This document shows, one piece after another, positions 1-38,899 of a stretch of DNA of 38,899 bases. Under the pieces are notes generated by a model that made no database searches, was not told where the DNA came from, and saw only the letters and a list, made by a program, of their open reading frames with translations. The position numbers and the translations under genes are program-made. The DNA is taken from assembly GCA_051891975.1 (NCBI GenBank), contig JBJFFT010000047.1:1-38899 (forward strand). Reading direction: 5' to 3'. Origin of the DNA: Candidatus Spyradenecus sp. (lineage in GTDB: Bacteria > Verrucomicrobiota > Kiritimatiellia > RFP12 > DVOR01). Every line of letters starts with the position of its first letter. Position 1 is the first letter of the stretch.

Positions 1-2
1 CG

Positions 3-929
3 ATCTAGGAGGTTGACCGGGGCCGAGCAGCCGGGCAGGAGAAGCGCGAGGTCGCAGTATTCGCGGTAGAGGACGGAGGCGACGTCGGCGGTGTCAGTGC
101 GCGCGAGGGTGAGGGTGAGCACTTCGCCGGGGCGGAGAAGCTCGGCGCCCAGGCTGAGGGTGAAGCCGTTATCGCGCAGGTCGCCGGGGGTGACGGTGCG
201 GCTCTCTCCGGCGCAGGTGGCCGTCACGCTCAGGCAGAGGGAGTCCTTGGCCCCCAGGAAGGGCGCGCCCGAAAGACGAAAGGCCGCCGCGCCCGAGCGC
301 AGGCTCGCCGGCAAGGCAAAGGTGAAGGTCTGCGGTTCGCCGCTCTTGAGCTCGGTGTAGTGGTTCTCCCGCGCTTCGCGGAAGGCGCGCAAGAGCCGCC
401 AACGCGGCACCCCCGCCGGGAGGCGACCCTCGGCCTGAAAGCGCGCGAAGTCGGCCTCGGCCAGCTCGGCCAACGGCGGCAGCTCAGGGGCCAGCCGCTC
501 CCGGCCCGGGGGCAAGGGGCGCCAGAGCAAGAGCGCACCCAGCGCCGCCACCGCCACGGCAAAGGGCAGGAGGTTGGCCGCCAAGCGCGCGAGCCAGAGT
601 TGCACCGGGCGCAGGGGTTTGACCAAAGGGAGCGCGAGCAGCTCGCGGTCGCGGTCGAGCGCATAGGCGTTCGCACCGGTCCAGAGCGCGGCAATGAGCA
701 GGAGCGCCCAGGCCAGGCCCAGCGCGTAGGGCGTGCGCAGCAGCTCCGGATCCTCCACCCCCGGCAACGCAATCAAGAGCAACCCCAGCGCGGCCAAGAG
801 CGCCCACAGGAAGGGCCCGCGCACCGCCCGTCGCCAAACGAGCGCCGCTTCGGCGGCAAAAGTCGACAGTCGACAGTCGACAGTCAACAGGGCGCTTACG
901 CGACGGATAGGCTGAGGGTTCGCTTCCAT
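3..929 (-). CDS. ABC-2-type permease-like membrane protein, 3' end runs off the window (not in ORF track)
   Basis: Read manually: ATG at 929 after GAGG, 10 nt after the ATPase stop; MEANPQPIRRVSALLTVDCRLSTFAAEAALVWRRAVRGPFLWALL...ALDRDRELLALPLVKPLRPVQLWLARL..., open to the edge; DR..L.L..VKPL motif typical of ABC-2 permeases. Confidence 0.75.
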   Translation of the reverse strand, partial: MEANPQPIRRVSALLTVDCRLSTFAAEAALVWRRAVRGPFLWALLAALGLLLIALPGVEDPELLRTPYALGLAWALLLIAALWTGANAYALDRDRELLALPLVKPLRPVQLWLARLAANLLPFAVAVAALGALLLWRPLPPGRERLAPELPPLAELAEADFARFQAEGRLPAGVPRWRLLRAFREARENHYTELKSGEPQTFTFALPASLRSGAAAFRLSGAPFLGAKDSLCLSVTATCAGESRTVTPGDLRDNGFTLSLGAELLRPGEVLTLTLARTDTADVASVLYREYCDLALLLPGCSAPVNLLD

Positions 930-985
930 CTTGCCTCTGCTATCGGCGTTCGGTCTGCTGCGAGCGCAGCGAGCAACTGTCGACT
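861..985. repeat. Heptamer-array element straddling a gene junction
   Basis: AGTCGAC x3 + AGTCAAC (861-888), reverse core at 891-906, CTGCTGCGAGCGCAGCGAGC at 955-974, CTGTCGACT at 977-985. Confidence 0.85.
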
Positions 986-1761
986 TCTTCTCCCACCTTC
1001 AGCCACTCCGGGCACTCGGGGGGCTTGACGGTGCAGCCGAGGGTTCGCAGGAAGACGCTTTCGAGGGAGTCTTGAAGCTCGGCAACGGGGCCTTGGAGGA
1101 GGGGGGTGCCGCGGTCGAGGATGAGAATGCGGTCGCAGGTGTCGCGGACATCCGGGAGGAGGTGCGAGGTGGTGAGAATGGCCAGGCCGCGCGCCTTGAG
1201 GGCCAGGAGGAGTTCCTTGACTTCGCGCGTGCCGATGGGGTCGAGGCCGGAGGTGGGCTCGTCGAGGATCAGCACGCGCGGGGCGTTGATGAGGGCCTGA
1301 GCAAGGCCAACGCGGCGCGTCATTCCCTTGGAGAAGGCGCCGACGCGACGGTCGCGGGCGTGCGTCAGGCCGGTGAGCTCGAGGAGGTCGTCAATCCGCG
1401 CGCGGAGGGCCTTGCCGGAGAGACCGCTCAGGCGGCCGTAGTAGGCGAGCGTCTCGCGCGGGGTGAGGAAGGGGTGCAGGTGGGTAATCTCGGGCAGGTA
1501 GCCCAGGAGCGCGTGCGCGGCGGGCGACTCGGGGGCGTGACCAAAGAGCGCGACCGAGCCGCTGTCGGGCCGCAGGAGCCCCAGGAGGATGCGGATGGCG
1601 GTGCTTTTACCCGAGCCGTTGGGGCCGAGCAGACCGAGCGCTTCGCCGGGAGCCAGGGTGAAGGAGAGGCCTTTGAGGGCTTCGACCGTGGGCCGGCCCC
1701 AGAAGTCACGGAAGGTTTTGCGCAGATCCTGCGCGCAGAGAGCGGGAATGGGCGGGGTCAT
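940..1761 (-). CDS. ABC transporter ATP-binding protein
   Basis: Walker A GPNGSGKST, signature FSKGM, Walker B LILDEPTSGLDP, H-loop SH. Confidence 0.95.
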   Translation of the reverse strand: MTPPIPALCAQDLRKTFRDFWGRPTVEALKGLSFTLAPGEALGLLGPNGSGKSTAIRILLGLLRPDSGSVALFGHAPESPAAHALLGYLPEITHLHPFLTPRETLAYYGRLSGLSGKALRARIDDLLELTGLTHARDRRVGAFSKGMTRRVGLAQALINAPRVLILDEPTSGLDPIGTREVKELLLALKARGLAILTTSHLLPDVRDTCDRILILDRGTPLLQGPVAELQDSLESVFLRTLGCTVKPPECPEWLKVGEEVDSCSLRSQQTERR

Positions 1762-2738
1762 ACAGAACTTCGCTCAAGCCTGCGCGCGCCGAGGTGGAGG
1801 CAGAGGAGCGCCAGGCAGAGGGTTTGAGGGAGGAGGAGCAGGAGCGTGGTCGGGGCCACATAGCCGGCGGCTGCGGAGGAGAGCGCGTCGAAGGGCAGAT
1901 AGGCCGAGCCGCCGAGGAAGACCAGGTCCAGCCCCACGGCCAGCACCGTCAGCGCCGCAGTCAGCCCCGGCGGCAACGCAGTGGCCAGCGCCAACGCCAC
2001 GGCCGCCGCTTGCGCCAGGAGCGCGAAGAGGGCCGGCAGGGCCGAGAGGGTCCCCCAATGGAGCGGCCCATCGAAAGAACGCAGGAGCACGAAGGCCCAC
2101 AGCGCGCACGGCATCAGCAGATTGGCCGAGAGGGCAAAGCGCGCGGAGCGGACGCGGTTGGCCGCCGCCGCGAGCGCCACGGCCCCCACGAGCGCGCCGA
2201 GGGCAGCGAGGAGCGTGGGGATGTCGGCGAAGCGGCCGGTGGTGTGATAGCGCGGGGCGGCGGCCTCGGCAATCAGGAGCGCGGGCGCCTGCGTGGCCAG
2301 GAAGAGCCCCAGGCCGAGCACGCTCCCCCCAAGCTGTCCGGCCAGCCAGGTGCCGCGCTTGAGCGGCTTGACGAAGGCGATTGCGCAGGTGCCCTCGGTC
2401 AGCGCCCGATGGAGCCGCCCGGCCCCGCCCAAGGCGAGCAGCAAGCCAAAGAGAACGGTCCCGGCCAGGCCGCAATCGCGCGGCAGGCGGCCATCCTCGG
2501 AGAAGCGTTGGAACTGGAGCATCGGCAGGACGAGCGTCCCGGCCGCGCTCGCCAAGGTGAGCAACATCGTGATGGTCGCAGCGGCAACTTCGCGACCTGC
2601 GAAGGAGGAAACAGTCACGATAGACGATAGACGATAGGCGATAATGCTGTCGCCGGAGGTGGAAAGCCCGGCCAATTGGCGCAAGCTGACCCGTCGCGGA
2701 ACGCGCTTCCCGCCTATCGCCAATCGCCTATCGTTCAT
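1758..2738 (-). CDS. ABC-2-type permease; first ~40 aa derived from a repeat element
   Basis: Multiple hydrophobic segments, AFVKPLKRGTWLAG motif; ATG overlaps upstream stop (ATGA) and its stop overlaps the ATPase start. Confidence 0.75.
   Translation of the reverse strand: MNDRRLAIGGKRVPRRVSLRQLAGLSTSGDSIIAYRLSSIVTVSSFAGREVAAATITMLLTLASAAGTLVLPMLQFQRFSEDGRLPRDCGLAGTVLFGLLLALGGAGRLHRALTEGTCAIAFVKPLKRGTWLAGQLGGSVLGLGLFLATQAPALLIAEAAAPRYHTTGRFADIPTLLAALGALVGAVALAAAANRVRSARFALSANLLMPCALWAFVLLRSFDGPLHWGTLSALPALFALLAQAAAVALALATALPPGLTAALTVLAVGLDLVFLGGSAYLPFDALSSAAAGYVAPTTLLLLLPQTLCLALLCLHLGARRLERSSV
2617..2738. repeat. Heptamer-bounded element inside the permease 5' end
   Basis: ACGATAG x3 + 31-bp core + CCGTCGCGGAACGCGC (2691-2706) + inverted CGCCTAT CGCCAAT CGCCTAT. 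Confidence 0.9.
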
Positions 2739-3754
2739 ACCTTTGCCGTGCGTTCCGTTGAAGAGCGGAGGAGTTCGTCGTCGAGGACGGCGTTGAGGAC
2801 ATCCTCCTGGGAGACGATGCCGGTGGGGGCGCCGGCGGCGTTGAGGACGATGAGGACCTTGGTCCGCCGCAAGCGCATGTAGGGCAGGAGGTTATCGGCG
2901 GGGGTGTCGGCGCGGACGAAGACCGGGGCGCGGCGCAGGTCGAAGGGCACGGGGGCCTTGGAGCGGGCGCGCAGGAGGTCGAAGAGGTGCAGGACGCCGA
3001 GGCAGCGCTCGCCGTCGTCGGAGAAGAGCGGCAGGATGCGGTGGTGGCTCTGGCGGAAGACGCGCAGGACGGTGGAGAGGTTGTCGCTTTCGTAGACGCG
3101 GACCATCCGCGCGAGCGGGGTCATCACCTGGCTAGCGCGGCGGAGCTGGAGGTCGAGCACGCGGCTGACCATTCCGCGCTCGAAGGCGGAGATTTCGCCG
3201 TGCGCCTCGGAGTCGCGCATCAGGAAGGCGAGGTTTTCGCGAGAGAGGAAGGGGGAGCGTTTGCGGCCGCGTTCGCGGGGGGTGACCAGGCGCGTGAGCA
3301 GGATGCAGAGCGAGGCGAGCGGGAAGAGGAGCGTCCGGAAGAAGAGGAAGATGGGCAGGAGCGGGCGGCAGCGCTCGATGGGCCGGGCCGTAAACCAGAG
3401 CTTGGGCAGGAACTCGCCGATGATGAGCAGCGCTATCGCCACGGCCACCGTGGCAAGGGTCTGGGCCAGGGAGGGATCGGCCCCTAATCGCGCGGCGGCC
3501 GCCAGCGCCAAGACCGTGGTCAGCGTCGAGAGCGCCACATTACAGATGTTGTTGCCCACCAGGGTGGTGGCAAGCATGCGGTGACTATCGCGCAGGGCAG
3601 TGGCGAGGGCGCGGGCGCGCTTGTCGCCGTGGCGGATGAGGTGGACCAGCCGGTGGCGGTTGAGGGAGACCATCCCACTCTCGTAGCCCGAGAAGAACCA
3701 GCTGCCCAGGAAGAAGAGGGCCATTAGGGCGAGGTTGATGATGAGCGCGCTCAC
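2735..3754 (-). CDS. CNNM/DUF21 + CBS-pair membrane protein (hemolysin/CorB family)
   Basis: FFSGYESG, TTLVGNN, GEFLPK, QVMTP, TGIVSQEDVL motifs; GTG start at 3754 overlaps the upstream TGA (GTGA). Confidence 0.9.
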   Translation of the reverse strand: MSALIINLALMALFFLGSWFFSGYESGMVSLNRHRLVHLIRHGDKRARALATALRDSHRMLATTLVGNNICNVALSTLTTVLALAAAARLGADPSLAQTLATVAVAIALLIIGEFLPKLWFTARPIERCRPLLPIFLFFRTLLFPLASLCILLTRLVTPRERGRKRSPFLSRENLAFLMRDSEAHGEISAFERGMVSRVLDLQLRRASQVMTPLARMVRVYESDNLSTVLRVFRQSHHRILPLFSDDGERCLGVLHLFDLLRARSKAPVPFDLRRAPVFVRADTPADNLLPYMRLRRTKVLIVLNAAGAPTGIVSQEDVLNAVLDDELLRSSTERTAKV

Positions 3755-5088
3755 GCCAGCGGCCCTCCTTCCTCGTCCCCCTCGCCGGTGGTTAAGTGCC
3801 CTTCGGCCTCCTCCTCGCGCGGCAGGTCGGGGTCTTGTGAGGCGGGGTCGAGGTCCTCCAAGCGCACCGAGAGGATCTTGCGCCGGCGCATCTTCTCCAC
3901 GCGGACGCGGTAGCCATCGGCCTCGATCCGCTCGCCCACGCGCGGAATCCGCCCGGCGTGGAAGGTGACCCAGCCGCTCATCCGGTCGGCATCGTCGGCC
4001 TCCAGGTGGGTGCCGAGCTCGAAGTTGATCTGCTCGAGGGCCGCGTCGCCGGCGACAATCCACATATTCGGCCCCACGCTGCGCACATCGGCCGCTTCGG
4101 CCGCGCCCGGCTCGTCCTCGGTCTCCAGCGAGAGCAGCTCCAAAATATCCCCACGCGAGACGATCCCCGCCGTCCCGCCATACTCGTCGGAGACCAGGAC
4201 CATCGGCAGGTGCTGGCGGTAGAGCATCACCAGCAGGTCGTCCAGGCAGATGTTCTCGGGCACGGCCTGGGTGCAGTGGCAGCGGGCGGCCTCCAGGTTG
4301 TGGCTGGGGTCGAGCAGATAGCGCTGCACGTCCACAAAGTCGATGAAGTTATCCGGCGTCTCGTCCCAGAGCGGCATCCAGACGAAGGGGGCCGAGCGCA
4401 TCTGCTGCTCGTGCTCGGCGGGGCTATCGTGCACATCCAGGCCAATGAGGTCCACGCGCGGGGTCATCACGTCCGAGGCATTGAGGTCGCTCAAGCGCAG
4501 GATGCCGCGCACCATCGCCCCCTCCTCGCGGTCCAGCGCGCCCCGCTCCTGCCCCAAATTGACCACGCTCACGAGCTCCTCGTCCGAGACCGCCCGCCGT
4601 TCAGGCACCAGCGTCTTACGAAAAGGCTTCAGGAGCCGCTGCAAACACCACGTCAGCGGCCGGAAGAGGGGAATGGCCACGCGCATCACCCGCACAATCA
4701 GCGGCATCACCCCCTCGGCGTGCTGAATGGCAAACTGCTTCGGGCTGATCTCCCCAAAGAGCAACACCAGCGCCGTCACCGCCAAGATACTCGCCGCCTC
4801 TGCCAACTGCGCGCTCACCCATCCCGAACGCACCACAAAGGAATACCCCACGCTCGCCAGCGCCGCATTCACAAAGGTGTTCCCAATCAAAATCGTGGAG
4901 AGCAACACCTCCGGCTCGGCCAAGAGGCGCGAGAGTTGTTCCCCCAACCCCGCACGCCGCTCGCGAATCCGCTGAATCTGCGCCGGCGAGAGCGACAGCA
5001 ACGCCGTCTCGCTCCCCGAAAAAAAGGCCGACAGTGCCAATAACAGCACGAACGCAATGCAAAAGCCAACCAGCTCAACGCAACTCAT
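3751..5088 (-). CDS. CNNM/DUF21 + CBS + CorC_HlyC protein (TlyC/CorB family)
   Basis: SAFFSGSETAL, TILIGNT, FGEISPK, DVMTPRVD, DEYGGTAGIV, C-terminal CorC domain; start set at ATG 5088. Confidence 0.92.
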   Translation of the reverse strand: MSCVELVGFCIAFVLLLALSAFFSGSETALLSLSPAQIQRIRERRAGLGEQLSRLLAEPEVLLSTILIGNTFVNAALASVGYSFVVRSGWVSAQLAEAASILAVTALVLLFGEISPKQFAIQHAEGVMPLIVRVMRVAIPLFRPLTWCLQRLLKPFRKTLVPERRAVSDEELVSVVNLGQERGALDREEGAMVRGILRLSDLNASDVMTPRVDLIGLDVHDSPAEHEQQMRSAPFVWMPLWDETPDNFIDFVDVQRYLLDPSHNLEAARCHCTQAVPENICLDDLLVMLYRQHLPMVLVSDEYGGTAGIVSRGDILELLSLETEDEPGAAEAADVRSVGPNMWIVAGDAALEQINFELGTHLEADDADRMSGWVTFHAGRIPRVGERIEADGYRVRVEKMRRRKILSVRLEDLDPASQDPDLPREEEAEGHLTTGEGDEEGGPLA

Positions 5089-5095
5089 AGCCCGC

Positions 5096-5104
5096 AGTAT
5101 AGCA
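5096..5104 (-). promoter_or_regulatory. Extended -10 promoter (TG-C-TATACT), probably leaderless transcript
   Basis: TATACT lies 7 nt before ATG 5088; no SD. Confidence 0.6.
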
Positions 5105-5148
5105 AAACCCTGCTCCGCGCGTAGCCTCATCGGCGCGGGCGGCTTTAG

Positions 5149-5223
5149 CCGTCTCGCGCGCTAACCGCTAAGAGCTAGCCACTAACAGCTCAGGTCAACC
5201 CGTCGCGGTAGCGCCGGGGTTGA
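5149..5223 (+). repeat. Heptamer array with core motif
   Basis: GCTAACC GCTAAGA GCTAGCC ACTAACA (5160-5187); CCGTCGCGG inside a GTCAACCC/GGGTTGAC hairpin. Confidence 0.8.
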
Positions 5224-5283
5224 CTTTTCCGGCGTAAGCCTATATTATTGCGACATTTTGATGGCTACACAAGGATACTTGCG

Positions 5284-6048
5284 ATGGACTCGATTACGGT
5301 TGGCATTATCGGCTGCGGCTTTATCGGCAGCGCTCTGAAGATCTGGCTCGAACGAAACAACCCCGCCGTCAAGGTGCTGGTCAGCGACCCGCCTAAGGGA
5401 ATGAACGACGACCTCTCCGGCGCCGACGTCTACTTCCTCCAAATCCACGTCCCCACCGAAGATGACGGCACGCAGGACCTCACCCTGATGAAGCAGCTCA
5501 TCTGCGCCCTGCCCGCCGGCAAACCCGTCTTCGTCCGCACCACCATCCTCCCGGGCACCTCCGCGCGTCTCACCCAGGAAACCGGCCACCCCGTCTACTT
5601 TATGCCCGAGTTCCTCACCGAGCGCACCTACATCGAGGACTTCCAGAACCAGCCCATGGTCTTCACCGGCGAGATTGACCTCCTCTCCAAGATCTTCAAG
5701 GGCAAGAAGTTCTGCCGCATGACCTCCCTTGAAGCCGAGATCACCAAGTACGCCCACAACGTCTTCGGCGCCCTCAAGGTCACCTACTTTAACGCCGTGG
5801 CCGACTACTGCCGCCGCATGGGCGCCGACTTCGCCAACGTCCACACCGGCTGCCTCCTCTCGGGCTACATCAACGAAACCCACACCCAAGTCCCCGGCCC
5901 AGACGGCAAGTTCGGCTACGGCGGCAAGTGCTTCCCCAAGGATGTCAACGCCTTCGCGGACCTTACCAAGGATCTCCCCCTCGGCAAGCTCCTCGCCCCC
6001 CTCCACGAACTCAACGTCCTCTTCCGCGGCATCGAAGAGCACATCTAA
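5284..6048 (+). CDS. Short UDP-glucose/GDP-mannose dehydrogenase family protein
   Basis: GIIGCGFIG Rossmann motif, PEFL, AEITKYAHN, GYGGKCFPKD catalytic Cys; AAGGA before ATG 5284; no C-terminal UDP-binding domain. Confidence 0.88.
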   Translation: MDSITVGIIGCGFIGSALKIWLERNNPAVKVLVSDPPKGMNDDLSGADVYFLQIHVPTEDDGTQDLTLMKQLICALPAGKPVFVRTTILPGTSARLTQETGHPVYFMPEFLTERTYIEDFQNQPMVFTGEIDLLSKIFKGKKFCRMTSLEAEITKYAHNVFGALKVTYFNAVADYCRRMGADFANVHTGCLLSGYINETHTQVPGPDGKFGYGGKCFPKDVNAFADLTKDLPLGKLLAPLHELNVLFRGIEEHI

Positions 6049-6056
6049 CCCCTTTC

Positions 6057-6140
6057 GCCGGAATGGTGGAATGGCAGACACAGCGGACTTAAAATCCGCA
6101 GCCGCAAGGCGTAGGGGTTCGACTCCCCTTTCCGGCACCA
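6057..6140 (+). tRNA. tRNA-Leu (anticodon TAA)
   Basis: Acceptor GCCGGAA/TTCCGGC + ACCA; anticodon stem GCGGA-CTTAAAA-TCCGC; long variable arm GCCGCAAGGC; T-loop GTTCGAC. Confidence 0.97.
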
Positions 6141-6150
6141 CAGCCTCCTC

Positions 6151-6185
6151 AGCCCTGGGCACCCAATGCGGGCCCGGGGCTTTTT
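6151..6185 (+). terminator. Intrinsic terminator after tRNA-Leu
   Basis: AGCCCTGGGC...GCCCGGGGCT stem followed by TTTTT. Confidence 0.7.
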
Positions 6186-6210
6186 CGTCCCCCTCCCCCA
6201 CCCTCTCCGT

Positions 6211-6333
6211 GACCTAGGCCCTACCTTGGGTCGACCTAGGCCCTACCTCGGGTCGACCTAGGCCCTACCTCGGGTCGACCTAGGCCCTACCTCGAGTTGA
6301 CCTAGGGCCTATCGCGCGCGCGTACGCGCGTAG
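6211..6333 (-). repeat. Composite element copy A: 22-bp tandem array + RY-alternating head (inverted)
   Basis: About 4.5 copies of GACCTAGGCCCTACCTCGGGTC followed by CCTATCGCGCGCGCGTACGCGCG. Confidence 0.92.
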
Positions 6334-6382
6334 AACCCTCTCAAGTGGGGCCCGATTCGAGGCAAACCCGGGGCGGATACGT

Positions 6383-6470
6383 GCTCATAACTAACCGCTA
6401 ACGGCTATCTGCTGCGAGCGAAGCGAGCTCCCACCAGCCGATCCGTCGCGGTACGCGCGCTGTCGACTGT
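6383..6470 (+). repeat. Heptamer array + CTGCTGCGAGCGAAGCGAGC + core
   Basis: ACTAACC GCTAACG GCTATCT; CCGTCGCGGTACGCGC at 6443-6458 followed by CTGTCGACTGT. Confidence 0.8.
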
Positions 6471-6498
6471 GCTACACTGTGGAGGAAAGGAGCGAGCG

Positions 6499-8151
6499 AT
6501 GGACTTTTCGATTAGGTTTCACTTGGGGACGCAGTGTCGGGTGCAGACGGGGCCGCTGACGAAGACGCAGGCGGTGGAGGCGCTTGTGATGGTGTTGGTG
6601 GTGACGTCGGTCTTCCAGGGCTTTTTATATTGGTGGCCGCTGTGGCAGATGCAGCAGGCGCGCGCAAGCGAGCGGGTGGAGGCGGAGCTTGTGGCCGCCG
6701 TGCCGCTCCGCAATGGTGTGCGCCTGACGTTGGCGGACCCGGTGAGTGGCACCGAGCAGCAGTGCACCTGGAGCGCAGAGCAGGCGAGCGAGCGAGCGCA
6801 GGTGCTCAATGGGCCCGAGCGGCAGGTTCCTTGCCGGCGGTTGGCAGATGGAACGCTCGAGCCGATGGTCTTTGCCTTGGTGCCGTGGTTGCTGCGCGTG
6901 GGCCTGGCGCTCTTTTTCACGATCTTCTTGGGAGCCTTTGGCGGGGTGGCGGCGGAGGCCTTTGCCTGGACGCGGCGCCATCGGCTGGCGTGCACCTGTG
7001 GGCTGATGTCTCTGCCGTTGGTGAGTGCGCTGGCGCTGTCGGTGATGGTCGACTCCGCCAGCGTGGTCTTGCTCCATCTACTGCTCTTTCCTTTGCCTTA
7101 CGCTGCGGCGTGGCGGGCGTTGGGGCCCGAGCGCGGCGAGGCGGCGCCGGCGCTCTCGCTCCTGGCCTGGTTGCGCGGAGTGCGCCGCCTGGCGTGGGTT
7201 GGGCTGGTCTTTGCGTTGGTGGCGGTTGCGGCCGGCTTGGGCTGCTTCATTGGCGATGGCGTGCGCCTGACCCGGGCGAGCTGGTCGTTGCGTGAGCGCG
7301 AGCGCGTCGAGCTCACCCCCTGCGGCGCGTGGACCACGACCTCCTCCTGCGGCGGCCGCCACGGTGGCGGCAGGACCACCACCTATCACCTGCTCTCCGC
7401 CTACACCGTGGGTCAGCGCACCTACTTTGCGCACTGGACCACTGGGGAGACCTTCACCCTCAGTGCCGAGGCCACCGACCGCGCCCACCGAAACATTCGT
7501 GCGCTTCGCAGCGGCTACAAGCGGACCGGGTCGGTGGCGGCGGGCGACCCCACCGACGTGCTTCCCTGTGAGGCGGGGCTCGAGGAGCATCCCTTGCGCG
7601 GCAAAGTGCCCGCCATTGCGGACTATCTCCTGCGCCTGGGCGGGACGCTCGCGCTCCTGCTGGGGGCCGGGGTGCTCTCCGCCGTCTGCCCGCTGCCCGG
7701 CCAAGCGCGCGTCTATCGCTACACGCAAGATAAAACGCTCTGCCTGGCCGCGCCGCAGCAGGCCGCCGGTTACCTCTGCGTGGTGCTGCCCGCGTTGCTG
7801 CTGGTCTCCTTCTGCCACTTTGTCACCCTCTGGCGCGTTGGGCTGGGCATCCCGGTGCTTCAGCTGCTCTTGCTCTTGCCGCTGCCGGTGGGGGCGATCA
7901 TCTTCGCTGTAATCCTCCGCCGGAAGGCCCGGAAAGCAACCGCTATCCATTGCCGCGCGTTGGGGCCGGGGGCTTGGGAGGTGGAGCTCTTGCCCCACGG
8001 TCGGCGCTTGAGCAAGGTCGAGGCCGACGGCCGAACGCTTGCCATCGACCGCGCCGGCGCGGGCACTTGGCGCTTTACCGTGCCGCCCGAGAGCCGCGAT
8101 CTCTTGGTGCTCACCGGTGACAAGCAGGTGCTCGTGCTGCGCGCGGAATAG
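6499..8151 (+). CDS. Hypothetical polytopic membrane protein (possible DUF3592-like segment)
   Basis: 550-aa ORF with GGAGGAAAGGAG RBS and many TM stretches; GRTTTYHLLSAYTVGQRTY resembles DUF3592 (weak). Confidence 0.7.
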   Translation: MDFSIRFHLGTQCRVQTGPLTKTQAVEALVMVLVVTSVFQGFLYWWPLWQMQQARASERVEAELVAAVPLRNGVRLTLADPVSGTEQQCTWSAEQASERAQVLNGPERQVPCRRLADGTLEPMVFALVPWLLRVGLALFFTIFLGAFGGVAAEAFAWTRRHRLACTCGLMSLPLVSALALSVMVDSASVVLLHLLLFPLPYAAAWRALGPERGEAAPALSLLAWLRGVRRLAWVGLVFALVAVAAGLGCFIGDGVRLTRASWSLRERERVELTPCGAWTTTSSCGGRHGGGRTTTYHLLSAYTVGQRTYFAHWTTGETFTLSAEATDRAHRNIRALRSGYKRTGSVAAGDPTDVLPCEAGLEEHPLRGKVPAIADYLLRLGGTLALLLGAGVLSAVCPLPGQARVYRYTQDKTLCLAAPQQAAGYLCVVLPALLLVSFCHFVTLWRVGLGIPVLQLLLLLPLPVGAIIFAVILRRKARKATAIHCRALGPGAWEVELLPHGRRLSKVEADGRTLAIDRAGAGTWRFTVPPESRDLLVLTGDKQVLVLRAE

Positions 8152-8168
8152 ACCCTCTGGTCAGGGTG

Positions 8169-8177
8169 TGTTAGAAT
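8169..8177 (+). promoter_or_regulatory. Extended -10 promoter (TG-T-TAGAAT), probably leaderless murG
   Basis: 7 nt between the hexamer and ATG 8185. Confidence 0.5.
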
Positions 8178-8184
8178 GGGGGTT

Positions 8185-9258
8185 ATGAACAAGCGCATTG
8201 CAATTGCCTGCGGCGGGACCGGCGGGCACATCCATCCGGCGCTGGCCGTGGCCGATCGGCTGCGGGCCGAGGGCGCCGAACTCTCCCTCATCCTCTCGGG
8301 CACGCGCCAGGCCGAGGCCCCCACCGCGGCCGCCTGGCAAGGGCCGCTCCTCAAGTCCGGCGCGCGGCCGATTCGCGACCCGCGTAATCTGCTGGCCGTG
8401 CTGCGTTGTCTGCGCTTCCTGCGGCGCGAGCGGCCGGCAGTGCTCTTCGCGACGGGGGGCTACACCTCCTTCGCGCCCGTGGTCGCCGCGCGGATGCTCA
8501 AGATCCCGGTGGTGCTGCACGAGGCGAATAGTCTGCCCGGCAAGGCGGTCCGCTGGCTCTCGCGCCATCTGCGCGTGGAGGCGGTGGCCACGAGTTTCCC
8601 GGAGAGCGCGGCCAAGCTGCCGTGGGCGCGGTGCGTCCAGACCGGGCTGCCGCTGCGCGCGCGCGTCTTGGAGACCTTGGCGCGGGCGCAGGCGGTGGAG
8701 AAGGCGGAGGGGCAGCTGACGGTGTTGGTGACGGGCGGGAGCCAGGGCGCGCGGGGGATGAACCGCCTGGTGGCGCCCATCCTCGCCTCGCTGGCACAGA
8801 GCGACCCCAAGGTGCGCATTGTCCACCAGTGTGGCGCGGCCGACTGCGAGGAGATGGCGCGCGTCTATGCCGCCACGCCCGGCCAGGTGACCATCGCGCC
8901 CTTTCTGGAGGATATGGGCACGGCCTACGGTCAGGCCGACTTCGTTATCGCCCGCGCCGGGGCCGCCACCTGCTTCGAGATTGCCGCCTGCGCCGTGCCC
9001 GCTATCTTCATCCCCTTGCCGACCGCCGCCGAGCACCACCAGCACCTCAACGCCCAGGCCCTTGTTCGCTCCGGTGGAGCCTTGCTCTTCGACCAAGTGA
9101 CCGGCGCGCCCCACCAACTCGCCGAGGCCATCCGCCAGCTCTACGCCGACCCTCTCCTGCGCAAGATGATGCACCAGGCCCTCGCCGACCTCCCTCGCCC
9201 CGATGCCGCCGGCGCGTGCGCCGCGCTGATATGGAGAACAGTGAACGGTGAGCAGTGA
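8185..9258 (+). CDS. murG: UDP-GlcNAc:lipid I N-acetylglucosaminyltransferase
   Basis: GGTGGHIHPA, GGYTS, HEANSLPG, GGSQGA, RAGA, HQHLNA motifs. Confidence 0.95.
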   Translation: MNKRIAIACGGTGGHIHPALAVADRLRAEGAELSLILSGTRQAEAPTAAAWQGPLLKSGARPIRDPRNLLAVLRCLRFLRRERPAVLFATGGYTSFAPVVAARMLKIPVVLHEANSLPGKAVRWLSRHLRVEAVATSFPESAAKLPWARCVQTGLPLRARVLETLARAQAVEKAEGQLTVLVTGGSQGARGMNRLVAPILASLAQSDPKVRIVHQCGAADCEEMARVYAATPGQVTIAPFLEDMGTAYGQADFVIARAGAATCFEIAACAVPAIFIPLPTAAEHHQHLNAQALVRSGGALLFDQVTGAPHQLAEAIRQLYADPLLRKMMHQALADLPRPDAAGACAALIWRTVNGEQ

Positions 9259-9268
9259 ACGGTGAGCG
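9234..9268 (-). repeat. Heptamer array overlapping the murG stop
   Basis: GAGAACA GTGAACG GTGAGCA GTGAACG GTGAGCG. Confidence 0.85.
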
Positions 9269-9340
9269 CGGGGGCTGCTCGCCCCCGCACCCCTCGGGAG
9301 CGCAGTGCGCTCCACCCCGGCCGAAGCGCCCGTTGGGCAC
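9268..9340 (-). repeat. REP-like double-hairpin element copy 1
   Basis: Reverse complement matches 14173-14224 and 36257-36351. Confidence 0.85.
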
Positions 9341-9371
9341 TTCGGCTTTTTTTCCAGCCCTGCAAGGCTGC

Positions 9372-9418
9372 CCGTCGCGGAACGCGCGCTAACAGCTAAC
9401 CGCTAGCCGCTAACAGCT
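9372..9418 (+). repeat. Core + heptamer array
   Basis: CCGTCGCGGAACGCGC then GCTAACA GCTAACC GCTAGCC GCTAACA. Confidence 0.9.
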
Positions 9419-9509
9419 CTCAAAACAAGGCCGGGCTTGCCACCTCAAGCGCCAGCTTTCCCGTCTATCGCGAGCCGTGCGTGAGCACGGTGAGGTTTCC
9501 CGCCTATCG

Positions 9510-9543
9510 AAAAACGGGGCGCGCCGCAAGGCACGCCCCGTTT
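9510..9543 (-). terminator. Intrinsic terminator of groEL (possibly bidirectional)
   Basis: AAACGGGGCG...CGCCCCGTTT stem, T-run on the minus strand. Confidence 0.85.
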
Positions 9544-9570
9544 GTTCTTCATTGCGCTATGCGCAATGGC

Positions 9571-11205
<1,635 letters not shown>

Positions 11206-11233
11206 TTGCGTAAATCCTTTCTGTGTTTAAGGC

Positions 11234-11527
11234 TTAGCCGAGGATGCCAAGCAGGTCCTCGGAGCGGACAATCTGGTAGGTGACATCGTTGAGCTTGACT
11301 TCGGTGCCGCCGTACTTGGGCAGCAGGACGGTGTCGCCGGGCTTCACATCGAAGGGGACTTCCTTGCCGTCCTTGTCGCGCTTAGTGCCGACGGCGATGA
11401 CGGTGCCTTCCATCGGCTTTTCCTTGGCGGTGTCGGGGATGATGATCCCGCCGCGGGTCACTTCCTTCTCTTCCTTGGGCTGGACCAACACGCGGTCGCC
11501 GAGGGGACGAATTGCAGGGGTAGACAT
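11234..11527 (-). CDS. groS: Co-chaperonin GroES
   Basis: [31 protein letters not shown]. Confidence 0.99.
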
Positions 11528-11560
11528 AGTTGCTTATCCTTTCTAAATGGGTGAATGGGG

Positions 11561-11591
11561 GCGGCGAGCGGGGGAGGCCTCCGCTCGCCGC
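11561..11591 (-). other. Intercistronic GC hairpin between dnaK and groES
   Basis: GCGGCGAGCGG / CCGCTCGCCGC perfect 11-bp stem, no U-tract. Confidence 0.6.
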
Positions 11592-11597
11592 GGCAGG

Positions 11598-13502
<1,905 letters not shown>

Positions 13503-13550
13503 TGCTCTATTCCTTTCTTGCGGCTGCTGCCGCGTCAGTTCGTCTCCCTT

Positions 13551-13567
13551 TGCAACCCCCGTGCCAA
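13551..13567 (-). promoter_or_regulatory. Sigma54 (-24/-12) promoter of dnaK-groES-groEL
   Basis: Minus strand TTGGCACGGGGGTTGCA: exact GG-N10-GC fit to YTGGCACGrnnnTTGCW, ~50 nt upstream of the dnaK ATG. Confidence 0.8.
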
Positions 13568-13600
13568 ACCGAACTTCCCCCCCGTCCTTCGCCCCCAACC

Positions 13601-13660
13601 GTGCCACACTGTGCCACATCGTGCCAAACCGTGCCACGCCCCTGCCACAACCGTGCCACC
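13601..13660 (-). repeat. 10-11-bp-period array of TGGCA(C) boxes
   Basis: GTGCCA on + strand at 13601, 13611, 13621, 13631, 13653 and CTGCCA at 13642. Confidence 0.85.
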
Positions 13661-13681
13661 TCCGTGGCAGGGTTGTTTTTC

Positions 13682-13818
13682 CGATAGGCGATAGACGATA
13701 GACGAGAAAGCTGTCGCCGGAGGTGGAAAGCCCGGCCAATGGGCTGCCGGTTCCTCCGTCGCGGCACGCGCCCTGTCCACTGTTGACTGGCCACTGTCGA
13801 CTGGCTTGCGCAGCGACC
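13682..13818 (+). repeat. Heptamer-array element with 31-bp core shared with 2617-2738
   Basis: (CGATAGR)x3 + GCTGTCGCCGGAGGTGGAAAGCCCGGCCAAT + CCGTCGCGGCACGCGC + CTGTCCA CTGTTGA CTGGCCA CTGTCGA. Confidence 0.9.
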
Positions 13819-13819
13819 C

Positions 13820-14094
13820 GCCCCGGGTTGACCTCGCATCCGCCTCGGGTTCGTCTTGGACCCGGGGCGAGGGGAATTATTAAGTCCCGGACTTATCGGA
13901 ATTAAGTGGTGGACTTATCGCCGATAAGTGGTGGACTTATTTCCGATAAGTGGTGGACTTAATAGTTCGACCCGGGGCGGGTGCGTTTTGGGCCCGGGGC
14001 GCTTTACATTTTTGTCCGCCCCGGGTTCGCCTCGAGGTAGGCCCGGGTTGACCCTCGACCCGGCCCGAGTTCGCTTTTGGCCCGGCCCAGGTGA
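13820..14094. repeat. 11-bp-period lattice containing four 22-bp-spaced TAAGT-N5-ACTTA palindromes
   Basis: TAAGT at 13881, 13903, 13925, 13947; GCCCCGGGTT at 13820 and 14018 (198 = 18x11 apart). Confidence 0.85.
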
Positions 14095-14172
14095 CCTGCG
14101 GAGCAGGCCACGACAAAACCCTTTAAGGCACCTTTGCGTGCCCTTGAGCAAGTGCGCAACGCGCGCTTGCTG

Positions 14173-14224
14173 CGGGGTGGAGCGCCCCGCGCTCCCGAGG
14201 GGCGTGGGGGCGAGCAGCCCCCAC
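14173..14224 (+). repeat. REP-like double-hairpin element copy 2
   Basis: GGAGCGC-CCC-GCGCTCC and GTGGGGG-CGAGCAG-CCCCCAC hairpins. Confidence 0.85.
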
Positions 14225-14299
14225 AGTCGCGTCCCCTCAGCACGCGCTTGCGTTTCTTCGGGTGCTGGTGCGGTTTTTACTGCGGGGAGGGGGAGGTTT

Positions 14300-14308
14300 T
14301 GCTATACT
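14300..14308 (+). promoter_or_regulatory. Extended -10 promoter (TG-C-TATACT) upstream of the MBOAT operon
   Basis: GGTTTTGCTATACT, same context as the promoter at 5096-5109. Confidence 0.55.
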
Positions 14309-14368
14309 CCCGGGCGTGCGATGGGTGAGCCATCGTTCTCTTGAAGCACTTTGTGCATAACTGATTGC

Positions 14369-14483
14369 CTCAGTCGAAACCTAGGAAACTTCAACTCATA
14401 GGCAATAGGTTAGCGAGGTGTGCCGTTGTGGCACGCTTTCTTTCCTGTATCTATGAGTGGGCTTTCCTAGGGCCTCGACTGAG
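14369..14483. other. 115-nt rod-like imperfect hairpin in the MBOAT leader (candidate structured RNA or MITE)
   Basis: Nested pairings 14369-77/14475-83, 14380-88/14463-71, 14394-401/14451-58 and apical GTGCC/GGCAC. Confidence 0.7.
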
Positions 14484-14507
14484 AGACAAGACAAGAAAGC
14501 GTGTTTT

Positions 14508-15935
14508 ATGTTGTTTAACAGCTTGGCCTTCTTCCTCTTTTTGCCGTTGGTCTTCACGCTCTACTGGGGGGTGTTCGGACGGTCGTTGCGGTGGCAGAAT
14601 GGCTTTATCGTGGCGGCGAGCTACCTCTTTTACGGGTGGTGGGAGTGGCGCTTTTTGATATTGATTGCGATTACCTCGGCGGTGGCCTATCTCTCGGGGT
14701 TGGGGTTAGCGTGGCGGCGGCACCGGGGGTGGGTGGTGGCGTCGGTGGTCATCAATGTGGGGATCTTGGGCTTCTTCAAGTACTTTGACTTCTTCCAGGG
14801 GCAGGTGGTCGAGCTGTTGCGGCTGTTGGGCTTTCAGGCGCACGGGTGGAGCTTGGCTGTGCTCTTGCCGGTGGGCATCTCCTTCTACACCTTCCAATCG
14901 CTGAGCTACACGCTGGATGTCTGGCGCGGAACCTTGAAGCCGACACGCGCCCCGGTGGCCTTCTTTGCCTTCGTCTCCTTCTTCCCGCAGTTGGTGGCCG
15001 GACCCATTGAGCGGGCGGAGAACCTCCTGCCGCAGTTCCTCGCGCCCCGGCGCTTCGACTACGCCGAGGCGGTGGTCGGCTGCCGGCAGATGCTCTGGGG
15101 TTTCTTCAAGAAGGTGGCGGTGGCGGATCTCTGCGCGGGGCTGGCGAACAGATTGCTGCGGGACACGGGGGAGATGTCGAGCGTCTCGCTGGCGGCCGGG
15201 CTCTTCTGCTTTACCTTTCAGATCTACGGCGACTTCTCGGGCTACTCGGACATCGCCATTGGCTGCGGCCGTCTCTTTGGTATTCGCCTCTCGCGCAACT
15301 TCCGCGCGCCCTACTTCTCGCGCGACATCGCCGAGTTCTGGCGCCGCTGGCACATCTCGCTGACCACCTGGTTCCGCGATTACCTCTATATCCCCCTCGG
15401 CGGCAGTCGGTGCGGCCGTTGGCAGGCCATTCGCAACACCTTCATCGTCTTCCTGGTCTCGGGCTTGTGGCACGGGGCGAACTGGACCTTCCTGGCCTGG
15501 GGCGCCTTCCACGCCTGTTGCTTCCTCCCGCTCCTCCTGCGGGGCACGAACCGCCGCTACCTGGGCCCCGTGGCCGAGGGGCATTGGTTGCCGAGCGTGC
15601 GCGAGGTGTGGCAGATGGGCTGCACCTTCGCCCTGGCGGCGCTTGGGTGGCTCTTCTTCCGCGCGTCGACGCTCGCCGAGGCGTGGGCGTGGCTACAGAA
15701 GCTCTTCTTGGGCTTTGACTTCTCGCTGGACCCGCTGCGGCGGATTGGTTACTGGCGCGTCTTCCCGGTGGTGGGGTTGCTACTGATCTGTGAGTGGGTC
15801 AACCGCACCGAGGCCTTCGGCTGCGCGCGCTATCCCCGCTGGCGCCCTCTGCGCTGGCTCTGCTACTTGGCGCTAGTGGCCTTCACTTTCTTTTGGCTCT
15901 CGCCGCCCCAGGTCTTCATCTACTTCCAGTTCTAA
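14508..15935 (+). CDS. MBOAT O-acyltransferase (AlgI/PatA family)
   Basis: MLFNS start, LPVGISFYTFQ, FFPQLVAGPIER, DFSGYSDIAIG, FWRRWHISL, GLWHGA, C-terminal FIYFQF. Confidence 0.95.
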   Translation: MLFNSLAFFLFLPLVFTLYWGVFGRSLRWQNGFIVAASYLFYGWWEWRFLILIAITSAVAYLSGLGLAWRRHRGWVVASVVINVGILGFFKYFDFFQGQVVELLRLLGFQAHGWSLAVLLPVGISFYTFQSLSYTLDVWRGTLKPTRAPVAFFAFVSFFPQLVAGPIERAENLLPQFLAPRRFDYAEAVVGCRQMLWGFFKKVAVADLCAGLANRLLRDTGEMSSVSLAAGLFCFTFQIYGDFSGYSDIAIGCGRLFGIRLSRNFRAPYFSRDIAEFWRRWHISLTTWFRDYLYIPLGGSRCGRWQAIRNTFIVFLVSGLWHGANWTFLAWGAFHACCFLPLLLRGTNRRYLGPVAEGHWLPSVREVWQMGCTFALAALGWLFFRASTLAEAWAWLQKLFLGFDFSLDPLRRIGYWRVFPVVGLLLICEWVNRTEAFGCARYPRWRPLRWLCYLALVAFTFFWLSPPQVFIYFQF

Positions 15936-15953
15936 CGCTTGCGAGGTCCCCCA

Positions 15954-16904
15954 ATGAAACGCTTTGTCCTCTGCGTCGCCCTCTTCGCCGCCGTGGTCGT
16001 GACCCTGGCCGTGCCGCTCTTCCTCTGGGCCTACCGCTCGCAGGTGCGCCTCTTCAAGCAAGCCCTTGTCGTGCCCGACTGCCGCGTGGCCGGCGTGGGC
16101 GACTCTCGGATGAAGACCTCCATCGACCCCGCCCTCTGGCCCGGCTTCGGCAACTTTGGTCAAGATGCCGGCCCCATCGCCGTCTCCCTCCTGAAAGCCC
16201 GCACCCTCTGTGCCTCCAACCCCAACCTCGAAGTCATCCTCATCGACATTTGGCCCAAGCCGGGTTTCTTTGCGCATGAAACCTTTGAGTATAACCTGAC
16301 GCCGTGCTACATCTTGGCCGAGTTGATGGATGGTCGTTGGCGCGCGGCCCTCCGGAAGGGGGCTCTGCAACGCTTTAAGAGTGGCGTTGTTGCCGCGGCG
16401 ATTGAGAACCTATGTGCCGAGAAGCCGACCTCTTGGTTGCGGGGAGGGTATGGCGCGCTCCATCAGGAAGCCACCAAGAATAGGTGGCGCGATGAGGCGG
16501 CGTTCGTTAAACTCGCTCAGGCGGAGCGTGCGCCGAAGGCGGCCCCGCTCCCCGAGATGGGGGAGGGCGAGCGCGAGTTGCGGGCCTTCTTGGAATCTTT
16601 GCGCGGGCGGTCCGTCCGAGCCGTGCTCCTCACAACGCCCATTCATCCGTGGTATCGCAAGTATATATATGGTGGGAACGAGCGCGAAGCGCGCTTCGAG
16701 GTGCGGATGAAGGCTATCTCGGCGGAGTTTGGCGTCCCCTGGCTGAATCACTGGGCCGATCCGCGCCTGACGGACCCCGACCTCTTGGCCGACAGCACGC
16801 ACCTGAACTGGCGCGGCTCGCGGCGCTATACGCAGATCGTCCGCGAGGAGGTGGAGGCCTTGCAGCGCCAATGGCAGCACGCCCCCTCGCAGGACCCCCA
16901 TTAA
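15954..16904 (+). CDS. Membrane-anchored SGNH-like protein, likely O-acylation partner of the MBOAT
   Basis: N-terminal TM, GDSR (Ser nucleophile) and DSTHLN (DxxH) motifs; 18 nt after the MBOAT stop. Confidence 0.75.
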   Translation: MKRFVLCVALFAAVVVTLAVPLFLWAYRSQVRLFKQALVVPDCRVAGVGDSRMKTSIDPALWPGFGNFGQDAGPIAVSLLKARTLCASNPNLEVILIDIWPKPGFFAHETFEYNLTPCYILAELMDGRWRAALRKGALQRFKSGVVAAAIENLCAEKPTSWLRGGYGALHQEATKNRWRDEAAFVKLAQAERAPKAAPLPEMGEGERELRAFLESLRGRSVRAVLLTTPIHPWYRKYIYGGNEREARFEVRMKAISAEFGVPWLNHWADPRLTDPDLLADSTHLNWRGSRRYTQIVREEVEALQRQWQHAPSQDPH

Positions 16905-16933
16905 GCGAGTGCGCAACAGCCTTACGGAGCTGC

Positions 16934-16959
16934 AAAAAAAGAGGCGCCGGGGGGACGCC
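16934..16959 (-). terminator. Possible terminator of the RRM gene
   Basis: AGGCG/CGCCT stem next to an A7 run (T7 on minus); second hairpin GCCTTGTGG/CCACAAGGC at 16985-17007. Confidence 0.5.
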
Positions 16960-17052
16960 TGGGGGAAGGGGGAAAGGAACAAGGGCCTTGTGGGGGGACC
17001 ACAAGGCGGGGTGTTGGGTTGTGTTAGGGTGAGACCCGCGTGGGGGCGGGGA

Positions 17053-17457
17053 TTACCACTGCGATTCGCGGGGGGCGTCGCCATCGCGGCGAGGGCCACC
17101 GTAGCCGCCACGGCCACCGCGATTGCCATAACCGCCGCGCCCGCCACCAAAGCCGCCCCAGCGGGGTCCGCCGAAGCCACCGCGCCCGCCGCCGAAGCCA
17201 CGGCGCTCTTCGCGGGGCTTGGGCTGGGACTCATTGGCGCGGATCTGGCGCCCGTCGAGTTCCGTGCCGTTGAGGGCGGCGATGGCCGCGTTTGCCTCGT
17301 CGGCATTGGGCATCTCCACAAAGCCAAAGCCCTTCGAGCGTCCCGTCATGCGGTCCGTCACCACACGCGCAGAGGAAACCTCGCCAAAGGCGGCGAAAGC
17401 AGCGCGCAGACCCTCATCGTCCGTCGCATAGGCAAGATTGCCAACGTAGATATCCAT
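17053..17457 (-). CDS. RRM RNA-binding protein with Gly/Arg-rich tail
   Basis: RNP2 IYVGNL, RNP1 KGFGFVEM, RGG repeats; start set at ATG 17457. Confidence 0.95.
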   Translation of the reverse strand: MDIYVGNLAYATDDEGLRAAFAAFGEVSSARVVTDRMTGRSKGFGFVEMPNADEANAAIAALNGTELDGRQIRANESQPKPREERRGFGGGRGGFGGPRWGGFGGGRGGYGNRGGRGGYGGPRRDGDAPRESQW

Positions 17458-17680
17458 AGAAACCAATAACCTTCTGGTGACCGCACTGGGGCGTTTTGGT
17501 CGGTGGGCCTTCCCCGCGGCAAAGCAGAAGGCATCCGGCAGGACCATCCTGAAGGGGGCTGTCCCCTCCCAAAACAGCCTATACAATACCTCATTCCCGG
17601 GGGGGAATGCAAGCGCGATGGATTGCGCTGCCATTGAAACGCCCGAGGAAGGGTGGAATGGAGGGGGCGATAATGTGGCG

Positions 17681-17822
17681 AGCGGACAGCCGACAGCGGA
17701 CAGCCGACAGTGCTGGCGCAGAGAATGAAAAGCCCGTCTGAGCCGTGGGAGGTGCTCAGGCGGGCTTTTGGGGTGTTCGTCGCGCGAGCGGAGCTGTCGG
17801 CTGTCCGCTGTCCGCTGTCGGC
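17681..17822. repeat. Inverted heptamer arrays enclosing a terminator
   Basis: (AGCSGAC)x4 at 17681-17708 and the reverse complement (GCTGTCS)x4 at 17793-17820. Confidence 0.9.
17728..17769. terminator. Bidirectional intrinsic terminator downstream of the nanA-AGE-gtrA operon
   Basis: AAAAGCCCGTCTGAGC...GCTCAGGCGGGCTTTT. Confidence 0.85.
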
Positions 17823-17829
17823 CGATGTT

Positions 17830-18291
17830 CTAGAAGATCCAGAACTTGGCGATGAAGTAGTTGATGATGACTTCGAGGATGGTGACAAGGCCATTGAGGA
17901 CTTCGGGCCACCAGCCGTATTCGAGGCGGACGCGCTCGGGGTCGGAGAGGTTCCAGGAAAGCCACTTCTCGAGGATGAACCACATCAGGAAGAGGGTGAG
18001 GAGCGCGGTGCCAACGCGCGTGGCGTAGAAGACGGCGGCGGAGGCCCAGAGGCCGCTCTCGGTGGCGCTGAAGGCTAGGAGGCGCATCAGCACGAAGGCG
18101 GTGGTGGCCGCCGCGAACCACGAGAGGACCTTGGACCAAACATTGCCGAGGGCGAGCTTGCGTAGGCACAGCGAGTAGCCCACGAAGCTCACCACTGTGG
18201 AGCAGCCTCCGGCGAAGAGATACCAGAAGAGCTCCCAGAAGAGCCTCGGCTCCATCCAGCGCCCGATGAAGGCGTCGAGTGCCTCAGACAA
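17830..18291 (-). CDS. GtrA-family flippase-like membrane protein
   Basis: YLFAGGCSTVV, four TM segments, NYFIAKFWIF end; TTG start overlapping the epimerase stop. Confidence 0.8.
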   Translation of the reverse strand: MSEALDAFIGRWMEPRLFWELFWYLFAGGCSTVVSFVGYSLCLRKLALGNVWSKVLSWFAAATTAFVLMRLLAFSATESGLWASAAVFYATRVGTALLTLFLMWFILEKWLSWNLSDPERVRLEYGWWPEVLNGLVTILEVIINYFIAKFWIF

Positions 18292-19471
18292 GGTTCAGCG
18301 TCCCATCCTTGAGCAACTCCTTGCAGAGCTGCCAGCACTCATACTGCATCCGCGGGACGTGGAAGCAGCCCTTGTAGAGGTTGCCCTTGAGGTCCGAACA
18401 GACGCGGCCGTCGCGGGCGAGGTAGCCGAACCACTCGCCGCATTCGCGGTCGGGGAAGTGCGAGTGGGTCCAGTCGTGGGCGAGGGTGTGCCACTTGGCG
18501 TACTTCTCGTCGCCAGTGAGCTGGTAGGCGAGGAGGGTGGCGATGCACGCTTCGTTGTGCGGCCACCAGAACTTCATATCCTGCCAGTACTCGCTGACGG
18601 GGTGGTTGTAGACATCGCGGTAGTAGAGGATGCCGCCGAACTCGGGGTCCCAGCCGCGCTCCCAGGACCAGTCGAGCATATCCAGGCCGATGCGGATGTA
18701 GTCCGGGCGCTTGCGCATCTTGCCCTCGTTCATAATGAACCAGGCGCCTTCGATGGCGTGGCCTGGGTTGAGGGTGCGCGCGTCGATGTGGTCGATGATG
18801 GCGCCATCGGGGGCGACGGTCTCCATCACGCAGCGAATGTCGGGCTTGAGGTGGTACTTGACGATGTCGGCAATCGCGCGGTCGATGCGCTCGTTCGCCT
18901 CCTCATAGCCAATGCTCTCGCGCAGACGCTGGCAGGTGACGATGTTGATCATCGGGTGGCCGAGGCCGCGGGTGGGGCGAATGTCGGTGAACTTCGGGGG
19001 GAAGTCCACGTGGTCGCCATAGAGCTTATAGGTCTTGCGCGCGAGCTCAGCGTATTCGTCCGACCCGGTGAGGCGGGCGTATTCGCCGTAGGCGATGGAG
19101 GCGAAGCTCTCGGAGAAGGCGTAGCGGCGCTTGCGGATGGGGTCGCCGCGGCGGGTCATGTGGAAGAACATGCGCCCGTCCTTCGGGTCGTAGCAATACT
19201 TGCGCAGGAACTCGAGGGTGCCCTTGACGGCGAGCTCCCACTCGCTGCGGCGCTCGACGTGGTTGCAGAGGAAGCCGAGGGTCCAGGCGAAACGGCCTTG
19301 CTGCCAGACGCCCTTGTCGTCGTCAATCCGGTTGCCCTGGCGGTCGACGCCGGTCATAATGCCGCCGAACTCGCGGTCGAGCCCGTGTTCCATCCAGAAG
19401 GGGACCACATCGCAGAGGAGCCCGTCGCGGTAGACGCGCTCGAGCTTCTCGAGTCTCTCTTTACTCAGCAT
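18284..19471 (-). CDS. N-acylglucosamine 2-epimerase (AGE family; Bacteroides NanE-type)
   Basis: DKGVWQQGR, NPGHAIE, KFWWPHNE, EWFGYL, KGCFHVPR. Confidence 0.93.
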   Translation of the reverse strand: MLSKERLEKLERVYRDGLLCDVVPFWMEHGLDREFGGIMTGVDRQGNRIDDDKGVWQQGRFAWTLGFLCNHVERRSEWELAVKGTLEFLRKYCYDPKDGRMFFHMTRRGDPIRKRRYAFSESFASIAYGEYARLTGSDEYAELARKTYKLYGDHVDFPPKFTDIRPTRGLGHPMINIVTCQRLRESIGYEEANERIDRAIADIVKYHLKPDIRCVMETVAPDGAIIDHIDARTLNPGHAIEGAWFIMNEGKMRKRPDYIRIGLDMLDWSWERGWDPEFGGILYYRDVYNHPVSEYWQDMKFWWPHNEACIATLLAYQLTGDEKYAKWHTLAHDWTHSHFPDRECGEWFGYLARDGRVCSDLKGNLYKGCFHVPRMQYECWQLCKELLKDGTLNLV

Positions 19472-19484
19472 AGTGGCCTCCCGG

Positions 19485-20375
19485 TTATTCGGCGAGGATG
19501 GCGGCGACGGTGTCGGCGCAGAGCTTGCAGTCGGCCGGGGCGAGGTTGGTGAGCGGCGGGCGCACGGTGGGCATCTCCAGCCCGTGAATCGCCATCATCG
19601 CCTTGCCGCCAACCACGCCGCCATACTTCACCAGCAGGTCGACAATGCGGCAGACCTTCGCCATCCCGCGGTCGATCGCCGCCTGGTCGGCGCGCTTGTA
19701 GGCCTCCCAGATGCCGTAGTAGAGGGGCGCGGCGTAGTTGTAGGTGGAGCCGATGGCAGACTTGGCGCCGCAGGCGAGCGCGCCGGCGAACCACTCGTCG
19801 ATGCCCCAGGTGATGTCATACTTCCCGCCGCAGGCGCGCTGGCAGCGCTGGAACATATAGAGGTCGGGATAGTTGAACTTGATGCCCGCCAGCTGCGGGA
19901 TGCGCCCGTCGGCCTTGATCAGGAACTGCTCCATATCGAAGGTGACGCCGCTCATGCCCGTGTGATAGTAGTAGAAGGGCAGATCCGGCGCGGCCGAGAG
20001 CACGGCATTCAGATAGTCAATCAGCGCGTCAATCGAGCCGGGCTTGAAGAAGTTCGGCGGCACAATGCTCGTGGCATCCACGCCAATCTCCTGCGCGTAG
20101 GCCGCCAGCGCGCGCGCGTCAGTCACCGAGAGCGCGCCCACGTGCGCGATGAGGAAGAGCTTGCCCTTGGCAGCGTCCACCCACGCCTTCATCACCTGCT
20201 TGCGCTCCTCCACCGAGCAGCAGATCCCTTCGCCCGTCGTCCCGCAAATATACGCGCCTATCACCTTCTGCTTGACCAGCACCTCCACCTGCTTGGGGAT
20301 GAGGTCTAGGTTCACCCGCCCATCGGCGTAGAACGGCGTGTGCGGCGCGGCAATCAAACCTTCCAACTTCTTCAT
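19485..20375 (-). CDS. nanA: N-acetylneuraminate lyase (DHDPS family)
   Basis: GTTGEG, FYYYH, GIKF, IGSTYN; adjacent to the AGE epimerase; AAAGGAG RBS; start ATG 20375. Confidence 0.88.
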   Translation of the reverse strand: MKKLEGLIAAPHTPFYADGRVNLDLIPKQVEVLVKQKVIGAYICGTTGEGICCSVEERKQVMKAWVDAAKGKLFLIAHVGALSVTDARALAAYAQEIGVDATSIVPPNFFKPGSIDALIDYLNAVLSAAPDLPFYYYHTGMSGVTFDMEQFLIKADGRIPQLAGIKFNYPDLYMFQRCQRACGGKYDITWGIDEWFAGALACGAKSAIGSTYNYAAPLYYGIWEAYKRADQAAIDRGMAKVCRIVDLLVKYGGVVGGKAMMAIHGLEMPTVRPPLTNLAPADCKLCADTVAAILAE

Positions 20376-20469
20376 GCTCTGTCTCCTTTTATGACCTGAA
20401 GTCGTGGCTTGTATTATGGACCTTTTCGGCGCAGAGTGCAAGCACGCTCTGCAATCAGCGTGGGCTGAT

Positions 20470-21504
20470 TCAGCAGCCAGGCGTGTCCAACTCAAGCGTG
20501 GCGAGGTAGGCCTTGACCTGCTCGATGGCGGCCTTGGGGTGGGCCTTGAGCTCGCAGCCGGCGGCGCGGAGGTGTCCACCGCCGCCAAAGTGCTCGGCGA
20601 TGGAGGCGGCAGAGTAGCCGGGGGTCTGACCGCGGGTGCGGATGCTCAGGCGGGTGACGCCGGGCTTGTCCTTGGTCTCGTAGAAGAAGAGAGAGATCTT
20701 GGCGGTGGGGATGGAGCGGGGGATGTCGATGGCATCCTCGATTTCGCTCTTGGGCACGCCGGCGCGGCGGAAGTCGCGGGCGGTCAGGCAGATAAGGGCC
20801 ACCTTGCCGCGGAACCAGGTGATCAGCGAATCGTAGGCCTTGCGCTTGAGGAGCATGGCCCCCTCGCTGGAATAGAGGTAGAGCCGGTCGTTGAGGTCCG
20901 AGGAGTCGAGGCCGCAGGCGAGGAGTTCGGCGGCGGCCTTGAGAGTGCTCGGGCTGGTGCAGGAGTAGGCGAAGCGCCCAGTATCGGTGACCAGCGAGAC
21001 CCACAGCGCCTCGGCCGTCTCGCGGTCGAACCGCCACTTGAGGCGCTTGGCAAAGCGGTAGACCAGCTCGCCGGTGCTGCTGGCCGAGGGGACGACCCAG
21101 CGGGCGATGCCGAAGGTGCCGTTGGCCGTGGCGTGATGATCGATATTGAGGATAGGGAGCTTGGCCACCGCGTCGCGCAACGGCCCCTCGGGCAGGCGGT
21201 CCAGGCCGCTGCAGTCGAGCACCAGGGCGCAGTCGTAATCCTTGGCGCGAATGTTGGTGGGGGCCACGCACGCCGGGGCGTAGTCGAGCAAGAACTTGGT
21301 TGGCCCCATCCCGATGGGCGAGAGGGCGACGGTGGGCTCAAAGCCTTGGGCCTTGAGCAGCCGCGCCATCGCCACCGAGGAACCCACCGCGTCCCCATCC
21401 GGGCGCATGTGGGCGGTGACGAGGACCTTCCGGAAGGGCGCGAGCGCGTCGGCCACCTTCCGGATGGAGCCTCGGGTGCGCGGGGCAACGAGCGTGCCGG
21501 CCAT
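20470..21504 (-). CDS. nrnA: DHH/DHHA1 nanoRNase / pAp phosphatase
   Basis: HMRPDGDAVGS, NIDHH, TDTGRF, GGGGHLRAAG. Confidence 0.92.
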   Translation of the reverse strand: MAGTLVAPRTRGSIRKVADALAPFRKVLVTAHMRPDGDAVGSSVAMARLLKAQGFEPTVALSPIGMGPTKFLLDYAPACVAPTNIRAKDYDCALVLDCSGLDRLPEGPLRDAVAKLPILNIDHHATANGTFGIARWVVPSASSTGELVYRFAKRLKWRFDRETAEALWVSLVTDTGRFAYSCTSPSTLKAAAELLACGLDSSDLNDRLYLYSSEGAMLLKRKAYDSLITWFRGKVALICLTARDFRRAGVPKSEIEDAIDIPRSIPTAKISLFFYETKDKPGVTRLSIRTRGQTPGYSAASIAEHFGGGGHLRAAGCELKAHPKAAIEQVKAYLATLELDTPGC

Positions 21505-21507
21505 CGG

Positions 21508-23661
21508 TTAAGCGTTCGCCTCGTAGGCCGTGGGGATCTGGGCGAGCCAGGCACGGACCTGGTCGTCGATCGGCTCGATGGCCTTGAGAGTGGCGGCGGT
21601 GAGGCCGCGCTCGTCGGGCAGCTCCACCGTGGCACCGACGCGCTGGCCGATGAGGGCCATCGCCAGGCGCGAGCGGCAGGAGATGATGTTGAGCGCCTCG
21701 TCGCGGTCCAACTCGCCGAGGATGGTGAAGCTCTGCGTGCCGTGCTTGGTCTCGACGGTGACGCGGGTGCCCATCGCGGCGACCTCGGTGCCCACGCCGG
21801 AGAAGTCGGTGGTCTTGAGGAGCTTGAGGGTGCGGTCCATCTCGTCCTGCTTGGAGAGGAGGACGCGCTGGTGGTCCTTGGCGAACTGATACTCGGCGTT
21901 TTCGCGCAAGTCGCCGTAGCTGCGGGCGGTGGCGATATCGCGGGTGTTGGCGGGGATCTCCACGTTGATGAGGTGGTCGTAGGCCAGCTTGAAGGCGGTG
22001 AGCGAGCGCTCGGAGGTGAGGTGCGGGTGCTCCTCGAGGGCCTTAGTGGCGCGGCGGAGCTTGCCCAGCTCGGGGTCGAAGCGCACCAGGCGGATGAGGA
22101 TGTTACGCTGGGAGGCGGTGTCCCACACCGTCGAAGCCTGAATGCGCTCGAACATCACCTCGCGCTGGAAGGTGTTGAGCTCCTTGCAGACCTCCTCCAG
22201 CCACTTGGCGCTATCGAAGAAGCCCTGCAGCGCGTTACGCATCCGCAGCTCTTCGCCGGTCCAGTGCTGCTCGATGATATGGATCGACTGGGTGACCAGG
22301 TCGTTCATCTTGGGCAGCTGCCAGGCCTCGGCCTCGTTGCGGTTGCGCAAAGCCCAGACCACCACCGTCGGCAACGGCCGCGGCCGCTGGGTGAGCAGGG
22401 CGCGCAGCGCCTCGCCCGTCTCGGCGTCGCCAGCGAGCGTCGAGAGCGTCGCCCCGAGCGCCACGCTGCCGAAGAGCTCGAGGTGCGCCAGGATAATCTC
22501 CTTCGCCTCGGGCTTGGCCGCCAGGATGAAGGAGACCATCGCCGAGACATCGCGCGCGGCCAGCCCCTTGACGGCCAGCAGCAGATTGTCCTCCTCGTCC
22601 TTCTCCAGGAGCGTCTCGGCCTGCTTAAGCTGATCGGCCTGCGAGGAGAGCTGCAGCTTCTGCGCCAGGCAGACCAACTGCGCGTAGCGCGGGAAGTCAG
22701 CCTTCTCCGAGCCCTTGATTGCAAAGTCCAGGCGGTTCTTCACCACCGCGATGTAGCCATCGGGAATCGCGTCCTTCTTCGCGGCCAGGAGCCCGAGGAT
22801 GCCCTCGTAGACGGCCTTCAGGTCGCGCTCCTTGGCAAAGCGCTTGAGCCACTTGTCGCCGAAGTCCTCGTCGGCCTCCAACAGGCGGATGGGCTCGGTG
22901 CGCTTGGTGGGGATCTCCACCGGGTGCTCCTTGTCGGCCTTGAGCCCACGGCGCGCGGCCTCCCAGAAGCCCTTCCACGCCTTCTCGCTCACCAGCCCGC
23001 ACGCCGCCAGGCGCTCGGCCAGGCGCTGAATGGTCAGCGGACCGTAGCTCTCCAGCGTCAGGCGCACCAACGCGGCCGGGTGCTTCTTGCACAAATCCTC
23101 AATCTCCGCGCGGTTCTCGGCCAGGCGCGTCATCAGGTGCCCTTCGCAAGCCACCTCCAGGTTCTGCCCGGCCACTGCCAGGCTCATCGCGTGCCCCTTC
23201 TTCCCCTCAAAGTCGATAATCACCTTGCCGTAGAAGGTGTCAATCGCCTGCACCTGACCAAAGCCCCACGACTGGCTCGTCACGTACACCCCCGGCTTCA
23301 GCGCCAAGAGCACCCCCAGGCGCTTGGCAATGGCCGTGGCAATCGCCGTATTCAGGCCAATCGAGTCAATCAGCAGCTTCTCATCGGCATTCGCCGGGGC
23401 ACGGCTGACCACTTCGCGCAACTGCGCCAGGGTCACCTCGGGCATCTGCGCGCCGTGAGCGGCATAGAAGGCCACGCACGCCACCGCGCCACGCAGGTCC
23501 TTGCCCTTCACCACCGCCTCGGTCAACATCGCGAACCCCTTCGTCGCGCCCTTCGCGTCCACCGGCAGGAACTCGCCCACCAACGCCAAGCCGCGCGCCA
23601 TATCAACCGGCGTGCTTTCCATCAGGTCCTGCATCTGCATTCCGAAAGAGACTTTGTCCAT
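21508..23661 (-). CDS. greA: Large transcription elongation factor with C-terminal GreA domain
   Basis: ARSYGDLRENAEY and IISCRSRLAMALIG in the last ~165 aa; ~550-aa helical N-terminal region. Confidence 0.85.
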   Translation of the reverse strand: MDKVSFGMQMQDLMESTPVDMARGLALVGEFLPVDAKGATKGFAMLTEAVVKGKDLRGAVACVAFYAAHGAQMPEVTLAQLREVVSRAPANADEKLLIDSIGLNTAIATAIAKRLGVLLALKPGVYVTSQSWGFGQVQAIDTFYGKVIIDFEGKKGHAMSLAVAGQNLEVACEGHLMTRLAENRAEIEDLCKKHPAALVRLTLESYGPLTIQRLAERLAACGLVSEKAWKGFWEAARRGLKADKEHPVEIPTKRTEPIRLLEADEDFGDKWLKRFAKERDLKAVYEGILGLLAAKKDAIPDGYIAVVKNRLDFAIKGSEKADFPRYAQLVCLAQKLQLSSQADQLKQAETLLEKDEEDNLLLAVKGLAARDVSAMVSFILAAKPEAKEIILAHLELFGSVALGATLSTLAGDAETGEALRALLTQRPRPLPTVVVWALRNRNEAEAWQLPKMNDLVTQSIHIIEQHWTGEELRMRNALQGFFDSAKWLEEVCKELNTFQREVMFERIQASTVWDTASQRNILIRLVRFDPELGKLRRATKALEEHPHLTSERSLTAFKLAYDHLINVEIPANTRDIATARSYGDLRENAEYQFAKDHQRVLLSKQDEMDRTLKLLKTTDFSGVGTEVAAMGTRVTVETKHGTQSFTILGELDRDEALNIISCRSRLAMALIGQRVGATVELPDERGLTAATLKAIEPIDDQVRAWLAQIPTAYEANA

Positions 23662-23831
23662 AGCCTATCCTTACTGTTCTAAAACCGCTTCAGGCCTTGC
23701 CCCCAACGCCCCAAAACCAAAATTGTCAAGAGACCTCGGGTGGCAATTCCGTGGTAAGATACCAAAGCCCTTTCCAAACTGCAAGCCGGCCACGCGTGCG
23801 GTTCGCTTCGCTCGCGTGAGAAGGTTTGCAA

Positions 23832-23906
23832 GGCCTGCTCCGCAGGCCAGCCACCTTCGGCGTATTGCGAGGGTAAGCGTGATGCACTGGCCTGCTCCGT
23901 CAGGCC
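23832..23906 (+). repeat. Two copies of the GGCCTGCTCCG(T)CAGGCC hairpin motif
   Basis: 23832-23848 and 23889-23906; reverse copies at 14093-14109 and 36154-36171. Confidence 0.75.
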
Positions 23907-23948
23907 GGCGATGCTCCCGCCATAATAATCCGCGTGCGCACGATATGA

Positions 23949-24077
23949 GCGCACGCGCACGCGCCTACGCGCGCGATAGGCCCTAGGTCACCTCGAGGTA
24001 GGCCCTAGCTCACCTCGACCTAGGCCCTAGGTCGACCCGAGGTAGGCCCTAGGTCGACCCGAGGTAGGGCCTACCTC
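23949..24077 (+). repeat. Composite element copy B
   Basis: CACGCGCACGCGCCTACGCGCGCGATAGG + ~4.5 copies of CCCTAGGTCGACCCGAGGTAGG-like 22-mers. Confidence 0.92.
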
Positions 24078-24099
24078 AAATGGGGGTATCGGCGAGGGC

Positions 24100-24128
24100 A
24101 AAAAGAGGGCCCCCGGGGTTCGGGGGCC
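24100..24128 (-). terminator. Terminator of the secA-VWA-M20-rlmD operon
   Basis: GGCCCCCG/CGGGGGCC stem then CTCTTTTT on the minus strand. Confidence 0.7.
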
Positions 24129-24157
24129 AAAAGGGAGCAATCGCTATCCGCCAGCTG

Positions 24158-25306
24158 CTAGATGCGCGCGAGGAGGGTGAGGGTCTCGAAGTGGGCCGTG
24201 CGGGGGAAGAAGTCGAAGAGGCGGATGGAGGTGGGGCGGTAGGCGGGGGCGAGGGCGCGCAGGTCGCGGGCGAGGGTGTCCGGGCCGCAGGAGATGTAGG
24301 CGAGATGGGGCGGCTTGTCGCGCAGGAGGCGGTCGCGGAAGGCGGGGGAGAGGCCGTCGCGGGGCGGATCGACGATCCAGAGTTCGGCGGGGGGAAGGCC
24401 TTCGGGGAGGCTTTCGGCGGGGGCGCAACGGTAGTCGGCCTCGACCCCGAGGTGCGCGGCATTGCGTTGGGCCGAGCGGATGGCCGAGGGGGTGGTCTCC
24501 AGGCCGAAGAGGCTACGCACGCCGGCTTGGGCGGCCACGAGGCCGAAGAGGCCGCAGCCACAGTAGAGGTCGAGGGCGCGGCGAGGGGCCAGGGCGGCGA
24601 CGGCGGCGCGGAAGTCGGCGAGGAGAAGCTCGGCGGCGGCGGGGTTGACCTGGAAGAAGGCGTCGGCCGCCACGGAGAGGGTGAGGCCGGCGAGGGACTC
24701 GGTGAGTTCGCCGGCGGGGGGCTTGCCCAGGCCGAGGCGGACGCCATCGTGCGCGGTGTAGCGGAAGGTGACGCGGCTACCGGGGCGCAGACTGCGTAGG
24801 CGTTTGGGGTCGGCACGCAACTGGGCAAGCGCGGCGTTGATGGCGGGGTGGGAGAGGGGGCAGGCGGGGGTTTCGAGGACCGTGCGGTTGTCGTCGCCAA
24901 TGTAGCCGAGGGCGCGGCCGTCCCAGTGGAGGGTGAGCTTGTTGCGGTAGTGCGCGGCGAGGGGCGAGGGGACCGGAGGGCGCAGGCAGGAGAGGTCTTC
25001 CAGGCGGCCAATGCGCGTGAGGAGGGTCTGGAGCTGGTGGTGTTTGAGCGCGACTTCGGCTGGGTAGGCGAGTGCGGCGTAGACCATCCCCGGGACGACG
25101 GAGCCCTCGGGGGCAATGCGCTCGGGCGAGGGCTCGAGGACGCGCAGGAGCCGGGCGCGGGCGAAGTTGGGCTTACGCTGCACGAGCTCCGCCTCAACCG
25201 TCTCGCCCGTGAAGGCGCCGGGGACGAAGGTGACGGGGCTGGCGGCGCGGGCGACGCCGTCGCCGCCGTAGCCCACGTCGTCGATATGCAGCGTGAGGTG
25301 GCTCAT
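24158..25306 (-). CDS. rlmD: TRAM-domain RNA m5U methyltransferase (RlmD/TrmA family)
   Basis: TRAM N-terminus, YRNK, FFQVN, DLYCGCG, VDPPRDG, YISC, DFFPRTAHFE; TAATG coupling. Confidence 0.88.
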   Translation of the reverse strand: MSHLTLHIDDVGYGGDGVARAASPVTFVPGAFTGETVEAELVQRKPNFARARLLRVLEPSPERIAPEGSVVPGMVYAALAYPAEVALKHHQLQTLLTRIGRLEDLSCLRPPVPSPLAAHYRNKLTLHWDGRALGYIGDDNRTVLETPACPLSHPAINAALAQLRADPKRLRSLRPGSRVTFRYTAHDGVRLGLGKPPAGELTESLAGLTLSVAADAFFQVNPAAAELLLADFRAAVAALAPRRALDLYCGCGLFGLVAAQAGVRSLFGLETTPSAIRSAQRNAAHLGVEADYRCAPAESLPEGLPPAELWIVDPPRDGLSPAFRDRLLRDKPPHLAYISCGPDTLARDLRALAPAYRPTSIRLFDFFPRTAHFETLTLLARI

Positions 25307-26679
25307 TAGGCCCCGAAGGCGGGGAAGATCTGCGCGCCCCAACGCATCCCGTCGCGGAACTGCTCCAGGGAGAAGGATTCGTTGGGGCAGTGGATGCGGT
25401 CTTCCTGAGTGCCGAAGCCGACGAGGAGGGGCGCGGCGCCGGTGAGGTCGCGCAGCTTGGCCACGATGGGGATGGAGGCGCCCTCCCAGGTGAAGACCGC
25501 GCCGCGGGGGTCGAAGGTGTTGAGCAAATCGTGGGCGATGCGGGTGACGGGGCTATCGATGGGGAGGCGGAAGCCGGGCTCGCAGCCGGTGAGCTCGGTG
25601 AGCTCGAGGGTGAGGCCGCGCGGGCAGTGGCGCTCGAAGTGCGCTTTCAGGCACTCCCAGACGTGGGCGGGGTTCTGGCCGGGGACGAGGCGGCAGGAGA
25701 GCTTGGCGAAGGCGTGGGTGGGGATGACGGTCTTGGAGCCGGGGCCGCCGTAGCCGCCGTGAATGCCGTTGACCTCGACGGTGGGGCGGAAGGCGTTGCG
25801 GACGATGGCCGGCACCCCGCGCTCGCCGCCCACGGGGAGGACACCGACCTCGGCGCGGTAGGCGTTCTCGTCGAAGCCCGGCTCGGTGGCCAGGGCGAAC
25901 TCGGCCTCGGTGGGCTCGATGATGCCGTCGCAGAAGCCCTCAACGGCGATGGCGCCGTCGGGGGTGTGGAGGGAGGCGACGAGCTCGGCGATGCCTTGGG
26001 CGGGGTTGGGGGCGATGCCGCCGTGCTGGCCGGAATGGAGGTCGTACTTCGGCCCGTGGAGGGTGACGGTGAAGTGGAGCACGCCACGCAAGCCGGCGAC
26101 GATGGCCGGGCGGCCGGAGGGATCCTTGCCGGTATCGGCCACGAGCAGGACATCGGCGGCCAGGCGCTTGCGCAGGTCATAGGCCAGGTCGGCCAAAGCG
26201 CCGCTGCCGCTCTCCTCTTGGCCTTCGAGGACGATGCGGATGGCGGGGAGGCTCTCGCCGGCGGCGATGGCCGCGCGCAGGCCTTGGAGGAGGGCGAACC
26301 ACTGGCCCTTGTCATCCTGCGCGCCACGGGCGTAGAGGCGGCCATTGCGCAGGGTCGGCTCGAAGGGCGGGGTCTCCCAGAGCTCGATGGGGTCGACGGG
26401 CTGGACATCGTAGTGGCCGTAAAGGAGGACGGTGTGGGGGGCGTCGGGGACGGGGCGCTCGGCGATGAGGACCGGGGGGAGGTCGGCCGAGGCGCTGACG
26501 AGCTCGGTGGTGAAGCCGAGCGAGCCGAGGAAGCGGGCGATCCACTCGGCGCAGGCGGTGCAGTCGGGCAAGTGCTCGCGCTCGGCACCGATGGTGGGGA
26601 AGCGGAGGAGTTCGCAGTAGTCGGCGAGGATGGCCTCGCGGTTCTGCTCAAACCAGGAGTCGAGGGCGGCTTTGTTCAT
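25306..26679 (-). CDS. M20/M25/M40 family dipeptidase
   Basis: YGHYDVQP, RGAQDDKGQ, EGQEESGS, DLHSG, IHCPNE. Confidence 0.93.
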   Translation of the reverse strand: MNKAALDSWFEQNREAILADYCELLRFPTIGAEREHLPDCTACAEWIARFLGSLGFTTELVSASADLPPVLIAERPVPDAPHTVLLYGHYDVQPVDPIELWETPPFEPTLRNGRLYARGAQDDKGQWFALLQGLRAAIAAGESLPAIRIVLEGQEESGSGALADLAYDLRKRLAADVLLVADTGKDPSGRPAIVAGLRGVLHFTVTLHGPKYDLHSGQHGGIAPNPAQGIAELVASLHTPDGAIAVEGFCDGIIEPTEAEFALATEPGFDENAYRAEVGVLPVGGERGVPAIVRNAFRPTVEVNGIHGGYGGPGSKTVIPTHAFAKLSCRLVPGQNPAHVWECLKAHFERHCPRGLTLELTELTGCEPGFRLPIDSPVTRIAHDLLNTFDPRGAVFTWEGASIPIVAKLRDLTGAAPLLVGFGTQEDRIHCPNESFSLEQFRDGMRWGAQIFPAFGA

Positions 26680-26701
26680 TGGGGGGCCTTTCGTTGCGCG
26701 G

Positions 26702-28564
26702 TCAGGGCTCGCGCTTGTAGGGGTTGGGCACGCCGTAGGTTTTGGAGAAGGCGGCGATGCGCTCGAGGAGCGCCTGAGAGGGGTTTTCGGCGTAGTCGGC
26801 CAGCAGGTCGAACATCGCGCGTTCGGCCCAGGCGCGGCGGAGGTCGAGGGTGGCGCGCTTGGCCTTGCTGAAGGAGAAGGTGAAGAGGGCGTCGTAGGGG
26901 GCGTTGGCCGAGCCGCCGCGCAGCTGGCAGGTGAGGGACTCGGTGGCGCGCGGGACGCGGCCGTAGAGGGTCAAGGTGCGGTCGGCATAGAGGTTGGTGA
27001 GCATCCGCGGGTGGAGCTCGCCGCCGCCGGCCGCGGGGAAGGTGATGGAAAGGTTCTGCATCACCGGGTTGCGGATGGACTCGAAGACCGGGGTGAGCTC
27101 GCGCGCCAGGGTGTCGGGGTTGCCGGAAGAGGCGGTGTTCTCGCCGCGGTTGACGTAGCAGAGCATGTCCAAGAAGTAAGGGTCGCGCTTCTTTGCGCCG
27201 AAGGCGTAGACGGAGATGTCGCCCTTGTTCAGGCGGGTGAACTCGCCGATGATGCGGGTCGTCTCGGTGAGGCCGGTGGTCGGCTCGCCATCGGTGATGA
27301 CGATGGCAATGAGCGGGCGCTTGGGGTCGCGCGGCAGCGAGCGGAGGTCTTGCAGGAGGAGGAAGAGGTCGGTGTTGCCGCGGTTGCGCAAGGAGTCGAT
27401 GAAGGTTTCGGCCCGGACGCGCGTCTCGGGATTGAAGTCCATCCATGAGCCCGAGGGGGTGAGGGTGACGTCGCGGAAAGCGAAGATGTTGAAGCGGTCC
27501 CCGGCGCGCAGCGTGTTGAAGAGGGCGCTCTTCATAGCGGCCTTCGCGGCGGCCAGGCGGGCGCGGGTAATCGAGCCGGAGATGTCTTGGACGAAGACGA
27601 CATCCTTGCCCATCACGGAAAGGGGGCTATCGGGCTTGCGGAGGATCTCCAGGCGGAAGTAGCGGTTGCCCGGGTCGGCCGGCGGGTCGTAGTAGGTCAG
27701 GGCCAGGCTCAGGCGATCGTCAATCGATTGGTAGATCTGGTCGCCCGCCGTGACGGTGGGGGCCGTGGCGCGGCGGATCGCCTCCTCGGCCAACTTGCCG
27801 GCCTCCTCGGTCGGCGCGGGGGCGGTAGCGACCTCGGTTAAATCGACCGGCAGGGGCGTGGCGGTGGCGGCCTCGGCCAGGCGCCGCTCGGCCTCGCGGG
27901 CCAGCGCCTCAACGCCCCCCTCTCCGCCCACTGGCGGCAGGAGCGAGCCCGGTTGCGCACCGGGCGCAGCGGGGAGAAACTCCACCGAAGCGGCCAAGTC
28001 CGGCGCGTCAACCACGCGCGGCAGCTCGGCGTCGAGGGTCCAGCGCGGCTCGGGATTGACGGTGGAAGTAAAGTCGGTTTCGGGGATGGCTGCGACCTCC
28101 TGGCGGGCCCAGACCTCTGGCAGCGTGGCCAGGGCCGGGGCCGGCGGGGTCATATCCAGCCCCGGGTTGGGGCTGGGCGGGAGCGGCGAAGGCGGCAGCG
28201 TGGGGGCGGCCAGGCGCGCGGTTTCGGCGGCCTCGGGGAGCTTCGCCTCGGCGGCGGCCACGTCTCCGGTGATGTCCGGGGCCTCCTCGGCGGCGGCACG
28301 CTCGAGCTTCGCCTCGCGGACGAAGGTGTCGATGCGCATTGGCGGGAGGTTCTCGGGGGTGATGTGGGCCTTCTCACGCGCCGGGGTCAGCGCCACTGGC
28401 CGCTCGCCAAACCAGAAGACGAGCCCAAAGTGGATGACCACCGAGAGGACCACCGAGAGGAAGAGGACGAAAGTGTGCTGCGCGAGCCCCAGGCCATTAT
28501 CGGCCGGCACTTCGGCAAAGCGCACCTCCGGGGCCTTTTCGGCGGGTTTGGGTTCCTCGGCCAT
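26702..28564 (-). CDS. Membrane-anchored VWA-domain protein with Pro/Ala-rich linker
   Basis: N-terminal TM (SVVIHFG), Pro-rich stalk, MIDAS DISGS, GNT, ITDGEPT. Confidence 0.85.
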   Translation of the reverse strand: MAEEPKPAEKAPEVRFAEVPADNGLGLAQHTFVLFLSVVLSVVIHFGLVFWFGERPVALTPAREKAHITPENLPPMRIDTFVREAKLERAAAEEAPDITGDVAAAEAKLPEAAETARLAAPTLPPSPLPPSPNPGLDMTPPAPALATLPEVWARQEVAAIPETDFTSTVNPEPRWTLDAELPRVVDAPDLAASVEFLPAAPGAQPGSLLPPVGGEGGVEALAREAERRLAEAATATPLPVDLTEVATAPAPTEEAGKLAEEAIRRATAPTVTAGDQIYQSIDDRLSLALTYYDPPADPGNRYFRLEILRKPDSPLSVMGKDVVFVQDISGSITRARLAAAKAAMKSALFNTLRAGDRFNIFAFRDVTLTPSGSWMDFNPETRVRAETFIDSLRNRGNTDLFLLLQDLRSLPRDPKRPLIAIVITDGEPTTGLTETTRIIGEFTRLNKGDISVYAFGAKKRDPYFLDMLCYVNRGENTASSGNPDTLARELTPVFESIRNPVMQNLSITFPAAGGGELHPRMLTNLYADRTLTLYGRVPRATESLTCQLRGGSANAPYDALFTFSFSKAKRATLDLRRAWAERAMFDLLADYAENPSQALLERIAAFSKTYGVPNPYKREP

Positions 28565-28567
28565 CGT

Positions 28568-31500
28568 TTACTTGCCGCAGCAGTTCTTGTACTTCTTGCC
28601 CGAGCCGCAGGGGCACGGGTCGTTGCGCCCGACCTTGGTGGGGGCACTCGCGGCCGGCGGCGGGGGCATCCCCATCTGGTCCAGGAGCGCTTCCAGCGAG
28701 CCTTGGCGCGGACCGGCCGGGGGCGCCTCGGGTTCGGGCTCGGGCTCCGGCGCGGGCATCCCCGGCACGGTGACGGTGAAGGAGGCGGGGGCGGCCTCGA
28801 CCTGCGGCGGGGGCTGGGGCGCGGCCTCGGTGAGGTTGCCCAGGTCCTGGTGGACGGTCTGGGCCTTGCGGGAGGCGCGCTCGCGCATAGCGAAGTAGAA
28901 CTCGATGTTCGTGGTGGTGGTAAAGGCGTTGCGGATAATCCCTTCCTTGATGGTGCCCATCAGCTCGGTGAACATCTCGAAGGCCTCGCGCTTGTATTCC
29001 ACCAGGGGGTCTCGCTGGCCGTAGCCGCGCAGACTGACGCTCCGGCGCAGGTCGTCCATCGCTGCCAGGAACTTCTGCCACTCCTCGTCGATAGCCGTCA
29101 AGCAGACCATCCGCTCGAGCATCGGCAGGGCCTCGGGCTTTTCGCCGGCGCACTTGGCGTTGTAGGCCTCCTCGACGCGCTCGAAGAGGGCCTGGGCGGC
29201 CTCCTGGGGCTTGCCGGCCCACGCACGGCACTCGGCCTCGGTGCAGAGCACGGGGAAGTGGGCCATCCACTCGAGCAGGCCAATGGGGTCGGAATCCTTG
29301 GGCGTGGGCAGGAGGGCCTCGCAGCGGTCGGCAATCACGTCGTTGAAGATATCGAGGATACGCTCGTGGGCGGCGCCGGGTTCCATCAGGATCTCCTGGC
29401 GCAGACCGTAGATGATGGCGCGCTGCTTGTTCATCACGTCGTCATACTGCAGCGTGCGCTTGCGGATGGAGAAGTTCTGCTCCTCGACCTTGCGCTGGGC
29501 GCGCTCGACGGTGTGGTTGAGCCAGCGGTGCTCGATGGCTTCGCCCTCCTTGAGCCCGAGGCGGGTCATCATCCCGGCCAGACGATCGCTGCCGAAGAGG
29601 CGCATCAGGTTATCTTCCAGCGAGAGGTAGAAGCGGCTGGCGCCCGGGTCGCCCTGGCGCGAGCAACGGCCGCGCAGCTGGCGGTCGATACGCCGGCTCT
29701 CGTGGCGCTCGGAGGCGATGACGTAGAGGCCGCAGGGACGCTCCTCGAGGAGGTGGCGCAGGGTCTTGCGCTCGCCCTTGGGCACGGAGTCGAGGGTCAG
29801 ATGCTTATCCTTGATCTGCTCTTCGCTCATCCAGACCACGCCCGGCCCGAGCTTGATGTCGGTGCCGCGCCCGGCCATATTCGTGGCGATGGTCACGCTA
29901 CCGGGCTGCCCGGCCTGGGCAACAATCTCGGCTTCCATCGCGTGGTTCTTGGCGTTGAGGACGTTGTGGGGGATGTGGGCCATCCGCAGCATACGGCTGA
30001 GGATTTCGGAGGTGTCGACCGTCACGGTGCCCAGGAGGACCGGCTGGCCGCGCTCGTGGGCCGCGCGCACCTCCTCGATGATGGCGCGGTACTTCTCGCG
30101 CTGGGTCTTGTAGATGAGGTCGTTGCCGTCGATGCGGCGGACGGGGCGGTTGGTGGGAATGGCCACCACGTCGAGCTTGTAGATGTCGTTGAACTCGGTG
30201 GCCTCGGTTTCGGCGGTGCCGGTCATCCCCGAGAGCTTGCTGTAGAGGCGGAAGTAGTTCTGGAAGGTGATGGTGGCCAGGGTCTGCGTTTCGCGCTCGA
30301 TATCCACCCCTTCCTTGGCTTCGACCGCCTGGTGCAGCCCCTCGCTCCAACGGCGGCCGGGGAGGATGCGCCCGGTGAACTCGTCGACGATGAGCACCTT
30401 GTTATCCTGCACCACATACGCTTCGTCGCGGTTGTAGAGGGCGTAGGCGCGCAGGAGCTGGTCAACCACGTGCAGGCGCTCGCTCTTGGCCGCGAAGCTC
30501 TCCTGGATGGCGCGGCGCTCGGCCACGCGCTCCTCGGCCGAGAGGCCGGTTTTGCCTTCAAGGGCGGCGAGCTCGCCGGCGAGGTCGGGCATTACATACA
30601 TCTCCGGGTCGTCGGGGGAGATGAACTTGGTGCCCTTGTCGGTTAGGGAGACCTCGCGGGTCTTCTCGTCGATGGTGAAGAGGAGCAGCTCCTTGAGGTC
30701 GCGCGCCTCATACTTACGCATATCGGTGAGCATCATCGCCTCGACCTGCTCGTGGAGTCGCCGCACGGCCGGCTCTTCGATGAGGTGCTGGAACTGCTTG
30801 TTCTTCGGCGTGCCGTGATAGACCTGGTAGAGCTTGCGCATCGCGGCGTCCGTATCGCCCTTGGCGATGAGCTCCTTGGCTTCGGCAATCAGCTGGGTGC
30901 AGATGCGCGTCTGTTCGCGGAAGACCCGCTCCACGCGCGGCTTCTGGGCCACATACTCGCCCGAGGCCGAGCGCTGCGAGGGGCCGGAGATGATGAGCGG
31001 GGTACGCGCTTCGTCGATGAGGATGGAGTCCACTTCGTCGACAATCGCGAAGGCGTGGCCGCGCTGGACCACCTGCGCGGGGTCGGTGGCCATGCCGTTA
31101 TCGCGCAGATAGTCGAAGCCGAACTCGCTGTTGGTGCCGTAGGTGATGTCGCAGGCGTACTGCGCGCGGCGCTCGGCCGGGCCCATCGTGTTCTGAATGC
31201 AGCCGACGGTCAGGCCCAGGAAGGTGAAGAGGTGGCCCATAAACTGCGCGTCGCGCCGGGCAAGGTAGTCGTTCACCGTCACCAAGTGGGCCGCGCCGCC
31301 GGAGAGGGCGTTGAGGTAGAGCGGGAAGGTGGCCACCAGGGTCTTGCCCTCGCCGGTCTGCATTTCGGCAATCTTGCCCTGGTGCAGGACAATGCCGCCG
31401 ATGAGCTGCACATCGAAGGGGAGCATATTCCACGTGAGTTCGTGGCCGCAGACCTGCACCGTCGTGCCTAAGAGGCGCCGGCAGGCGTTCTTCACCACGG

Positions 31501-31699
31501 CGTAGGCCTCCGGCAGCAGGTCATCGAGCGTCTCGCCCTTGGCAAAGCGCTCGCGGAACTCCACCGTCTTCGCCTTCAGCGCCTCGTCCGTCAGCGCTTG
31601 ATACTCCTCTTCCAAGGCGTTAATCCGGCGCACGAGCGGCATCAACCGCCTGATGTCACGCTGGTTCTTCGTCCCAAAGAGCATCTTCAACAAATTCAT
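28568..31699 (-). CDS. secA: Preprotein translocase SecA
   Basis: MQTGEGKT, VTVNDYLARRD, DEVDSILIDEARTPLIISG, ATNMAGRGTDI, SEC-C GRNDPCPCGSGKKYKNCC. Confidence 0.99.
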   Translation of the reverse strand: MNLLKMLFGTKNQRDIRRLMPLVRRINALEEEYQALTDEALKAKTVEFRERFAKGETLDDLLPEAYAVVKNACRRLLGTTVQVCGHELTWNMLPFDVQLIGGIVLHQGKIAEMQTGEGKTLVATFPLYLNALSGGAAHLVTVNDYLARRDAQFMGHLFTFLGLTVGCIQNTMGPAERRAQYACDITYGTNSEFGFDYLRDNGMATDPAQVVQRGHAFAIVDEVDSILIDEARTPLIISGPSQRSASGEYVAQKPRVERVFREQTRICTQLIAEAKELIAKGDTDAAMRKLYQVYHGTPKNKQFQHLIEEPAVRRLHEQVEAMMLTDMRKYEARDLKELLLFTIDEKTREVSLTDKGTKFISPDDPEMYVMPDLAGELAALEGKTGLSAEERVAERRAIQESFAAKSERLHVVDQLLRAYALYNRDEAYVVQDNKVLIVDEFTGRILPGRRWSEGLHQAVEAKEGVDIERETQTLATITFQNYFRLYSKLSGMTGTAETEATEFNDIYKLDVVAIPTNRPVRRIDGNDLIYKTQREKYRAIIEEVRAAHERGQPVLLGTVTVDTSEILSRMLRMAHIPHNVLNAKNHAMEAEIVAQAGQPGSVTIATNMAGRGTDIKLGPGVVWMSEEQIKDKHLTLDSVPKGERKTLRHLLEERPCGLYVIASERHESRRIDRQLRGRCSRQGDPGASRFYLSLEDNLMRLFGSDRLAGMMTRLGLKEGEAIEHRWLNHTVERAQRKVEEQNFSIRKRTLQYDDVMNKQRAIIYGLRQEILMEPGAAHERILDIFNDVIADRCEALLPTPKDSDPIGLLEWMAHFPVLCTEAECRAWAGKPQEAAQALFERVEEAYNAKCAGEKPEALPMLERMVCLTAIDEEWQKFLAAMDDLRRSVSLRGYGQRDPLVEYKREAFEMFTELMGTIKEGIIRNAFTTTTNIEFYFAMRERASRKAQTVHQDLGNLTEAAPQPPPQVEAAPASFTVTVPGMPAPEPEPEPEAPPAGPRQGSLEALLDQMGMPPPPAASAPTKVGRNDPCPCGSGKKYKNCCGK

Positions 31700-31728
31700 A
31701 ATCGCTATCCTTACCTAAAGAAAGCTGC

Positions 31729-31737
31729 ATTATACCA
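31729..31737 (-). promoter_or_regulatory. Extended -10 promoter of secA (TG-G-TATAAT)
   Basis: ATTATACCA on the + strand, ~30 nt upstream of the secA ATG. Confidence 0.65.
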
Positions 31738-31798
31738 CAAGCGCGCCTCTGGCGCGTGAGGTAACGCAACCTACCATAAAAGACCGCGCGCGCTCGCC

Positions 31799-31900
31799 AC
31801 GCGCTCACGCGCACGCGCCTACGCGCGCGATAGGCCCTAGCTCACCTCGAGGTAGGGCCTAGGTCGAGGCGAGGTAGGCCCTAGGTCGAGTCGACCTAGG
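31799..31900 (+). repeat. Composite element copy C (left flank of the LRR cassette)
   Basis: GCGCTCACGCGCACGCGCCTACGCGCGCGATAGGCCCTAG + ~3 degenerate 22-mers. Confidence 0.92.
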
Positions 31901-32163
31901 CGCTGGCTCTTTGTACCTCCGGCGTGCAAAACAAACCCGGCCGTGGCACCGCGTTGACGAGCATCGCGCCATTGGAACACATAAAAGCACTTTACAGGCA
32001 CACCGAAAGATGGTAGGCTTTCAAATGAACATAGGGAGTTCCCTATCATCAGCCTCGGTCAAGCAACTGGCGTTGCACTTGGCCCTTGCTGGCAAAAAGG
32101 AGGCTTGGGTCTTAGCCATCCGGATTGTGACAAACTGAAAAGACCGGCAAGGAAGAGAAGCAG

Positions 32164-35100
32164 ATGAAAGAACTAATGGTTGCGCTTGTAGCCGCGCTGA
32201 GTATGACCTGCTTTGCCGCCACGACAACCTACTCGTATGTCGATGGAGCCAAGACGTGGACATATACGTTAAGCGCTTCTAATGCAACACTGACGGGCGT
32301 TTCCGGCACGCTTGATGCCGAGCTCGTCATCCCCTCAACGGTGGGCGAAGAGCATTATTCGGTCGTCAGCATCGCGAAAAACAGCTTCCAGTCGCTGACG
32401 ATTGAGTCGCTGACGATTGCCGACAGCGTCCAGAGCTTGGGGGGTGGCGCGTTCGCGAACTGTTCCGCCCTCAGGACGGTGACGCTCGGCAGCGGGTTGA
32501 CCACCATTGGCGATGGCAGCAGTAGCACCAGCGATAACAATCCCGATAATTACGCCGCTTCCGGCGCCTTCGGCAAGTGCAGTGCGCTCGAGGAGGTCGT
32601 CTTCAACGATAAGCTCGTCACCATCGGGCATCACGCCTTCTCCGAATGTATCGCGCTCAAGGAGCTCACCCTTCCGGACTCGCTCCAGACCATCGGCAAC
32701 AATGCGTTCTATCACAATCAGTCGTTGGCTTCGGTTACACTCGGCACGGGCCTGACCACGATTGGCCGTTACGCCTTCTACAACTGCCCGGAACTGGCAG
32801 ATGTTGCCTTCCGCCCGAGCAGCACGCCGATTCTGACGATTGACGCTTACGCCTTCGCGGGGGCGGTCAAACTCACCTCGCTCGAGTTCTCGGAGTCGCT
32901 CAAGCAGCTTGGCTACGGCGCCTTCTCGGGGTGCACGGCGTTGGAGGCGGTGGAGTTCCCCAATTCGCTGACCTCCATCACTGGCGGCGGCGCCAGCAAC
33001 ACCACCGGCGCCTTTGCAAACTGTACCGCCCTCAAAAAGGTAACGCTCGGCAGCGGGTTGACCACCATTGGCGATGGCAGCAGCAACACCAGCGATAACA
33101 ATCTCGATAATTACGCCGCTTCCGGCGCCTTCGGCAATTGCCGTGCGCTCGAGGAGATCGTCTTCAACGATAAGCTCGTCACCATCGGGCATCACGCCTT
33201 CTCCGAATGTATCGCGCTCAAGGAGCTCACCCTTCCGGACTCGCTCCAGACCATCGGCAACAATGCGTTCTATCACAATCAGGCATTGGCCTCGGTTTCG
33301 CTCGGCACGGGGCTGGCCACCATTGGCGGCTACGCCTTTTACAACTGCCCTGAGCTGGCGAGCGTCGCGTTCCGCCCAAGCGATACGCCGATGTTGACGA
33401 TTTATTCCTATGCCTTCGCGGGGGCGGCCAAACTGACCTCGCTCGAGTTCTCGGGCTCGCTCAAGCAGATCAACTACGGCGCCTTCTCGAGGTGCACGGC
33501 GTTGGCGGCGGTGGAGTTCCCCAACTCGCTGACCTCCATCACTGGCGGTGGCGCCAGCAACACCACCGGCGCCTTTGCAAAGTGCACCGCCCTCAAAAAG
33601 GTAACGCTCGGTAGCGGGTTGACCACCATTGGCGATGGCAGCAGCAACACCAGCGATAACAATCCCGATAATTACGCCGCTTCCGGCGCCTTCGGCGATT
33701 GCAGTGCGCTCGAGGAGATCGTCTTCAACACCCAGCTCGTCACGATCGGGCGCCACGCCTTCTCTGAATGTATCGCGCTCAAGGAGCTCGCCCTCCCTGA
33801 CTCGCTCCAGACCATCGGCAACAATGCGTTCTATCACAATCAGGCATTGGCCTCGGTTTCGCTCGGCACGGGGCTGGCCACCATTGGCGGCTACGCCTTT
33901 TACAACTGCCCTGAGCTGGCGAGCGTCGCGTTCCGCCCAAGCGATACGCCGATGTTGACGATTTATTCCTATGCCTTCGCGGGGGCGGCCAAACTGACCT
34001 CGCTCGAGTTCTCGGGCTCGCTCAAGCAGATCAACTACGGCGCCTTCTCGGGGTGCACGGCGTTGGAGACGGTGGAGTTCCCCAACTCGCTGACCACCAT
34101 CACTGGCGGCGGCTCCAGCAACACCGCCGGCGCGTTCGCGAACTGCACCGCCCTCAAAAAGGTGACGCTCGGCAGCGGGTTGGCCACCATCGGCAATGGC
34201 AGCAGCAACACCAGCAATAGCGCTTCGGATTCTTACGCCTCTTCCGGTGCCTTCGGCAACTGCAGTGCGCTCGAGGAGATCGTCTTCAACGCCAGACTCG
34301 TCACGATTGGGCACCACGCCTTCTCCGAGTGTGTCGCGCTCAAGGCGCTTGCCTTCCCCGATACGCTCCAGACGCTCGGCGTGAACTGCTTCTATGACAA
34401 TAAGCGCCTCACGCGCATCACCTTCGGCGCGAACCTTGAAAAGATTGGCAAGTATACCTTTGCGAAATGCGCGTCGCTGGCCTCCGTGGCCTTCTCGACG
34501 TCGACGCTGCCCACGCTGACCATCGACAGCTATGCATTCTGGGACTGCGTGATGCTCCAGTCGCTGATGTTCAACAATGCGGTGCCGACCATCGTCAATG
34601 GCGCATTCGCGGGCTGCACATTGCTGCGGAAGATTACAATCCCTTCGGTCCTCTCCACCATTGAAGACAATTCGTTCGCCACGCTCACCGAGCTCAGGGA
34701 GATCGTCTTCCTGGGGTTGCCTCCCGAGAATCTCTCCAGCCTCGGCCTTGCCACCGACGTGAAGATCCGCTACTCGAAGGACTACGAAGAGGATTGGCAG
34801 ACTGCGCTGGCGGCCGGCGGCTTCACCAACGCCGAAGCGTTCACCGGGGGCGATCTTGGCTCCGTCGTCCTGGATGGCTCCCGCTACGATCTCTCCTCCA
34901 CCCCCGGAGACCGCGCGATCGCCTCCATCGTCATCAGCGCGGATACGCGGATCGACATCGCGGACTTGATCGACAATAAAGTCTACGACTCGGTTCTCCG
35001 TATCGTCAATACTGCGGACCAATCGGTGGTCATTACATTGCCCGAGGGCTATACCTACGAGACCTTCGAGGGCGCGGACCCGCTGACGCTGCCGGCGAAC

Positions 35101-35181
35101 TCGCGCAATCTGCTGACGATCACCCGAACGGATGAGAGGGTGTTTCTCGTTTCTCGCGAGAAGCTGAAAACCATCCAATAA
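32164..35181 (+). CDS. Secreted BspA-like (LRR_5/TpLRR) surface protein with 187-aa tandem repeats
   Basis: Signal peptide MKELMVALVAALSMTCFA; many xLxxIGxxAFxxCxxL repeats; ~100-aa non-repeat C-terminal domain. Confidence 0.93.
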   Translation: MKELMVALVAALSMTCFAATTTYSYVDGAKTWTYTLSASNATLTGVSGTLDAELVIPSTVGEEHYSVVSIAKNSFQSLTIESLTIADSVQSLGGGAFANCSALRTVTLGSGLTTIGDGSSSTSDNNPDNYAASGAFGKCSALEEVVFNDKLVTIGHHAFSECIALKELTLPDSLQTIGNNAFYHNQSLASVTLGTGLTTIGRYAFYNCPELADVAFRPSSTPILTIDAYAFAGAVKLTSLEFSESLKQLGYGAFSGCTALEAVEFPNSLTSITGGGASNTTGAFANCTALKKVTLGSGLTTIGDGSSNTSDNNLDNYAASGAFGNCRALEEIVFNDKLVTIGHHAFSECIALKELTLPDSLQTIGNNAFYHNQALASVSLGTGLATIGGYAFYNCPELASVAFRPSDTPMLTIYSYAFAGAAKLTSLEFSGSLKQINYGAFSRCTALAAVEFPNSLTSITGGGASNTTGAFAKCTALKKVTLGSGLTTIGDGSSNTSDNNPDNYAASGAFGDCSALEEIVFNTQLVTIGRHAFSECIALKELALPDSLQTIGNNAFYHNQALASVSLGTGLATIGGYAFYNCPELASVAFRPSDTPMLTIYSYAFAGAAKLTSLEFSGSLKQINYGAFSGCTALETVEFPNSLTTITGGGSSNTAGAFANCTALKKVTLGSGLATIGNGSSNTSNSASDSYASSGAFGNCSALEEIVFNARLVTIGHHAFSECVALKALAFPDTLQTLGVNCFYDNKRLTRITFGANLEKIGKYTFAKCASLASVAFSTSTLPTLTIDSYAFWDCVMLQSLMFNNAVPTIVNGAFAGCTLLRKITIPSVLSTIEDNSFATLTELREIVFLGLPPENLSSLGLATDVKIRYSKDYEEDWQTALAAGGFTNAEAFTGGDLGSVVLDGSRYDLSSTPGDRAIASIVISADTRIDIADLIDNKVYDSVLRIVNTADQSVVITLPEGYTYETFEGADPLTLPANSRNLLTITRTDERVFLVSREKLKTIQ
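32446..34500 (+). repeat. 561-bp intragenic tandem repeat, ~3.6 units
   Basis: Equivalent positions at 32507, 33068, 33629, 34190; near-identical DNA. Confidence 0.93.
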
Positions 35182-35195
35182 GGCGAGGTGCAACT

Positions 35196-35825
35196 ATGTC
35201 AGCCTCACTGAAAATAGGCGTGATACTGGCGCTATTTGCCAGTATTCCCGCATGGGCGATGCCGGTGGGCGTGCGCCTGGCGATGCAAGGGCGCATCGCC
35301 GCGCAATTGCCCGCCGAAGACGACCCCTTCCCTGTGCTTGACGAAGCAACCCCGGAGCAGATTGCTGCGGTCTTGGCGGACGCGGTCGACAGCGAACTCG
35401 CGGCAAACATCGTCAATGCGGCGGAGTACGCAGCATTCCGCACCTGGGCGCAGTCCGCAGGCGCGGCCGCAGTCAAAGCGAGCACCACCTCGTGGCTCTC
35501 CTACGCGCTGGGCGTGCCCACCCTGGTGCCGGCCCCGCAGGAGGGCGATCTGACGATTGAAGAAGTGCAGCTCGTAGGCACACAATGCGAGGTCGCCTTC
35601 TCGCTGAAGAACGTGAACATCAGCCCGACGGCGCTCGAAGCGCGGCTCAAGACCGTCTTCGGCGTGGAGGGCGCATCGGTGCTCGAAGCGGCGCAATTCA
35701 GCCCGGACAACCTCGAGGTCGCCTTGTCGCCCACGGAAGATGGGCGCGTGAAAGCAAGTGTCGAACCGAAGGCCTCCGGCAGCAAGACCTTTTTCATCCG
35801 CATTCGGTTGAAAGGGGCGCACTAA
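35196..35825 (+). CDS. Secreted hypothetical protein co-transcribed with the LRR protein
   Basis: GAGGTG RBS, 14 nt after the LRR stop; signal peptide ending PAWA; C-terminal strand TFFIRIRLK. Confidence 0.8.
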   Translation: MSASLKIGVILALFASIPAWAMPVGVRLAMQGRIAAQLPAEDDPFPVLDEATPEQIAAVLADAVDSELAANIVNAAEYAAFRTWAQSAGAAAVKASTTSWLSYALGVPTLVPAPQEGDLTIEEVQLVGTQCEVAFSLKNVNISPTALEARLKTVFGVEGASVLEAAQFSPDNLEVALSPTEDGRVKASVEPKASGSKTFFIRIRLKGAH

Positions 35826-35849
35826 GCTATCATCGCAAAGACACCTAGC

Positions 35850-35897
35850 AAGCCCAGGGCCGCCTTCCTGAAAGAAATCGGGAGCGGCCCTGGGCTT
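35850..35897 (+). terminator. Hairpin/terminator ending the LRR cassette
   Basis: AAGCCCAGGGCCGC...GCGGCCCTGGGCTT perfect 14-bp stem, then ATT. Confidence 0.7.
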
Positions 35898-35960
35898 ATT
35901 GGTTCATCGATGGGCGAGAAGTAGGTGCACCCGGGCTCAATGCCTAGTGTATAGGTAACA

Positions 35961-36085
35961 CGCGCGCTCACGCGCACGCGTCTACGCGCGCGATAGGCCC
36001 TAGGTCACCGCGAGGTAGGGCCTAGGTCGCCTCGAGGTAGGCCCTAGGTCACCTCGAGGTAGGCGCTACCTCTGAGCGAGGTAGG
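35961..36085 (+). repeat. Composite element copy D (right flank of the LRR cassette, same orientation as C)
   Basis: CGCGCGCTCACGCGCACGCGTCTACGCGCGCGATAGGCCCTAGG + ~4 22-mers. Confidence 0.92.
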
Positions 36086-36256
36086 CGAGGCCCCAAAAGG
36101 GCATGGGGGCAGAGGGCAGGCCAGGGTGGTGCGGGCGTTTTTTGCCCCAGTGCGGCCTGGCGGAGCAGGCCACCGCGCCACGCTTACCCTCCCCTGGCAA
36201 AACGCTTCATAGCGCCCTCCGCCCGCCCCTTCCCCCTGGTGTGCCTTTCAGCCGGC

Positions 36257-36398
36257 GTGCCCGGAGGGCGCGCCGGCCGGGGTGGAGCACCCCGTGCTCC
36301 CGAGGGACGTGGGGGCGAGTAAGTCCGTAGGAGCTATGTCATCGCCCCCACAGCTAGCCGCTAACCGCTAACGGCTAACTGCTACGAGCGCAGCGACC
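36257..36398 (+). repeat. REP-like double-hairpin copy 3 followed by a GCTAACN heptamer array
   Basis: GGAGCAC-CCC-GTGCTCC; GTGGGGGCGA-23nt-TCGCCCCCAC; GCTAGCC GCTAACC GCTAACG GCTAACT GCTACGA. Confidence 0.85.
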
Positions 36399-36472
36399 TC
36401 TCGCTTGCGTTGCGGGGCGGATGGGGTTTATAATAGGGAACAGTTTCCCTTTTTATCAGAGGAGTATTGGTT

Positions 36473-37483
36473 ATGGAATTGCTGAAGCAGATTTGCGCGA
36501 AGGCCAAGGGCTCTGGGCGCACCGTTGTTTTGCCTGAGGGCCAGGACCCGCGCGTGATTAAGGCGGCGAACCTGGCTGTCCAGGAGAATGTGGCGAAGAT
36601 CATTGTGCTGGGCACGCCTGAGGAGATTGCCTTCTCGGAGAACGCGGCCGGGATGAAGTTGGCCGCCGAGGTGCAGGTGATTGACTACACTCAGGGCGCG
36701 CTGCTCGAGGAGTTCGCCACGGCCTTCTACGAGAAGCGCAAGGCCAAGGGGATGACCCCGGAGGCGGCGCGCCAGTCGCTGCTCGATAAGCGCATCTACT
36801 TTGGTGCGATGATGCTGGCGGTGGGCAAGGCCGATGGCCTGGTGGCCGGGTCGATTGCCTCGACGGGCGATATGCTGCGCGCGGCCTTCCAGTGCGTGGG
36901 CACCGCGCCGGGGATCAAGCTCGCCTCCTCCACCTTCCTGATGGGCCTGCGCGAGCCGACGGCCGCGGGCGACGAAGTGCTCTGCTTTGCCGACTGCGCG
37001 GTCAACCCCTGCCCGACCGCCGAGCAGATGGTCGACATCGCCCTGGCCACGGCGCGCACCTTCCGCGCGCTGGTGGGCAAGCAGCCCAAGGTCGCCTTCC
37101 TCTCCTTCTCCTCCAAGGGCTCGGCCAAGCACGAGCTCGTCGACAAGGTGGCCGAGGCCGCGCGCCTGACGAAGGCCAAGTTCGAGGAGCTCGGGCTGGA
37201 CGCGGTGGTCGATGGCGAAATCCAGGCCGACGCGGCGATCGTCCCGGCCGTGGCCCTCCAGAAGAACCCCGGCGGCGCCATCAAGGGCGACGCGAACGTC
37301 CTCATCTTCCCCGACCTCCAGGCCGGCAACATCTGCTACAAGCTGGTCCAGCGCCTGGGCGGCGCGACCGCCCTCGGCCCCGTGGTCCAGGGCGTGGCCA
37401 AGCCGATTAACGACCTCTCCCGCGGCTGCTCGGCCGAAGACATCTTCGGCAACATCTGCATCACCGTCGGGCAGACGCTGTAA
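36473..37483 (+). CDS. pta: Phosphate acetyltransferase
   Basis: VVLPEG, ADCAVNP, LSFSSKGSA, DGEIQADAAI, FPDLQAGNICYK, NDLSRGCS; AGGAG RBS and upstream TATAAT. Confidence 0.97.
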   Translation: MELLKQICAKAKGSGRTVVLPEGQDPRVIKAANLAVQENVAKIIVLGTPEEIAFSENAAGMKLAAEVQVIDYTQGALLEEFATAFYEKRKAKGMTPEAARQSLLDKRIYFGAMMLAVGKADGLVAGSIASTGDMLRAAFQCVGTAPGIKLASSTFLMGLREPTAAGDEVLCFADCAVNPCPTAEQMVDIALATARTFRALVGKQPKVAFLSFSSKGSAKHELVDKVAEAARLTKAKFEELGLDAVVDGEIQADAAIVPAVALQKNPGGAIKGDANVLIFPDLQAGNICYKLVQRLGGATALGPVVQGVAKPINDLSRGCSAEDIFGNICITVGQTL

Positions 37484-37542
37484 GGAACGATTGGCGTCTA
37501 TCGTCTATCCACGAGCGGCGCTTGCGCCGCGAGGAGTCCCCT

Positions 37543-38682
37543 ATGCCCTCCGAAGCCGATTGCCTCATTGCCGCCAACCGCGTCCCGCAAGTGGGCGCGG
37601 CGAAGGTGGCATCGCTTCGGCGGGCCTTTGGTTCGCTCCAAGCCGCCGCGCAGGCCGAGCCCGAGGAGGTGGCGCTGCGCTGCAAGGACCTGGGGCCGAA
37701 GTTGGCCCGGCAGGTGGTCGAGGCAATGCGCTCGGACTTCGCGGCCGAGGAACGCGAGCGGGCCGAAAGCTCGGGCATCGCCCTCCTCACCGATGAGGAC
37801 CCCGCCTGGCCGGCGGCCTTCCGCACCCTCGCTTCGCCCCCGCTCTGCCTCTACTGCGTGGGCAACCTCGCGCTCCTGGGGCAGACCCAGGTGGCGATGA
37901 TTGGCACGCGCCGCGCCTCCATCTATGGCACTGAGCAGGCCAAACGCTTCGCGCTGGGGCTGGCCGGGGCGGGAGTCGTCGTCACCAGCGGCCTGGCCGA
38001 GGGCATCGACAGCGCCTCGCACGAGGGCGCGCTGGAAGCTCGGGCCCTGGCCCCCGACCGCGCCGGGTGCACCATCGCCGTCATCGGCGCCGCGCTCGAT
38101 TGCCTCTACCCCGCTAGCCGCAAACCCCTCGCGCGGCAAATCGTCCGCGAAGGGGGCCTGGTCATCAGCGAATACGCCCTGGGGCGCAATGCCGACCGGC
38201 AGACCTTCCCCGCGCGCAACCGCCTGGTCGCCGCCCTCGCCCGCGCCGTCCTCGTGGTCGAGACCCCGCAGAAGGGCGGCACGATGATTACCGTCGAGAT
38301 GGCCGAGGCGCTGGGCCGGCCGCTCTTCGCCGTGCCCGGGCGGCTCGATTGGCCCTCCTTCATTGGCAACCACACCCTCATCCGCGACGGCCGCGCCCGC
38401 CTGGCCACCCATCCCGAGGAGCTCCTCGAGCGCCTCGGCGCCCTGCCCCTGGGCCCCGCCACCGCCCCCACCGCTCCCGCAACGCCCGACCCCTTTGCCG
38501 GGCTCGACCCCACCGAGCGCGCCATCCTCGCGGCCATCCCCCCCGAGGGCCTCTCGATGGACGAACTCTGCGCGCGCACCGGCCTCCCCATCGCCGAGGC
38601 CACCTGCGCCGTCATCGCCCTACAAATGCGCCGCAAGCTCCGCCCCCTCCCCGGCGGGCGCATTGCTCGCGCACGAGTCTAG
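37543..38682 (+). CDS. dprA: DNA-processing protein DprA
   Basis: IGTRRAS, TSGLAEGIDSASH, ISEY, FPARNRLVA, GGTMIT, AVPG, C-terminal winged helix; GAGGAG RBS. Confidence 0.95.
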   Translation: MPSEADCLIAANRVPQVGAAKVASLRRAFGSLQAAAQAEPEEVALRCKDLGPKLARQVVEAMRSDFAAEERERAESSGIALLTDEDPAWPAAFRTLASPPLCLYCVGNLALLGQTQVAMIGTRRASIYGTEQAKRFALGLAGAGVVVTSGLAEGIDSASHEGALEARALAPDRAGCTIAVIGAALDCLYPASRKPLARQIVREGGLVISEYALGRNADRQTFPARNRLVAALARAVLVVETPQKGGTMITVEMAEALGRPLFAVPGRLDWPSFIGNHTLIRDGRARLATHPEELLERLGALPLGPATAPTAPATPDPFAGLDPTERAILAAIPPEGLSMDELCARTGLPIAEATCAVIALQMRRKLRPLPGGRIARARV

Positions 38683-38700
38683 GGCTCGCCGCGCTCGCGG

Positions 38701-38842
38701 AGTCGGCAGTCGACAGTCGACAGTCGACAGTGCGCGTTCCGCGACGGATTCTCTTAGGGGCACTTGGCCTTCCCTTTTTCACTTCTACCATTGCGGGCCA
38801 CCAGGCCCGCTCCTGCCGACTGTCGACTGTTCTCTGTCGACT
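38701..38842. repeat. Inverted heptamer arrays with core, downstream of dprA
   Basis: AGTCGGC AGTCGAC x3, reverse core GCGCGTTCCGCGACGG (38732-38747), then CTGCCGA CTGTCGA CTGTTCT CTGTCGA. Confidence 0.9.
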
Positions 38843-38899
38843 TTTGTAAAATGTCAATAGATTTGCGCAGGGCGCTTGGGAAAACTTGGAAAATGCGCA

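Follow-up and report, generated by a model that had tools for sequence, protein, structure and literature searches.

Intergenic heptamer arrays of a gut Lentisphaerota-type genome as probable arms of an element family encoding a four-helix-bundle protein

S23p-type intervening sequences (IVSs) of 23S rRNA occur in Leptospira as well as in Coxiella. In the Coxiella 23S IVS, an S23p ORF lies within a 28-bp stem of terminal inverted repeats; the 5′ arm consists of three to four tandem GACAGAT heptamers, whose number differs between strains, and RNase III excises the IVS (PMC4990558). According to that paper, no role is known for the 23S rRNA IVS protein family. Dispersed heptamer repeats have been noted since about 1990, and PMC4692102, PMC4679880 and bioRxiv 2022.06.06.494920 offer no accepted origin or function for them. 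Published heptamer simple sequence repeats (SSRs) amount to about 180 arrays per genome, with a mode of four units, 89–93% intergenic location and 70–75 inverted pairs, and these papers discuss G-quadruplexes or translational control and name no flanking gene or leader (PMC4692102; PMC4679880). CGTC-tagged REPs have stems of 8–9 bp beginning with A/T pairs and loops of 4–5 nt, and no dedicated transposase is known for them (PMC3733652).

The window analyzed here (38,899 nt) is one entire contig of a 2.14-Mb gut Lentisphaerota-type metagenome-assembled genome (MAG), hereafter G000. The original prediction had described dispersed heptamer arrays in it, and these are real: TRF called period 7 at most window loci, and 231 arrays in six unit classes were found genome-wide. 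The arrays near 6390 and 6460 are visible in the sequence but fall below the TRF score, and the one at 5160 was called as period 14. The CCGTCGCG cores lie where they had been placed, including degenerate copies at 5149 and ~17777 and an array-less copy at 5200, and the second motif, GCGAGCG-N-AGCGAGC, occurs at 960-974, 6414-6428 and 36384-36398. Seven more exact CCGTCGCG 8-mers in the window all lie within coding sequence and lack an array. The window elements are as follows.

861-890, minus strand: heptamer arm of the CTGTCGA class, about 4 units (TRF 4.3 copies), pointing left (TRF and sequence).
891-906, minus strand: leader1, that is CCGTCGCG plus a GTAA-loop hairpin (sequence).
907-959, no strand assigned: composite centre (sequence; orthologues known).
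960-974, plus strand: second motif GCGAGCGCAGCGAGC, a G-N-A-loop mini-hairpin, leader of the right arm (sequence; G014 orthologue).
977-986, plus strand: right arm cut down to 1 unit, with 4 units after the second motif in G014 (orthologue comparison).
2618-2644 (TRF 2617-2643), minus strand: left arm, CTATCGY class (TRF and sequence).
2645-2690, plus strand: left leader of V2 type, GCTGTCGCC..GTGGAAAGCCCGGCC, sharing homology with the leader that lies 5′ of the four-helix-bundle gene of contig C49.
2691-2706, plus strand: leader1 hairpin, CCGTCGCG-GAA-CGCG (sequence).
2707-2733 (TRF 2711-2733), plus strand: right arm, CTATCGY class (TRF and sequence).
5149-5191 (TRF 5160-5190, as period 14), plus strand: degenerate leader1 and decayed CTAACNG array.
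5200-5215, plus strand: leader1 hairpin without an array (sequence).
6390-6428, plus strand: CTAACNG array of 3 units, then the second motif at 6414-6428 (sequence).
6443-6480, plus strand: leader1 (GTA loop) and a short CTGTCGA-type array touching the ribosome-binding site of the next gene.
9235-9267 (TRF 9236-9265), minus strand: arm of the CYGTTCA class, the plus strand reading GTGAACG (TRF and sequence).
9372-9418 (TRF array 9388-9418), plus strand: leader1 (GAA loop) and CTAACNG arm, about 4.4 units.
13682-13707 (TRF 13682-13705), minus strand: left arm, CTATCGY class (TRF and sequence).
13708-13755, plus strand: left leader of V2 type (alignment to the C49 5′ leader).
13756-13819, plus strand: leader1 (GCA loop), CTGTCSA arm (13773-13804; TRF 13773-13803) and trailing GCGCAGCGAC motif.
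17681-17710, minus strand: left arm, CTGTCSG class, 4 units (TRF and sequence).
17711-17776, plus strand: left leader of V1 type, CTGGCGC..AAAAGCCCGTCTGAGCCGTGG, with a terminator-like hairpin in this copy.
17777-17822, plus strand: degenerate leader1 (TTCGTCGCG..) and CTGTCSG arm (TRF 17793-17819), the arms pairing into one long stem.
36321-36344, plus strand: short insert-like sequence GTCCG..GGAGCTATGTCA, elsewhere found inserted in arms (orthologue set O).
36352-36398 (TRF 36353-36384), plus strand: CTAACNG array of about 4.6 units and second motif (36384-36398), no leader1.
37495-37509, plus strand: two CGTCTAT units (TRF 2.1 copies), weak, possibly a remnant or chance.
38701-38731, minus strand: left arm, CTGTCGA class (TRF and sequence).
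38732-38747, minus strand: leader1 (GAA loop; sequence).
38748-38812, minus strand: centre carrying the left-leader-like GTGAAAAAGGGAAGGCCAA (sequence, alignment).
38813-38843 (TRF to 38842), plus strand: right arm, CTGTCGA class (TRF and sequence).

These elements sit between protein-coding genes and not within 23S rRNA helix 25 or 45. An Rfam search of the window returned one tRNA only and no family for the heptamer elements, and no enzyme gene was found in the window, as originally stated. A pig-gut metatranscriptome contig covers positions 606-985 (four runs, contigs only, given without ends or strand).

Genome-wide in G000, 92 of the 270 exact CCGTCGCG sites lead into a small G..A-loop hairpin and 3–10 heptamers in one fixed orientation, at least three similar heptamers after CCGTCGCG being required and one of the 92 (contig C61) being an apparent false positive. 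C-CGTC-GCG stands before the hairpin in the 92 modules; the leader1 stem is GC-only and 4 bp long in 41/65 modules (range 3–7), with GNA loops in 42/65 and GNNA loops in 13/65. The modules are distinct except for one identical pair, the median nearest neighbour being 46/55 identical in a donor search for swapped cassettes. The exact core lies directly 5′ of the array on the CT strand in 70 of 206 oriented arrays, compared with 7 for the other three configurations combined; the proposed polarity thus holds, but 94 of the 206 lack any recognised leader. Although 70% of the genome is gene core, 184/206 arrays lie elsewhere. Forty-two of the 206 arrays are at most 20 nt from a stop codon, only 14 have a likely start codon within 30 nt, and 53 solo arrays are in sense orientation versus 28 that are not, the orientation and start-codon statistics depending on our own crude ORF caller and all genomes being draft MAGs. 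The notion that arrays always follow a hairpin was dropped, as perfect stems of at least 6 bp are only modestly enriched: they precede 15% of arrays and follow 23%, and occur at 10% of random intergenic sites.

The predicted unit CT-R-W-Y-S-N came near and was refined to C-T-R-W-C-N-N with a variable position 6. Positions 1, 2, and 5 are 87–98% conserved (697 units), and adjacent units are identical in only 26% of cases; within-array differences are densest at position 6 (42%, versus at most 6% at positions 1, 3, 5, and 7). The earlier view that plain slippage is insufficient agrees with this pattern. CTG/CTA could correspond to template triplets of DnaG primase; non-CT units in other phyla count against that idea. 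Nor is CCGTCGCG a universal core: in the collection scan, 23 of the 80 matches listed came from other phyla, and the other-phylum genomes checked carry it once each, as expected by chance in a 596-Gb scan. In a Gemmatimonadaceae MAG, it is merely part of a flip-flopping hairpin. Such stray matches were useful only for exposing the shared architecture.

The placement of arrays 3′ of a conserved core is likewise real, but this core is one end of a composite with a second inverted arm. The larger unit consists of a reverse-complement array, a 50- to 75-nt centre, the CCGTCGCG hairpin and an array; arrays flank the centre on both sides and point outward, whereas the core stands on one side only and a leader of another type accompanies the opposite arm. 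Each arm has about 4–5 heptamers and is an inverted copy of the other, so that a single strand pairs as a stem of ~28–35 bp around the centre or gene. "Empty" inverted arm pairs with centres of 4–19 nt exist as well, and the sister species G005 and other phyla carry the same inverted heptamer arms without the CCGTCGCG 8-mer. RNAalifold on 20 V1 centres detected no conserved structure besides the leader1 hairpin; a sigma-54-like reading of CTGGCGC-N5-GTGC in V1 was discarded, as it matches some copies only and not V2.

The genes between such arms were of the four-helix-bundle (23S-IVP-like) kind that had been named for checking. Contig C49 of G000 carries between class-B arms a 118-aa gene of the TIGR02436/PF05635 four-helix-bundle family (the 23S-rRNA-IVS protein family), with a 5′ leader GCTGGCGC..GTGGAAAGCCCGGCC and a 3′ leader CCGTCGCG-GAA-CGCG. 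Its protein scored 117.7 bits against TIGR02436 (cut-off 24) and 36.7 bits against the Avd model, under the cut-off of 80. The nearest solved relative is Xanthomonas XCC0516 (PDB 2gsc, 5 chains, E = 2.9e-20), which Lin et al. 2006 describe as a pentamer in their title (listed in PMC10053308). Window centres align to the C49 5′ leader and window right sides to its 3′ leader, no window copy contains a PF05635/TIGR02436 ORF, and the only two PF05635 genes of G000 (contigs C49 and C27) are both in full-length copies. Judged by sequence, the window copies appear to be ORF-less miniatures or halves of the full-length element. RNA folds showed paired arms for the full-length copy (z = −5.8) as well as for the window copy 17675-17825 (z = −8.5). 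Arm-to-arm covariation, however, gave 25.8 matches for own partners versus 23.8 ± 4.9 for shuffled partners, with none above shuffled, and V2 left arms (CTATCG) occur with right arms of any class. These results indicate that the miniatures do not keep a perfect stem.

Inverted flanks were scored at PF05635 loci by comparing the upstream flank with the reverse-complemented downstream flank and requiring at least 18/21 matches. Sixteen of 24 genome loci from five phyla passed, compared with 0/40 shifted windows and 5/1282 G000 genes, and so did 48/67 metagenome loci (controls, 0/104); 8/24 and 19/67, respectively, did not. Period 7 was present in 47/49 flank arrays with a median arm of 5.0 units, each locus having its own unit, and three loci of the genus had direct rather than inverted arms by eye. 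One Rhodospirillales MAG gave 82 array matches and no PF05635 match, PF05635 genes occur in 12 congeners without bulk arrays, and bulk arrays are absent from 22–23 of the 28 congeners.

Between sister species, the centres keep the same loci, and over 26 orthologue pairs the centres had an identity of 0.967, the left arms 0.87 and the right cassettes 0.86, the arms diverging about four times faster. Whole units are gained or lost between orthologous arms and the variable position is shuffled; the arm class is replaced exactly 3′ of CCGTCGCG in orthologue sets C, J, and R, and one centre is inverted. Arms can also disappear along with the gene, and at window site 2617, all that G014 has is two units meeting in a bare junction. 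The proposed comparison of filled and empty sites was provided by G014, which has a gene-bearing element where contig C209 of G000 keeps about two heptamers; no clear target-site duplication was seen at this one pair.

Taken together, these data make it probable that the arrays, the CCGTCGCG hairpin and the 50- to 75-nt centres are one element family, the full form of which encodes a PF05635 gene between inverted arms. A full-length member would comprise an inverted heptamer arm, 5′ leader, 118-aa gene, CGTC-tagged hairpin leader and heptamer arm. As to the spread of the elements and the role of their arms, we infer that the stem may be the functional part, because the analogous Coxiella IVS stem is cut by RNase III. 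Recombination between arms would keep them matched, slipped-strand and palindrome-bypass events would remodel them, and the miniatures could survive between genes as selfish or neutral DNA; the pentameric protein may recognise some five heptamers. Against the one-family explanation stand the ratio of 2 PF05635 genes to 231 arrays in six classes, the 94 leaderless arrays, miniature arms no better matched than shuffled partners, the Rhodospirillales MAG, the loci with direct or non-inverted flanks, and the PF05635 genes in congeners without bulk arrays.

Alternatively, the repeats could be independent REP/BIME-like sequences mobilised by RAYT-like HUH tyrosine transposases, with four-helix-bundle genes inserting at the hairpin apex as IVSs do in rRNA helices. 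Leader1 has the CGTC tag plus palindrome layout of CGTC REPs (PMC3733652), G000 holds at least five RAYT-like paralogues with intact HUH and YIxxNP motifs, and the empty arm pairs and the bare G014 junction at 2617 also favour this course. We nevertheless consider it unlikely: the RAYT-like genes, a suggested companion of the arrays, are present but do not follow them (13/28 congeners, including 8/23 without bulk arrays), and by TRF the 25 RAYT-like loci are flanked by 22-nt-period palindromic repeats (7) rather than a heptamer array (2). Furthermore, the miniatures have as their left leader the one found 5′ of the gene itself, and the Coxiella IVS brings its own heptamers into rRNA (PMC4990558). 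It is much less probable still that a reverse transcriptase or other templated polymerase adds heptamers stepwise at the core, in line with the core-primed, telomerase-like synthesis first proposed. Fixed polarity, class replacement exactly 3′ of the core and the sub-threshold relation of PF05635 to Avd, the accessory protein of diversity-generating retroelements (DGRs), would suit it, whereas RVT_1 was found in 0/5 array-rich genomes and 1/23 other congeners, arms stand on both sides with a different leader opposite, and G005 and other phyla have core-less arms.

A host-useful binding lattice, whose heptamers (about five, in RNA or DNA) are occupied by the pentameric four-helix-bundle protein or a different factor to control mRNA ends, stability or termination, would account for the conserved positions 1, 2, and 5 beside a free position 6, the tight arm length of 4–5 units, the pentameric relative, the arrays close to stop codons and the sense-strand excess of solo arrays. 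The Xanthomonas GGGAATC arrays similarly have a four-unit mode and lie close to the upstream ORF (PMC4692102). As a full explanation, it has a low probability in our view, given that most congeners lack bulk arrays, that arms are lost, swapped and truncated at about four times centre divergence, and that six unit classes face two protein genes in G000. A 7-nt binding lattice as such is possible, with the pentameric protein as candidate ligand. Ordinary slippage microsatellites with an incidental motif association are contradicted by the controls and have a negligible probability. Among long SSRs, heptamers are reported as over-represented in many bacteria (Mrazek 2007 via PMC4679880 and PMC4692102), and whole units come and go between orthologues; however, core orientation is 70 versus 7, heterogeneity inside arrays is position-specific, and inverted pairing surrounds PF05635 genes with 0/144 controls passing. 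Overall, the interpretation given in the original prediction was partly supported.

The one-family explanation joins the heptamer-repeat and IVS-protein puzzles by a checkable rule, namely, that PF05635 genes lie between inverted arms of about five heptamers, and the link to an IVS-type cassette may explain heptamer repeats in many bacterial genomes. More tentatively, and with considerable doubt on our part, STRR/LSSR heptamer arrays across Bacteria could largely be arms or decayed remains of one cross-phylum S23p/Avd-like pentamer cassette, whose protein would read about five of the 7-nt units in the cassette's arms; 23S rRNA IVSs would then be only the first-noticed niche, and the fixed period with free sequence would reflect protein-ring geometry, not polymerase slippage. 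Across the five sister genomes, sites form a natural gradation from full-length elements through miniatures and halves to empty sites. Heptamer arms also break assemblies and give hypervariable intergenic markers.

Among known systems, the Coxiella IVS similarly has a PF05635 ORF between inverted repeats with a ~28-bp stem, and its GACAGAT, when reverse-complemented, corresponds to the CTGTCAT class of the present genome (PMC4990558). The long-stem terminal inverted repeats of 23S IVSs were found here in RNA folds and at the 16/24 and 48/67 loci. Unlike 23S IVSs, the present elements lie between protein-coding genes, are mostly ORF-less, have hundreds of arms divided among six unit classes and bear additional CGTC-tagged hairpin leaders, and RNase III processing would apply by analogy only. 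The arrays were also compared with the intergenic heptamer SSRs of Xanthomonas (GGGAATC), Nostoc (GGGGAYT) and Beggiatoaceae (TAACTGA) and with cyanobacterial STRRs. G000 arrays are tandem 7-nt, intergenic, dispersed and heterogeneous, as SSRs and STRRs are; unlike Beggiatoaceae TAACTGA, just 14/206 have a likely start codon at a distance of 30 nt or less. Miniature inverted-repeat elements (MITEs) share the terminal inverted repeats, and the parent here encodes a four-helix-bundle protein and no known transposase; we know of no transposase-like activity in the PF05635 four-helix-bundle family. DGR Avd has a homologous pentameric four-helix-bundle fold, but no RT, template repeat or variable repeat lies nearby. 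REPIN-RAYT systems are likewise abundant, vertically stable intergenic hairpin repeats in genomes with RAYT-like genes, whereas the RAYT-like genes here are neither co-distributed with the arrays nor flanked by them (heptamers at 2/25 loci). CGTC REPs and BIME/NIME mosaics share the unpaired CGTC head, small palindrome, mosaic layout between genes and head-to-head pairs (PMC3733652), but the stems here are 3–7 bp long and made of GC pairs only, their loops are of the G-N-A or G-N-N-A type, and heptamers follow the hairpin. Like published heptamer SSRs, the arrays have heterogeneous unit positions, lie near the 3′ end of the upstream ORF and vary between sister species (PMC4692102; PMC4679880). 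IVS elements and heptamer SSRs are already known, and the heptamer-armed composite is a variant of these.

The heptamer arrays listed in the original prediction were all present in the window, the short ones near 6390 and 6460 being seen by eye only, alongside secA, dnaK/groEL, a gene for a BspA-type LRR protein and others. Across the source draft genome (G000; 2.14 Mb, 215 contigs, 65.5% G+C, 92% complete, with the window as its entire contig C47), TRF reported 337 period-7 rows, and a stricter array finder retained 231 arrays, 206 of them orientable. Although gene cores make up 70% of the genome, 184 of these 206 arrays lay outside them. Six unit classes were found (CTAACNG, CTGTCNG, CTGTCGA-like, CTATCGY, CTGTCAT-like and CYGTTCA), and in 697 units C1 was conserved in 98%, T2 in 90%, R3 in 94% and C5 in 87%, with position 6 nearly free. 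Neighbouring units within arrays were identical in 26% of cases and differed at position 6 in 42%; arms were 3-6 units long, with a mode of 4-5. The core, CCGTCGCG, was followed by 3-10 similar heptamers at 92 of 270 exact sites, one of them apparently spurious. The polarity proposed from the window held genome-wide: on the CT strand, the core immediately preceded the array on its 5' side 70 times, and all other configurations together gave 7. The core formed a small hairpin whose stem co-varied with its loop (CGCG-GNA-CGCG, CGC-GNNA-GCG or CGCGG-CNNG-CCGCG; GNA in 42 and GNNA in 13 of 65 loops), and was preceded by a semi-conserved CCnnnnRGYYnnY.

Neighbouring arrays were chiefly divergent (-,+; 32 of 50 pairs), and the larger unit was a composite: a reverse-complement array, a centre, the CCGTCGCG hairpin and an array, with both arms pointing outward. 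Centres were of two types, V1 (~72 nt; CTGGCGCTCGAKGTG...RGCCCGTCTGAGCCGTGG, ~28 locus-specific nt, then CCGTCGCG) and V2 (~52 nt; GCTGKCGCCGGAGGTGGAAAGCCCGGCC..., then CCGTCGCG); the core also occurred as head-to-head pairs. Among the 206 arrays, 73 had the core as leader, 35 a V1/V2 left leader, 4 a second motif (GCGAGCG-N-AGCGAGC, found either at the head of an arm or after it) and 94 none recognisable. Modules within the genome were distinct, apart from one identical pair, and the arms of one composite were not found to match each other better than shuffled partners.

Composite elements in the window
861: composite with truncated right arm
2617: complete composite
5149: half composite
6390/6443: half composite
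9372: half composite
13682: complete composite
17681: complete composite
36353: half composite
38701: complete composite

Several other features were seen in the window.

Other features in the window
9265-9350: ~85-nt repeat (GGGGCTGCTCGCCCCCGC..), with an arm on one side and a terminator-like hairpin on the other; the four sister genomes all contain it, in many copies of 88-94% identity
11547-13694 (+): long ORF with a Pfam NAD-GH (PF10712) match, antisense to a dnaK-like ORF at 11598-13739 (-)
13596-13659: tandem array of six 10-11-nt units (CAACCGTGCCA); the left arm at 13682 follows closely, and the dnaK ORF overlaps the array with its over-extended 5' end
13819-14093: ~270-nt multi-copy block, a distinct dispersed repeat adjoining the heptamer element, with 22-nt AT-rich repeats at 13879-13961; sister genomes contain dozens of copies at 75-90% identity
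36321-36344: GTCCG..GGAGCTATGTCA, 24-29 nt, found beside or inside heptamer arms

The ORF at 11547-13694 is very probably no gene but a shadow ORF; PF10712 matches antisense dnaK. The GTCCG..GGAGCTATGTCA sequence, seen also at locus L166 of G014 and as a 29-nt arm insertion in one orthologue (set O), is possibly a mobile or hairpin unit of very small size. A further mosaic repeat, in which 13-nt G-N-A-loop hairpins come after CACCTCWCG with a period of ~21-22 nt, occurred on G000 contigs C17, C72 and C107 and at sister loci of window site 9234.

The V1 pattern and bulk arrays occurred in an identical set of 5 of 28 congeners, whose coding DNA was 91-97% identical; the V1 pattern was found in none of 16 genomes from other families of the same order.

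V1 copies and array pattern matches in the five array-rich genomes
G000: 22 V1 copies, 111 array matches
G003: 39 V1 copies, 211 array matches
G009: 46 V1 copies, 294 array matches
G014: 23 V1 copies, 139 array matches
G018: 10 V1 copies, 118 array matches

A sixth genome, G005, had 10 array matches, without CCGTCGCG, which flanked a 14-nt centre or preceded ribosome-binding sites. When the collection was scanned for the core with an array, 57 of the 80 matches listed belonged to four MAGs, with the record titles Candidatus Spyradenecus sp., Lentisphaeraceae bacterium (two records) and Kiritimatiellae bacterium. Most V1 centres were orthologous across the five species, and in 26 orthologous pairs centres shared an identity of 0.967, left arms one of 0.87 and the part lying 3' of CCGTCGCG one of 0.86. 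Orthologous arrays had gained or lost entire units (sets B, G, L and M), as at the right arm of window site 861 (1 unit in G000, 4 in G014), and were reshuffled at position 6. In sets C, J and R, the loop plus array was swapped for another class, starting exactly after CCGTCGCG. In set A, the centre was inverted once between its arms (G009). Window site 2617 had another element in G009, and in G014 it consisted of only a junction of two units. The stem-bounded unit can be inverted or lost as a block.

The decisive observation came from the suggested search for four-helix-bundle genes of the kind known from 23S rRNA intervening sequences (IVS), since PF05635 genes were found between heptamer arms. 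Such genes occurred in 18 of the 28 congeners, and short tandem-repeat arms enclosed the gene in all 14 genus loci inspected by eye. On contig C49 of G000 the order was reverse-complement arm, GCTGGCGCGTTGCGTGGAAAGCCCGGCCCAACC..AGAAGCCT, an ORF of ATG, 118 codons and TAA, ..TTAGCCACGC, CCGTCGCGGAACGCGG and arm; the encoded protein matched TIGR02436 with 117.7 bits. A gene-bearing unit on contig C48 of G014 had the core at both sides and CTAACNG arms, and at G000 contig C209 its empty allele retained about two units. Even G004 and G006, array-free by the search pattern, showed C[CT]GTTCT arms with a CCGTCGCG- or CCATCGCG-type hairpin. In alignments, the V1/V2 centres of the window matched the 5' leader of the gene and the right sides its 3' leader, so the window copies are ORF-less miniatures of the gene-bearing element. 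Of note, the PF05635 gene at 10924-11238 of G005 contig C59 has an in-frame TGA at a conserved Trp codon and represents either a pseudogene or a site of read-through.

In other phyla, 8-mer matches to CCGTCGCG were chance occurrences. The same outward inverted arms were met there.

Array matches with outward inverted arms in other phyla
Gemmatimonadaceae MAG: 94, with ~90-nt palindromic centres that flip
Gemmataceae MAG: 127
Rhodospirillales MAG: 82
Anaerolineae MAG: 35

PF05635 genes were present in 4 of the 5 other-phyla genomes examined, a Planctomycetaceae MAG among them; none was found in the Rhodospirillales MAG despite its 82 array matches. By eye, tandem-repeat arms were seen at 10 of 11 such loci; in most cases they were inverted, and the unit differed from locus to locus. 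We then compared the upstream flank with the reverse complement of the downstream flank, scoring the best 21-nt window at a threshold of at least 18 matches. This inverted-flank test was passed by 16 of 24 genome loci (three of the 24 mutually orthologous), the control rates being 0 of 40 for shifted windows and 5 of 1282 for G000 genes. Both flanks were available at 67 of 80 unselected metagenome loci; of these 67, 48 passed (controls, 0 of 104). Period 7 was seen in 47 of 49 arrays detected in the flanks, a strict period-7 array standing on at least one side of 35 loci and on both sides of 12; these arms had a median of 5.0 units and lay ~40 nt from the gene.

The original prediction had suggested directional addition of units by a telomerase-like reverse transcriptase or other trans-acting enzyme, or selection for a 7-bp-period binding lattice, and had named reverse-transcriptase and HUH/RAYT genes among those to look for. 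Reverse-transcriptase addition was not supported: a search of the five array-rich genomes found no RVT_1. HUH genes did turn up, but they were not co-distributed with the arrays: the RAYT-like family occurred in 13 of 28 congeners, 8 of them without bulk arrays. At least five paralogues were found in G000; their scores did not reach the threshold of the NCBIfam REP_Tyr_transpos model (E = 1e-7 to 1e-14), but they had intact HUH and YIxxNP motifs and a common C-terminal domain of ~130 aa. Among 25 RAYT-like loci analysed by TRF, 7 were flanked by 22-nt-period palindromic repeats and only 2 by a heptamer array. The RAYT-like genes are treated here as a separate repeat system; as the 22-nt repeats at 7 of 25 loci were species-specific, the 22-nt-period arrays of the window are probably REP partners of these genes.

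RAYT-like loci and 22-nt-period arrays
G000 contigs C40, C158, C151, C91 and C211 (loci L170-L175, L195): RAYT-like HUH family of at least five members, 315-380 aa, with the C-terminal pattern GN..LL..P...CSRR...SP.EK...GG.L.VL.PEGF..WHP; patchy across the genus, with stop codons in some copies
Window 6211-6311, 23977-24073, 31824-31901 and 35987-36086: 22-nt-period arrays built from 11-mers (GACCTAGGCCCTACCTCGRGGT type) that alternate with their inverted copies, GCGCGTR 7-8-mers often following; G000 contig breaks fall in such arrays
G000 contig C189, ~3290-3560: small ORF with three Cys-rich repeats (C..CGSSCYGSGCYHSPTGKH), at the site of a RAYT-like gene in G003

The observation behind the original prediction was real, whereas its proposed mechanism mostly did not hold. 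On folding, the arms paired into a single long stem enclosing the gene or centre. By analogy with the Coxiella IVS, this stem would be the working part of a PF05635 element. Recombination may hold the inverted arms alike, arms could change through slippage and palindrome bypass, and the miniatures might be kept as selfish or neutral DNA. Several points speak against the element reading: 94 arrays lack a recognisable leader, the arms of miniatures do not match, one array-rich MAG has no PF05635 gene, and inverted arms were not detectable at 28-33% of loci. The nearest solved relative of the C49 protein is the pentameric Xanthomonas XCC0516. Because a pentamer parallels the ~5 units per arm, the boldest step suggests that the four-helix-bundle protein is a putative reader of its own arms.

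Neither a general rule joining PF05635 genes to heptamer arms nor ORF-less dispersed derivatives were found in the literature searched on the IVP/S23p gene family, mostly open-access main texts, and a broader reading is open to testing. Several related repeats have been described. CGTC-tagged REPs have been reported (PMC3733652), and Beggiatoaceae carry TAACTGA repeats (PMC4679880). Heptamer SSRs of Xanthomonas and Nostoc have a four-unit mode, form inverted pairs and lie close to upstream ORFs (PMC4692102), and the Coxiella IVS has a 28-bp stem cut by RNase III, with 3-4 GACAGAT units as its 5' arm (PMC4990558).

Follow-up and report, generated by a model that had tools for sequence, protein, structure and literature searches.

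The described systems closest to the element reported here are extragenic palindromic repeats (REP/BIME, ERIC, Correia and MITE), heptamer repeats and the Rickettsia palindromic elements (RPEs). REPs have a GTAG head, and the cyanobacterial STRRs are heptamer tandem repeats. RPEs, as characterized in a review of MITEs, are short dispersed palindromic repeats kept in frame in protein genes, to whose products they add peptide segments (PMC10969869). MacGregor 2015 places heptamer direct repeats a few nucleotides upstream of start codons, the ORFs concerned mostly having no ribosome-binding site, and records TAACTGA repeats in Beggiatoaceae, Cyanobacteria and Bacteroidetes (PMC4679880).

The window, by which we mean the whole stretch of 38,899 nucleotides analyzed, is contig C47 of the source genome G000 (2.14 Mb in 215 contigs, 65.5% GC, 92% complete). 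On its minus strand, ORF 2735..4063 encodes a protein with Pfam CNNM and CBS domains and ends with a TGA at 2735..2737; the C-terminus of this protein (...STER(T/M)AKV*) is kept in the related genomes G003, G014 and G009. The stop codon is overlapped by an ATG (2736..2738) in an ATGA arrangement, the minus strand reading GGT ATG AAC GAT AGG across the junction, and the longest ORF counted from this ATG comprises 326 codons (1758..2738, minus strand). It has no match of its own in Pfam or NCBIfam. Since PF12679 is present in one of 26 clusters of its homologs and since the neighboring ORF (940..1761, minus strand) encodes an ABC_tran ATPase, the start of which overlaps the stop of the 326-codon ORF as ATGA, we annotate the product as a putative ABC-2-type permease. 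Rfam at gathering thresholds returned a tRNA at 6057-6137 only for the whole window and nothing on the repeat element at the CNNM/permease junction. Contigs of RNA run X16 cover parts of the stretch, none of them across the element, at which depth is inflated by other copies.

The element occupies 117 bp (2617-2733), begins 1 nt past the CNNM TGA and spans codons 2-40 of the 326-codon frame. The segment represents a single copy of a composite palindromic repeat that is restricted to one lineage and built in the order heptamer array, GCTGGCGCC..GAGGTGGAAAGCCCGGCC core, CCGTCGCGG box and inverted heptamer array. The array at 2711..2733 (CGCCTAT on the plus strand; CGATAGG-CGATTGG-CGATAGG in mRNA sense) was scored by Tandem Repeats Finder (TRF) at period 7, with 3.3 copies and 87% matches, and is the inverse of that at 2617..2643 (ACGATAG x3.9; period 7, 3.9 copies, 95% matches). 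The conserved box CCGTCGCGGAACGCGC (2691..2706, plus strand) has 91 copies in the genome at ≤2 mismatches, and the conserved 31-bp core GCTGTCGCCGGAGGTGGAAAGCCCGGCCAAT (2646..2676, plus strand) is identical to 13710-13740; 2618-2676 and 13682-13740 share 93% identity over 59 nt. The initial annotation had placed an ATG at 2738 over the CNNM stop, read the first ~40 codons as inverted heptamer arrays plus a core with these 31 bp, and had the frame continue open into the permease body. All of this is borne out by the minus-strand letters (ATG 2738-2736, TGA 2737-2735), the TRF arrays, the exact 31-mer and the 326-codon ORF.

The RNA of 2590-2760 (minus strand) is predicted to fold at -74.6 kcal/mol, a stability attained by 0 of 200 shuffles (z = -3.68). 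In the predicted fold the two arrays pair mutually; the stem begins just past the AUG and has codon 41, the GUG, in its 3' base. The middle unit of array 2711-2733 has TTG in place of an in-frame TAG, and this CGATTGG variant is found in one of 47 units across 15 CGATAG-type arrays. The tryptic peptide LSSIVTVSSFAGR spans the edge of the element. A stem inside the core (GCCGG...CCGGC) was considered and discarded, as variable positions in 29 core copies are without compensating changes. The core also contains GGAGGTG on the plus strand, a perfect Shine-Dalgarno (SD)-like string, and the mRNA of antisense copies such as 2646-2676 has CACCUCC, which we take to be a mimic of the 16S rRNA tail that could pair with ribosome-binding sites.

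The genome G000 holds 20 copies of the core at ≤6 mismatches and 29 at ≤8, and because the core is multicopy the element is not a product of chance. The core was found in five of 41 related genomes (G000, 20; G003, 62; G018, 13; G014, 6; G009, 4), and the reversed core sequence, used as a control, gave 0 matches in the 41 genomes. All 29 copies show the same order of array, core, about 15 variable nt, box and array; the arrays around them comprise several heptamer types (CGATAGG, AGTCGAC, GCTAACA, GCGGACA), and the two arrays of a copy need not be complementary. TRF detected 383 arrays of period 7, 14 or 21 in the 2.14-Mb genome, the count of a stricter first detector being 64. Looser CCGTCGCG boxes with an array directly after them number 121; boxes were counted if an array follows, a plain 9-mer scan with 1 mismatch being too permissive (1469 matches, mostly intragenic). 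Genes were classified on both sides for 18 of the 29 core copies (11 unclassified): 7 are in convergent, 11 in co-directional and 0 in divergent surroundings, and each of the 18 follows the 3' end of one or both neighboring genes. Core copies thus occupy the kind of site typical of REP/BIME sequences, extragenic and in transcribed regions at gene 3' ends, and the initial annotation's view of the repeat as a non-coding element holds in that the family is dispersed and mostly extragenic.

The Y1 transposase profile PF01797 (RAYT) gave 0 matches in G000 and G014. Partial Y1_Tnp matches occur in G003, G009 and G018 inside frames of 344-405 codons that are not flanked by the core; as these matches are weak and without link to the repeats, a Y1 transposase was dropped as the mobilizer of the family. 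No direct repeat indicative of a target-site duplication was seen by eye at the borders of the permease junction. Judged by title or abstract, none of the papers retrieved on intergenic repeats of Kiritimatiellae describes such a family. Whichever start codon the permease uses, these repeats constitute a lineage-restricted family of unusual build, undescribed so far.

Compared with the known systems, the family resembles RPEs in that in-frame protein insertion is seen in carB (see below) and is possible at the permease N-terminus. It differs from them in its host, a member of the Kiritimatiellae, in the mostly extragenic position of its copies, and in ends formed by variable heptamer arrays instead of fixed sequence; scans of Pfam and NCBIfam revealed no RPE family likeness of the encoded peptide, a result that depends on these libraries holding an RPE model. 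With REP/BIME, ERIC, Correia and MITE sequences it shares dozens of copies in transcribed intergenic space and strong hairpin potential. In contrast to REP/BIME, however, there is no RAYT-type Y1 transposase in G000 or G014, and no GTAG head was seen in the element; moreover, at the permease the element replaces 59 nt and is not a plain insertion. As to the terminal inverted repeats of MITEs, the permease copy has inverted arrays, but other copies have non-complementary ones. Like the STRR and TAACTGA heptamer repeats, the arrays of period 7 are abundant, mostly intergenic and often beside starts lacking an SD. They differ in comprising several types (CGATAGG, AGTCGAC, GCTAACA, GCGGACA, GATGACA), arranged as inverted pairs around conserved boxes, and in belonging to a GC-rich genome of another phylum.

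Two further copies bear on whether such elements are translated. The sister element at 13682..13805, which contains the second copy of the 31-mer, lies about 180 nt upstream of dnaK and is open in the dnaK frame, outside the protein. ORF 11598..13739 (minus strand, 713 codons) has 79 open codons before dnaK, in the same reading frame (AGLSTSGDS...) as the permease copy, and the HSP70 profile begins at its residue 83. An open frame across the element can therefore arise by chance. The surroundings of this copy are themselves repetitive: a 10-nt tandem repeat (CGTGCCACAN-like, 13596-13659) separates it from dnaK, and a 22-nt repeat (GGACTTATCGCCGATAAGTGGT, 13879-13961) stands on its far side. 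The intergenic region at 13.67-14.02 kb has matches at dozens of sites across G003, G009 and G014, although the orthologous locus of G003 is built differently.

The other copy came to light when long frames of high GC3 were searched for paired arrays, a search that yielded one clear internal in-gene insertion in G000. It is an insert of 56 codons in the linker of carB (C157:3687-3853; locus L037 2088-2254), with CPSase domains on both sides, built of AGCCGAC arrays, GCGCGTT..., ...AAGCGCCAGC and then GCTGTCGG arrays. The insert is unbroken in G000, in G003 (97% over the 356-aa query) and in G009 (96%). At the same site, carB of G014 carries in frame a different, canonical element of 42 codons (AGTCGAC arrays, GCTGGCGCC..., CCGTCGCGGAACGCG and CTGTCGA arrays), and carB of G010 and G026 has a short linker only. 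In six more genus members the carB alignment is split, the middle being missing; for five of these, and for G029, the motif search did not retrieve linker sequences. Neither the 56-aa carB insert nor the 41-aa permease extension has an NCBIfam match. In carB, then, a conserved gene holds an in-frame insertion that orthologs do not have, as in genes with RPEs. On sequence grounds, members of the family demonstrably can be translated, carB being the clear in-frame case. The initial annotation's RPE-like interpretation, of a repeat exapted or tolerated as protein, is right for the family, since related elements stand in frame inside carB in four genomes; for the permease copy we consider its chances about even.

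The permease is present in 39 of 41 relatives. Only the ortholog of G003 (96% identical) aligns from residue 1, and the others align from residue 16-55, mostly 34-51; thus, in the alignment proposed earlier as a check, the 40-codon extension is missing elsewhere. In 13 of the 26 homolog clusters the protein measures 286-288 aa, which is the length of the product started at a GTG at 2618, and the modal ortholog length is 286. Clusters of 326 aa and 309 aa have 16 and 24 members, respectively. Distant orthologs start with M-x(2-4)-KL(W/R)AIAWF..., about 22 residues ahead of the LLLTLASA helix; in other members of the genus, the start codon of the ortholog lies at the upstream stop or no more than 1-4 nt away from it (TGATG, TGAGATG, ATGA).

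At the G014 junction, ATGA is followed by a 27-nt spacer containing AGGAGAGGG, a well-placed SD, and then by TTG-ACA-GTC-GAC, the spacer amounting to 10 codons. The 309-aa cluster has three more heptamers (+21 nt) after a TTG of the G014 type. Contigs of runs X3 and X5 have 59 nt where the window has 122, a difference of 63 nt or 21 codons. G009 carries at this junction a different element in reverse orientation, about 56 codons long and open, with no ATG, GTG or TTG from codon 3 to the constrained N-terminus. All of these alleles (G014, G009, X3/X5 contigs) leave the ATG in frame. As shown by comparison with the element-free alleles, the element replaced, in the ancestor of G000 and G003, a short SD-bearing spacer and the first ~7 permease codons. 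Between the ATGA and the TTG, the spacers of G014 and G009 differ by 3 nonsynonymous and 0 synonymous changes, the corresponding figures just downstream being 2 and 7 (manual count). The SD and TTG of G014 and a spacer devoid of protein constraint suggest that the ancestral permease started at the TTG and not at the ATG.

That the junction in the window is an assembly artefact, or the permease a decaying pseudogene, we regard as highly improbable. Repeats do break assemblies, contigs of run X1 stop inside the core, and many core matches in relatives lie near contig ends. However, in G003, an independent genome, a single contig crosses the whole junction with the same element. A scan of genome contigs with the permease retrieved only this contig and one relative at 45%; a scan of metagenome contigs retrieved no relative. 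Decay, in turn, is at odds with the selection seen between these two genomes. Over codons 58-326, G000 and G003 differ by 22 synonymous and 11 nonsynonymous codon differences, and the comparison shows a permease kept under purifying selection after the element arrived.

Upstream of this region, codons 42-57 (TVSSFAGREVAAATIT; 2568..2615, minus strand) show constraint at the protein level, with 3 synonymous and 0 nonsynonymous codon differences to G003 and 10 and 2, respectively, to G014 (manual count on the alignment). Given this pattern of synonymous change, these codons are translated, and the ATG at codon 58 (2565..2567, minus strand), which lies 3' of them, is excluded as a start. Of the two downstream starts that the initial annotation had named as fatal to its proposal, one (ATG ~2567) is thereby eliminated and the other (GTG ~2617) is fully viable, as it lies at the element edge and gives the modal 286 aa. 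Two principal candidates on the minus strand are thus the ATG at 2736..2738 and the GTG of codon 41 (2616..2618), both without an SD. The genome does use SD sequences: when 1022 long ORFs are aligned by their first ATG, the motif peaks sharply at -14..-9. Since none of the candidate permease starts has an SD motif and since 2400-3000 contains neither a sigma-70-like promoter nor a terminator, coupling to the upstream stop is the simplest route to translation.

Translation of the element from the ATG at 2738 has, in our estimate, an even chance of being correct. Ribosomes that are done with the CNNM gene would most likely re-initiate at the ATG overlapping the TGA and would then read through the element as codons. 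The product would be lengthened, before its first membrane helix, by a basic tail of 40 residues with a net charge of about +5, an outcome that would amount to RPE-like in-frame tolerance of selfish DNA, as for the related elements in carB. In favor of this start, ATGA is also the junction type between the permease and its own ATPase, the orthologs likewise start at or beside the upstream stop, the GTG at 2618 is buried in the base of the -74.6 kcal/mol hairpin, and the one heptamer that would yield an in-frame TAG is the rare CGATTGG. The open frame as such argues only weakly for translation, because open frames are about as common in control frames and occur at dnaK. Elements with two arrays upstream of genes are open in the gene frame in 10 of 45 cases and in the other frames in 15 of 90; with every array region included, ordinary coding repeats among them, the values are 113 of 180 and 186 of 360. 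The box shows no preferred phase: of 50 cases 26 are closed, and the 24 open ones are distributed 11/7/6.

The principal alternative, to which we assign somewhat less than an even chance, is a hairpin of the REP/BIME type that lies between the two cistrons and stays untranslated; the permease, of 286 aa, would then start at the GTG at 2618 in its 3' base. Halted at the TGA, with the 5' base of the stem only 1 nt away, a ribosome would open the lower part of the stem and bare the GTG opposite, so that coupling would be maintained across a looped-out element; alternatively, the heptamer array might serve as an SD-independent landing site. The product has the modal ortholog length, and constrained sequence starts immediately after the GTG; in G014, the TTG with its SD occupies the equivalent place. 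Moreover, 35 of the 45 two-array elements upstream of genes carry a stop in the gene frame, so a start downstream of the element is the norm. An array edge is also where several genes lacking an SD begin, with a stop inside the element (e.g. C51:24716-24836, C91:12524-12633). The position of all 18 classified core copies downstream of a gene 3' end, with none between divergent genes, agrees with an extragenic hairpin, and the dnaK copy shows that the open frame could be fortuitous. Heptamer repeats just upstream of starts without a ribosome-binding site have been published, as cited above (PMC4679880). On the other hand, this would be a GTG without an SD, in a genome that uses SDs, inside the base of a very stable stem, and G009 has no canonical start at the equivalent edge. 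The excess of start codons at array edges is weak (10 against 4.5 expected in the -6..-1 bin). Nor does a start at the GTG account for the ATG having stayed in frame through three independent length changes.

In-frame TTGs at codons 6, 19 and 22 would allow a start within the element, which would then be translated in part; they have no SD, lie within the predicted stem-loop and find no comparative support. We judge such a start, or the use of both the ATG at 2738 and the GTG at 2618, to be improbable.

The junction between the ATPase gene and the next gene (window 857-942; loci L002-L004) is likewise full of repeats. In the window, a box and heptamer array (857..910) fall within the first 24 codons of ORF 3..929 (minus strand), an SD-like AGAGG and the ATG at 929 standing upstream of them. 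G000 and G014 share this arrangement of SD-like motif and ATG followed by box and array as codons 8-24, and G003 and G009 have different repeats. In the latter two genomes the sole canonical in-frame starts of the next gene are far upstream, with 38-62 codons between them and the conserved AAEAAL...WRRAVRGP. The permease-ATPase junction of G009 (L004) and the ATPase-next gene junction of G003 (L002) share a module, ...GACGCGACGGATAAACTGAAA(A/G)CAGAGAC(C/T)ATGCCACCTCTTTCCACAGAC..., the ATG of which is, at both junctions, in the reading frame of the gene that follows.

If the permease element is translated from the ATG at 2738, it would identify a second bacterial lineage, far from Rickettsia, that tolerates selfish palindromic repeats as protein, and would illustrate how an insertion at a stop/start overlap survives by keeping frame. 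Gene callers will carry ORFs through such repeats in a GC-rich genome, dnaK being an example of the possible error. A broader, speculative view, which we think unlikely in its full extent, is that in a small clade of gut Kiritimatiellae modular palindromic cassettes bounded by heptamers colonize gene junctions and protein linkers and regularly become part of proteins, as new N-terminal tails, C-terminal ends or linkers, acting as portable translational-coupling cassettes and as a source of disordered segments.

Arrays of GATGACA/GAGGACA units number 22 genome-wide (e.g. C104:850-891, C51:9464-9484, C110:21951-21971). Twelve of them are found where a long gene of the same orientation ends, and 7 of these 12 contain the TGA of that gene; on the opposite strand, a gene TGA falls inside the array in 0 of 22. 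The units contain ATG, TGA and GAGG; in the speculative view given above, some of them hold these in every phase, so that an insertion at an overlapping stop and start would restore both termination and re-initiation.

Other repeats are found elsewhere in the window. At 17681-17819, inverted GCGGACA/AGCCGAC arrays surround a terminator-like hairpin (AAAAGCCCGTCTGAG...CTCAGGCGGGCTTTT). Additionally, a 22-nt tandem repeat (GACCTAGGCCCTACCTCGGGTC and relatives) forms four arrays (6211-6311, 23977-24073, 31824-31901 and 35987-36086), one array of this type being situated directly after the tRNA gene at 6057-6137.
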